DNA of 40,000 nucleotides from Virgibacillus siamensis (GTDB lineage: Bacteria; Bacillota; Bacilli; Bacillales; Amphibacillaceae). Location: NCBI RefSeq assembly GCF_900162695.1, contig NZ_FUIH01000007.1, positions 1 through 40,000 of the forward strand. The letters run 5' to 3'. A program made the position numbers and the translations under genes. Positions 1 to 40,000 of this stretch are shown here, in pieces (the first letter of the stretch is position 1; every line of letters starts with the position of its first letter). Below the pieces are notes generated by a model. That model saw nothing but the letters and a program-made list of their open reading frames with translations. It did no database searches and had not been told where the DNA came from.

Positions 1-212
1 GTACCAGTTGTTCCGCCAGGAGCATGGCTGGGTAGCTACGTGTGGTCAGGATAAGTGCTGAAAGCATCTAAGCATGAAGCCCCCCTCAAGATGAGACTTC
101 CCATCACTTCGAGTGAGTAAGATCCCTCAGAGACGATGAGGTTGATAGGTCCGAGGTGGAAGCGTGGTGACACGTGGAGCTGACGGATACTAATCGATCG
201 AGGACTTAACTA
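1..212 (+). rRNA. rrl: 23S rRNA, 3-prime terminal ~210 nt (gene begins upstream of window)
   Basis: ggataagtgctgaaagcatctaagcatgaagcc ... ctaatcgatcgaggacttaac is the conserved Bacillus-type 23S 3-prime end as I remember it. It is followed by 5S and a tRNA array, as in Bacillus rrn operons. The end coordinate is approximate. Confidence 0.9.
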
Positions 213-351
213 TATCTTTTGATGAACCGTTGCAAGTACGCTTATTCAGTTTTTGAGGTATAAAATTTTTAAAACCTCTTGCATTTCTTGTCGGAAATGC
301 ATATAATATATCTTGTCCTTCCAATTAGAAAGGACATGTTTCATGTCTGAA

Positions 352-470
352 GGTCTGGTAGCAATAGCGGAGAGGTCACACCTGTTCCCATGCCGAACAC
401 AGTAGTTAAGCTCTCCAGCGCCGATGGTAGTTGGGGCTTTGCCCCTGCAAGAGTAGGACGCCGCCAGGCT
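352..470 (+). rRNA. rrf: 5S rRNA
   Basis: ggtctggtagcaatagcggagaggtcacacctgttcccatgccgaacacag...gagtaggacgccgccaggct closely resembles Bacillus 5S rRNA. It lies ~140 nt after the 23S end. Confidence 0.92.
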
Positions 471-608
471 TGATGATACATACATGGCTTAGCGCTGATT
501 CATTTGAAAGACTTCAATAAAGGTCTCAAGGAAAATAGCCGCCAAGGTTGTCATGTAACAGATAATTATGTATAATTTATTGTTGCATCGGATTACTGTT
601 TGCATTAT

Positions 609-683
609 TCCACAGTAGCTCAGCGGTAGAGCAATCGGCTGTTAACCGATCGGTCGCAGGTTCGATTCCTGCCTGTGGAGCCA
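609..683 (+). tRNA. tRNA-Asn (GTT)
   Basis: 75-nt cloverleaf. Acceptor tccacag/ctgtgga, anticodon loop ctgttaa, T-loop ggttcgattcc, CCA encoded. Confidence 0.95.
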
Positions 684-684
684 T

Positions 685-776
685 GGAGAGCTGTCCGAGA
701 GGCCGAAGGAGCACGATTGGAAATCGTGTAGACCGCTATCGCGGTCTCGAGGGTTCGAATCCCTCGCTCTCCGCCA
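685..776 (+). tRNA. tRNA-Ser (GGA)
   Basis: 92 nt with a long variable arm. Anticodon stem cacga/tcgtg with loop ttggaaa, T-loop ggttcgaatcc, CCA encoded. Confidence 0.93.
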
Positions 777-791
777 TTTTTATTCAGCATT

Positions 792-866
792 GGCCCGTTG
801 GTCAAGTGGTTAAGACACCGCCCTTTCACGGCGGTAACACGGGTTCGAATCCCGTACGGGTCACCA
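792..866 (+). tRNA. tRNA-Glu (TTC)
   Basis: 75 nt. Anticodon stem ccgcc/ggcgg with loop ctttcac, T-loop ggttcgaatcc, CCA encoded. Confidence 0.95.
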
Positions 867-875
867 CTATTATAT

Positions 876-951
876 GGAGGATTAGCTCAGCTGGGAGAGC
901 ACCTGCCTTACAAGCAGGGGGTCGCAGGTTCGAGCCCTGCATCCTCCACCA
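876..951 (+). tRNA. tRNA-Val (TAC)
   Basis: 76 nt. Acceptor ggaggat/atcctcc, anticodon loop cttacaa, CCA encoded. Confidence 0.95.
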
Positions 952-965
952 TTTAACTTTCATAT

Positions 966-1042
<77 letters not shown>

Positions 1043-1064
1043 ATTTTACTTCAAATACATATCT

Positions 1065-1141
1065 GGTCCGGTAGTTCAGCTGGTTAGAATGCCTGCCTGT
1101 CACGCAGGAGGTCGCGGGTTCGAGTCCCGTCCGGACCGCCA
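1065..1141 (+). tRNA. tRNA-Asp (GTC)
   Basis: 77 nt. Acceptor ggtccgg/ccggacc, anticodon loop ctgtcac, CCA encoded. Confidence 0.95.
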
Positions 1142-1239
1142 CTAATTATTTGACTCATTTACATATGAATAGCGTTGTTAAGGTATTTATTTAGTTCAGC
1201 AAGTACATGAATTATTATATGTTGCAAACATTCCATTAA

Positions 1240-1315
1240 GGCTCTGTAGCTCAGTCGGTAGAGCAAGGGACTGAAAATCCCTGTGTCGGCGGTTCGATTC
1301 CGTCCGGAGCCACCA
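1240..1315 (+). tRNA. tRNA-Phe (GAA)
   Basis: 76 nt. Acceptor ggctctg/ccggagcc, anticodon loop ctgaaaa, CCA encoded. Confidence 0.95.
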
Positions 1316-1322
1316 TTTATGT

Positions 1323-1407
1323 GGAGGGGTAGCGAAGTGGCTAAACGCGGCGGACTGTAAATCCGCTCCCTCTGGGTTCGGCAGTTCGAATCTGCCCCCC
1401 TCCACCA
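1323..1407 (+). tRNA. tRNA-Tyr (GTA)
   Basis: 85 nt with a long variable arm. Anticodon stem gcgga/tccgc with loop ctgtaaa, CCA encoded. Confidence 0.94.
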
Positions 1408-1416
1408 TTTTTTTAT

Positions 1417-1490
1417 AGGGGTATAGTTTAATGGTAAAACGAAGGTCTCCAAAACCTTTGATGTGGGTTCGATTCCTACTACCCCTGCCA
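1417..1490 (+). tRNA. tRNA-Trp (CCA)
   Basis: 74 nt. Acceptor aggggta/tacccct, anticodon loop ctccaaa, CCA encoded. Confidence 0.94.
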
Positions 1491-1502
1491 TAATTATATA
1501 AT

Positions 1503-1579
1503 GGCGGTCGTGGCGAAGCGGTTAACGCACCGGATTGTGGCTCCGGCATACGTGGGTTCGATCCCCACCGGTCGCCCCA
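1503..1579 (+). tRNA. tRNA-His (GTG)
   Basis: 77 nt including the extra 5-prime G(-1). Anticodon stem ccgga/tccgg with loop ttgtggc, CCA encoded. Confidence 0.94.
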
Positions 1580-1595
1580 TTTTTAATTTAATAAT

Positions 1596-1667
1596 TGGGC
1601 CATAGCCAAGCGGTAAGGCATCGGGTTTTGATCCCGTGTATCCTAGGTTCGAATCCTAGTGGCCCAG
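1596..1667 (+). tRNA. tRNA-Gln (TTG)
   Basis: 72 nt. Acceptor tgggcca/tggccca, anticodon loop ttttgat. 3-prime CCA is not encoded (cct follows). Confidence 0.92.
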
Positions 1668-1675
1668 CCTTTTCT

Positions 1676-1750
1676 GCGGAAGTAGTTCAGTGGTAGAACA
1701 CCACCTTGCCAAGGTGGGGGTCGCGGGTTCGAATCCCGTCTTCCGCTCCA
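1676..1750 (+). tRNA. tRNA-Gly (GCC)
   Basis: 75 nt. Acceptor gcggaag/cttccgc, anticodon loop ttgccaa, CCA encoded. Confidence 0.95.
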
Positions 1751-1770
1751 TTTTAAGAGTAAGCGTTTTT

Positions 1771-1844
<74 letters not shown>

Positions 1845-1851
1845 AACACAT

Positions 1852-1933
1852 GCCGGTGTGGCGGAATTGGCAGACGCGCACGACTCAAAATCGTGTTCCT
1901 TCGGGAGTGTCGGTTCGAACCCGACCACCGGTA
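1852..1933 (+). tRNA. tRNA-Leu (CAA); its 3-prime half is the island attachment site
   Basis: 82 nt with a long variable arm. Acceptor gccggtg/caccggt, anticodon loop ctcaaaa, CCA not encoded. Positions 1878-1933 are duplicated at 16465-16520. Confidence 0.93.
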
Positions 1934-1935
1934 TC
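1878..1935 (+). repeat. attL (58-bp direct repeat, 3-prime half of tRNA-Leu)
   Basis: gcacgactcaaaatcgtgttccttcgggagtgtcggttcgaAcccgaccaccggtatc. It is identical to 16465-16522 except 1919 a versus 16506 c. Confidence 0.93.
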
Positions 1936-1959
1936 GATTTTCAAAGTTTAATAATCGGT

Positions 1960-1995
1960 AATTGAACGTGAATATACCGTCAAATCAACGTTTCT
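1960..1995 (+). repeat. sub-terminal island repeat, left copy
   Basis: aattgaacgtgaatataccgtcaaatcaacgtttct resembles aattgacgtttgaatatacggtcaaatcacggtttct at 16399-16435. Same orientation, and both copies lie just inside the att repeats. Confidence 0.6.
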
Positions 1996-2107
1996 CCATT
2001 GTGGGGAAGCGTTTTTTTGTGTTTAAAATACGTTAGTTTTTAGTGTTTTCCTACCGTCTCTAATCGTGTGCGTTAATCGTGCGAATAGTTACGAAGGGGG
2101 GTAAGCT

Positions 2108-3097
2108 ATGGCAAGACGTAAGAACAACTTAAATGACCGTGAATTATCTATCGTCAGAAAAAGTGATAAGTCGTATGCAGAAACGTTTAAAGAAGCGATT
2201 GATTTATTTGTGACTGATTGCGATTTACGTAATTTAAGACCGTTTACTATCCGTTATTATCAAAACGAACTACAAGCGTTTCTAAACCAATTAGAAGAAC
2301 AAGGGATAGATATGAAAGAGTTAAAGCCCTATAACGTTACGGAAGAACATATCCAAGAAAATGTTATCCGTTACATGCGTATTTACAAAGGTACTAAGAT
2401 TGTTTCAATCAATACCCGTTTACGTGGGCTACGTTCGTTCTTTAATTTCCTTCACAAGAAGAAGCACATTCCTAAAAATCCAATGGAGAATATAACGTTA
2501 TTGAAAGATAGAAAACATGTAATTCCTACGTTCTCAAAAGAACAATTAAATATGTTGTTTAATCAACCCGATTTAACGACGTTTACGGGAGTTCGTGACT
2601 ATACAATAATGATGGTTTTCCTTGAAACTGGAATACGTGTGAATGAACTTGTAGGGCTATCACTAGCTGATATTCAATGGGAAGATAGTCTATTGAGGAT
2701 AAGGAACGCTAAGACGTATAGAGAACGTCTAGTACCCATTCAAAGCGAAATGAAGAAGCAATTAAAGAAGTATATCTCCATTAGGGGAGTAGTCGAAAGT
2801 GACGCTTTATTTGTAACCATTGACGGAACACCTTTGTTAAGAAGGTCAGTACAACAACGAATCGACATATACGGGGTGAAAGCCAAAATAAAAGATGTTC
2901 GTTGTAGTCCTCATACATTCCGCCATACGTTCGCAAAACTAAGCGTTCAACAAGGGGCTAATATCTTCGAATTGCAGACCATTCTAGGACATACAAGCAT
3001 GGAAATAGTTAAGACCTATGTAAACCTATTCGGAAATGATGTAAGGGAAAGACATAAGGATTTTTCGCCGTTAAAGGTATTAAAGAAACGGAGGTAA
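2108..3097 (+). CDS. tyrosine recombinase / integrase (int1)
   Basis: 329 aa. N-terminal SAM-like core-binding region. Catalytic-type motifs ETGIRVNEL, SPHTFRHTFA and LGHTSMEIVKTYV (R..HxxR..Y). RBS gaagggggg. Located 170 nt from attL. Confidence 0.9.
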   Translation: MARRKNNLNDRELSIVRKSDKSYAETFKEAIDLFVTDCDLRNLRPFTIRYYQNELQAFLNQLEEQGIDMKELKPYNVTEEHIQENVIRYMRIYKGTKIVSINTRLRGLRSFFNFLHKKKHIPKNPMENITLLKDRKHVIPTFSKEQLNMLFNQPDLTTFTGVRDYTIMMVFLETGIRVNELVGLSLADIQWEDSLLRIRNAKTYRERLVPIQSEMKKQLKKYISIRGVVESDALFVTIDGTPLLRRSVQQRIDIYGVKAKIKDVRCSPHTFRHTFAKLSVQQGANIFELQTILGHTSMEIVKTYVNLFGNDVRERHKDFSPLKVLKKRR

Positions 3098-3102
3098 CGA
3101 AA

Positions 3103-3300
3103 TTGAACAACCTTCCTAATATCGACAATATGACTACCGTAGAGGCTATCCATTGGTACACGGGGGAGGTTGCTAAAGTTACTAGCCGTAAAGCACGTAT
3201 CAATGGAACTTATTCAGAGGAATATTTAAAGGCTTTGAATGAGTGGAAGCTACGCCTTAACAAAAGGTGTAAATTTGACCGTAAGCAAAGAATGTTTTAG
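3103..3300 (+). CDS. small hypothetical protein (65 aa) directly downstream of int1
   Basis: ORF with a TTG start 5 nt after the int1 stop. No recognisable domain. An excisionase or accessory role is only a positional guess. Confidence 0.35.
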   Translation: MNNLPNIDNMTTVEAIHWYTGEVAKVTSRKARINGTYSEEYLKALNEWKLRLNKRCKFDRKQRMF

Positions 3301-3301
3301 T

Positions 3302-3333
3302 AAAAAAGAAAAAGCCACGCGGTGCAACGCGTG
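3302..3333 (-). terminator. GC hairpin with U-run on the minus strand (possibly bidirectional)
   Basis: cacgcg-gtgcaa-cgcgtg (3316-3333), preceded on the plus strand by aaaaaagaaaaag. This gives hairpin + T-run when read on the minus strand. Confidence 0.5.
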
Positions 3334-4009
3334 ACCTCAAATCTTAGCTATAACTAAATACGGAAACCCGACTTAGCTACTTACATATATTAACGAAAAA
3401 AATTAGTATATGCAAGGCTTATTAAGTAATGCTTTTTTAGCAGCTATGCAGGTTTTCCCGTCGTGGAGTGCCGACTAATACGACGATAATATAACCTTGA
3501 AAGGTTCGCCCTGCCGACGCAATAACAAGGGCTAGGACACGCTTTAACGTTCCCTATTGCGTTTTGTGTCCGAAGGGTGAAAAGCTACCCCTAAGTGCTG
3601 AACGAAGGAAGGGTAGACCGTTTACGGACGGTGTAGGACAAGCCACAACTAACATAGAATCCATTTCTAGTCCCACAATAAAAGGGTGTCGAATTAGCTA
3701 ACTGAAAAGCCAAAGCGTAAGGTTAGGGACTATGTGAACCTGCTAGGGCTACTTGTTGCAGTAGGCTTGTTAAGGAGAAATCTTTTCGTTAATAGGGATA
3801 CACTGCGGACACCTCAATAATTCCCGACGGATGTTGTCCAAGTATAACGACTATTCTTATAGCAGATTATTTTTTAAAAATCTCGTTATAAGGTAGTCGT
3901 TACTATGCCTTACGTATTCCTAAACTAGCCCTCAAGATGTTGCCAAAGATAAATACCAAATGCAAGTCTAAGGACGAAAATAATCATTAAAAAAAGGATT
4001 AGATACAAT
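3334..4009. other. ORF-free, comparatively GC-rich, hairpin-dense region (candidate large structured RNA or cis-acting site)
   Basis: No ORF of 60 aa or more on either strand for ~0.7 kb. Many local helices, e.g. cgtcgt/acgacg 3459-3485, gccct/agggc 3508-3531, ggacacgc/gcgt..gtgtcc 3534-3571, accgt/acggt ~3617-3632. There is also a ~58-nt extended hairpin at 3845-3902 (taacgacta/tagtcgtta plus inner pairs). Confidence 0.4.
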
Positions 4010-4168
4010 ATGGATAACCGCCAAGCGTTAGGATATATGTTACTAGCTTGTAAAAACATTCGATTTGATAAAGAAACTTAAAGGGCTATGTATTTCCAAT
4101 TCGATATGAAAACGGAGGAAGAAGCCGAGGAAATAGGACATTATTGGTATAACGAATTACTAAAATAA
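4010..4168 (+). pseudogene. small ORF (~52 codons) interrupted by an in-frame TAA
   Basis: MDNRQALGYMLLACKNIRFDKET-TAA(4079-4081)-RAMYFQFDMKTEEEAEEIGHYWYNELLK. The same frame stays open on both sides of the stop. Confidence 0.4.
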
Positions 4169-4341
4169 TAATAATTTCAGTTCGTAAATACTTCAAGTAA
4201 GACCTAGATAATTGGTTTTTTATGTTAAAATGATAATGAAATATTACAAAGTTTATAAATGGGTGCACCTACACTAAAGTGGCAGGAAAGTGCAACAAGA
4301 ATAGTATAAGATGGTTACATATAGAAACAAAGAAGGGGTGA

Positions 4342-4893
4342 ATGATTATGATGGTCAGTCCAAAAGAGTTTTTTCAAAAAGATTTGAGATATATTATTAG
4401 GTCTGCGGTAGAAGCGGATGGAGAAAATCTATCTGATGTAAGGGTACAAATAGATGGTGAAACAGAAAATATGGATAGAGAAAAAGGTGAAGCGTTTATT
4501 GATGAAGTAAGTTTTAAACAGCTTATCAAAGAAGATGCAGAAAGTCCTCATAATCTTTTTTTGGTTTGTGAAGTGAATGGAAGAATTGTTGGTTTTTCAA
4601 GGTGTGAAGGGAACCATTTGAAAAGGTTGTCGCATAAAGTTGAGTTTGGTGTTTGTGTACTAAAGGATTTCTGGGGATATGGCATTGGAACAAACTTGTT
4701 AAAAGAAACAACTAAATGGGCTGATACAAAAGGAATCAAAAAGATTATATTGAATGTACTTGAAACGAATGGAAATGCAATAAAGCTTTATAAAAAATAT
4801 GGATTTGAAATAGAAGGAATACTAAAGAATGACAAACTATTGTCGGATGGGAACTATTATAACACCGTAGTAATGGGAAGGTTTAACGGATAA
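4342..4893 (+). CDS. GNAT family N-acetyltransferase
   Basis: 183 aa. Acetyl-CoA-binding type motif FWGYGIGTNLL ... NGNAIKLYKKYGFEIEG. RBS gaagggg. The true start may be an ATG 6-9 nt downstream. Confidence 0.85.
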   Translation: MIMMVSPKEFFQKDLRYIIRSAVEADGENLSDVRVQIDGETENMDREKGEAFIDEVSFKQLIKEDAESPHNLFLVCEVNGRIVGFSRCEGNHLKRLSHKVEFGVCVLKDFWGYGIGTNLLKETTKWADTKGIKKIILNVLETNGNAIKLYKKYGFEIEGILKNDKLLSDGNYYNTVVMGRFNG

Positions 4894-5004
4894 ACTCCCT
4901 TATTTAACATAAGGGTGTGAATGCTGAACGAGGTTTTTGACTTTCTTTTTTTGAATTAAAGTAGCAGAATTCTTCAATAAGATTTAATGATAAGGGGTTA
5001 GGTA

Positions 5005-5400
5005 ATGCGAGATAGAGGTTCGGTAGTAATAGTAGATAATAAAAAGGTTGGACTAATTCAAAGAATTAGAGATGGTTATACTTATTATGTTTTTCCTGGT
5101 GGAGGAATAGAGGGTGATGAAACACCAGAAGAAGGTGCAAAAAGAGAAGCCCTTGAAGAATTGGGAGTAGAAGTAAAGGTTAATGAGTGCATAGCAAAAG
5201 TTGAATTTAGTGGAACGCAATATTTTTACTTATCCGAAATTGTAGAAGGAACATTTGGAACTGGGCAAGGCGAAGAGTACACCAACGAAAAGAGAGATAG
5301 AGGAACATATTTGCCAATGTGGATAGATATAGATAAGTTATCGTCTATTGATGTTAAACCGAGAGAAGTCGCTTTAAAAATTCAATCATTATTCAATTAA
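5005..5400 (+). CDS. Nudix hydrolase
   Basis: 131 aa. Nudix box GGGIEGDETPEEGAKREALEELGV fits Gx5Ex7REUxEExGU. RBS aagggg. Confidence 0.88.
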   Translation: MRDRGSVVIVDNKKVGLIQRIRDGYTYYVFPGGGIEGDETPEEGAKREALEELGVEVKVNECIAKVEFSGTQYFYLSEIVEGTFGTGQGEEYTNEKRDRGTYLPMWIDIDKLSSIDVKPREVALKIQSLFN

Positions 5401-5530
5401 GGCAGGACATAGTATTTTTTTGAACACTTTCATGGGGTGTTCTTTTTATTTGCTAAACAAATATCGTAAACTTGGCAAGTTGAATAATACAAATTGAAAT
5501 ATAGTTCCTATCAAGGGAGGATTACATAGT

Positions 5531-6274
5531 ATGAAAGGTGAAGTTTATCGAAGTGGTGAATCTATTTATATAAATAAACCCAAAGCAAACAAACTAGCAT
5601 ACACTGAATACAATGAAGAATTATTCAATATTTTAAAGTCTTATACTTGGACGGTTAAAGGGGAATATCTCTATTCTAACAAGCTAAAGAAATACCTTCA
5701 TAGATATGTGATGGAATTCTATTATGGCAAAGAAGCAATAGACGAAGCAAATAAAAAGAACTTTGTTGTTGACCATATAGACAATAACGGTTTCAATTGT
5801 CGAGTAAGTAATTTATGTTTTATCCCTAACAACTTGAATAAGGCTAAAGGATTAACTTTCGACAAAAGAAGAATCGAAATGAAAGAGGACATGACCTTAA
5901 CTTTCTATAAAGACTTCAGTACGGGACAATTCTAGATAACAATCGCTTTCCATAAAGAGTATTTTTACATTGTTAACGATAAAGCTATTCAAGTTGATAA
6001 AGCTTATTTTGTTTATGAGGATGACTTTGAACTTGTATTAAATGATTCAGGGAAAATTCTACAACAAGTAAATAAAAACGGGGAGTTCGACGAAAATAAG
6101 TTAAGTTGTAAAAAAATGCTATATCACCCCTCAACCTATATTAAGCTAACACCCGAGGAAAAGGGAAGCCCTATAATCGAAAGGGATGGAAAGCAATATA
6201 TAATTCTAAATGAACATACCCGTTTAGGAGAAATCCCACCTGATAAAAATTTATATGATGAGGACAAAATATAA
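5531..6274 (+). pseudogene. HNH-motif protein with in-frame TAG at 5933-5935 (134 + 112 codons)
   Basis: The N-terminal part contains VVDHIDNNGFNCRVSNLCFIPNNLNKAKG (HNH-like). After the TAG the same frame stays open for 112 more codons (ITIAFHKEYFYIVNDKAIQVDK...DEDKI) to TAA at 6272-6274. Confidence 0.6.
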
Positions 6275-6488
6275 AAATGATTGATAATTTTAAGGGGGAC
6301 GTTTTAGAAAAACTGATATGAGATGTTTCTAATGTTATTAGTCACAAATACCACTTGTTTTGAAGAGGTATTTAAAGAAAGGAAGTAATTTCCTACAAGT
6401 GTTATGACCCTTTGTCACAAAGATTTAACAATCGCTATAACCGTTGGCGGACAAGGGGTTCAGCCGTTTTGAAGAAAGTGCATAGAAA

Positions 6489-6540
6489 TTTTTTCAATTC
6501 AGCACTTGTATTTTAGCCCAATACAATGCCTATATAATAG
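6489..6540 (+). promoter_or_regulatory. promoter/operator copy 1 (TTGTAT-N9-ATACAA inverted repeat, TATAAT-like -10)
   Basis: gaaattttttcaattcagCACTTGTATTTTAGCCCaatacaatgccTATAATag. The 17-bp core is identical to 8012-8028. Confidence 0.5.
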
Positions 6541-6771
6541 AAACATACGATAACTTACAAAGTTAAAGTTAATCGTTGTTAAAACAAATCGCGTTAGCGA
6601 TTCGGCGAAGCCGATAAGGGTTTAAGGCGAAGTATATTCTTTTGTAAAGAATCAAAAGAGATTACGCCTTCGGCGTGTTACTCACTTCGTTCGTAACTGA
6701 ATATATACAAAAATAGATATTAAATAATTATTGTTTACAATATAAAAGAATAAGACGGGTTATCCCGTTTT
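6541..6771 (+). ncRNA. candidate ~230-nt non-coding transcript between promoter copy 1 and a hairpin terminator
   Basis: No ORF. Consecutive hairpins atcgc/gcgat, tcggc/gccga and aaggcg...cgcctt with inner attcttt/aaagaat. An alternative acgcc-ttc-ggcgt pairing exists. Ends with agacggg-ttat-cccgttt + T (6753-6771). Confidence 0.35.
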
Positions 6772-6914
6772 ATATAGTCAAGTGTTCAAAGCCTTCGCCA
6801 CAAGCCCCATGCCCCACATGGAAACGGAGGGGGCTAACACTTTTAATTACTTCTTGTTTATGTCTTTATGTGAGTGTTTACATGGTATTATTTCTCCTTT
6901 CAAAGACGAAGAAA

Positions 6915-6950
6915 CCCCCGTTTCCTTAATTGGATTCGGGGGCTTTTTTA
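6915..6950. terminator. bidirectional hairpin terminator at the 3-prime end of int2
   Basis: cccccg (6915-6920) / cggggg (6937-6942). T-run ctttttta on plus and tttcttcgtcttt on minus. Confidence 0.6.
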
Positions 6951-6953
6951 TGT

Positions 6954-7844
6954 CTAATAATCTAGTTTGTTAACGGAATCTAATAGGTTTTCTTGTGATG
7001 ATTTTACATAACGGGCAGTCATTAAAGTATTAGGCGTTCCGTCGTTCCTCATGTGTCCAAGCAGGACGGCGACTTCTTCAATAGAAACCCCTTTATTAAC
7101 TAGCGACTTAGCGAAAGTGTGTCTTAGCATGTGGGCGTGTAGCTTTTCTATTGTAACCTTTCCTTTTGAATCAGATACACTGTTGAACTTTGCTAATAGA
7201 TGATTAACGGCACGGGTTGTCATTTTGTCGCTTCGGTTTGTATCAAATAAATAGCTTCCCTTCGGCGTGTATCCTTCTTTATATGCTTTTAAATCCTTGT
7301 ATAGACTATCGTTAATAGGAACTTCGCGGAATAAACCGTCTTTACCGTTTCGAACTCTTATAAAGCGTTTATTTAAAACAACGTCTTTAGATTCTAGGTT
7401 CGTTAATTCCTCAACACGTAAGCCCGTATAAAGTAGCGTAGTTATTACCGTATATTCTCTTAACTTCGGGCGTTTACGGTCTAAGAACTCTTTATAAGCC
7501 GAACGTAAAAGTAAATCAGTTTGTTCACCAGATAACCACTTCACGGACGTATTAACTTCGCGTTTCATTTTAACTTGCTTCGTAATATCTTCCTTCATGT
7601 GTCCATTAGCTTCTAACCATTTAAAGAACACCTTTAGGCGTTTAACATGCGTGTTAATCGTTCCTACGGTTCTTCCTTCGTCTACTAATTTCTTTTGGTA
7701 CTTTGCAATATCACGAGGGATTAAAGCCTTTATATCGCTTCCTACGGTTTCTAGGAAGTCGTTAATCGTTGCCTTATGTCCTCTAATTGTATTGTGACTT
7801 TTATTTTCCGATTCTAAGTATTTCAGGTATGTATTTACTAGCAT
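6954..7844 (-). CDS. tyrosine recombinase / integrase (int2)
   Basis: 296 aa. TGLRVEEL, HAHMLRHTFAKSL and LLGHMRNDGTPNTLMTARYV motifs (R..HxxR..Y). Confidence 0.88.
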   Translation of the reverse strand: MLVNTYLKYLESENKSHNTIRGHKATINDFLETVGSDIKALIPRDIAKYQKKLVDEGRTVGTINTHVKRLKVFFKWLEANGHMKEDITKQVKMKREVNTSVKWLSGEQTDLLLRSAYKEFLDRKRPKLREYTVITTLLYTGLRVEELTNLESKDVVLNKRFIRVRNGKDGLFREVPINDSLYKDLKAYKEGYTPKGSYLFDTNRSDKMTTRAVNHLLAKFNSVSDSKGKVTIEKLHAHMLRHTFAKSLVNKGVSIEEVAVLLGHMRNDGTPNTLMTARYVKSSQENLLDSVNKLDY

Positions 7845-7997
7845 TAAGACAATTCCTTTCAGTCATTTAATAATTTTATTATATGTGGGAATCAGACGAA
7901 AATCAACTAATAGAATTTTTGTCACAATATCTCTAATAAAACCACAACTATAACTAAGGACGTATAAACGTTCACATTTAAGACAAGTTTTATAAAA

Positions 7998-8046
7998 AAA
8001 TTTTCTCCTCACACTTGTATTTTAGCCCGTTACAAAGCTAATAGAG
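7998..8046 (+). promoter_or_regulatory. promoter/operator copy 2, upstream of the rightward regulatory operon
   Basis: aaaaattttctcctcaCACTTGTATTTTAGCCCgttacaaagcTAATAGag. A direct repeat of 6489-6540. Confidence 0.5.
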
Positions 8047-8259
8047 TGAGGAAAAGAAATCACCTTTTCCTACGGATACTAATTTTTTCTGCGAAGTGTT
8101 TAGACCGATTAACATTGTCATTTTGTGTTTCTTTGGAACGGATATAAAACGGAGGTTGAGAGAGTGGGCGTTTTTAACACCTTCCTTCGTTTTTCGTCCA
8201 TTCTCTTTTTTTACTCTAAGTTGCACAAAGTAACACATTTAATAAACGGGAGGTATTGT

Positions 8260-8541
8260 ATGAAAACAAATCAAGTTGACGGTGCGTTAACTATGGATAG
8301 CAACATGGTTATTCGAGGAAAAACAATTAAGGTTCTAAGAACAATTAAAAACCAAACATTAACGGACATGAGGAAAGCTACGGATTTAAATATCTCAATG
8401 CTTTCAGCTATGGAGAATGAGAAGCGTTCCCTATCAGCTAGAAACCAAATAAAACTATCAAGGTATCTAGTCCGTGATTTACGATACACGGCGGACGAAA
8501 TTATCGTAATTCAAGCATTCATAAACAATAAGGAGGTTTAA
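8260..8541 (+). CDS. XRE-family helix-turn-helix regulator (93 aa)
   Basis: The ATG at 8260 has RBS gggagg. The track ORF from 8125 looks over-extended. HTH-like IKVLRTIKNQTLTDMRKATDLNISMLSAMENEKRSLS. Confidence 0.7.
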   Translation: MKTNQVDGALTMDSNMVIRGKTIKVLRTIKNQTLTDMRKATDLNISMLSAMENEKRSLSARNQIKLSRYLVRDLRYTADEIIVIQAFINNKEV

Positions 8542-8544
8542 AAC

Positions 8545-8958
8545 ATGGCTAAAAATTATCGCGAGTTATCGCCTAAAGACATTGAAGAACTGACCGAGAT
8601 TTACCAACGGAGATTCCAGGGCGAAACAATTGTCTCTATTTGTAAAGAACTAGGCGTTGACCGTCGGACATATTACCGAAAGAAGGAACACCCACAATGG
8701 AAGAAAATCGAAAAGGAACTAACCGACAAGCTAATTGATAACGCCTATGACGAAATCATGCAGACGGTAGTACAAAAGGCGATTGGCGGTTCTCATAACT
8801 TCGCAAAGCTATACATGGACGTTACCGGCAAGATTAAGTTAACCCGTGAAGTTCGCGAGGACTACGAGAATAGACGCAATGCAGGTTCAACGTCGCCTAT
8901 GGACTTAGAACAACTTAGGGCATTAGTTGAACAAGATAAAATTCGTAGAATTAAGTAA
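8545..8958 (+). CDS. HTH protein resembling phage small-terminase / phBC6A51-type HTH proteins
   Basis: 137 aa. N-terminal HTH ETIVSICKELGVDRRTYYRKK followed by a helical region (NFAKLYMDVTGK). The layout is typical of Bacillus-phage TerS-like proteins. Assignment is from memory. Confidence 0.45.
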   Translation: MAKNYRELSPKDIEELTEIYQRRFQGETIVSICKELGVDRRTYYRKKEHPQWKKIEKELTDKLIDNAYDEIMQTVVQKAIGGSHNFAKLYMDVTGKIKLTREVREDYENRRNAGSTSPMDLEQLRALVEQDKIRRIK

Positions 8959-8993
8959 TTTAACATTCAAGTTTTGAAAGGGGAAATTTTATT

Positions 8994-9617
8994 ATGAAAA
9001 CAATCAAGAAAGTCGAGAAGTTAATCGACAAGGGAGAAGCAAGAAAGCAAAAACTAGTTAGTAAAATTGAGGATTTAAAACAAGAAGAAAAGGCATTGTA
9101 TGAAGCCGTTCAAGATGATTTTAATTTAGCAATTATTGAGGATAAAGAACCTTCTAAGAAGTTAAGCAGCGACCTTGAAAAAGTTCGTCAAGAACTAAAA
9201 GAAAAGCAATTCCAGTTAAGCCAAATTGACGCGGTTGTTCAAAAGGAACTAGAGAAGGCGAAAGCCGAAGTCGAGGAAGAACGCCGAGAGTATGAAGCCG
9301 AGAAACGCGAGGAATTCCGTAAGCTATTCGACGAGATTAACGAAGCTAAATTAGAGTTCCTTAACAAGTTAATCGAGTATCGTAACAAACACCGCGAGTA
9401 TTCAAGCGAACACGTTAGAACGTTTAAGGATATTCACGAACGCGTAGGCTTGCGTATGCCAGACCCTAGAGAACATAACAAGATTTTCTTACAACAACGA
9501 CACCAAATTTCAGACCGTTATAGCCCTATGGTTTACATGGACGAGTTACGCGGGGCATTGGTTGACGGTAAACTACCGTTTGCAACTGAAAAGAACAAAG
9601 AAGCATTTAAAAAGTAA
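8994..9617 (+). CDS. coiled-coil protein, unknown function
   Basis: 207 aa, very K/E-rich heptad-like sequence. RBS aagggga. Confidence 0.6.
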   Translation: MKTIKKVEKLIDKGEARKQKLVSKIEDLKQEEKALYEAVQDDFNLAIIEDKEPSKKLSSDLEKVRQELKEKQFQLSQIDAVVQKELEKAKAEVEEERREYEAEKREEFRKLFDEINEAKLEFLNKLIEYRNKHREYSSEHVRTFKDIHERVGLRMPDPREHNKIFLQQRHQISDRYSPMVYMDELRGALVDGKLPFATEKNKEAFKK

Positions 9618-9654
9618 TTCACTCACTTAAATTTGTATTAAAAAAGACACTTCA

Positions 9655-9682
9655 ACGGCGGGGCGTTCGATTGTCCCGTCGT
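9655..9682 (+). terminator. hairpin after the 8994-9617 gene (weak terminator)
   Basis: acggcgggg / tcccgtcgt, a 9-bp stem with 2 G-U pairs. The downstream T-run is poor. Confidence 0.35.
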
Positions 9683-9805
9683 TAATATTTGAATACTTGA
9701 CTATATAAAATGGGGGCATTTTCAAATGAGTAAGGTAGACATATCGTTATGGGTTCTATTCATTTTCACGGCATTTCAAAACATCATGTAGGGGGCTATT
9801 AAATT

Positions 9806-10138
9806 ATGAGTGTAACAAAAAGGAAGAAAGAAAAAGCATATAACGAAATATCCGAGGAACTACGTTTTGCAATCCTAGTAGACTATGAACAAGGTACTAA
9901 GTGGAGAGACATAGCAGAATTTCACGAAGTAGATTATAGAATCGTCGAATCAGTATGCAGGAAAAGACAATTCGAGGAACGAGAAGCACAAGAACGTAAA
10001 GAAGGCGAACGAGGTACAAAGACTATTCGTTACTTCAAGGGCGAAAGGTTAAGTGATGGGAAGCCGTCACCTATAAAGAAATATAACCTTAAAGACTTGA
10101 CCGAAGCAGAGAAAAAGGAACTAGGATTCTTGAATTAA
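9806..10138 (+). CDS. hypothetical protein with possible HTH
   Basis: 110 aa. KWRDIAEFHEVDYRIVESVCRK resembles a short HTH. RBS aggggg. Confidence 0.55.
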   Translation: MSVTKRKKEKAYNEISEELRFAILVDYEQGTKWRDIAEFHEVDYRIVESVCRKRQFEEREAQERKEGERGTKTIRYFKGERLSDGKPSPIKKYNLKDLTEAEKKELGFLN

Positions 10139-10167
10139 GTTATCAAAAATAGGGGGCAATTTTAATC

Positions 10168-10785
10168 ATGGCACTAATCGTTAAACACAATCAGAAAATA
10201 ATCGCATATTCACACGAAGGAAAGGTACGCGGGAGACTTTGCAACAAATGTTATAGCATGAAAAGAATTGACGCGTTCCACGATAACCCTAGAGGGTTTG
10301 AGGGGAAACATTCTACTTGTAAAACTTGTCAAGGGGTATATTCGAAGGAGAACCAAAAGAAGAACGAATACATTCATTCTAAGCTATATAACTACCGACA
10401 AAAGGCGTTAGAAAATGGACTACCTTCCGTTAACTCTATCGAGATTATGGAGAAGGCAAAGGACGAACAACGCGGAGAATGTGTACTAACTGGAAGTAAA
10501 GACAACCTATCTACCGACCATTTCACACCGTTAAAATGGGGTACGGGAATGGGCGACACTTACGAGAATATTATCTATATGGATAGATGGTTAAACACTT
10601 CTAAGGGCAATAGAAACCCCTTTTCGTGGATTAAGAATCAACCTAAAGAGATTCAAGACCGATTCTATTATATTCTTGTTCCAATGCTTGCAGACCGTAA
10701 CGGAATGACACCGAGAGAGTTTAAAGAGTATGTAAACGAATGTTATGCAGAATACGAAGCTAACAAGGACTATAAGGAGGTTTAA
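10168..10785 (+). CDS. HNH endonuclease with N-terminal Cys-rich (zinc-ribbon-like) region
   Basis: 205 aa. CNKC...CKTC, then CVLTGSKDNLSTDHFTPLKWG...NIIYMDRWLNTSKGNRNP (H-N-N type motif). Confidence 0.85.
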   Translation: MALIVKHNQKIIAYSHEGKVRGRLCNKCYSMKRIDAFHDNPRGFEGKHSTCKTCQGVYSKENQKKNEYIHSKLYNYRQKALENGLPSVNSIEIMEKAKDEQRGECVLTGSKDNLSTDHFTPLKWGTGMGDTYENIIYMDRWLNTSKGNRNPFSWIKNQPKEIQDRFYYILVPMLADRNGMTPREFKEYVNECYAEYEANKDYKEV

Positions 10786-10788
10786 ACC

Positions 10789-10953
10789 GTGGAAGATAAT
10801 AAATTATACGTAGAAGCCTTATTAAAAGGTAAGGAAGTTAGGAACATGAAATCCGAGATTGTAGAAATTTTCAAAAACCATTTAGAAAACGTTAATGATA
10901 TTGAACTATTAAAAGCCGTTAAACAATACATGCTAAAAGGAGAGGTTAAGTAA
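10789..10953 (+). CDS. small ORF (54 aa), below the ORF-track cutoff
   Basis: GTG start 8 nt after RBS aaggagg. Its stop overlaps the next start (TAATG). Sequence VEDNKLYVEALLKGKEVRNMKSEIVEIFKNHLENVNDIELLKAVKQYMLKGEVK. Confidence 0.6.
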   Translation: MEDNKLYVEALLKGKEVRNMKSEIVEIFKNHLENVNDIELLKAVKQYMLKGEVK

Positions 10954-11126
10954 TGGAAAAGGTTACATTTTACGTTCACAAGGATTCTAACAAGATTGTA
11001 TCTAAAGTTTGTGGGGGTTGCGGGGCTATTAAACTAGTAGACGACTTTCCAACGTTTGAAGAAGGTAAAAAGAAAATGAACTTTTCATCTAATTGTATTG
11101 AATGTGAGAAAGGGGAACAAGAATAA
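10953..11126 (+). CDS. small zinc-ribbon-like ORF (57 aa), below the ORF-track cutoff
   Basis: MEKVTFYVHKDSNKIVSKVCGGCG...NCIECEKGEQE (CxxC...CxxC). It is coupled to both neighbours through TAATG overlaps. Confidence 0.6.
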   Translation: MEKVTFYVHKDSNKIVSKVCGGCGAIKLVDDFPTFEEGKKKMNFSSNCIECEKGEQE

Positions 11127-11359
11127 TGACACGTAAACTAACACCTTATGAACTAATGGCTATGGGATACGATAAGACCGAAAAAGAGACATTAGAGGAC
11201 GGCGGACAAGAAGCCGAGGTAATCAAGAAGGATAACAAGGAAGAACGACCGTTATCAGCTATTGAAATGTTAATGGCGGGCTATAATCCCGATTCTACGC
11301 AAAAGGAAAAGGAAGTAACCGTTAATCCTAACGAAATTGAAAAGGAAGGCGATAAGTAG
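11126..11359 (+). CDS. small acidic hypothetical protein (77 aa)
   Basis: ORF coupled to the upstream gene. E/K-rich. Confidence 0.6.
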   Translation: MTRKLTPYELMAMGYDKTEKETLEDGGQEAEVIKKDNKEERPLSAIEMLMAGYNPDSTQKEKEVTVNPNEIEKEGDK

Positions 11360-11527
11360 GGTTAAGGAATTCAAATAGAAGCCCCAGACGGAAAGCAAAC
11401 ACTAACAAGAAGTCTAACGGCTTATAAGCCTTCCACGGCTAAACAAATGGTAGACGCACATAATAAACGAACTAGAGGGACGGCAAAATAAAGCCGTTCT
11501 TCTCTTTTGTCAAAAGGAGGATTAAAA

Positions 11528-11734
11528 ATGCCAAGTAAAGCATATTACGAATTACTACACATGCTAGACCCCGAAGAATTAGCAAAAGGGAATCGACTTC
11601 ATATCGAAATTGCTAAACGAATGGCGGGCGAACTTAAAGGGGAAATATATTGGAAACACCCCGACGAAAAGCCCTTCCGTGAAATGACAAGAGAAGAACA
11701 AATAGAAGCATTAAGAAAAATAGTTCGGGATTAA
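11528..11734 (+). CDS. small hypothetical protein (68 aa)
   Basis: The ATG at 11528 follows RBS aaaggagg. The track start at 11507 is less likely. Confidence 0.6.
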   Translation: MPSKAYYELLHMLDPEELAKGNRLHIEIAKRMAGELKGEIYWKHPDEKPFREMTREEQIEALRKIVRD

Positions 11735-11751
11735 ACTTCCCGTTCTTTTTT
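11726..11751 (+). terminator. rho-independent terminator
   Basis: cggga-ttaaact-tcccg followed by ttctttttt. Confidence 0.65.
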
Positions 11752-11836
11752 ACATACTAGGCTTACGAGTTAGCCGTTACGTTTTTGCGTTATACGGCGA
11801 TAGGGGATATTTAGGGAAATTGATAATATTATTACA

Positions 11837-11873
11837 AGACGGAGGACATTACGTTCCTTCGTCTCTTTTTTTT
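11837..11873 (+). terminator. second rho-independent terminator
   Basis: agacggagga / tccttcgtct 10-bp stem (one G-U pair), then cTTTTTTTT. Confidence 0.75.
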
Positions 11874-12065
11874 ATATACATGTAGCTTATGCTAGTAACA
11901 TGTTTGAGAGAAGCCCTACAACGAAGTGAAACATTCTTTATCGACCAATTACCCATCTAACTTCGTCGGAGAACGCCTTATTTAATTTCCCTTATATTTA
12001 GTCTTTATATACTATGGTTATTTTCGTTTGTGCCGTTCCTTCTCGTTCTTCAGCTTCTTCTAGTT

Positions 12066-12245
12066 CTACATCAAAAGATACCATTGTTCCTTCCATGTAG
12101 CCTTTATAACTTCGTCTACTAAATTTGTATCACATACGATACTTCCACGTTTTGTTAAAATATTGGCGTAGTGTTGGGCTTTTGTTGGTGTGGAATTTGC
12201 AAATTTAAGGACTTCTTCTTCCGTCATATAACGTAACTTTGTCAT
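12066..12245 (-). CDS. small leftward ORF (59 aa), below the ORF-track cutoff
   Basis: RBS ggagggg 7 nt before the ATG. MTKLRYMTEEEVLKFANSTPTKAQHYANILTKRGSIVCDTNLVDEVIKATWKEQWYLLM. An overlapping frame continues MVSFDVELEEAEEREGTAQTKITIVYKD. Confidence 0.5.
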   Translation of the reverse strand: MTKLRYMTEEEVLKFANSTPTKAQHYANILTKRGSIVCDTNLVDEVIKATWKEQWYLLM

Positions 12246-12273
12246 TATTTAACCCCTCCAATTCTTTTATTTT

Positions 12274-12282
12274 ATTATATCA
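12274..12282 (-). promoter_or_regulatory. extended -10 promoter element (TGATATAAT) for the leftward small ORF
   Basis: The minus strand reads ...gaattttTGATATAATaaaataaaag, about 30 nt upstream of the ATG. A TTGATA hexamer lies 22 nt upstream, too far for a canonical -35. Confidence 0.5.
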
Positions 12283-12320
12283 AAAATTCGGCTGGTACGT
12301 TTATCAACCTTTTGTAAAGA

Positions 12321-12357
12321 TAGATACTTTTAGATAAGGGTTAGATAAGGATAGATT
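12321..12357 (+). repeat. iteron-like TAGAT(A/T) repeats at ~10-11 bp spacing
   Basis: aTAGATActttTAGATAAGGgtTAGATAAGGaTAGATTacc. Four copies, two of them 9/9 identical (TAGATAAGG). Confidence 0.6.
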
Positions 12358-12360
12358 ACC

Positions 12361-13060
12361 GTTAATAATGCACCTTGTTAATGCAGGACGGTTGGTTTAG
12401 TAAAGAGTATGACGAATAGTAAAATACAAATAACGTCCCATACGTACACACCCCTAATTATCTTTATTTGTGTCTATACCCCTTTTCCTTCCAGTAACGG
12501 CGGGTGTTTAACGTATATTCCCCGTATGTATTGTATATGGGTAGTGGGACAAATAACGCCCCTCATAGCGTAGCATACACCGTCAATTATTCTACAAGAT
12601 ACTAAGCTAATCCCTTATACGATTTTCGTCTTATTCCGTGGGGAATCGGACGAATATAACGCGTTAGATAATAAGACTAAACGAAAGACCAAGGATTAAA
12701 GACTATTGATTCCCTTTTTCTTTCGTCTGATTCCTCTTAACCCTTCGTACTTCCGTAACGTGATTCCTTATCGTTCACAATCAATGTGGGTTTACGTATA
12801 TATTAACGTTCTAAGCGTTTGATAACGTATAGACCTACACGCCTAACCAATCTTCTAACGGCTTGCTACGTGCTTTCTATGGCTTCTCATAACGTCCTAT
12901 ATAAAGTGTATATGTACGAAAAGAGAAGGGGCGGGGGAACGGGGGACGCACACCCTAGCAATCCCACACCCCGCATGATTTACGTATATATTCTAAAAAC
13001 CCCTTCCCGTGTCCTAATTCGATAAATTACCGATTCTACAAAATATAAATTTTCATAAAA
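12361..13060. other. ORF-free region with inverted and direct repeats (candidate origin, packaging site or ncRNA)
   Basis: Only short, start-poor ORFs. Inverted repeat ttcgtcttattcc-gtgg-ggaatcggacgaa (12625-12653). The motif recurs at 12722-12734 and 7888-7900. 14-bp repeat tttacgtatatatt at ~12791 and ~12979. Stem acgaaaga/tctttcgt 12681-12726. G-run patch ggggcgggggaacggggg at 12927-12944. Confidence 0.4.
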
Positions 13061-13307
13061 AATTAGGGTGTTTTGTGCCTTCGTTAATTCCTTCAATCAT
13101 CATTTACGGTTATTCAAACATGGCTATCCGTTACTTCCGAAAAATATACTTCTCCAAAAAATTAAGGGCTTTTGTGTCACAAGATAGCCCCGACTTTTCC
13201 AAAAAGATATTAGAAACATGTCACAAATTAAGTTCATTTACCACAACTATAAGTAGTCATCTTGTAAAAGTAAATTTAGCAGCTATACATCAAAAGGAGG
13301 AATTACA

Positions 13308-13655
13308 ATGACTAGAATTATCGAACAATATACGGCAAAGGAAATAATGAGTAGTGAGAGGTTGCAACACTTAGCAAAAGAAGAAATGCTTCAAAGGGTT
13401 AAGGTATTGTATAAGGTAAAAGAAATACTAAGTTTTCCGCGTGACGGGTATATCAATATTTCTAATGTTGCCGAATTTTACGAAGTTGAAGAATCGAAGG
13501 TATCCAGCTTGTTAGGGATTGCGGAAGAACTCGAAGGGGAACTTAACTTACTTGTTTCTAAAATGGATATGTTAAATGTAGGGTTCTTGCTAAATGAATC
13601 AGTAGTAGCCCAAGAGTTAAGAAATCAAGTAGTAAACATTCGGGACGCGGTTTAA
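13308..13655 (+). CDS. hypothetical protein (115 aa)
   Basis: Strong RBS aaaggagg. No domain recognised with confidence. Confidence 0.6.
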   Translation: MTRIIEQYTAKEIMSSERLQHLAKEEMLQRVKVLYKVKEILSFPRDGYINISNVAEFYEVEESKVSSLLGIAEELEGELNLLVSKMDMLNVGFLLNESVVAQELRNQVVNIRDAV

Positions 13656-13674
13656 AGCCGTTGTCCCCTTTTTT
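13642..13674 (+). terminator. rho-independent terminator
   Basis: gggac..cgg / ccg..gtccc hairpin followed by cTTTTTT. Confidence 0.6.
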
Positions 13675-13843
13675 ATAACCTATTCCATATTCTTATTGTT
13701 AATAGATGAAGTAATAAACGTATAACACGTATGTTATCCCCGTTTTGTTCTTCGTTTTATATATTCGAGATTATTGCACGGTTTCGCACACATAAATTAA
13801 AAAAATCTAAGAAAATATCATTTATTTGTAGGAGGTTAAAACA

Positions 13844-14500
13844 ATGCAAACAATAACGGAAGTGAATCCCGACCAAGTACATTTAATTGCAAAGAGAGAA
13901 CGTATAGAAAGGGTGTACGGTAGGGGGACGCGGTACTATATCATAGCCTTAGAAGAAGCCTGGGGCGAATACTTAGACCTTTACGAGAAGGAAGGGAAGG
14001 ACGCTTTTCGTATAATGTACGATAATCCTAGTATGTATTATCTTGTAGGGAAGAAGATAGACAAGTTCACTAAGGCGTGGAGAAGGAAGGGTTTAACTCG
14101 TGAGGACTTCTATTCTATCTTTTGGGAAACGGCATGGAAAATAACCGAAGCACATACTTTTAGGGACGATTATTTCCTTTATGAAAAGATTCCCCAAGCA
14201 CTAGATAGTGCGGGAATTGATTTTGTGCGTGCTTGTCTTAATACCGATAAAAGGAAGGCGAACTATGATACGGTTAGTTATAAAGATACTAGTTCGTTCA
14301 GATTCGAAGGAGAAGTAGAAACAATGTTAATGATAGACCAATGTTGTAATGGAATAGAACGTGCGGTATTGACGACTTACTTAGAGTGTCCTAATCTTTC
14401 GTACACCGAAATAGGGCGAATACACGGGATAAATCATCATCAAAAAGTTAAAAGGTTAATTGATAGTGCATTGAACAAAATAAAAAAAAGCCCATTATAA
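13844..14500 (+). CDS. sigma-factor-like regulator (region-4-type HTH at C-terminus)
   Basis: 218 aa. C-terminal ERAVLTTYLECPNLSYTEIGRIHGINHHQKVKRLIDSALNKIKK resembles sigma-70 region 4.2 and phage late-gene activators. RBS aggagg. Confidence 0.5.
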   Translation: MQTITEVNPDQVHLIAKRERIERVYGRGTRYYIIALEEAWGEYLDLYEKEGKDAFRIMYDNPSMYYLVGKKIDKFTKAWRRKGLTREDFYSIFWETAWKITEAHTFRDDYFLYEKIPQALDSAGIDFVRACLNTDKRKANYDTVSYKDTSSFRFEGEVETMLMIDQCCNGIERAVLTTYLECPNLSYTEIGRIHGINHHQKVKRLIDSALNKIKKSPL

Positions 14501-14514
14501 AATGGACTAGTAAG

Positions 14515-15714
14515 CTATTTAGAAGATGTATCAAAAACCCTAACTTCAATTCTATGGTTAGCGAAGCCGTACTTCTCAACGGGTTCTATAAACTTTTGGG
14601 TGTTTTGATTATAGTTCTCCTTCATTTTATTTCTAATGTAATCTTGTGGAATTTCATCTACCGCCTTAATTTCTTCAATTTCGGTAGCTGGTTGTAATTC
14701 TTGTATTGTTTTTTCTATTCTTGCTTCGGCTTCTTCCCGTTCTTGTGCCGAAGTAGTGGATTCCTCTAATAATTGCCGTGAGTTTACGGACACGGATAAT
14801 ATAGTTATTAAAGGTACTACTATTGTTAATCCGATATGGAAAATTGCTTCATAAGGGCTATTATGGGATATACTCTTTAAGTCTAGGAATTTACTAGGGT
14901 CATGTTTAGTCTTGTTAATGAAGCTATCACATAGTATTTGAACCTTTTTGTTTTCGGGTGAATAGATACCGATTATCGGACGCTTTAAGGATTCAAATTT
15001 AGTGAAAAAGTCGTTAAAGTAATCAATTTCTAACTTTTGATACGTGGTATTCTTAAAGTTAGTGAAATCATTTTCTTCAATACTTTCCATTAGAATATCA
15101 AGCGAAGGCTTGTCCTTCTCAAAACTAACAAAAGAAGCAATAGTTTTACTTGTAAGTTCCTTTGTAGCTTTTCTAAAGTTTTCTTTATTTCTTTCATCAA
15201 TTGCCGTTTCCTTTACTATTTCAAAAGCAAGGCTTTCAATATCTTCAATTACTTCATTATATGGAAGCCCATTTTTTACATTAGTGTAGTATTTAATTAG
15301 GTTGTTTTTATCAAGCCTACTAAACTGGTAATGATACAATAATTCGTTAATCCCTCTAAAATAAGCAAACGTTAGCCTTATCTTTGTAATCTCTTCATCG
15401 GGGAACATTGAAATTGGGTCAAGTAAGTGATAGAAGGTCTTTACGTCTGCTGATTTCGTGAGGTCTAAAAGCCCAATGTTTTGATAGGAGTTATTTATTT
15501 CAAATGATTCATTAAATATAATTATGTTCTTTGGTGAAATACCATGTTTTAAAGCAAGGCTTATAGTATTCATTAACTCATTTTTATAGTAATGCTTAGT
15601 TAATTGTGAAATGAAATCGGATATTTGCCATGAAGTTAGTAAGTCATCTTCCGTCCTTTTAAATTTAACTTCTAACTTCTTTGTAGTGTTTTTGTATTCT
15701 TCTTCGTTAAACAA
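14515..15714 (-). CDS. 399-aa protein of unknown function with one predicted TM helix (~aa 290-310) and an acidic coiled-coil tail
   Basis: TTG start after RBS aggaggg. Very AT-rich. Hydrophobic segment AIFHIGLTIVVPLITILSVSV followed by EESTTSAQEREEAEARIEKTIQEL. I recognise no known motif. Confidence 0.65.
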   Translation of the reverse strand: MFNEEEYKNTTKKLEVKFKRTEDDLLTSWQISDFISQLTKHYYKNELMNTISLALKHGISPKNIIIFNESFEINNSYQNIGLLDLTKSADVKTFYHLLDPISMFPDEEITKIRLTFAYFRGINELLYHYQFSRLDKNNLIKYYTNVKNGLPYNEVIEDIESLAFEIVKETAIDERNKENFRKATKELTSKTIASFVSFEKDKPSLDILMESIEENDFTNFKNTTYQKLEIDYFNDFFTKFESLKRPIIGIYSPENKKVQILCDSFINKTKHDPSKFLDLKSISHNSPYEAIFHIGLTIVVPLITILSVSVNSRQLLEESTTSAQEREEAEARIEKTIQELQPATEIEEIKAVDEIPQDYIRNKMKENYNQNTQKFIEPVEKYGFANHRIEVRVFDTSSK

Positions 15715-15733
15715 AAATAACCCTCCTAAGTAA

Positions 15734-16207
15734 TCAATCCTCTTTTTTCTGGAATTTTTTCTTTAGCATTTCATCATACTTATTTAAAGCGTCGGTCACG
15801 GCTTTATTCTTTTCGTTCTCTATCTTAGTCTCGACTTGTTTTTTGTATAAATCACTTACAAATAAAGTGAAGAATGAAAAACCTATACTATATAGAAGAA
15901 ACACGTTAGAATCTATGGAGTTAACTAACCTTTTGAGGAAGGTTATGTTTGTATTAAGCATAGGAGAGAGAACGATTAAAACAATACTAAGAATAAATAA
16001 TACATTCTTTGCTATCTTTCGTAAGATATGTTGTTCACTATCTTTCTTCAAAGGGTTATCTAATAAACTTGAAATACTCATTAACAACGCACCCAATGAA
16101 AAACCGAATATGGAAAAGTCCCCAAGTGTTATGTATCCCAACGAATAAAGAGGTGCACCAAAAATAAATATTATCCCCAATACTAAGATGATTCTTTGTT
16201 CCTTCAA
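15734..16207 (-). CDS. 157-aa integral membrane protein (4 predicted TM helices, charged C-tail)
   Basis: Hydrophobic runs at aa 6-26, 31-49, 69-84 and 102-120, then a K/E-rich tail. It ends 19 nt upstream of the 399-aa gene on the same strand. Confidence 0.6.
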   Translation of the reverse strand: MKEQRIILVLGIIFIFGAPLYSLGYITLGDFSIFGFSLGALLMSISSLLDNPLKKDSEQHILRKIAKNVLFILSIVLIVLSPMLNTNITFLKRLVNSIDSNVFLLYSIGFSFFTLFVSDLYKKQVETKIENEKNKAVTDALNKYDEMLKKKFQKKED

Positions 16208-16398
16208 GTCCTTAACACCTTCTTTCGTACTAAGACATAAAAGAATAATATGCTACAAATTTCACACTTATTTATATATTCAGTTTACATTATTTAGAAG
16301 GAATATTGAACATAAAATTAAGGTTGCAAAACAATTAAAAATCTACTATAATGAAACTTGTTCGTTAATCGTATGAATAGTGACGAAAAGAAAGCCAC

Positions 16399-16435
16399 AA
16401 TTGACGTTTGAATATACGGTCAAATCACGGTTTCT
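16399..16435 (+). repeat. sub-terminal island repeat, right copy
   Basis: Imperfect copy of 1960-1995, sharing the core gaatatacNgtcaaatca. Confidence 0.6.
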
Positions 16436-16464
16436 TAACGATTATTAAATTTATAAAATTGAAA

Positions 16465-16522
16465 GCACGACTCAAAATCGTGTTCCTTCGGGAGTGTCGG
16501 TTCGACCCCGACCACCGGTATC
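16465..16522 (+). repeat. attR (58-bp direct repeat, orphan 3-prime tRNA-Leu fragment)
   Basis: 57/58 identity to 1878-1935. There is no 5-prime tRNA half upstream of it. Confidence 0.93.
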
Positions 16523-16526
16523 CTAT

Positions 16527-16588
16527 AGACGATGATATGGCGATGTTTATTCGGAAAATAATCCGATTGGACAATCGTCTTTTTTTTG
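16527..16588 (+). terminator. native tRNA-operon terminator, displaced by the island
   Basis: agacgat (16527-16533) / atcgtct (16574-16580) with inner tcgga/tccga helix, followed by T8. Confidence 0.7.
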
Positions 16589-16878
16589 CGTTAATAAGGA
16601 TAAGCATTTTAAATCGATTAAAGTTTGTCTATTAATTTATTGGACTTTGGAGGATGTATGGAATGATATTCAAGTAAACAATAGATTCAGGTGATTTCCA
16701 TCGTCCTGAGATGGAAAGGTTCCAAATAAAGTGGAGCACCGTCTTCATGCTACCGAGAAAGCGGCTTTGAACGGCAACTCAAATCATTGAACCGGCTGTT
16801 TTGTTGCATTAAAAAATTTTCTTGACTTTTAAAAATACTGCGTGTATTGTATATAGTAATCAATAATTGAATACTGAA

Positions 16879-17034
16879 ACTCTTATCAAGAGAGGCAGAG
16901 GGACTGGCCCTGTGAAGCCTCAGCAACAGACTTTTTAGTACTGTGCTAATTCCAGAAAGCGTGAAGCTTGCAGATAAGAAGAGTATTGAACACACGGCAA
17001 AACCCTCTTCTTATTTCAGAAGGGGGTTTTTTCG
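16879..17034 (+). promoter_or_regulatory. SAM-I (S-box) riboswitch with terminator/antiterminator
   Basis: ctcttatcaagagaggcagagggactggccctgtgaagcctcagcaac...gtgctaattccag...gataagaagag matches the S-box core. The antiterminator pairs ataagaagag with ctcttcttat. Terminator ccctcttc/gaaggggg + T6 at 17001-17034. Confidence 0.9.
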
Positions 17035-17079
17035 TTATTTAATTCACTGCGACAACTAAATTCAAAAGGAGGAAATGTT

Positions 17080-18129
17080 ATGAAGCGCAGTTTGGAAGAT
17101 CGTTTAAAAGAAGGTACCGTAATTGCAGGGGAAGGCTATTTATTTGAATTGGAACGCAGAGGATATTTGCAGGCAGGTTCGTTTGTTCCTGAGGTGGCTC
17201 TTGATAATCCTGAGGCATTAAAACAGGCATATCGGGATTATATGAATGGCGGTTCTGATGTTGTATTGGCTTTTACATATAATGCTCATAGGGAAAAAAT
17301 GCGTATTATTGGAAAAGAAGATTTGCTGGAACCCTTAAACAGAAATGCTATTCGCCTTGCAAAAGAGGTTGCCAAAGAGCATCCAAAAGAAGAAGCGTTG
17401 GTGGCAGGGAATATATCGAATACCAATATCTTTAATCCGGATGATCCGGAGTCAAAGGAAAAGGTTAGAAATATATTTGCAGAAATGGTTACATGGTGCA
17501 AAGAAGAAGGGGTCGACTTCATCAATGGTGAAACATTTTATTACCATGAAGAGGCGCTAATAGCACTGGAAGAAATTACTAAACAAAGTTTGCCGGCAGT
17601 CATTACATTCGGGTTAATGGGCGAGAACATTTTACGGGATGGATACACTGTGGAAGAGTCCTGTAAAATACTTTCCGAAAAAGGAGCATTGGTCGTTGGT
17701 ATGAATTGTTTCCGTGGTCCTGATACCATGCAGCCGTATCTTGCCGCCATACGAAACAATGTTGACGGTTATGTCGGCGGTTTGCCTATCCCATATCGTA
17801 CAAATGAAGAACACCCGACATTCTTTAATTTGCCTGATGGGGGCTGCAGCTGCCATTTACCTACAGAAACAACATTTCCGACTGCTCTTGATCCGCTGTA
17901 CCATAACCGTTATGAGCTGGCGGAATGGGCAAAAGAAGCAAAAGACACAGGTATCAACTATATTGGCCTATGCTGTGGTGCTTCACCGGCGATGCTGCGG
18001 GCCGTGGCGGAAGCTGTGGGTGTTGAAACAGTAAATTCCAGATACTCCCCTGATATGGAGAAGCATTTTCTATTCGGGACAGATAAAACACTTCAAGCGC
18101 ATAATTTAAATTATCGATTAAAAGCATAA
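17080..18129 (+). CDS. homocysteine S-methyltransferase, BHMT-like (betaine-homocysteine methyltransferase family)
   Basis: 349 aa. The N-terminus LKEGTVIAGEGYLFELERRGYLQAGSFVPEVALDNPEALKQAYRDYMNGGSDVVLAFTY parallels animal BHMT as I remember it. Zn-ligand-type motifs MNCF and GLCCGASP. Confidence 0.8.
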   Translation: MKRSLEDRLKEGTVIAGEGYLFELERRGYLQAGSFVPEVALDNPEALKQAYRDYMNGGSDVVLAFTYNAHREKMRIIGKEDLLEPLNRNAIRLAKEVAKEHPKEEALVAGNISNTNIFNPDDPESKEKVRNIFAEMVTWCKEEGVDFINGETFYYHEEALIALEEITKQSLPAVITFGLMGENILRDGYTVEESCKILSEKGALVVGMNCFRGPDTMQPYLAAIRNNVDGYVGGLPIPYRTNEEHPTFFNLPDGGCSCHLPTETTFPTALDPLYHNRYELAEWAKEAKDTGINYIGLCCGASPAMLRAVAEAVGVETVNSRYSPDMEKHFLFGTDKTLQAHNLNYRLKA

Positions 18130-18145
18130 TTGATTAACAATAACA

Positions 18146-18246
18146 TCTTATCAAGAGAGATGGAGGGATTTGTCCGGTGCTAAATCCAAAAGGTTAATGC
18201 TTCCTTGATGATAAGAAGAACGTTTTCATTTTTGGGCCTTCTTCTA
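18146..18246 (+). promoter_or_regulatory. truncated S-box-like element plus hairpin in the hmt-metI spacer
   Basis: tcttatcaagagagatggagggatttgtccggtgctaaatccaaaagg...ccttgatgataagaag keeps S-box P1, the ggaggga core and the gtgctaa(t/a)tcca box. The segment between them (P3 region) is missing. It is followed by agaagaa/ttcttct hairpin without a U-run. Confidence 0.45.
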
Positions 18247-18284
18247 ATTGGAGGTCCTTTATTTTTTCCAAAAGGGTGAACAAT

Positions 18285-19388
18285 ATGTCTGCAAAAAGCA
18301 TTGAAACCAAATTGGTGCAATTAGGAAATAACAGTGATGGAGCTACAGGTGCTGTAAATCCACCAGTGTATCTTTCAACAGCATTTCGCCATGAAGGGGT
18401 TGGCAAGTCCACTGGTTATGATTATAGCCGTACCAAAAATCCAACACGCGCCATTCTGGAAAATGGGATTGCTGAGTTGGAAGCGGGTGACAACGGCTAT
18501 GCCTGCAGTTCGGGAATGGCTGCTATTCAGTTGGTTCTTTCCCTTTTCCGTTCCGGTGATGAACTGATTGTTCCGGAAGATATCTATGGAGGAACATATC
18601 GCCTGCTTCAACACTATTCGGATGTTTATGATATTCGTGCAATATATTCAGAGTTTTTGAATGTGGATGTAATAAGGAAGTTAATAACTCCCGCAACGAG
18701 AGCACTTTTTATCGAAACACCGACTAACCCGCTAATGCAGGAAATAGATATCAGCCAATATGCAGCACTCGCTCATGAGTACAATTTACTGCTTATCGTT
18801 GATAATACATTCTTAACACCCTACTTTCAGCGGCCAATTGAGCTGGGAGCTGACATCGTCATTCATAGTGCCACAAAATATATTGGCGGCCACAATGATG
18901 TGCTGGCTGGTTTGGTTATTGCTAAAGGTGAATCTATATGTGAAAAGTTATCCGAAATCCATAACGCTTCCGGCGCGGTTTTGTCCCCATTTGATTCATG
19001 GCTGACCATCAGAGGACTTAAAACACTTGCACTAAGGATGAGACAGCATGATGAAAATGCCCGGAAAATTGCTTCCTATTTATCAACTGAGCCGATGGTT
19101 GCTGATGTATTATACTCTGGCAAAGGCGGTATGCTTTCATTTCGTCTCCAGAAAGTGATTTGGATTGAGCCTTTCTTGGAAAACCTGGAGCTTATTTCAT
19201 TTGCAGAAAGCCTTGGAGGTGTAGAAAGTTTTATTACCTATCCCGCAACTCAAACTCATGCAGAAATTCCAGAAGCGGAACGAACCCGCCGCGGAGTTGA
19301 CAATCGGTTATTGCGCTTTTCCGTCGGCATTGAACAAACCGAAGACTTAATAGCAGACTTAAAACAAGTATTTTCCAAAATTAAATAG
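18285..19388 (+). CDS. metI: cystathionine gamma-synthase / O-acylhomoserine thiol-lyase family PLP enzyme
   Basis: Cys/Met-metabolism PLP family: YSRTKNPT, DNTFLTPYFQRP and PLP-lysine motif HSATKYIGGH. Gene order matches B. subtilis metI-metC. ATG 18285 preferred over GTG 18276. Confidence 0.85.
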   Translation: MSAKSIETKLVQLGNNSDGATGAVNPPVYLSTAFRHEGVGKSTGYDYSRTKNPTRAILENGIAELEAGDNGYACSSGMAAIQLVLSLFRSGDELIVPEDIYGGTYRLLQHYSDVYDIRAIYSEFLNVDVIRKLITPATRALFIETPTNPLMQEIDISQYAALAHEYNLLLIVDNTFLTPYFQRPIELGADIVIHSATKYIGGHNDVLAGLVIAKGESICEKLSEIHNASGAVLSPFDSWLTIRGLKTLALRMRQHDENARKIASYLSTEPMVADVLYSGKGGMLSFRLQKVIWIEPFLENLELISFAESLGGVESFITYPATQTHAEIPEAERTRRGVDNRLLRFSVGIEQTEDLIADLKQVFSKIK

Positions 19389-19403
19389 AGAGGAGAATTG
19401 GAT

Positions 19404-20603
19404 ATGAGTACGAATAAAAATCATCTGGAAACAAATCTGATCCATACGTCATCAGGATTGGACGTTGAACAAAAAACGGGTGCTGTTAACGTGCCAATCT
19501 ATTTATCATCAACCTATCACCAGGAAACGTTTGATGATTTTGGGCCGTATGATTACAGTCGTTCCGGTAATCCGACAAGGCAGGCATTGGAAGAAAAAAT
19601 AGCTGAACTCGAGGAGGGTGTGAGGGGATTGGCGTTTTCTTCCGGAATGGCAGCTATTTCAACAGCTTTCATGCTTTTATCTGCAGGTGATCATGTCCTG
19701 GTTTCCAAGGATGTATATGGAGGCACCTTCCGTTTTGTTACAAAAGTATTGTCCAAGTTAAAAATTGAACACACTTTTGTTGATATGACCGACCTTAGTA
19801 AAGTTGCAGAAGCAGTTGAAGAAAATACAAAAGTTATCTACATCGAAACACCCTCAAACCCCTGTATGAACATTACGGATATTAAAGGTGTCGTGGAAAT
19901 TGCCAAGGCAAATAACTGCTTAACATTTCTTGATAATACTTTTATGACCTCTCTTTATCAAAAACCAATTAACATCGGGGTAGATATCGTGCTGCATAGT
20001 GCCACCAAATTTTTGTCTGGCCATAGTGATATTATTGCCGGATTAGCAGTAACAAAAAATGGAGAACTTGGTGAACGATTAGCCTTTCTGCAAAATTCAT
20101 TCGGATCTATATTAGGTGCGCAGGATTCCTATCTGTTGCTGCAGGGAATTAAAACGCTTGGAGCGCGCCTGAATTCTTCATCCAAGACAGCTCTCGATAT
20201 AGCCGGTTATTTAAATGAACATCCTTTAATCAATATGGTGTTTTACCCCGGCTTATCTTCACACCCGGGGCATGGCACTCACTCCAGGCAGTCCACAGGT
20301 TCGGGAGCGGTTCTATCATTTGAAATCGCCGATGTAGTTGAAGCCAAAACGTTTGTTGAACACATTCGCATTCCTATTTTCGCTGTGAGCCTTGGAGCGG
20401 TTGAGAGCATCCTTTCGTATCCAGCGAACATGTCACATGCCGCAATGCCAGAGCATGAACGTGAAAGCAGAGGTATAAGTAATGGATTATTCCGGTTCTC
20501 TGTGGGCTTGGAACATGTGGATGATTTGATCGCTGATTTGGATCAAGCTCTGCAGACAGCGTATGTACGGGAGGAAGAAACAGTTGGAGTGAGGGGCATT
20601 TAG
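19404..20603 (+). CDS. metC: cystathionine beta-lyase family PLP enzyme
   Basis: YSRSGNPTR, DNTFMTSLYQKP and HSATKFLSGH motifs. Second gene of a metI-metC-type pair. ATG 19404 follows RBS gaggag. Confidence 0.85.
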   Translation: MSTNKNHLETNLIHTSSGLDVEQKTGAVNVPIYLSSTYHQETFDDFGPYDYSRSGNPTRQALEEKIAELEEGVRGLAFSSGMAAISTAFMLLSAGDHVLVSKDVYGGTFRFVTKVLSKLKIEHTFVDMTDLSKVAEAVEENTKVIYIETPSNPCMNITDIKGVVEIAKANNCLTFLDNTFMTSLYQKPINIGVDIVLHSATKFLSGHSDIIAGLAVTKNGELGERLAFLQNSFGSILGAQDSYLLLQGIKTLGARLNSSSKTALDIAGYLNEHPLINMVFYPGLSSHPGHGTHSRQSTGSGAVLSFEIADVVEAKTFVEHIRIPIFAVSLGAVESILSYPANMSHAAMPEHERESRGISNGLFRFSVGLEHVDDLIADLDQALQTAYVREEETVGVRGI

Positions 20604-20677
20604 TTTTCTTTGCACTGCTTCAAATCAAAATTGACAAACAATATGCTATTATTTCTGAAATAAGAGGTAGTATATGT

Positions 20678-20714
20678 GAAAACCTTTTTAAGTTACGGAT
20701 TTAAAAAGGTTTTC
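20678..20714. terminator. perfect 13-bp AT-rich hairpin downstream of metC
   Basis: gaaaaccttttta / taaaaaggttttc with an 11-nt loop. Weak T-tract, so terminator function is uncertain. Confidence 0.4.
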
Positions 20715-20880
20715 AATTATTTAAATACTAAGTTGTTTTTTTTATATTAGATATTATAAAATAACACACATATAAAACCAACTAAATTGATAGGTATTTA
20801 AGGGATAGGGGGGATATATTGAATGAAATGCCGGTCATCAGAATAAAAGCTATGAAAATAAAGGGAAATCAGAACAAGTA

Positions 20881-21591
20881 TTGAACAATATTAACCTCAA
20901 AATCAGTAAAGGAGAGACCATTGCCATTTTAGGAAAAAGTGGTTGTGGAAAAAGTACCCTCCTTAATTTAATTGGGGGATTTTTAACAACGGATGCTGGC
21001 CAAATTTATTTCAAGGGGGATAAAGTAACGAAAGCAAGCAGAAAAATTGTGATGTTGTTTCAGGATTACGGCCTTCTGCCATGGCGTACTGTATTAAAAA
21101 ATGTGGAGTTAGGTTTGGAAAATACAAATCTGTCATCCAATCAGCGTTGGGAAAAAGCACTCTATTATTTAAATATGGTCGGCTTGGAAGATAGGCTTGA
21201 TCGGTTTCCATCACAATTGTCGGGTGGAATGCAACAACGTGTAGCCATTGCACGCGCTCTCGCAATTGAACCGGACCTACTTTTAATGGATGAACCATTC
21301 GGTGCTTTGGATACATTTACACGTTATTTTCTGCAGGATGAATTATTGAAGATTCAAAGGCAAGCTGAAACTTCGGTTATTTTAGTTACCCATGATATTG
21401 ATGAATCAATTTACCTGGCTGACCGTGTCATTATTATGGGGTCAAATCCTGGTCAAATCAAACGGGAGGTACCAATCCATACATATAAGCCAAGGGATAG
21501 GAGCGGAGATGACTTCCAATATTTCCGGAAACTTATCTTAAATGAGTTTGAATTGATTCATTCTAAACCTCCAATTGAATTCAATATTTAA
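20881..21591 (+). CDS. ABC transporter ATP-binding protein (nitrate/sulfonate/taurine NitT/TauT-type), N-terminus apparently frameshifted
   Basis: Walker A GKSGCGKST, Q-loop, signature LSGGMQQR, Walker B LLLMDEP and H-loop VTHD. Only 17 aa precede Walker A from the TTG start. A better N-terminus (MPVIRIKA) lies in another frame from ATG 20828. Confidence 0.85.
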   Translation: MNNINLKISKGETIAILGKSGCGKSTLLNLIGGFLTTDAGQIYFKGDKVTKASRKIVMLFQDYGLLPWRTVLKNVELGLENTNLSSNQRWEKALYYLNMVGLEDRLDRFPSQLSGGMQQRVAIARALAIEPDLLLMDEPFGALDTFTRYFLQDELLKIQRQAETSVILVTHDIDESIYLADRVIIMGSNPGQIKREVPIHTYKPRDRSGDDFQYFRKLILNEFELIHSKPPIEFNI

Positions 21592-21609
21592 ACAACAAGG
21601 GGGAGAAAG

Positions 21610-22074
21610 ATGAAAGGTAGAAAAATAGTACTGATGAGCAAAGAGAAGAATAACCTTATTGAGGTTCAGGTTTCTAAAGATTTTAGCAGAGTATTTTTTA
21701 TTTTTGAGGCAGAGAATAGTGATAAGCTGCAAGACGCTTTAGCTCAAATAGAGGTTAATGTTGAATTAGTAAAAGAAGTGAGATTGGTTGGTAAAGAATT
21801 AGAAGAAGTAAAAAAACAAGCCGATAAAGTAAATTACCTGGTGGAATGGAATTTACCTGAAAGTCTAACAATGGATAAATATTTAGAACGTAAAAAGAAA
21901 AACTCTGTACACTATGCAGAAGTTCCAGAAGTTTCGTTCTCAAGAACTTATGTATGTGAAGATATGACAAAATGTCTATGTTTCTATGATGCACCGGATG
22001 AGCCTGCTGTAAGAAGGGCACGAGAAGCAGTACAAACTCCAGTTGATTCGATCACTGAAATTAACAATGACTAA
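21610..22074 (+). CDS. hypothetical protein with DUF4242-like C-terminal half
   Basis: 154 aa. The C-terminus CLCFYDAPDEPAVRRAREAVQTPVDSITEI resembles the DUF4242 family pattern as I remember it. Confidence 0.5.
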   Translation: MKGRKIVLMSKEKNNLIEVQVSKDFSRVFFIFEAENSDKLQDALAQIEVNVELVKEVRLVGKELEEVKKQADKVNYLVEWNLPESLTMDKYLERKKKNSVHYAEVPEVSFSRTYVCEDMTKCLCFYDAPDEPAVRRAREAVQTPVDSITEINND

Positions 22075-22087
22075 TATGATTAATTTC

Positions 22088-22124
22088 CTGAAGATCTCTT
22101 ATTATCATGAGAGATCTTCAGTTT
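22088..22124 (+). terminator. rho-independent terminator
   Basis: ctgaagatctct / agagatcttcag perfect 12-bp stem, followed by ttt. Confidence 0.65.
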
Positions 22125-22260
22125 AGTTGGAAGATTGGAAAGTATAAAATTTTCTTACTGCATAAGTGCAACTAAGGCTTTTGCCACAAAGGCCTGGCGA
22201 TAAGCTAGTTTTCTAATACATGAAGCATCACCATGTCTCATTAAAAGGGGAAACTAATAT

Positions 22261-23325
22261 ATGGTTGTAAAAGAAGAAACAGGAATTACAAGTACCTTAG
22301 ACATTGTGATTCAAGAGAAATTAAAACCTTTTGTCAGAAGAATTGATACTGAAGCCTATTATGCCGAGGAATATTTAACGGGGTTGGGTGAAATAGGTTT
22401 GTTGTGTTCTGATGGTATTTCAACCAGTGAACTATTGGAGCAGGAATTATTTGTTACGGAAAAGACAGCACAATATTGTATGACTACTGCATTTAATTTA
22501 TGGTGTCATCTTGCTTCATTAACCTATTTACGAAATAGTTCGAATGTGTATTTAAAGAAGGATATACTCCCATCTCTTGAAAAAGGTATTTTTTTAGGGG
22601 CTACAGGATTATCAAATCCTATGAAATACTATGCTGGGTTGGAAAAGCTGCATTTACAAGCGAAACGTACTGATGGCGGGTATGTGTTAACAGGAAATAT
22701 TCCTTCTGTTTCGAATTTAAAAGTTAATCATTGGTTTGCAGTTGTTGCTGCTTTAAAAGAAGGTCAGCAGGTGATGGCCTTTGTACCTTGTAATGCAAAA
22801 GGATTAACTTTAAAAGAAAAAGTCGGTTACATGGGGGTAAATGGCAGTGCGACATTTGCTTGCAGATTTGCCGATGTATTTATTCCTGATAAATGGATAA
22901 TCAGTGATAGCGCCGCAGAGTTTTGCGAAAACATCAGGTCAACTTTTGTATTGTATCAAGTTCCACTTGGTCTTGGGGTCACAAATGCGTCCATTCAATC
23001 AATGAAAAGAGCACCTCAAAAACAAGGCGGGGTTAATACATTTTTATCGATTCAACCCGAGGAGATAGAGCAGGAATATCTGCTTATTAAGGATAGGATA
23101 GCCAAACTACTGGAGCACAATAATCTGGATTGGAAAGAAGTCTTGCAAATCAGATTAGATATTGACAAACTGACAATTAAAGCAGTACACGGGGACATGT
23201 TACATTATGGTGGCGCGGCATACCTGCAAAAGAGTAATTCGGCAAGAAGATTAAGAGAAGCCTATTTCCTGATTAATTTAACACCGACCGAAAAACATTT
23301 GGAAAAATTGTTGGCAACGACTTGA
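22261..23325 (+). CDS. acyl-CoA dehydrogenase-like flavoprotein (divergent)
   Basis: 354 aa. Length and weak ACAD-like layout (central beta region GGYVLTGNIPSVSN, C-terminal helical bundle). This is a low-certainty family call. Confidence 0.4.
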   Translation: MVVKEETGITSTLDIVIQEKLKPFVRRIDTEAYYAEEYLTGLGEIGLLCSDGISTSELLEQELFVTEKTAQYCMTTAFNLWCHLASLTYLRNSSNVYLKKDILPSLEKGIFLGATGLSNPMKYYAGLEKLHLQAKRTDGGYVLTGNIPSVSNLKVNHWFAVVAALKEGQQVMAFVPCNAKGLTLKEKVGYMGVNGSATFACRFADVFIPDKWIISDSAAEFCENIRSTFVLYQVPLGLGVTNASIQSMKRAPQKQGGVNTFLSIQPEEIEQEYLLIKDRIAKLLEHNNLDWKEVLQIRLDIDKLTIKAVHGDMLHYGGAAYLQKSNSARRLREAYFLINLTPTEKHLEKLLATT

Positions 23326-23380
23326 ATGAAAAGAAAACAAACAGAACGCCTTTTTAAATTTCAAAATGCGTATAGAAAAA

Positions 23381-23418
23381 AGCCTAAACCGTTGATAGAC
23401 AAGTGGTTGGGCTTTTTT
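23381..23418 (+). terminator. rho-independent terminator
   Basis: agcctaaacc / ggttgggct stem followed by TTTTTT. Confidence 0.7.
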
Positions 23419-23631
23419 ATGTGATATACAACTGCTTTATAGAAGTATATTTTGTATTATACACCAGGTCTTTTTTGGTAAATAATTCTTGGTAATATGA
23501 ATATCTCTCCGCTGAAATCAACATGATTGATTTCAAGTGTCACGATGCTTTCAGCTATTGAACCAATACATTAAGCATTTTTAGGTACCTATTTAAACAA
23601 TATTTATATTATCTTCGGTTTTGGAAAAGCT

Positions 23632-25260
23632 ATGCCTGAAGAAGGTGATATATTGAAGCAGGTTACTTACGTTTATTGGATAGGTATGATTATCGCGGTT
23701 ATTTTTGTGATCTGGGGTGTTGTTTTTCCTGAAAACATCACTAGCGTTATGGAAAGTTCAAAGGCTTTTCTATTGGAAAAATTCGGTTGGTTTTATCTGC
23801 TGTCAGCCTTGGCTTTTTTGATATTTGCGATTTATTTGGTTTTCAGCAAGTATGGAAAGTTAAGATTAGGCCGTGATGATGATCGACCAGAATACAGTCG
23901 CGCGTCATGGGTTGCAATGTTATTTAGTGCTGGAATGGGGATTGGTCTGCTCTTTTATGGGGTGTCAGAACCAATTGCACACATGACCAAACCGCCCTTT
24001 GGAGAGGGAGGTACAACGGAATCAGCAAAGATTGCTCTTCAGTATACGTATTTAAATTGGGGGGTTCATGCCTGGGCCATTTATGCCGTTGTAGCATTGG
24101 CACTGGCCTACTTTAAATTCAGGAAAGATGCCCCTGGGTTAATGAGTGCTACATTGTATCCCATTCTTGGTGAAAAAACAAAAGGGCCCATTGGTATTAC
24201 CATTGACATCATTGCAGTATTTGCCACGGTGTTTGGGGTGGCTGCTTCGCTGGGACTCGGTGCAGCACAGATTAACGGGGGGCTAGCTTATTTAACAGGA
24301 ATTCCGAACAGGTTCTGGATACAGATTATTATCATACTGGTAACAACTGGATTGTTTATACTTTCAGCAAGTACAGGTATTAATAAGGGGATCAAATATT
24401 TAAGCAATGCGAATATGGGGCTTGCAGTAGTATTGTTTATTCTCTTCTTATTTCTTGGCCCATTACAATTTGTCATTAATCTATTGATGACAACAACCGG
24501 TGGATATTTGCAGAATTTGCCGTTTATGTCTTTTCGGATGGCTCCGTTTAATCAGGAGAATGCAGCATGGCTTCAAAACTGGACAATCTTTTTCTTTGCC
24601 TGGTGGATAGCCTGGGCTCCGTTTGTCGGTACTTTCATTGCCCGTATTTCAAAAGGACGGACAATCCGGGAATTTATAGTTGTCGTCATGATTGTGCCGA
24701 CAGCTGTCTGTATATTATGGTTCGGTGTTTTCGGAGGTACGAGCATTTATTTCGATTTGTTTCAGGGGACAAATATTGCAGGTCAAAGCTTGGAGACTGC
24801 CCTGTTCGCAACTTTCAATGAGATGCCATGGAGCGGTGTCTTATCCACCATTTCCTTATTTTTGATTGCCACATTTTTTATCACATCAGCTGATTCGGCC
24901 ACCTTCGTCTTAGGCATGCAGACAACAAATGGCAGTTTAAACCCGCCCAATTTTGTTAAAGTGAGCTGGGGATTATTTCTTGCGGCATCTGCATTGATCT
25001 TGATGGGAAGAGGCGGTTTGAGCGGACTGCAAACAGCAATTATTGTCAGTGCTTTACCGTTAACAGTGGTCCTGATATTGATGAGTTTTTCCATGCTGAA
25101 GGTTTTGGGAGAAGAAGAAGTTGAAGAAAAGAGACTTGAAAAGAAACTGGAGAAAATCCGGCAGAAAAAGAAAAGAAAACAAACAGAGAGGAATCTGCAG
25201 ACTGAATTTGGGGCAGATCAGGATATTAAGATAAAAAGTACCAGAAAGAAAAAAAAGTAA
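23632..25260 (+). CDS. BCCT family transporter (glycine betaine/choline/carnitine type)
   Basis: 542 aa, about 12 TM. Signature WTIFFFAWWIAWAPFVGTFIARISKGRTIREF is typical of BCCT (OpuD/BetP-like) carriers. Charged K/E tail. Confidence 0.9.
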   Translation: MPEEGDILKQVTYVYWIGMIIAVIFVIWGVVFPENITSVMESSKAFLLEKFGWFYLLSALAFLIFAIYLVFSKYGKLRLGRDDDRPEYSRASWVAMLFSAGMGIGLLFYGVSEPIAHMTKPPFGEGGTTESAKIALQYTYLNWGVHAWAIYAVVALALAYFKFRKDAPGLMSATLYPILGEKTKGPIGITIDIIAVFATVFGVAASLGLGAAQINGGLAYLTGIPNRFWIQIIIILVTTGLFILSASTGINKGIKYLSNANMGLAVVLFILFLFLGPLQFVINLLMTTTGGYLQNLPFMSFRMAPFNQENAAWLQNWTIFFFAWWIAWAPFVGTFIARISKGRTIREFIVVVMIVPTAVCILWFGVFGGTSIYFDLFQGTNIAGQSLETALFATFNEMPWSGVLSTISLFLIATFFITSADSATFVLGMQTTNGSLNPPNFVKVSWGLFLAASALILMGRGGLSGLQTAIIVSALPLTVVLILMSFSMLKVLGEEEVEEKRLEKKLEKIRQKKKRKQTERNLQTEFGADQDIKIKSTRKKKK

Positions 25261-25280
25261 CACGATGGCTAAATTACTCA

Positions 25281-25322
25281 AAAAGCTCATAAACCTTGAA
25301 ACGACAGGGGTTATGAGCTTTT
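25281..25322. terminator. bidirectional terminator between convergent genes
   Basis: aaaagctcataaacc / ggttatgagctttt, with A-run and T-run on either side. Confidence 0.75.
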
Positions 25323-25339
25323 ATCATCTTAAGGTATCT

Positions 25340-26020
25340 TTATAAAAACATCTTCTCCAAATCTAACGGCTCAATATACTCCCCGTCTTTATAAGCTCGC
25401 ATATTACCACCGGAAATCTCATCAATCAGAACAATTTGTTTATCTGCATCGGTGCGTCCGAATTCGAATTTGATGTCATATAATTCGATGTCTTTTTTGG
25501 CAAGTTCTTCTTTAACCACATTCCCGATTTTCTGGGTAAGTTCTTTTAGCACTTGGTATTCGTCTTTGGATAAAATGCCAAGCATGTCAAGAGCATCTTC
25601 ACTTATCGGAGGATCTTCGCGCGCATCGTCTTTCAAGGTAACTTCAACGAAAGCGTCCAGTTGCTGGCCTTCCTCAGCATAAAGACCATATCTGCGTAAA
25701 AAGCTTCCAACAGCCCGGTATCGGCATATGACTTCGAGGCCGTTGCCAAATACTTCTGCAGGTTTAACGGTCATCGTTCTCTGCTCGATATCAGCATCTA
25801 TATAATGCGTTGGGATGCCTTTTGCTTTTAATGTTTCAAAAAAATATTTGGTAAGTTTCAGGCCTGCTCGTCCAGCACCTTCCATGGACAGGCCTACTGT
25901 ATTTGCGCCGGGATCAAAAACACCGTCTGTACCTGTGACATCATCTTTAAATTGAAGCAGGTAGTTTCCGTCTTCCAGTTCATAGACATCTTTCGTTTTT
26001 CCAGTGTACTTAAGCTCCAT
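25340..26020 (-). CDS. purC: SAICAR synthetase family protein (PurC-like)
   Basis: 226 aa. YTGKTKDVY N-terminus, LIDEISGG and other SAICAR-synthase-like blocks. It is not in a pur operon context here. Confidence 0.75.
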   Translation of the reverse strand: MELKYTGKTKDVYELEDGNYLLQFKDDVTGTDGVFDPGANTVGLSMEGAGRAGLKLTKYFFETLKAKGIPTHYIDADIEQRTMTVKPAEVFGNGLEVICRYRAVGSFLRRYGLYAEEGQQLDAFVEVTLKDDAREDPPISEDALDMLGILSKDEYQVLKELTQKIGNVVKEELAKKDIELYDIKFEFGRTDADKQIVLIDEISGGNMRAYKDGEYIEPLDLEKMFL

Positions 26021-26184
26021 GTCAAATCTCCTTTTACATGTTATATCGGTCTATAATTATCATAATGATAATATAATAGAAGTACAAGTACATATACAAG
26101 TGGTAACTCTAGCGATCATGATCATCAGAGTGATAGAATGGATATGTAAGAAAATTATATAAGTTTGTCTGGAGGAAAATAAAA

Positions 26185-26988
26185 ATGGAAAGTAATGTAA
26201 CCTTGTTGAACTTTGATGGGGCATACACTAAACAATCTTTCTACCGGAATGGCCCTTATAACTGGATTGAACTTGAATCGATGCCAAATACCAATCTGTT
26301 TTGTGAAAAAGATAATTTAAGGCATATTGACGATAAACTGCTGCAACGAAGACCAAATAACCTTCATTTTATCGGCAGTGGAAACTATCATTACATTTCG
26401 TATGTGCTGCAGTCAAGGATAGAGAAGCCGTATACATTAATTTTATTTGACCATCATACTGACACACTTCCAAGTCCCAGTGAGGACCTGATCTCCTGTG
26501 GTTCCTGGGTACTGAATTCCCTTCAACAGCTTCCCATGCTTCAGAAAGTATTTATTATCGGTGCTGGCGAGGATGCGCCGGAACATATCCCCTCATCTTT
26601 TAAAACAAAAGCAGTTACGTACGAGAAAAATTTATTTCCATTAAACTTATCTCCCATAATAAAATCTATTTTAAACAATATACCGACGGATTCCGTTTAT
26701 GTCAGTATCGATAAGGATGTGTTGGACAAAAAAGATGCTGTAACAGGTTGGGATCACGGGACATTACGGTTGAAACAAATGATGAAAATGGTAAAGGCCA
26801 TTTTTCGCAACACTACTGTTATTGGAACCGATATTTGCGGGGAATATCCGGTTAATCCGGCGAATGAGCACCAAAAACAAACGAGAGACGTGATCGAAAC
26901 GAACAATCGCACAAATCGGTTTATCCTTGAATGTATCAAACGATGGGCAGGTTCTGACCGTAAAACTTCTGCATTATTGAATGCTTAA
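26185..26988 (+). CDS. arginase/agmatinase/formiminoglutamase (ureohydrolase) family protein
   Basis: 267 aa. Metal-ligand-type motifs LFDHHTDT and VYVSIDKDVLD. Confidence 0.65.
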   Translation: MESNVTLLNFDGAYTKQSFYRNGPYNWIELESMPNTNLFCEKDNLRHIDDKLLQRRPNNLHFIGSGNYHYISYVLQSRIEKPYTLILFDHHTDTLPSPSEDLISCGSWVLNSLQQLPMLQKVFIIGAGEDAPEHIPSSFKTKAVTYEKNLFPLNLSPIIKSILNNIPTDSVYVSIDKDVLDKKDAVTGWDHGTLRLKQMMKMVKAIFRNTTVIGTDICGEYPVNPANEHQKQTRDVIETNNRTNRFILECIKRWAGSDRKTSALLNA

Positions 26989-27048
26989 CGTCATTGGCAG
27001 GGACAGGTTCATTGGCGTCAATAACGAAACTGTCCTTCCGTTTAATTT

Positions 27049-27390
27049 CTAAGCATCATATCCCTTTAAAAATTCGATGTCTTCATTTGATAAAGGGTGA
27101 TTGTTAATCTTTAATCTTCCGCTGTTTGTTCTTTCCAGTACCACTTTTCCATCCAGGAATACTGATTCCGGCAATACATATGGGATATCATGCCCCACAA
27201 GTTTTCCTTCATGATTATAAAACAGATACCCTTCTTTTTTGTCGTATATGAAGGAGTTAATTTTCATATTTGGCGTAATCAAAAGCGTTATTCTTTCATG
27301 ATCGTTCCACATTACTTTTATAAGGATTTTTTTCTTGAGCTTCTTTTCAGCTAAATCTTTCAAAGCGCTTAATGAAGTCGTTTTTACCAT
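27049..27390 (-). CDS. hypothetical protein (113 aa)
   Basis: Clean ORF. No motif recognised. Confidence 0.5.
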   Translation of the reverse strand: MVKTTSLSALKDLAEKKLKKKILIKVMWNDHERITLLITPNMKINSFIYDKKEGYLFYNHEGKLVGHDIPYVLPESVFLDGKVVLERTNSGRLKINNHPLSNEDIEFLKGYDA

Positions 27391-27533
27391 TGTTTTACCT
27401 CCAAGCTGTTTGTAATATTATCTTATTATTTTTCAATCGCTGGTACAAGAATCGGTTCTCCCTATTTTCTGAACATATTGTGTTAAGATGTAAACATGAA
27501 AGACACGTCATTCATTTGAAAAGGAGAGTAAGC

Positions 27534-28763
27534 TTGAAACGCAGAGTTGTTGTAACAGGATCAGGTGTTATTTCACCATTGGGAAATGATGTGGAGACCC
27601 TTTGGAACAATATTAAAAAGGGGAAATCCGGCATTAAGCCGCTGGAATCGGAAGAATATCAGGACATCAGCACCAAAATTGCCGGCTATATCGATGATTT
27701 CAATCCGGAAAAGTTTCTCGAAGCAAAGGAAATAAAAAAATATGATTTATTTACGCAATACGGGCATGCTGCGGCAATGCAGGCACTGGAACAGTCAGAA
27801 CTTGATTTGGAATCAGTGGACAAGGATCGTGTCGGTGTTTACATCGGCTCCGGAACCGGGGGACTGCAAACACTGTTAAGTAATCATGAAACGATGCTGG
27901 AAAAAGGTACAAGACGGGTATCACCTTTCCTGATTCCAACGATGATTAATAATATGGCTGCCGGTCTGGTGGCGATTAAAACAGGCTTCCGCGGACCAAG
28001 TTTTGCGACTGTATCTGCTTGTGCAACGAGTAATCATGCTATTGGTGAAGCTTATTTAAATATTGCCCATGGATACACTGATGCAATTCTGGCCGGCGGT
28101 GCAGAGGCAACCATTACACCACTTTACTTTGCAGGCTTTTCCAAAATGCGTGCCATGTCAACTAAGAATGACATACCTGAAGCAGCATCACGTCCGTTTG
28201 ACCGGCATCGGGATGGGTTTGTTATGTCAGAGGGTGCTGGTGTTTTATTTTTGGAAGAATATGATCATGCAAAAAAGCGTGATGCTCCTATTCTCGGGGA
28301 AATAATTGGCTATGGGAGTACAACGGATGCGTATCATATAACCGAACCGGACTACCGGGGTGCTGCAAAAGCAATGAAATTGGCCATTGAACGTGGAGAC
28401 ATTAAACCGGAAGACGTTGATTATATTAATGCCCATGGGACAAGTACGCCGGCTGGTGATGTTTCCGAGACAAAAGCGATTAAAGAAGTTTTCGGTGCAC
28501 ATGCATATCGCCTTAAAACAAGTTCAACCAAATCGATGCTCGGACATATGTTTGGTGCGGCGGGTGGTGCTGAAGCCGTTATTACGCTAAAAAGTATGGC
28601 GGAAAATATGTTTCCGCCGACAATGAATCTGGAGGAACCGGATTCGGAATGTGACTTGGATTATGTTGCGAATAAAGCAGTTGAAGGCAACATTAACATT
28701 GCCCTATCCAATGGATTTGGATTCGGCGGTCATAATGCAGTAATTGCTTTTAAAAAAATATAA
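27534..28763 (+). CDS. fabF: beta-ketoacyl-ACP synthase II (FabF-type)
   Basis: TTG 27534 follows RBS aaaggagag. The track ORF from 27372 is over-extended. KRRVVVTGSGVISPLGN, active-site ACATS, and HGTSTP / GHNAV blocks. Confidence 0.9.
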   Translation: MKRRVVVTGSGVISPLGNDVETLWNNIKKGKSGIKPLESEEYQDISTKIAGYIDDFNPEKFLEAKEIKKYDLFTQYGHAAAMQALEQSELDLESVDKDRVGVYIGSGTGGLQTLLSNHETMLEKGTRRVSPFLIPTMINNMAAGLVAIKTGFRGPSFATVSACATSNHAIGEAYLNIAHGYTDAILAGGAEATITPLYFAGFSKMRAMSTKNDIPEAASRPFDRHRDGFVMSEGAGVLFLEEYDHAKKRDAPILGEIIGYGSTTDAYHITEPDYRGAAKAMKLAIERGDIKPEDVDYINAHGTSTPAGDVSETKAIKEVFGAHAYRLKTSSTKSMLGHMFGAAGGAEAVITLKSMAENMFPPTMNLEEPDSECDLDYVANKAVEGNINIALSNGFGFGGHNAVIAFKKI

Positions 28764-28795
28764 CATCATGAAACTTATACAGAGGAGGAACATGA

Positions 28796-30529
28796 ATGTC
28801 TGCAAATCAAACTACACGCAGTCAAAGTGTATCAGAAAGACGACAGGCGCTGGAAGACCGCTTTCCGGCATGGCCGCGCGATACGGTTGCCGGACACTTC
28901 GAAAAAGCATGTTCGCAATACAAGGACAGGCCATACCTTTACATCAATGATAAACAATTAACATATGGGGAAGTTTGGGAAAGAGCAGTTCAATATGCAA
29001 AAGCATTTATAAAGCTTGGGGTGAAACGAAGGGACCATATTGCCGTTTTAATGGATAATGATTCTGCTTACCCGTCATTGATGATTGCTTCATCCATCGT
29101 CGGGGCTGTTTTTATCTCGATTAATGCGATGCTTGCGAAAGATGAACTTGCCTATATCATTTCGCAGTCAGATACTAAGTTTTTGCTTTTGCATCAAACG
29201 GTAAAAGATAAGCATCATGGACAAGCAGTTGCGGAATTACTGGATAAGGAAGATTTTCAGGAAAACAGTCAATTGGGGCAAATTATTTGTATTCCAAATG
29301 AAGCAAAAGCGTTGATAGATGATCGTTTTCTGAGGTGGGAAGCGTTTCTCAAAGGGGCGGAATCTGTTTCCGACAAGGAACTGGAGCAAAGGTGGGCAGA
29401 ATCCCGCTATCCGGATGAAGCAGCCATTATTATGTATACATCCGGGTCAACGGGAAGCCCAAAAGGTGTGATGCTTACCGATGATATGCTCCTGCGCTGC
29501 GGCTACAGCACTTGCATGAGCAGGGCGATTGAGGATGGACGTGTGACGTTTGTACCGCTTCCGTTTTATCATTGCTTTGCAATCATTGAAGCGATTTTCG
29601 CGATGTCCTTTGTCGGGGGCTCATTCATATCGGCACTTGGGGCATCTCCGCTTCGGTCACTGCAATTAATGGAAAAATATAAAGCGAACGATTATCTTTG
29701 TGTTCCGTCTACACTCGTTTCATTATTGAATCATCCGCGCGTAGCTGAATTTGATTTATCCCATCTTTTTGCCATGTGGTGCGGGGCAGCGCCGGCTCCA
29801 ATCCCGGTATGGGAACAAGCAATAGAAGTGCTGGGTCTGACAGAGACGATTACCGGTTATGGGCAAACAGAGGTGGCATCATCAGGCGTTACAACGGAAA
29901 TTGGTGATTCGCTGGAACGTATTTCGACCAGGGTTGGGCGTCCGAAACTTGGCGGTGCAGCTGGACTGCCGGAATTTAGCGGCAGTCCAGTTCAATACAA
30001 AACAATCGATCGGGATACAAGGGCAAATTTACCGGAAGGGGCTGTTGGTGAGCTTGCTGTACGGGGAGCCACAGTGTCACACGGTTATTACAATAAACCG
30101 GATGAAACAGCTAAGGCCATCGATAAAGATGGCTGGCTGCGAACAGGAGATGTTGGTCGGATTGATGAGAATGGCTATATTCAGCTTCTTGGCAGAAGTA
30201 AAGAAATGTATAAGGTGTCCGGAGAATTGGTATCGCCCCGTGAGGTAGAAATTGTCATCTCCCAGCATCCGTCAGTGAATCAGGTGAATATCATCGGTGT
30301 ACCGGATAGACTGACAACCGAAACAGGTGCTGCATTTATCGAGCTGAAGCAGGATGAAGCATGCACACGAAGAGATATTATTGACTGGTGTTCATCCCGG
30401 CTTGCCCGTTTTAAAGTTCCCCGTCATGTTTGGTTTATCGATCCATCTGAGTGGCCGATGACGAGCACCGGTAAAGTGCAGAAATTCCGTTTGAAAGAAA
30501 GCGCAGCGAAAAAGCTTTCAGGAAACTAA
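28796..30529 (+). CDS. AMP-dependent acyl-CoA synthetase/ligase
   Basis: 577 aa. AMP-binding signature MYTSGSTGSPKGV, plus TGYGQTE, GWLRTGD and the C-terminal SxGKxxK-type motif TSTGKVQKF. Confidence 0.9.
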   Translation: MSANQTTRSQSVSERRQALEDRFPAWPRDTVAGHFEKACSQYKDRPYLYINDKQLTYGEVWERAVQYAKAFIKLGVKRRDHIAVLMDNDSAYPSLMIASSIVGAVFISINAMLAKDELAYIISQSDTKFLLLHQTVKDKHHGQAVAELLDKEDFQENSQLGQIICIPNEAKALIDDRFLRWEAFLKGAESVSDKELEQRWAESRYPDEAAIIMYTSGSTGSPKGVMLTDDMLLRCGYSTCMSRAIEDGRVTFVPLPFYHCFAIIEAIFAMSFVGGSFISALGASPLRSLQLMEKYKANDYLCVPSTLVSLLNHPRVAEFDLSHLFAMWCGAAPAPIPVWEQAIEVLGLTETITGYGQTEVASSGVTTEIGDSLERISTRVGRPKLGGAAGLPEFSGSPVQYKTIDRDTRANLPEGAVGELAVRGATVSHGYYNKPDETAKAIDKDGWLRTGDVGRIDENGYIQLLGRSKEMYKVSGELVSPREVEIVISQHPSVNQVNIIGVPDRLTTETGAAFIELKQDEACTRRDIIDWCSSRLARFKVPRHVWFIDPSEWPMTSTGKVQKFRLKESAAKKLSGN

Positions 30530-30554
30530 TTGTTGAAGTAAGGAGGAATATCAG

Positions 30555-31025
30555 ATGACATCCACTTGGCATCAGACAAATTTTCGTGTTCCGTATAAAG
30601 ATACAGACCGGATGGGAGTTGTACACCATGGTAATTATATAACCTGGTTTGAAAATGCCCGTACGGAGTGTATGCGCCATTACGGTATCACATACAGTGA
30701 AATGGAACGGACAGGATTTTTACTTCCGGTACTGGATGTAAATGTTACGTATAAAAAATCAGCACAGTATGATGACTGTATCGCTGTTTTCACGAAAGCG
30801 GCGAGTTTTTCACCAGTTCGACTGGAGTTTGCGTATGAGGCAAGAAAAATAACGGATGAGGAATTTATGAACAACAACGGCGGGAGAGCAGAAGCGGCAG
30901 AACCTTTTGGAAAATTGCTGGCAAAAGGAACCACAATGCACATGTGGGTGAATTCGGAATGGAAACCAGCCCGAATCGATAAAGGCGCCCCTGAAGTGTA
31001 TGCGATTCTGCAAAACTTAAAATAA
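30555..31025 (+). CDS. acyl-CoA thioesterase, 4HBT/YbgC hotdog family
   Basis: 156 aa. FRVPYKDTDRMGVVHHGNYITWFENAR is the characteristic YbgC/4HBT N-terminal motif. Confidence 0.8.
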   Translation: MTSTWHQTNFRVPYKDTDRMGVVHHGNYITWFENARTECMRHYGITYSEMERTGFLLPVLDVNVTYKKSAQYDDCIAVFTKAASFSPVRLEFAYEARKITDEEFMNNNGGRAEAAEPFGKLLAKGTTMHMWVNSEWKPARIDKGAPEVYAILQNLK

Positions 31026-31066
31026 TAATTCAAAATTTATGACGCCAAACGAAAGAGGGATTGTAA

Positions 31067-32188
31067 ATGACAATGACACAAACAGTTCCATTCCGAAATG
31101 ATATCGTAGGGTCTTTTCTGCGGCCAAACAGGATTAAAGATGCACGTGAAGCCGTAAAAGAAAGTAAACTGACACCTGAAGAATTACGCACCATTGAAAA
31201 TCAGGAAATTGAAAAACTGGTGGAAAAACAAGCTGCTGCAGGTCTTCAATCGGTTACAGATGGTGAATTTCGCCGCAGCTGGTGGCATCTGGACTTTATG
31301 TGGGGACTTGACGGAGTCGAAAAAAGAGCTACTGAAAGCGGTTTGAAATTCAATGGAATCGAGACCCGAAATGAAACAGCAAGCATAACCGGTAAAATTG
31401 ATTTCTCGGCACACCCATTTTTAAAGGATTTTCAATTTTTGCAGTCGATTGTTCCTGAAGGCATCATGGCAAGACAAGCCTTTCCGTCGGCAGTTCAATT
31501 TTTATACGAAATTACTAAACCGCATAACATCGAAAATACTAAAAAACATTATCCCAATAAAGAAGAATTATACGATGATGTTGTGCAGGCGTATAAAAAA
31601 GCATTTCAGGCATTTTATGATGCAGGCTGCCGGAATATCCAAATGGACGAGGTTGTCTGGGCAGTTTTATGTGACAAGGATTACCGGGAAAACGCAGCTG
31701 ATGAGGGCATTGATCTGGAGAAACGTGCCAAAGAATATGTGGCATTGAATAACCGTATACTTGCCGATAAGCCGGATGATTTAACTGTCACTACCCATGT
31801 GTGCCGCGGCAATTACCGGTCAACATGGCATTATTCGGGCGGGTATGACCCGGTTTCAGAAGAGTTGTTCGGAAATGAAAATGTGGATGCTTATTACCTG
31901 GAATTTGATTCCGACAGGGCAGGCGGATTTGAACCACTTCAATACGTTTCAGGTGACAAAAAGGTAGTCCTTGGTCTGGTAACATCGAAAAGACCTGAAC
32001 TGGAAAAAGAGGAAAATGTGATTGCCCGGATTCATGAAGCATCGCAATATGTACCATTGAACCGTCTATGTTTGAGTCCGCAATGCGGATTTTCATCAAC
32101 AGAAGAAGGAAATGAATTAACGGATGAAGATCAGTGGAAAAAACTCCACTTAATTAAATCAATCTCTGAAAAAGTGTGGGGCAAGTAA
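31067..32188 (+). CDS. cobalamin-independent methionine synthase family protein (MetE C-terminal-domain-like, YxjG/YxjH type)
   Basis: 373 aa. FRNDIVGSFLRP start, DGEFRRSWWHLDF, HVCRGN and LSPQCGF (Zn-ligand type) motifs. Confidence 0.8.
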   Translation: MTMTQTVPFRNDIVGSFLRPNRIKDAREAVKESKLTPEELRTIENQEIEKLVEKQAAAGLQSVTDGEFRRSWWHLDFMWGLDGVEKRATESGLKFNGIETRNETASITGKIDFSAHPFLKDFQFLQSIVPEGIMARQAFPSAVQFLYEITKPHNIENTKKHYPNKEELYDDVVQAYKKAFQAFYDAGCRNIQMDEVVWAVLCDKDYRENAADEGIDLEKRAKEYVALNNRILADKPDDLTVTTHVCRGNYRSTWHYSGGYDPVSEELFGNENVDAYYLEFDSDRAGGFEPLQYVSGDKKVVLGLVTSKRPELEKEENVIARIHEASQYVPLNRLCLSPQCGFSSTEEGNELTDEDQWKKLHLIKSISEKVWGK

Positions 32189-32266
32189 GATACGTTATCC
32201 CTCATAATATCTTCTTTAGCTGGTTAATCTAGTTTTAACCGGACAAGGAAGGCAGGGATTCGAGTC

Positions 32267-33328
32267 ATGAATAAAGTGTTTACGGTGCTGTGTATAATTG
32301 GTGTACCAGTATCTGTTGCTGGAGCTATCCTTCATTGGTCAGCTGTACTTATGTTTATCGTGTATTGTTTAACAATCATAGCTTTAGCGAGCATTATCGG
32401 TCGGGCGACAGAGAGCCTTGCGATTGCAATGGGGCCCAGAATCGGAGGGCTGTTAAATGCGACGTTCGGAAATGCAGTGGAACTGATTATTTCTATTTTC
32501 GCTTTGAAAGCTGGTTTGATCAGTATCGTTCTGGCGTCGCTGACAGGTTCTGTCCTTGGGAATTTATTGTTGGTTGCCGGACTTTCTTTTTTTGTTGGCG
32601 GCCTGAAATATAAACGTCAGTCGTTTGATGATCAGGAGGCGCGGCATAATGCGGGACTCCTGATTTTTGCCGTCATTGTAGCGTTTGTTATTCCGGAAGT
32701 GTTCACACATGAGATGAATGACCGGGATACGATGATTATCAGTATCGGAATTTCTGTTATATTAATCCTGTTATATCTGGCAGCACTTCTGTTTAAATTT
32801 GTAACCCATCGTGGTGTGTATCAAGATAAGGCTAAACCGGATGAAAACAGTCAGGAAGAAGAGGAGCCGGAATGGGGCAACATAAAGGCGATTGTGATCC
32901 TGGCCGTCGCGACAATTGCTGTTGCGTACATTTCAGAGCATTTGGTGGACACATTTGATGTAGTCGGCAAGACATTTGGATGGTCTGAATTGTTTATTGG
33001 GGTAATTATTGTTGCTATCGTCGGTAATGCGGCAGAACATGCTTCGGCCGTTATGATGGCCTATAAAAATAAAATGGATGTTGCGGTGCAAATTGCTGTC
33101 GGATCAACACTCCAGGTGGCAATGTTTGTTTTGCCTATTCTCGTTCTTCTGTCCCTGATTTTTACGACATCAATGCCGCTCATTTTCACTTGGCCGGAAT
33201 TAATCAGCATGGTAACGGCGGTATTGCTAATGATTATGCTGTCAAACGATGGCGATTCAAACTGGTTTGACGGTGCTGTATTGTTGGCCGCTTACTTTAT
33301 AATGGGGATTGGCTTTTATTTTATTTGA
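32267..33328 (+). CDS. Ca2+/H+ antiporter (CAX family)
   Basis: 353 aa, about 11 TM. Paired signature repeats GNAVELIISI and GNAAEHASAV, with an acidic central loop. Confidence 0.88.
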   Translation: MNKVFTVLCIIGVPVSVAGAILHWSAVLMFIVYCLTIIALASIIGRATESLAIAMGPRIGGLLNATFGNAVELIISIFALKAGLISIVLASLTGSVLGNLLLVAGLSFFVGGLKYKRQSFDDQEARHNAGLLIFAVIVAFVIPEVFTHEMNDRDTMIISIGISVILILLYLAALLFKFVTHRGVYQDKAKPDENSQEEEEPEWGNIKAIVILAVATIAVAYISEHLVDTFDVVGKTFGWSELFIGVIIVAIVGNAAEHASAVMMAYKNKMDVAVQIAVGSTLQVAMFVLPILVLLSLIFTTSMPLIFTWPELISMVTAVLLMIMLSNDGDSNWFDGAVLLAAYFIMGIGFYFI

Positions 33329-33375
33329 AAACCCTTTGCTGCTTGTAGTGCTATTAAAACAAGGGAGGTGCTGGT

Positions 33376-33648
33376 TTGGTAAATGAAATCATCTTAAATG
33401 ACACGCCCATTCAGGTGGACAGCTACGAAGAAAATCCCGATGGCTTTTGTGTAGAATTCAAAGTTACGAGTGAAGGCTACCATGATATTACCACGCTTTT
33501 ATACAAAGGTATGTTTGATATAGAAGTTCCTGAAAAAGGCTTGGCATTTAGAGGAAACATCCGTGAGTATTCCACTTCGATTACAAACTTGTATGAAAGT
33601 GGACAGGTAGGGGAATTCCGATTGTGTTTACGGGAAGTGAAAGAATAG
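33376..33648 (+). CDS. hypothetical protein (90 aa)
   Basis: ORF with TTG start after RBS aagggagg. No confident family assignment. Confidence 0.5.
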   Translation: MVNEIILNDTPIQVDSYEENPDGFCVEFKVTSEGYHDITTLLYKGMFDIEVPEKGLAFRGNIREYSTSITNLYESGQVGEFRLCLREVKE

Positions 33649-33689
33649 GCTGGGACATTTCAGAAAAGGGTAATTCAAAAGACGAACAA

Positions 33690-33800
33690 TTAAAGGATTA
33701 GCGTAGGAAATATGCGGAGACTCCTGCGGGAGGAAAAGCCTAGGTGAGACCCCGCAGTGCGTAAGCACGAGGAGGCTCAGCAGCTTCCCGAGGAAAGCGA
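33690..33800. repeat. GC-rich repeat element of the kind scattered in Bacillaceae genomes
   Basis: gcggagactcctgcgggaggaaaagcctaggtgagaccccgcagtgcgtaagcacgaggaggctcagcagcttcccgaggaaagcgaag. It has an internal hairpin ctgcggg/cccgcag. I recognise the type (it gives spurious ...ETPQ...RRL...PRKA... peptides) but cannot name it. Confidence 0.5.
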
Positions 33801-34325
33801 AGTATATTTCATATAACCGGTGTTTTTAGTCAGTCCGATTACTGCATGTTTAGATGCCCCGTATGCTGCGCCCGCATGGGCACCGTTAAATCCGCCGGTT
33901 GAGGCGGTATTAATGATGACGCCGTTTTCTTTTTCCAGGAAAATCGGCAATGCTTTGCGCATCGCCCGCATAACACCTTTCGTATTCACATCAAAAATGA
34001 GGTCCCAGCGTTCATCTAAAATATCCCCGACCGGTTCAAACCCGTCCATAATACCAGCATTATTGACAAGAACATCCAAGGTTCCATATTCAGCTACTGC
34101 TGTATCAATCATGTTATCGATATCTTCCTGTTGTGCAACGTTGACCTGAATGGCTTTGGCGGTTCCATTATGTTCGGTGAGTTCGTCAACCGTAGCTTTG
34201 GCACCTTCCAAATTCAAATCAGCTGCAACAACCTTCGCGCCTTCTTTAGCATATAATTTTGCAATTTCCTTTCCCATTCCGGAAGCTGCTCCAGTAACGA
34301 TCGCCACTTTATCTTTTAATTTCAA
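33777..34325 (-). pseudogene. short-chain dehydrogenase/reductase, 3-prime truncated
   Basis: TGAASGMGKE (TGxxxGxG), NNAG and YGASKHAV (YxxxK) are present. The frame leaves SDR-like sequence after ...GLTKNTGYM and ends inside the GC-rich element. About 70 C-terminal residues are missing. Confidence 0.7.
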
Positions 34326-34472
34326 CTTAATTCCTCCTCAAGAACTTATTGAACATGTGTACAATAAAAATTATACTGGATAGTGAAAAGAACCACAAAC
34401 AACGGAAAGTACGGTTTATGTTCAGTAATCAACACTTGTATTTAAAAGTGTTTAATTATGGGGTGAAAAAAT

Positions 34473-35057
34473 TTGAAAACGGATCTTCGGATAATCAAAA
34501 CACAGGAAAGTTTGCGGCGTGCGCTGCTGACATTATTGAAATCAAAGCCTCTGGAATCCATTACAATCGCAGAACTGTGCCGTTTGGCAAAAATTAACCG
34601 CGGAACCTTTTACATGCACTATAAGGATGTTCACGAAGTTTTTAAACATTATGTAGAGGTGATTATTTATGATTTGCAGAAGTCGTATGAGGAACCATAT
34701 CATAAAACTAACTATGAGATTGAAAAGATCCAGGCAGATATGATCAAGATATTTCATCACGTGAAGGAATATCAGAGTTTTTATCAAATTGTTTTCGATG
34801 AACGGATTCCAATGATGTATTATTATTTGTTATTTGATACAATCCGTTCGTTCATGAAGGAGTCCATTAAAAAAGACAGGCTGGAAATGGAACAGGATAT
34901 CAATTACGATTATTTAATCAGTTACCAGACAAACGCTATTCTTGGGATTCTGATTGAATGGCACCGGGAAGGTTATGATACATCCATACAAGAACTTAAT
35001 AACCAGCTTATTACTATCGTTTCAATGAACAGTCCATTTCAGGGAAGTCCAAAATAA
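34473..35057 (+). CDS. TetR family transcriptional regulator
   Basis: 194 aa. N-terminal HTH ESITIAELCRLAKINRGTFYMHYKDVHEVF. Confidence 0.85.
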   Translation: MKTDLRIIKTQESLRRALLTLLKSKPLESITIAELCRLAKINRGTFYMHYKDVHEVFKHYVEVIIYDLQKSYEEPYHKTNYEIEKIQADMIKIFHHVKEYQSFYQIVFDERIPMMYYYLLFDTIRSFMKESIKKDRLEMEQDINYDYLISYQTNAILGILIEWHREGYDTSIQELNNQLITIVSMNSPFQGSPK

Positions 35058-35183
35058 TGCAAAACTTTTCGGAATAATAATAAAAAGTGTTAGAATAACG
35101 ATTAAAGGTCTTGTGGGAAACAGGACTTTGAAAAGCGAACAGAAGCGATTTGAGTTTCTATCATTTATGAAAGGGTTGATCAT

Positions 35184-35834
35184 ATGAAGGTTCTTGTAGT
35201 AGGTGCGAATGGTCAAATCGGCAAACATCTGGTTTCATTTATTCAGGAAACAGATGGGATGGAAGCAAAAGCGATGATACGTAAGCAGGAGCAGGCATCC
35301 TATTTTGAAGATTTGGGTGCGGAAACGGAAATTGTCGATCTGGAAGGTGACATTGATCCTATTGCAAAGGCTGCTGAAGGCGCTGATGCGGTTGTATTTA
35401 CAGCAGGTTCCGGCGGGCACACAGGTAAAGACAAAACGATTATGGTGGATCTTGACGGCGCCGTGAAAACCATTGAAGCGGCAAAAGCTGCTAATGTAAA
35501 ACGGTTCGTAATGGTGAGTTCGTATGATACAAGCCGTGAAGCAATTCAGGAAGCGAACGCATCCTTTGCACCATATGTGATTGCAAAACATTATGCAGAT
35601 GTTTGGCTCCGTAATACGGATTTGGATTATACGATTGTTCATCCGGGATTGCTGACAAATGATAAAGGAACTAGAAACGTTACTGCTGCATCTGAAGTGG
35701 AACGGGGAGAAGTTCCGAGAGAAGACATTGCCAGAGTTCTGCTTGCAAGTCTGCAGGATGAAACGACCGTTGGAAAAGAATTTCAGGTTGTAGGCGGTTC
35801 GACACCGGTTGCAGATGCTATAAAATTGGTTTAA
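35184..35834 (+). CDS. NAD(P)H-binding atypical SDR (NmrA/YhfK-like)
   Basis: 216 aa. MKVLVVGANGQIGKHLV Rossmann motif. The 220-aa antisense ORF is rejected. Confidence 0.8.
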   Translation: MKVLVVGANGQIGKHLVSFIQETDGMEAKAMIRKQEQASYFEDLGAETEIVDLEGDIDPIAKAAEGADAVVFTAGSGGHTGKDKTIMVDLDGAVKTIEAAKAANVKRFVMVSSYDTSREAIQEANASFAPYVIAKHYADVWLRNTDLDYTIVHPGLLTNDKGTRNVTAASEVERGEVPREDIARVLLASLQDETTVGKEFQVVGGSTPVADAIKLV

Positions 35835-35845
35835 GTGAAACCTGG

Positions 35846-35889
35846 AAAAGACCTCTTTCGAAGGCAACACCTTTGGAGAGGTCTTTTTA
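35846..35889 (+). terminator. rho-independent terminator
   Basis: aaaagacctct ... agaggtctttt long hairpin followed by T-run. Confidence 0.8.
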
Positions 35890-35907
35890 TGATGCATTCG
35901 TTGTATG

Positions 35908-36049
35908 TTTTATCATCCCTTCCTGGTTTATCAGTCACTTGACGGGTTTTATCAGTCAGATACCGCGGTTTATCGGTCACTTTGAAATTTTATCAGTCAC
36001 TTCATGGATTTTATCAGTTAGATACTGCACTTTATCAGTATTTCAAAGG
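35908..36049 (+). repeat. seven direct TTTATCAG(T)-type repeats at ~21-bp spacing (3-unit, ~62-bp higher-order duplication)
   Basis: Copies start at about 35908, 35927, 35949, 35969, 35989, 36010 and 36031. Units 2-3 (tttatcagtcacttgacgggttttatcagtcagatacc) parallel units 5-6 (tttatcagtcacttcatggattttatcagttagatact). Confidence 0.8.
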
Positions 36050-36102
36050 CCCGCTCGCATAAATCCGGCCAGATTTTTAATACTAAGGCAAAAAGGAGGG
36101 CT

Positions 36103-36270
36103 ATGATGGCAAAGCGAACAAAGAAACATGACGCAGACCAAAAGAACAAGCAGGGATTTGATTCCAGCAAACAGGATTCCGAGTTTTCCAAAGAAGTGGG
36201 AAGTGCAGAGGCGAATCGGCTTAAAAAAGAAAGGGCTAAACAAAGACGGGCGGATTACTGGGGTCTTTAA
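36103..36270 (+). CDS. small hydrophilic basic protein (55 aa), below the ORF-track cutoff
   Basis: RBS aaaggaggg. MMAKRTKKHDADQKNKQGFDSSKQDSEFSKEVGSAEANRLKKERAKQRRADYWGL. The composition is reminiscent of minor spore proteins, but this is not verified. Confidence 0.5.
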   Translation: MMAKRTKKHDADQKNKQGFDSSKQDSEFSKEVGSAEANRLKKERAKQRRADYWGL

Positions 36271-36297
36271 TGGCGAGTTTATAAAAGGTTGATAAAA

Positions 36298-36368
36298 CGT
36301 GGATACTTGTGTCAGTATCGTGGATATCACATACAAAATCGTGGATATATTTCGATTTCGGTATCCGC
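36298..36368. repeat. three CGTGGATA direct repeats at exactly 21-bp spacing plus one inverted degenerate copy (DnaA-box-like)
   Basis: CGTGGATA at 36298, 36319 and 36340. ggtatccgc at 36360-36368. The reverse complement TATCCACG matches 7 of 9 positions of the DnaA box TTATCCACA. Confidence 0.7.
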
Positions 36369-36383
36369 CTATATGTAATCAAA

Positions 36384-36416
36384 ATGTTCCAAGTGGACTA
36401 TTCCCACTTGGAACAT
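36384..36416 (-). terminator. terminator of the MFS gene
   Basis: atgttccaagtgg / ccacttggaacat perfect 13-bp stem, followed by tttt on the minus strand. Confidence 0.8.
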
Positions 36417-36420
36417 GTAC

Positions 36421-37629
36421 TTATTGTGCTTCAGTTGCGTTGACAGTTTTTAATACGGTACTTTCTCTTTTCCCATGCATGAAATAATATAACGCCGTTG
36501 TTATAAGCACGAGAGCACCCATTAAAATATACAGGTTGCTGTATCCGGTTATCGGAATGATGAATCCAAGCACATATGGCCCAAAACCGAGTCCTGCGTC
36601 AAGCGCAATATAATAGGTTGATGTGGCAAGTCCCACACGTGAAGGAGGCGTGACTTTTACCGCAATCGCCTGTGTGGTTGATTGCATATTACCGAAACCG
36701 AGTCCGATCAGAACACCGGCCAGTAATAATGGAATACTCGATTCCGCAGTACTTAGCAGTAATAACCCCGCTGTAAACAAAATAAACGCCGGATACATAA
36801 CGGAATTGGCACCTTTTACATCCATCAGGCGTCCTGTGAATGGACGTGATACAAGGATTGCAACTGCATAAACTACAAAGAACACGCTTGCCATTTCGAC
36901 CAGGTCAATTTCAATTGCATAAAAATTAATAAAGGAAAGCACACTGGAGTACCCAAGGGATACAATTAGAATTACAAGTGCAATTGGCAGTGCATTCGGC
37001 TCAATAAAATTCGAAAGTTTCCATTGTGCTTTCTTCTCAACATTCACCGGTTTTTCCACTTCCGGTACTTTCAAAAAGAGCGCAATGATCAAACTGATAA
37101 TTCCCAGTGCGAGACAAAAGCCGAAGATGACTGAAAATCCCGCATGCTGGCTCATGAACAGCCCGATAAAAGGACCGATAGCTGTAGCAAGTGTAATACT
37201 CATGCTGTAAAAGCTGATCCCTTCTCCTTTTCGCACTTCCGGAATTACTTCGGCGACAATTGTTCCGGTTGCCGTACTTGCCATCCCTAAAGCGATACCG
37301 TGCAGCAGCCGGGTGATCAGCAGAAACGTGATGCCTGCTTGGATAAAATAAAGAAGCGATATGAAAACGAAAAAAATCAGTCCGAAATACAGCATGCGTT
37401 TGTTGCCGATTGTGGTAATCATGCGTCCGATAAACAGTCGTCCGATTAATGTACCGATAATGAAAATTCCCGTTACAAGACCCGCCTGACTTTCGGAAAC
37501 ACCGTATTGTTCAACTGCGTAAACAGCCATTGTAACCAATAATAAATAAAAGACCAGGTATAAGAAAAAGTTTGCGGATGATACGATGATAAAATCTTTT
37601 GTCCAAAGTTTTGCTCTTGATTGATTCAC
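36421..37629 (-). CDS. MFS transporter (drug/H+ antiporter-like, 12 TM)
   Basis: 402 aa, about 12 hydrophobic segments. MFS motif-A-like GRLFIGRMITTIGNKR. Overlaps the upstream MarR gene by 4 nt. Confidence 0.88.
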   Translation of the reverse strand: MNQSRAKLWTKDFIIVSSANFFLYLVFYLLLVTMAVYAVEQYGVSESQAGLVTGIFIIGTLIGRLFIGRMITTIGNKRMLYFGLIFFVFISLLYFIQAGITFLLITRLLHGIALGMASTATGTIVAEVIPEVRKGEGISFYSMSITLATAIGPFIGLFMSQHAGFSVIFGFCLALGIISLIIALFLKVPEVEKPVNVEKKAQWKLSNFIEPNALPIALVILIVSLGYSSVLSFINFYAIEIDLVEMASVFFVVYAVAILVSRPFTGRLMDVKGANSVMYPAFILFTAGLLLLSTAESSIPLLLAGVLIGLGFGNMQSTTQAIAVKVTPPSRVGLATSTYYIALDAGLGFGPYVLGFIIPITGYSNLYILMGALVLITTALYYFMHGKRESTVLKTVNATEAQ

Positions 37630-38021
37630 TTCACTGTCTCCTTTTTCATCATGTTGTTTCGTATTTCTTTCATCAGTTGGATTGTCTTTTGCTGGTCCGC
37701 ATATGAAATTCCGGATAAAATTTCTTCTTCAAATTGATCGATTGTGATGCGAATCTTTTCATATACAATTGAGCCAGCTTCCGTAAGCTTCATTCGTTTT
37801 TCACGTTTGTCTTTACTCTTCGCCTGTCCCACATAACCCATTTCCTCCAGGCGATTTATAGTTCTGGTGATGGTTGGTTTCTCCACGCCATGATAATGGG
37901 AAATCTCCACATTTGTTGAAGGGCCATAATTGTATAAATAATACAAAATAGTCCACTGTGCACGGTGCATGTTGTGTTTGTTCAGCTGCTCGTTCAGCCG
38001 ATTTTCAAATGGACGGTACAA
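37626..38021 (-). CDS. MarR family transcriptional regulator (start uncertain, may extend to ~38060)
   Basis: Winged-helix block QWTILYYLYNYGPSTNVEISHYHGVEKPTITRTINRLEEMGYV. The frame stays open upstream (IKNTHTFFHELIL) behind a good RBS aaggggg but without a canonical start codon. Confidence 0.8.
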   Translation of the reverse strand: MYRPFENRLNEQLNKHNMHRAQWTILYYLYNYGPSTNVEISHYHGVEKPTITRTINRLEEMGYVGQAKSKDKREKRMKLTEAGSIVYEKIRITIDQFEEEILSGISYADQQKTIQLMKEIRNNMMKKETVK

Positions 38022-38216
38022 TAGGATAAGCTCGTGAAAAAACGTGTGTGTGTTCTTTATGGGAAAAACCCCCTTAATTAGTTAGCTTGGGTAATAGTTA
38101 GCGTGAGTAACCTTATAATAATATCAATTTTTTGGCGGGTTGTCCAGATATAAAGTCAAGTTGTTGTATTTTTATGATTAAAGGGATAAATTGGATAGAA
38201 GGAGGTGGGTGTATCG

Positions 38217-38759
38217 ATGAACATTACAGCACTCGTAGGAAGTATTCGAAAAGATTCGTACAATATGCAGCTTGCTAAAACTATGCAGGAACGGTACAGT
38301 GATAAGTTAAACATTAACATTGCCGATATCGGTTCACTGCCGTTTTTTGCGCAGGATGAGGAACATAATCCTCCGCAGATTGTGCAGTATTTTAAAGATT
38401 CCATCAAAAATGCGGATGGTGTTTTGATTGTAACACCTGAATATAACTGGTCTGTCCCCGGCGTATTGAAAAATGCACTGGATTGGACATCAAGGGTTGA
38501 TAAGGTATTGATTGGCAAGCCGGTAATGGTCGTTGGTGTGACTCCCGGTACAGCAGGGACATTGCGTGCCCAATTGCATCTCCGTCAAATATTGTCAGCA
38601 CCTGGGATCCAGGCAAATGTCCTTGCACCGGGTGGAAATGAGGTATTGATTAATTTTGCCGGACAGAAATTTGACGGTGGAAAACTGGCAGACAAAGACA
38701 CCCTGGAATTCCTTGACAATAAAGTAAAGGCATTTGTCGATTTTGTGGAATCTTTCTAA
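38217..38759 (+). CDS. NADPH-dependent FMN reductase family protein
   Basis: MNITALVGSIRKDSYN...TPEYNWSVPGVLKNALDW is the flavodoxin-like FMN_red pattern. ATG 38217 follows RBS aaggaggtg. Confidence 0.85.
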   Translation: MNITALVGSIRKDSYNMQLAKTMQERYSDKLNINIADIGSLPFFAQDEEHNPPQIVQYFKDSIKNADGVLIVTPEYNWSVPGVLKNALDWTSRVDKVLIGKPVMVVGVTPGTAGTLRAQLHLRQILSAPGIQANVLAPGGNEVLINFAGQKFDGGKLADKDTLEFLDNKVKAFVDFVESF

Positions 38760-38763
38760 ATGG

Positions 38764-38805
38764 AAACAGGCATCTGAATGATTTTATTTGGATGCCTGTT
38801 TTTTT
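38764..38805 (+). terminator. rho-independent terminator
   Basis: aaacaggcatc / gatgcctgttt 11-bp stem followed by T-run. Confidence 0.85.
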
Positions 38806-38843
38806 AAATCAATTGTAAAAAAAGATTGGGGAAGGGAGATTGT

Positions 38844-39407
38844 ATGGACAAGTCAATTATTTTAGGTGTACCGAAATTGGAAACGGAGCGGCTGTTACTT
38901 AGGAAAATCAGTCTCGATGATATTGCGGAAATGAATGAATATGGATCAAGTGACAATGTTTCCAGATATGTATCATGGCCAGCACACCAATCCACTGATG
39001 ACACGAAAAAGTTTGCGGATATTGTTCTGGCGGGGTATGAATCCGGTGAGCCTCCATTTTGGGGAATCGTTTTAAAAGAAAACAACAAGCTTATTGGAAC
39101 AATCAATTTTGTTTCTTGGATGCCGAAGCATAAAACAGGTGAGTTGGGATATGTACTTTCAGAGCGTTACTGGGGAAGGGAGCTAATGTCAGAGGCGGTT
39201 GACAGGGTGCTTGATTTTGGATTCCGGGAAATGGCACTTGTTCGGATTCAGGCCAGATGTTTTACCGAAAATCTTGGTTCTGAAAAAGTTATGAAAAAGG
39301 TTGGCATGACTTATGAGGGAACACTTCGGAAGGCGATGTTTGCTAAAGGAAGACACTGGAATTTAATGATGTATTCGATTCTGGATGAAGAATATTTTTC
39401 GGGTTAA
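38844..39407 (+). CDS. GNAT N-acetyltransferase (RimJ/RimL-like)
   Basis: LETERLLLRKISLDD start and WGRELMSEAVDRVLDFGF...ENLGSEKVMKKVGMTYEG are typical of the RimJ/L subgroup. ATG 38844 follows gaagggag. Confidence 0.85.
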   Translation: MDKSIILGVPKLETERLLLRKISLDDIAEMNEYGSSDNVSRYVSWPAHQSTDDTKKFADIVLAGYESGEPPFWGIVLKENNKLIGTINFVSWMPKHKTGELGYVLSERYWGRELMSEAVDRVLDFGFREMALVRIQARCFTENLGSEKVMKKVGMTYEGTLRKAMFAKGRHWNLMMYSILDEEYFSG

Positions 39408-39550
39408 ATCGAAATAATGGACTGGTGCATATGGAATTGGCGCTATCTATCTAATTCTCAAATCAACATACGAAACCATTATCACAGTCCAACCTCCTGT
39501 ATGCATAGTTTATAAGCAGGGTAAATAACCAGACAGGAGGGAAGCGAACG

Positions 39551-40000
39551 ATGAATTGGTATGCAAATGGTCCCCAATATCGAATGCCTTTCCACGGGTA
39601 CCCGCAGCCTTATCCGATTAATCCGTATCGGCAGCAGACAATACGCGGGCAGGCAACCTGGACAGAAGGCGGTCCGGTTTCGAAATGCGGTATTCCATGG
39701 TCAGCAAATGAATATATGACAGTCGCAGTCAGTCCGGAATCACCTTATCAATGCGGTCAGACATTAAAAATAACGAATCCCGCCATCCCGCAGCGTGAGG
39801 TGATCGTAACGGTTGTTGATGTAGTCCCTGGTGCCCCGCCAAATCGGATTAACTTGCAAAAACGGGCTTTTACCGCATTAGGTGCGAATCCGGCGCAAGG
39901 GGTTATCAGTGTGGAAATTACTCCGTCTCCTGAGCTTGAAGGCCAGGAATGGGGGAAATATCTGCTTGAAGTTGTACAGATTGGGTATCCGAACTACGAT
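39551..40000 (+). CDS. secreted or spore-associated protein with RlpA-like double-psi beta-barrel-type segment (3-prime partial, runs off window)
   Basis: RBS aggaggg. MNWYANGPQYRMPFHGYPQPYPINPY..., then CGQTLKITNP...REVIVTVVDVVPGAPPNRINLQKRAFTALG, which resembles DPBB/RlpA-like folds. No stop before the window end. Confidence 0.5.
   Translation, partial: MNWYANGPQYRMPFHGYPQPYPINPYRQQTIRGQATWTEGGPVSKCGIPWSANEYMTVAVSPESPYQCGQTLKITNPAIPQREVIVTVVDVVPGAPPNRINLQKRAFTALGANPAQGVISVEITPSPELEGQEWGKYLLEVVQIGYPNYD

What the first reader, a model, noticed from the sequence alone, without database searches (positions are those of the whole stretch)
1878..16522. 14.6-kb island in tRNA-Leu(CAA) with phage-satellite (PICI-like) content
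A 58-bp direct repeat (1878-1935 and 16465-16522) differs only at 1919 a versus 16506 c. It equals the 3-prime half of tRNA-Leu(CAA). The tRNA-operon terminator (hairpin + T8, 16527-16588) now lies 14.6 kb from the array. Inside are an integrase next to attL, a second integrase, an XRE regulator, a small-terminase-like HTH protein, an HNH endonuclease, coupled mini-ORFs and a sigma-region-4-like regulator. I see no capsid, portal, tail, lysis, large-terminase or replicase gene. Packaging-accessory genes without structural genes, about 15 kb in size, at a tRNA att site, is the satellite/PICI pattern. To my knowledge such elements are poorly characterised in Bacillaceae.
Basis: partly seen in the sequence, partly recalled or inferred. 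Interest (0 to 1): 0.7.

Follow-up and report, generated by a model that had tools for sequence, protein, structure and literature searches.

The report
Mobile island with phage-packaging gene
A 14.6-kb mobile DNA island sits in a leucine tRNA gene of a Virgibacillus genome; it belongs to an apparently undescribed family of Bacillaceae islands that carry anti-phage genes, have a phage packaging-type gene but no virus shell genes, and so probably spread by borrowing a helper phage.

Summary
A 58-bp direct repeat (57/58) equal to the 3' part of tRNA-Leu(CAA) brackets 14,529 bp. It has terminal inverted repeats, an integrase next to attL, and the displaced tRNA-operon terminator beyond attR. A related genus (Sediminibacillus) has the same tRNA array and flank gene with no island.

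The island belongs to a conserved family of about 13-15 kb found in at least six genera. Members sit in tRNA-Leu(CAA) or in the groEL 3' end, and the site tracks the Int1 type. A 92-96% identical, truncated copy lies in a distant Bacillus genome, which indicates recent transfer.

The backbone holds:
- Int1 and a conserved ~500-nt noncoding block that looks like an RNA gene
- an XRE regulator
- a small-terminase homologue (profile hit to PDB 2AO9; a relative sits at terS-terL-portal in a phage contig)
- a ~207-aa coiled-coil protein
- an interchangeable second recombinase
- a sigma-factor-like protein

Cargo slots carry defence genes. No capsid, portal, tail, lysis, terL, primase, helicase or relaxase gene was detected.

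I read it as a satellite-like, helper-dependent island (about 0.5). It is not a PICI by membership, because the replication module is absent. The main rival is an integrative plasmid-like element, since backbone modules also occur on 7.5-8.5-kb Bacillus plasmids.

The parts
1851..1935 (+). tRNA-Leu(CAA), last gene of the rrn-linked 14-tRNA array. Its 3' 58 nt (1878-1935) are attL and include the island-derived T-loop base A1919.
1934..1988 (.). Left terminal inverted repeat. Its partner is 16408-16462 (55 nt, 73% complementary). Candidate Int1 arm/core-proximal binding region.
   Evidence: I1. An analogous inverted repeat lies inside the groEL-site element: L081 1897-1918 / 16444-16465 (I4).
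1987..2013 (+). Island-supplied intrinsic terminator (12-bp stem plus U7). It now ends the tRNA operon.
   Evidence: -24.5 kcal/mol for 1936-2025, z -4.0
2108..3097 (+). Int1, a 329-aa Xer-like tyrosine recombinase. This is the integrase that sets the att site.
   Evidence: Pfam Phage_integrase 7.5e-33; phrog_1. It is 95% identical to the Int1 next to tRNA-Leu in L092 but only 26-28% identical to the Int1 of the groEL-site elements L081 and L090.
3103..3300 (+). 65-aa ORF conserved next to Int1 (68% identity in L081). Candidate excision/directionality factor; this is inference only.
   Evidence: no family hit
3296..3830 (-). Conserved ORF-free block of about 500 nt. Candidate ncRNA read on the minus strand, ending in an intrinsic terminator (3311-3338).
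   Evidence: 81-83% nt identity to L081 and L090, although neighbouring proteins are 27-70% identical. No ORF of 50 aa or more falls inside it. No Rfam family matches. Two more copies come from metagenomes. 13 of 107 pairs show double changes, against 3.0+-1.5 in shuffles and 1-2 in slid controls.
4342..6274 (+). Left cargo slot: GNAT acetyltransferase (4342-4893), NUDIX hydrolase (5005-5400; matches PADLOC candidate PDC-S07) and an HNH_3 nuclease gene (5531-6274) with an in-frame stop at 5936-5938.
   Evidence: The same slot holds a MTase plus BglII REase, Abi_C, or HNH/GIY-YIG in relatives.
6954..7844 (-). Int2, a 296-aa Xer-like tyrosine recombinase. It is a backbone recombinase, not the att-site integrase.
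   Evidence: Pfam 4.4e-28. 70% identical to Int2 of L081, which sits at a different att site. In other members it is replaced by a 183-aa tyrosine or a 187-aa serine recombinase.
7888..7901 (+). GGAATCAGACGAAA motif, 44 bp upstream of the Int2 start.
   Evidence: Four copies per element; found only in Int2-bearing members; expected 0.4.
8261..8541 (+). XRE-type regulator. The ORF list gives 8125-8541; a start at 8261 has an RBS and gives 93 aa like the relatives.
   Evidence: phrog_8. Relatives are 86-93 aa, with HTH_3 in L086. Sequence. Annotated as XRE on pBC07-4.
8545..8958 (+). Small-terminase homologue (phBC6A51-family HTH protein, 137 aa).
   Evidence: Pfam HTH_Tnp_1_2 4e-10. PHROG terS families 2e-6. 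The family profile hits PDB 2AO9 at 2.7e-8, and 2AO9 is treated as a small terminase in PMC11331095. hhalign gives 97.5% to a gene that sits directly before terL and portal in L098.
8994..9617 (+). 207-aa coiled-coil core protein, always directly after the terS homologue. Function unknown.
   Evidence: Conserved in 9 elements, including plasmid pBC07-4. No PDB, PHROG or phage relative.
9806..11734 (+). Core and accessory small genes: a 110-aa ORF, an HNH/EndoVII-like nuclease (10168-10785), translationally coupled mini-ORFs (10789-11359) and a 75-aa ORF (11507-11734).
11735..13307 (.). Gene-poor control region. It holds a 32-bp palindrome TTTCGTCTTATTCC-GTGG-GGAATCGGACGAAT (12624-12655), a further half-site (12721-12734), a 59-aa minus-strand ORF (12066-12245) and a TGTCACAAA box (13219). 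It occupies the slot that carries the small recombinase gene in other members.
13308..13655 (+). 115-aa core protein, 60-74% identical in six other elements. Function unknown.
   Evidence: the AF2 model has low confidence
13844..14500 (+). Sigma-70-family-like factor (218 aa, two helical domains).
   Evidence: Homologues are named sigma-70 family by NCBI. AF2 pLDDT 79.7. The 50 best listed Foldseek PDB hits are all sigma factors or complexes that contain one. Phage sigma factors top the BFVD search. Sigma70_r4 is weak in Pfam.
14515..16207 (-). Right cargo slot: a 399-aa protein and a 157-aa protein that look membrane-associated on my reading of their sequences. GC is about 30%. No known family; candidate defence pair by position only.
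   Evidence: The same slot holds ThsB_TIR, SLFN_AlbA_2, SMODS or FRG in relatives.
16343..16464 (.). Conserved right arm of the element, including the right terminal inverted repeat 16408-16462.
   Evidence: 84-87% identical in L084, L086 and L088, directly before their tRNA-Leu fragments
16465..16522 (+). attR: the displaced native 3' part of tRNA-Leu(CAA).
   Evidence: 58/58 identical to the intact tRNA-Leu of Sediminibacillus L024
16528..16588 (+). Original tRNA-operon terminator (hairpin plus U8), now 14.6 kb from the array.
   Evidence: The uninterrupted L024 site has a hairpin plus U-run directly after tRNA-Leu.

Best explanation
The segment 1936-16464 is an intact, site-specifically integrated mobile island of a conserved Bacillaceae family.

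Integration (shown): Int1 recombined an element-borne copy of the tRNA-Leu(CAA) 3' end with the chromosomal gene. This rebuilt the tRNA, supplied a new terminator, and displaced the native 3' end and terminator to attR.

Spread (inferred): the island depends on a helper and behaves like a phage satellite.
- It has no virion, lysis, terL or recognisable replication genes.
- It keeps a small-terminase homologue, which could direct a helper phage's large terminase to island DNA.
- It has its own sigma-like factor and an XRE switch to time expression.
- A second recombinase (Int2) has candidate sites in the control region. It could resolve or rearrange the excised circle.
- A conserved RNA-like block sits beside Int1.

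The two variable slots carry cargo, often anti-phage genes, that would pay for the host's tolerance of the element.
For: Integration and mobility:
- att repeats, terminal inverted repeats, an adjacent integrase and the displaced terminator are all present.
- Sediminibacillus has the same rrn, 14-tRNA array and flank gene with no island. Its tRNA-Leu 3' part equals attR 58/58.
- In Bacillus sp. SW14 the island is 92-96% identical while the flanking rrn/tRNA DNA is about 75% identical.
- Family members sit in tRNA-Leu(CAA) in Bacillus sp., Rossellomorea, Priestia and metagenomes, and in the groEL 3' end in Metabacillus and Rossellomorea. The Int1 type tracks the site.

Satellite-like content:
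- The terS homologue is supported, and a relative sits at the terS-terL-portal position.
- The sigma fold is supported.
- No structural, lysis, terL, primase, helicase or relaxase hit appears in any library, here or in the precomputed Pfam lists of eight or more relatives.
- Defence cargo occupies both slots in relatives: R-M, Abi_C, ThsB_TIR, SMODS, SLFN. This matches the pattern reported for satellites in PMC9122126.
- Satellites of reduced gene content that do not remodel capsids have a precedent in PICMI.
Against: - No helper phage was identified.
- No homologue of the terS-like, 207-aa or sigma protein turns up in 50,697 phage records by tblastn, and nothing in IMG/VR.
- There is no pac or cos site evidence, and no Ppi/Cpm-type interference gene is recognisable.
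- The XRE / terS-like / ~200-aa triad, and the sigma-like plus serine-recombinase pair, also occur on 7.5-8.5-kb circular Bacillus cereus-group plasmids without integrase. The backbone may therefore be plasmid-like, and the 'terS' a DNA-binding or partition-type protein.
- Excision, induction and packaging are all untested.
Confidence: 0.5

Rival explanations
1. This is an integrative plasmid-like element, a 'hitcher' with a non-phage transfer route. The backbone would be a small replicon that can integrate through Int1. Int2, or the small serine/tyrosine recombinases of other members, would be its multimer-resolution system. The terS-like HTH protein and its coiled-coil partner would act in DNA binding, partition or regulation rather than packaging. 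Spread would be by mobilisation, transformation or generalised transduction.
For: - The XRE / phBC6A51-HTH / 202-aa triad is present on the circular 8,455-bp plasmid pBC07-4. The sigma-like protein plus a serine recombinase (30% identical to the L084 resolvase) are on a 7,558-bp B. toyonensis plasmid.
- Serine and tyrosine recombinases occupy the same slot interchangeably. From general knowledge, this is typical of resolution systems.
- A clustered palindrome plus half-sites resembles a res/dif-type site.
- No phage homologues were found.
Against: - No Rep, relaxase, coupling protein or oriT-type feature was recognised.
- PLSDB types both plasmids as non-mobilizable.
- The HTH family is homologous beyond the HTH motif to the nonameric 2AO9 small terminase and to a gene in the terS position.
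- The island's conserved noncoding block is absent from those plasmids.
Confidence: 0.3
2. This is a composite of two independent elements inserted side by side: an Int1 element (1936 to about 6500, with cargo) and an Int2 element (about 6500 to 16464, carrying the regulator, terS-like and sigma genes).
For: - There are two recombinases of only 27% identity.
- A 32-nt direct repeat at 6503-6534 / 8012-8043 brackets Int2.
- Some family members lack Int2.
Against: - There is no third copy of the tRNA-Leu att sequence inside the island.
- The same Int1...Int2 layout recurs in Metabacillus at groEL, with the att repeats only at the outer ends.
- Members without Int2 still have Int1 and the same right arm and attR.
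- The Int2-associated motif lies 4.7 kb away in the right-hand module.
Confidence: 0.1
3. This is a decayed prophage remnant fixed in the genome, with no present mobility.
For: - Phage-type genes (terS-like, HNH, sigma, XRE) are present without structural genes.
- One cargo gene is a pseudogene.
- The SW14 copy is truncated and has a frameshifted Int1.
Against: - Size and gene order are conserved in eight or more genomes of six or more genera and at two att sites, always without structural genes.
- att repeats are near-perfect (57/58), and all core ORFs are intact.
- The island is 92-96% identical across genera whose flanks are about 75% identical.
Confidence: 0.05

Closest known systems
PICIs / SaPIs (phage-inducible chromosomal islands of Gram-positive bacteria)
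   Same: About 15 kb, with a tyrosine integrase at one end and a specific att site. It has a regulator module and its own small-terminase homologue. It has no capsid, tail or lysis genes, and its accessory slots carry defence or other cargo.
   Different: There is no primase-replicase or recognisable ori, no Stl/AlpA-type module, and no Ppi/Cpm/Pti homologues. It adds a sigma-factor-like gene, a second site-specific recombinase and a ~500-nt conserved noncoding block. No helper is known.
PICMI (phage-inducible chromosomal minimalist islands, Vibrionaceae; bioRxiv 10.1101/2023.07.18.549517)
   Same: A satellite concept with reduced gene content and no capsid-remodelling genes. It integrates at the 3' end of a conserved gene and carries defence cargo.
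   Different: PICMI integrates at fis, uses AlpA, and has three core proteins for excision and replication. None of these is detectable here, and this island has many more core genes.
tRNA-3'-end genomic islands with tyrosine integrases (classical tRNA-gene integrating elements)
   Same: The direct repeat equals the tRNA 3' part, the intact tRNA is rebuilt at the integrase-proximal end, and the displaced fragment lies at the far end.
   Different: That description covers only the integration mode. It says nothing about transfer.
PBSX-type Bacillus phage control/packaging genes (xre repressor, Xpf sigma-like factor, XtmA small terminase); comparison from my own knowledge, not tested here
   Same: The combination of an XRE regulator, a phage-type sigma-like factor and a small terminase.
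   Different: PBSX carries terL and a full set of structural and lysis genes. No sequence similarity to phage records was detected here.
Small cryptic circular plasmids of the Bacillus cereus group (pBC07-4, NZ_CP072773; B. toyonensis NZ_CP126527)
   Same: They share the XRE / phBC6A51-HTH / ~200-aa coiled-coil triad, or the sigma-like plus recombinase pair (25-40% identity).
   Different: They have no integrase, no att repeats and no conserved noncoding block, and they are half the size.

Membership tests
tRNA-integrating tyrosine-recombinase island | Direct repeats equal to the 3' part of a tRNA gene, with an intact tRNA at one end | tested here: met
tRNA-integrating tyrosine-recombinase island | Tyrosine recombinase gene next to the att site, with specificity tracking the site | tested here: met
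   (Int1 is 95% identical within tRNA-Leu elements and 26-28% identical to groEL-site elements)
tRNA-integrating tyrosine-recombinase island | An unoccupied site exists in relatives | tested here: met
   Sediminibacillus L024: same array and flank gene, no island. This holds only at genus level. Closer Virgibacillus genomes are not syntenic here.
PICI (SatelliteFinder / Penades criteria) | Integrase | tested here: met
PICI (SatelliteFinder / Penades criteria) | Regulator module (AlpA, or divergent Stl/Str-type) | tested here: inconclusive
   An XRE-type gene diverges from Int2, but there is no AlpA or Stl homologue in Pfam, PHROGs or NCBIfam.
PICI (SatelliteFinder / Penades criteria) | Primase-replicase (pri-rep) with adjacent ori | tested here: not met
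   No primase, helicase or Rep hit for any ORF in Pfam, PHROGs or NCBIfam, and none in relatives.
PICI (SatelliteFinder / Penades criteria) | Small terminase homologue | tested here: met
PICI (SatelliteFinder / Penades criteria) | Capsid-morphogenesis or packaging-interference gene | tested here: inconclusive
   No homologue was found. The unknown core proteins (207 aa, 110 aa, 115 aa) could be analogues.
PICI (SatelliteFinder / Penades criteria) | No tail, holin, portal or connector genes | tested here: met
PICI (SatelliteFinder / Penades criteria) | Induction, excision and packaging by a helper phage | not testable with these tools
   This needs experiment. No helper was found in the window or in the phage collections.
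cfPICI | Own capsid, portal, head-tail adaptor/connector and terL | tested here: not met
P4-like satellites | psu-delta-sid, alpA, epsilon and alpha primase | tested here: not met
   No such PHROG or Pfam hits.
Temperate prophage | Structural, lysis and replication modules | tested here: not met
   no megablast or blastn match to 50,697 phage records
ICE / IME | Relaxase, coupling protein / FtsK-type translocase or T4SS genes | tested here: not met
   No hit. An oriT cannot be excluded.
Known Rfam RNA family (for the block 3296-3830) | Match to a curated covariance model | tested here: not met

The most novel reading that the evidence does not exclude
The island represents a previously undescribed family of Bacillaceae phage satellites. 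Members encode their own small terminase, a sigma factor, a large conserved ncRNA and an interchangeable resolvase/invertase-type recombinase. They lack any replicase, exchange integrases to switch between tRNA-Leu and groEL sites, shuttle anti-phage systems in two hotspots, and have integrase-less plasmid relatives.
Probability: 0.35. Interest if true: 0.75.

Novelty: new variant of a known kind. Interest (0 to 1): 0.6.

Why it matters
- If the satellite reading is right, this gives Bacillaceae their own satellite family with a core gene set different from PICI, cfPICI, P4, PLE and PICMI. Current detectors, which need a primase, would miss it.
- It is a vehicle that moves defence systems (R-M, Abi, Thoeris-like TIR, CBASS-like SMODS, Schlafen-like) between genera.
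- The family offers three tractable questions:
  - how a satellite without a replicase is amplified and packaged
  - what a ~500-nt conserved RNA-like element next to the integrase does
  - why a second recombinase of three alternative types is kept
- If the plasmid-like rival is right, the family instead links small cryptic Bacillus plasmids to integrative defence islands. That is still useful, but less surprising.

Tried and rejected
- **Exact-protein look-up of the flank gene.** Not on record.
- **Empty site in close Virgibacillus species.** The flank gene is not next to a tRNA array there. Only Sediminibacillus is syntenic.
- **Phage collections.** Megablast or blastn of the island, the backbone and the noncoding block gave nothing. 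tblastn of the terS-like, sigma-like and 207-aa proteins gave nothing. The HNH gave only weak hits.
- **IMG/VR.** No relatives of Int2 and no copy of the noncoding block.
- **PDB by sequence.** Single-sequence phmmer of the terS-like protein missed 2AO9; a family profile was needed.
- **The 218-aa protein versus HTH_36.** It is not homologous to the HTH_36 proteins that fill the same slot in other members.
- **AF2 of the 115-aa core protein.** Too poor to use (pLDDT 59).
- **The 207-aa family.** No PDB or PHROG relative beyond coiled-coil noise.
- **Guide-RNA idea for the noncoding block.** I rejected a bridge-RNA-like role. By my inspection of alignment A11 together with the Int1 types, its variable loops do not sort by att-site type.
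- **B. mycoides megaplasmid hit to the sigma N-terminal half.** It is a fragment beside IS elements and is uninformative.
- **Sutcliffiella pBH-BAT-15.** It shares only 92 nt with the noncoding block and is a different element, with FtsK, replication-relaxation and ArpU genes.
- **Single-sequence folding of the noncoding block.** It does not separate the strands (z -2.7 versus -2.2).

Full report
**1. Observation**

The window starts with the end of a 23S rRNA gene, a 5S rRNA gene and 14 tRNA genes. The last is tRNA-Leu(CAA) at 1851-1935. Its 3' 58 nt (1878-1935) recur at 16465-16522 with one mismatch, A1919 versus C16506. This is far beyond chance for 40 kb.

Just inside the two copies lies a 55-nt imperfect inverted repeat, 1934-1988 against 16408-16462. 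Right after attR, a hairpin plus U8 folds at -20.7 kcal/mol (z -3.35). Right after attL, the inserted DNA supplies its own strong terminator at 1987-2013.

GC falls from about 0.49 in the rRNA/tRNA stretch to 0.30-0.39 inside the segment, and rises again to about 0.42 in the flanking genes.

**2. An unoccupied site and the host**

The flank gene 17080-18129 is a SAM-riboswitch-controlled homocysteine S-methyltransferase. Its closest relatives are in Virgibacillus (95% to V. siamensis). Island proteins are 100% identical to V. siamensis entries.

Most Virgibacillus and Lentibacillus loci have no tRNA within 10 kb of this gene, so they say nothing about the site.

Sediminibacillus massiliensis (L024) has the same rrn and 14-tRNA array. 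Its tRNA-Leu(CAA) is followed directly by a hairpin plus U-run, and the same flank gene lies 1.2 kb downstream with no island. Its tRNA-Leu 3' part equals the window's attR copy 58/58. This is as expected if attR is the displaced native end and the attL copy carries an element-derived base.

**3. Gene content**

Reading left to right:

- Int1, 2108-3097, a 329-aa Xer-like tyrosine recombinase
- a 65-aa ORF
- an ORF-free block of about 1 kb
- a GNAT acetyltransferase, a NUDIX hydrolase (matches PADLOC candidate PDC-S07 at 1.4e-11) and an HNH_3 gene with an in-frame stop
- Int2, 6954-7844, minus strand, 296 aa
- an XRE-type regulator, probably 8261-8541
- a 137-aa HTH_Tnp_1_2 protein
- a 207-aa coiled-coil protein
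- a 110-aa ORF
- an EndoVII/HNH nuclease
- coupled mini-ORFs and a 75-aa ORF
- a 1.6-kb gene-poor region
- a 115-aa ORF
- a 218-aa protein
- two minus-strand genes (399 aa and 157 aa) in 30% GC DNA

No ORF hits a capsid, portal, tail, holin/lysin, large terminase, primase, helicase, Rep or relaxase family. The rest of the window is housekeeping, with no prophage.

**4. The two key identifications**

*(a) The 137-aa protein is a small-terminase homologue.*

- Its single-sequence evidence is modest: PHROG terS families at about 2e-6.
- A profile of seven family members hits PDB 2AO9, the phBC6A51 phage protein, at 2.7e-8 over positions 29-130. The small-terminase structural literature lists 2AO9 among small terminases (PMC11331095).
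- A distant relative (P0048) aligns to the family at hhalign probability 97.5%. It lies immediately upstream of a large terminase (phrog_38, 4e-79) and a portal gene.

*(b) The 218-aa protein is sigma-factor-like.*

- NCBI names its homologues as sigma-70 family.
- The AF2 model has pLDDT 79.7 and two helical domains joined by a disordered linker.
- The 50 best Foldseek matches in the PDB are all sigma factors or complexes that contain one, and BFVD returns phage sigma factors.
- E-values are weak (0.02-0.1 for the PDB) and TM-scores are low, which fits two domains in a free relative orientation.

**5. A family, not a one-off**

Using the terS-like, 115-aa and sigma-like proteins as handles, I recovered related elements:

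| Locus | Host | Site |
|---|---|---|
| L081 | Metabacillus sp. | groEL 3' end |
| L082 | Bacillus sp. SW14 | tRNA-Leu(CAA) |
| L084 | Bacillus sp. HMSC76G11 | tRNA-Leu(CAA) |
| L086 | Rossellomorea sp. | tRNA-Leu(CAA) |
| L089 | Priestia endophytica | not determined |
| L090 | Rossellomorea aquimaris | next to groEL; Int1 of the groEL type |
| L091 | Priestia megaterium | tRNA-Leu(CAA) |
| L088, L092, L093 | metagenome contigs | tRNA-Leu(CAA) for L088 and L092; not determined for L093 |

- L084, L086, L088 and L091 end in the same tRNA-Leu fragment. In L084, L086 and L088 it is preceded by a conserved right arm of about 120 bp.
- L092 shows the order Cys, Leu(CAA), Int1, noncoding block.
- L081 is bounded by a ~150-bp duplication of the groEL 3' end, 14.8 kb apart, again with inverted repeats just inside.
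- Int1 is 95% identical within tRNA-Leu elements and 80% within groEL-site elements, but only 26-28% between the two types. Int2 is 70% identical across the two site types. Int1 is therefore the integrase.
- The SW14 copy is 92-96% identical to the window over 1845-8797, while the flanking rrn/tRNA DNA is about 75% identical. It is truncated inside the terS-like gene and its Int1 is frameshifted. This is a recent inter-genus transfer followed by decay.

**6. Backbone versus cargo**

The conserved backbone consists of:

- Int1 and the noncoding block
- the XRE regulator, the terS homologue and the ~207-aa protein
- the ~110-aa protein and the mini-ORFs
- a recombinase slot
- the 115-aa protein (in most members)
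- either the sigma-like protein or an unrelated HTH_36 protein

Module order is permuted in L090.

Two slots vary: one after the Int1/noncoding block, and one before attR. In relatives they hold a D12 MTase plus BglII REase, Abi_C, HNH/GIY-YIG, ThsB_TIR, SMODS, SLFN_AlbA_2 and FRG. In the window they hold GNAT, NUDIX and HNH_3 on the left, and an uncharacterised pair on the right that looks membrane-associated from its sequence.

**7. The second recombinase**

The slot is filled in three alternative ways:

- Int2 (296 aa), placed upstream of XRE, in the window, L081 and L082
- a 183-aa catalytic-domain-only tyrosine recombinase in L086, L088, L090 and L091
- a 187-aa serine recombinase in L084

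In the last two cases the gene lies in the gene-poor region.

A 14-nt motif, GGAATCAGACGAAA, occurs four times each in the window and in L081 (once in the truncated L082) and in no other member. One copy sits 44 bp before the Int2 start. Three cluster in the gene-poor region, and two of those form a 32-bp palindrome whose arms are conserved while the 4-nt centre differs between the window and L081.

This fits a recombination or binding site for Int2. Resolution of multimers of the excised circle, or a DNA switch, are both possible. An XRE operator is not excluded.

**8. The conserved noncoding block**

Window 3296-3830 is 81-83% identical to L081 and L090, although the adjacent Int1 proteins are only 27% identical.

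- It has no ORF of 50 aa or more and no Rfam match.
- It ends on the minus strand in a hairpin plus U-run, and the stem shows compensatory changes.
- With six sequences, 95% of cells pair. Thirteen of 107 pairs show double changes, against 3.0+-1.5 in shuffles (0 of 500 reach the observed value) and 1-2 in slid controls. Five of the 13 lie in the terminator.

It is therefore a candidate ncRNA of about 500 nt, convergent with int1. The structure was derived from the same alignment, so the evidence is suggestive only. Its variable loops do not sort by att-site type on my inspection of the alignment, so a guide role is unlikely.

**9. Mechanism**

*Shown:* site-specific integration at the tRNA-Leu 3' end, membership of a mobile family, absence of virion and replication genes, and presence of a terS homologue and a sigma-like factor.

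*Inferred:* after a signal relayed through the XRE switch and the sigma-like factor, Int1 (perhaps with the 65-aa ORF) excises the island. The TerS homologue marks island DNA for a helper phage's large terminase and capsids. The second recombinase processes the circular or concatemeric form. The cargo protects the host.

I put this at about 0.5. The main rival, at about 0.3, is an integrative plasmid-like element. The XRE/HTH/~200-aa triad and the sigma-like plus serine-recombinase pair occur on 7.5-8.5-kb circular Bacillus plasmids that lack an integrase. In addition, no phage relative or helper was found. A two-element composite (0.1) and a decayed prophage (0.05) fit the family data poorly.

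**10. Comparison with known systems**

The island works most like a PICI/SaPI: integrase, regulator, own terS, no structural genes, cargo slots. It is not a member. The primase-replicase is absent, and no AlpA/Stl or Cpm/Ppi homologue is detectable, so at most three of the five SatelliteFinder core components are present. cfPICI, P4-like, prophage and ICE/IME definitions all fail on tested features.

PICMI shows that satellites of reduced gene content, without capsid-remodelling genes, exist, but its defining genes are absent here.

Full-text searches found no description of this Bacillaceae family. An exhaustive search finds only 30 representative relatives of the terS-like protein among 1.84 billion proteins.

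**11. Verdict**

I rate it a new variant of a known kind, with interest about 0.6.

Noticed in passing
window 3296-3830 (minus strand); also L081 3326-3870, L082 4895-5430, L090 5046-5595, L092 1080-1640, L093 2892-3460: An ORF-free block of about 500 nt beside Int1 is conserved at 81-83% nt identity where neighbouring proteins are 27-70% identical. It ends in a minus-strand intrinsic terminator with compensatory stem changes. No Rfam family matches. It is a candidate new ncRNA.
   Followed up: partly
window 7888-7901, 12624-12655, 12721-12734; L081 9439, 13541, 13620, 13636: The 14-nt motif GGAATCAGACGAAA is found only in Int2-bearing family members. It includes a 32-bp palindrome with conserved arms and a variable 4-nt centre. 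It is a candidate Int2 site or an operator.
   Followed up: partly
window 5531-6274: The HNH_3 nuclease gene is collinear with an intact 247-aa gene in L082 (97.6% aa identity) but is interrupted by an in-frame stop after codon 134. It is probably a recent pseudogene.
   Followed up: yes
window 14515-16207 (minus strand): Two genes (399 aa and 157 aa) lie in about 30% GC DNA. Both look membrane-associated on my reading of their sequences. They have no family hit in Pfam, PHROGs or PADLOC (the 399-aa protein was also checked against NCBIfam). They occupy the slot that holds Thoeris-like TIR, SMODS, Schlafen-like or FRG genes in relatives, so they are a possible uncharacterised defence pair.
   Followed up: partly
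L082 (Bacillus sp. SW14) 3662-10253: A 92-96% identical copy of the island's left half sits at the same tRNA-Leu site in a genome whose rrn/tRNA flank is only about 75% identical. It is truncated inside the terS-like gene, Int1 is frameshifted and the 65-aa ORF is deleted.
   Followed up: yes
L094 (pBC07-4, NZ_CP072773) and L095 (B. toyonensis NZ_CP126527): Small circular Bacillus cereus-group plasmids carry the XRE / phBC6A51-HTH / ~200-aa triad, or the sigma-like plus serine-recombinase pair. About 4 kb of pBC07-4 has almost no ORFs.
   Followed up: partly
L084 3931/4002/8490, L086 4324/8312, L088 4065/4136/8479: In members with the small recombinase, a different ~20-nt sequence (…TATATCAAGGGTT…) occurs as an inverted pair that brackets the 4.5-kb segment from XRE to the 110-aa ORF. 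The same sequence accompanies both serine and tyrosine recombinases.
   Followed up: partly
L090 (Rossellomorea aquimaris) 8823-14800: Module order is permuted relative to the window. The recombinase/sigma block precedes the XRE/terS-like/212-aa block, all on the same strand.
   Followed up: no
window 6413, 7920, 13219: All three TGTCACAAW boxes of the 40-kb window lie in island intergenic regions on the plus strand. Two are upstream of the XRE and 115-aa/sigma operons, and similar boxes occur at the same places in L084 and L088. The statistics are weak (5 of 100 shuffles reach 3).
   Followed up: partly
window 6503-6534 and 8012-8043: A 32-nt direct repeat (84%) brackets Int2. It is also present in L082 and L083 but not in L081 or the other members. 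Its meaning is unknown.
   Followed up: partly
window 6764-6790 / 9688-9714; L081 8287-8307 / 11158-11178: Inverted-repeat pairs of different sequence sit at equivalent positions: left of Int2, and right of the 207-aa gene. Unexplained.
   Followed up: no
window 16880-16980 and 18146-18179: A SAM riboswitch precedes the homocysteine S-methyltransferase gene. A second stretch with the same opening sequence precedes the next Cys/Met PLP-enzyme genes, but it was not called by Rfam at the gathering threshold.
   Followed up: no
window 16590-16682: A 93-nt stretch between attR and the riboswitch matches Lentibacillus jeotgali L013 4269-4361 (84%, opposite strand), outside the syntenic gene. It may be a small repeated or mobile sequence.
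   Followed up: no
L097 (Sutcliffiella horikoshii pBH-BAT-15) 5406-5497: A 92-nt match (81%) to the 5' part of the noncoding block lies upstream of an ArpU-family regulator. The host plasmid is 15.2 kb and carries FtsK-domain and replication-relaxation genes.
   Followed up: partly

Follow-up and report, generated by a model that had tools for sequence, protein, structure and literature searches.

Replicons of the MRB and ColE1 type share a layout of two RNAs, in which no Rep protein is encoded and a long sense RNA is opposed by a short antisense inhibitor (PMC3035462). A further Rep-less origin, oripLS20 of the Bacillus plasmid pLS20 (positions 64,501-65,745), holds all the information for autonomous replication without a rep gene, by a mechanism described as unknown, and a role for DnaA has been suggested (PMC8557374). 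Replicons based on pLS20 establish in a Pol I mutant (PMC9743546), and a pLS20 origin placed in the chromosome is tolerated and allows excised circles to replicate (PMC11447821). How oripLS20 initiates replication has been open since 1995, and the literature searched yielded no description of an RNA structure, an antisense RNA, or an island form of this origin. Here we describe a chromosomal segment that we read, with a probability of about 0.7, as an oripLS20-related, Rep-less replication module that would work through RNA, the antisense-controlled origin of a satellite-like island.

The window, a 40,000-nucleotide stretch of Virgibacillus siamensis DNA (contig NZ_FUIH01000007.1, positions 1 to 40,000 of the forward strand), starts with the end of an rRNA operon followed by a tRNA cluster. 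A 14.6-kb island bounded by 58-bp repeats encodes two tyrosine integrases, a small-terminase-like HTH protein, an XRE-like protein, HNH proteins and GNAT/NUDIX cargo. Searches of Pfam, PHROGs and NCBIfam assigned no protein of the island to a Rep, primase or helicase family. The ends of the island and the genes leading up to the segment are as follows:

1878-1935, plus strand: attL, the 3' part of tRNA-Leu(CAA), a 58-bp repeat 98% identical to 16465-16522
2108-3097, plus strand: int1, a tyrosine integrase gene (Pfam Phage_integrase, E 7.5e-33) with catalytic R, HxxR, H and Y all present
3103-3300, plus strand: a 65-aa ORF between int1 and the element, matching no known family in family searches
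16465-16522, plus strand: attR of the 14.6-kb island, the second copy of the 58-bp tRNA-Leu(CAA) repeat

Several other features of the island and its edges deserve mention in their own right. A 19-bp direct repeat with one mismatch lies near both att sites (1969-1987 and 16409-16427), and its copies are probably integrase arm-binding sites. Just beyond attR, at 16880-16980, is an ordinary SAM riboswitch. The small ORF at 4010-4168 has an in-frame stop at 4079-4081, and homologues behind the element in L002 and L090 likewise look broken. An HNH-domain ORF at 5531-6271 is split by an in-frame stop at 5933-5935, and L066 has a 199-aa relative 36% identical to it. A second ORF-free region (6290-6900), flanked by the HNH gene and the end of int2, folds strongly (z -5.6); it is shared at 80% only with the island of G201 and has no plasmid match. 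Finally, 11750-13300 is long and mostly ORF-free, with short direct repeats and G-runs, and is a candidate packaging or control region that folds no better than shuffles.

The segment downstream of int1, at 3301-4009, had been proposed in an earlier note, made from the sequence alone, to be an ORF-free, hairpin-dense stretch of raised GC content and a candidate large structured RNA. Neither strand holds a common-start ORF of at least 60 aa (the longest stop-to-stop frame is 66 aa), and GC content is indeed raised, at 40% in the segment and 47% in its core compared with 35% elsewhere in the island and 32% for the cargo at 4010-6400. Every helix listed in that note was recovered within 1 nt of its position. 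Folding of the single sequence is modestly better than that of shuffles (z -2.6 for the plus strand, -2.2 for the minus strand, and -2.7 for 3440-3970). The features of the segment are:

3301-3382, minus strand: predicted ~80-nt antisense (countertranscript) RNA of two hairpins, of which the second, with the loop UUGCAC, forms an intrinsic terminator (3338-3311 plus U-run)
3387-3415, minus strand: sigma-A-type promoter for the antisense RNA, TTGCAT-17-TAATAT
3414-3438, plus strand: candidate attenuator of the sense RNA, a weak hairpin and T-run overlapping the antisense promoter
3459-3632, plus strand: 5' domain of the RNA, with helices 3459-3485, 3493-3506, 3508-3532, 3535-3571 (inner stem 3546-3563) and 3575-3590, and a UACG hairpin at 3617-3632
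3552-3558 and 3791-3797, plus strand: long-range pseudoknot in which the loop 3552-3558 pairs with 3791-3797, a 7-8 bp complement kept via compensatory variants
3638-3785, plus strand: 3' domain of the RNA, with helix 3638-3644:3764-3770, insertion stem 3668-3674:3726-3732, a hairpin at 3740-3761 and a GNRA hairpin at 3772-3785
3846-3901, plus strand: long, near-perfect hairpin with a T-rich loop (z -8), a candidate primer-processing or primosome-assembly site
3905-3965, no strand assigned: conserved pyrimidine box (3913-3920) and a right-end motif, TTGCAT-17-CAACAT when read on the minus strand

Homologues of this element fall into three groups. BLASTN, pattern scans and profile searches recovered window-like copies (group A), about 20 distinct ones, from integrase islands, B. 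subtilis-group prophages and plasmids. Group B, reached from a diverged plasmid copy, comprises 107 plasmids, most belonging to the B. cereus group and many ~50-56 kb in size, plus circles of 7-8 kb. The third group is made up of the pLS20-family origins. The element is intergenic in every copy examined, and no conserved small ORF of the kind expected for a type I toxin was seen in the homologues. Among the small group B circles, L104 (7,243 bp) has eight genes, none of them a Rep gene, and the proteins of L106, another circle of 7-8 kb, match no Rep family. The small plasmids L108 and L115 encode a protein of 150-165 aa that, judging from a weak DnaD_N/HTH_36 match, could be an unrecognised initiator. 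One gene of the window island is 40% identical to a gene of an element-bearing 8.5-kb B. cereus plasmid, and L003 is a sister island in the same tRNA gene. With a covariance model, 7 of 151 genomes of the family and 16 of 151 sampled genomes of the order were found to carry the element, the genome studied having a single copy; a genome-wide pattern scan gave 17 matches, about half of them chance matches inside coding DNA. Searched against the INPHARED phages, the window and L012 had no match and group B was matched by one unannotated phage. In another island, one that has the element located behind its integrase, an AimR-like regulator is encoded as well (L087:3764-4903).

Six chromosomal copies in genus g220 (L149-L152, L155 and L156) are of a different kind. 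They lie behind a DUF1659-DUF2922-YvrJ cassette, one or two per genome and at different loci, with neither an integrase nor an antisense promoter detected, so not every copy of the element need be an origin. These copies may represent a very small mobile unit or an RNA that has been domesticated.

Covariation was assessed on these homologues. In 12 diverse copies of the 5' domain, 92% of cells are paired and both partners change in 24 of 31 pairs, an amount of covariation that 0 of 500 shuffles reached, and registers slid along the alignment are only 32-47% paired; because the structure was derived from the same 12 sequences, these controls lean in its favour. An alignment of 21 sequences shows compensatory changes in 28 of 51 predicted pairs. 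The pairing of the pseudoknot is kept by differing sequence pairs in window-like copies, B. cereus-group plasmids and pLS20-family origins, with strands mostly 160-240 nt apart. Helix 3638-3644:3764-3770 is paired at all seven positions in 20 of the 21 copies, its sequence being fully rewritten in L002, and it encloses an insertion common only to the window, L002 and L090. A hairpin with a 4-nt GNRA-type loop and a varying stem precedes the 3' strand of the pseudoknot in all three groups, and the UACG hairpin recurs in all three as well. In each group the consensus fold of the plus strand is more stable than that of the minus strand (-56 vs -43, -158 vs -116, and -247 vs -210). The covariation, the pseudoknot, the GNRA and UACG loops, and the greater stability of the plus strand are signs of a plus-strand RNA, and comparative sequence analysis thus strongly supports the view that the segment encodes a real, conserved, pseudoknotted RNA of ~500 nt.

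Two finer points of the fold concern alternative or additional pairings. The earlier note had described mutually exclusive pairings at 3574-3616; both are present within 1 nt, and covariation supports the 3575-3590 hairpin. The loop of helix 3459-3485 and a box near 3805 form a candidate second pseudoknot, both sides of which are nearly invariant. It was also observed that the two strands of helix 3638-3770 occur in reversed order in group B and pLS20-family copies relative to group A.

At the downstream end of the segment, the long hairpin at 3846-3901 has a counterpart in all groups, including pLS20, with differing stem sequences, and a TTGAC-type hexamer marks the right end of nearly all copies of the three groups. 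The hairpin, the pyrimidine box and the promoter-like right end (3846-3965) are likely the working end of the element as we model it. The promoter-like motif at 3937-3965, on the minus strand and facing into the element, has a conserved -35 and a mostly weak -10 in the three groups, pLS20 included. A right-end TCAAG was considered as an IS200/IS605 end and dropped, as neither an adjacent guide hairpin nor a transposase was seen.

The kinship with pLS20 is beyond the reach of BLASTN: a search with the segment found no pLS20-family plasmid, and a search with oripLS20 found no window-like copy. A covariance model built from group A only, by contrast, places oripLS20 at 65,013-65,180 with 46.5 bits (E 1e-12) and five helices in register, the next best score being 6.5 bits, and it also scores six of six other pLS20-family origins and most group B plasmids. 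A profile HMM of group A gives two collinear matches in pLS20, the second at 65,325-65,528, both within the published 1.1-kb replicon; 300 shuffled decoys reach at most 3.2 bits, against 16.9, and the 3' match survives removal of L003, L102 and L087. In the reverse direction, a profile of the pLS20 family only finds L003, L087 and L105 and has no direct match to the window, so that the link on this side runs through the window-like model and L003. The window and the pLS20 core are 53% identical, with an alignment score of -43 compared with -100 +/- 9 for shuffles, and the element module spans most of the 1.1-kb pLS20 replicon. By this sequence and structure comparison, the segment is a distant homologue of the oripLS20 core.

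Its place in the published classification is nevertheless outside class E, whose plasmids were grouped by a BLASTN cut-off (E < 2e-133, cover > 50%; PMC8557374) that the segment does not reach, making it a distant relative and not a class E member as defined there. With class E it shares the character of a small ORF-free module with no initiator gene, and it lacks DnaA boxes at conserved positions: none occurs in the segment within one mismatch, and eight occur within two mismatches where 16 are expected. The perfect DnaA box of pLS20 is part of a stem that varies, and six relatives lack it. A DnaA-box model was dropped for the window copy, which has no box within one mismatch.

Upstream of the RNA core lies what appears to be a control unit on the opposite strand. 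The minus-strand terminator in the earlier note was confirmed (3338-3311 plus U-run) and belongs to the predicted antisense RNA, which folds at -30.6 kcal/mol. Antisense RNAs of two or three hairpins, ending in an intrinsic terminator, are predicted for homologues including pLS20, and the terminator loop is nearly identical in the two (UUGCAC in the window, CUGCAA in pLS20). The rightward promoter proposed earlier, TTACAT-17-TAGTAT, is present at 3381-3409 but agrees with the consensus at just 6 of 12 positions and is not conserved among the nearest homologues; the conserved promoter here is on the minus strand, with TTGCAT at 3415-3410 and TAATAT at 3392-3387. A sigma-A-type promoter on this strand, at most 165 nt upstream of the first helix, occurs in 20 of 23 copies where 4.4 would be expected, and in a second, mostly new set of copies in 11 of 19 against an expected 3.1. 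The attenuator hairpin varies in strength, from -4 kcal/mol in the window and -7 in L003 to -31 at the equivalent position of pLS20, and is strong in group B plasmids. As two island ORFs carry in-frame stops and this hairpin is weak, the island shows decay and the window copy of the element may be inactive. In L005, L013 and L014, an antisense promoter and an attenuator-like hairpin (the equivalent of window 3387-3438) occur with no RNA core detectable behind them, which suggests that this control unit may serve other targets as well.

The source of the sense RNA appears to differ between plasmids and islands. A sense promoter 230-420 nt upstream was found in 10 of 10 plasmid copies (1.5 expected) as opposed to one of nine integrase-linked copies (1.2 expected), and in one of eight additional integrase-linked copies, all eight of which have the antisense promoter. 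The promoter cut-offs were set after the data had been seen and the plasmids are related to one another, so these counts are supportive and not proof. In several islands the antisense terminator begins just tens of bases past the integrase stop codon, and in the window a terminator scan detected no plus-strand terminator between int1 and the element. Because integrase-linked copies mostly have no sense promoter, the RNA of the element is probably, in islands, the tail of the integrase transcript, which in the window is that of int1; a promoter scan found none for int1 either, so read-through from int1 is deduced from absence.

If the segment is an antisense-controlled origin, as we favour, its operation may be pictured as follows. 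A transcript begun upstream of int1 would run through the leader (3301-3440) into the core, where the ~80-nt antisense RNA could pair with the leader via its hairpin loops and cause the sense RNA to stop or misfold at the attenuator (3414-3438), a block that would limit copy number and keep the origin quiet in the chromosome. RNA that escaped the block would fold, and its 3' part would stay paired with DNA as an RNA-DNA hybrid close to the long hairpin and box (3846-3965), priming the leading strand or recruiting the host restart primosome (PriA, DnaE) with Pol I not needed. In B. subtilis, extension by DnaE and the PriA restart pathway are routes from an RNA-DNA hybrid. Since a Pol I mutant supports pLS20 replicons (PMC9743546), a strict ColE1 route does not apply, and we infer from this that the hybrid would be extended by DnaE or used by the PriA pathway. 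Induction of the integrase would then activate both excision and replication of the satellite circle at once, and the observation that an integrated pLS20 origin is tolerated and replicates excised circles (PMC11447821) fits an origin parked in an island. By analogy with pLS20, the element probably enables this small phage-satellite-like island, once excised, to replicate with no initiator protein. A broader proposition, which we offer tentatively and at somewhat less than even odds, is that pseudoknotted RNAs of ~500 nt in Bacillales start replication without Rep or Pol I, explaining pLS20, and that a class of phage satellites has made such an RNA the 3' tail of its integrase mRNA, a single antisense-controlled transcript thereby leading to both excision and replication.

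Other explanations have to account for the same RNA. It might be real and serve a purpose other than replication, as an ornate RNA, as an addiction, defence or transcript-control element travelling with origins, or as a silent remnant; the YvrJ-cassette copies without a control unit, the copies in the accessory region of integrating prophages, and the lack of an Rfam family constraining function would all suit such a role. We regard it as unlikely, given that the module covers most of the 1.1-kb pLS20 replicon, is present on small plasmids with no recognisable Rep, and carries an antisense unit typical of copy-number control. The large structured RNA of the earlier note accordingly survives in part: covariation, RNA-type tetraloops and the pseudoknot place it on the plus strand, but it is probably not a free-standing ornate RNA, because it is homologous to the oripLS20 core and has an antisense-RNA control unit attached. 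Less probable again is an origin that acts as single-stranded or cruciform DNA, through DnaA-dependent unwinding or as an sso-like priming signal. The DnaA role proposed for pLS20 (PMC8557374), its independence of Pol I, and the long hairpin with its promoter-like right end would fit a DNA signal of this sort, whereas the segment has no DnaA box within one mismatch and the perfect pLS20 box is missing from six relatives, RNA is indicated by the GNRA and UACG loops, the G-U pairs and the asymmetry between strands, and an antisense RNA requires an RNA target.

The two remaining explanations are much weaker. A multi-domain fold with GNRA loops and long-range pairings, which we take to resemble domain I of group II introns, could be the remnant of a group I or group II intron or another ribozyme, and we consider this very improbable: the Rfam search suggested in the earlier note, at gathering thresholds and up to E=10, gave no match to any family, whether group I or II introns, including group-II-D1D4, or ROOL, GOLLD, OLE, HEARO or raiA; domain V/VI was not seen; and neither an interrupted gene nor a reverse transcriptase is nearby. 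A separate ROOL search of the genome had no match, but the control of that search was also silent. That the segment is pseudogene debris or a set of chance hairpins, the alternative raised in the earlier note, draws on a single-sequence folding z of only about -2.6. It is hardly credible and is refuted by homologues with no conserved ORF and many indels, by covariation far above controls, and by the covariance-model match to oripLS20.

For oripLS20 itself, the element family offers an RNA model at the level of single helices, together with a pseudoknot and an RNA that is a candidate for copy control. If the reading is true, RNA-based replication would extend to Bacillota, and Rep-less Bacillus plasmids, phage-plasmids and satellites would be accounted for, with a marker for typing them. 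Copies that differ in their antisense loops could yield compatible Bacillus vectors.

Compared with known systems, the island resembles the PICI/SaPI satellites in being a 10-15 kb element in a tRNA gene with an integrase, an XRE-like gene and a small-terminase-like gene, and it differs in that the primase-Rep genes and iteron origin of those satellites were not found, the candidate origin being an RNA directly behind int1. Of the parts that helper-dependent excision and packaging would involve, the island shows att sites, integrases and a small-terminase-like gene. Size, ornate fold, and location in a mobile element near tRNA genes recall ROOL and GOLLD, whose models the element does not match. 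As in RNA-primed replicons, a long sense RNA is predicted together with a short antisense RNA that has its own promoter and terminator. The likeness to ColE1 RNA II and RNA I lies in a Rep-less structured sense RNA of ~550 nt with a short antisense RNA over its leader; sequence or Rfam similarity to RNA I/RNA II is absent, and ColE1 needs Pol I where pLS20 does not. The Vibrio MRB (PMC3035462) is likewise Rep-less with an origin of ~500 bp, and its RNA I of ~68 nt, with two stem-loops and a terminator, is comparable to the predicted 80-nt RNA, while the RNA-based origins of mycobacterial plasmid-prophages (PMC7157519) are Rep-less and ~500 bp long; both belong to other hosts, neither is described as integrase-coupled, and the comparison is by description. 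Closest is oripLS20, the class E theta replicon of B. subtilis pLS20 and p576, which has the same helix order, pseudoknot, UACG and GNRA hairpins, long hairpin, right-end motif, and upstream antisense promoter and terminator, also with no rep gene. The two differ in sequence (~53% identity, invisible to BLASTN) and in that no DnaA box and no sense promoter of its own were found for the window copy. They differ also in setting, as oripLS20 resides on a conjugative plasmid and the window element in a tRNA-integrated, integrase-bearing, satellite-like island, and the coupling to an integrase is what this locus adds to the element family.
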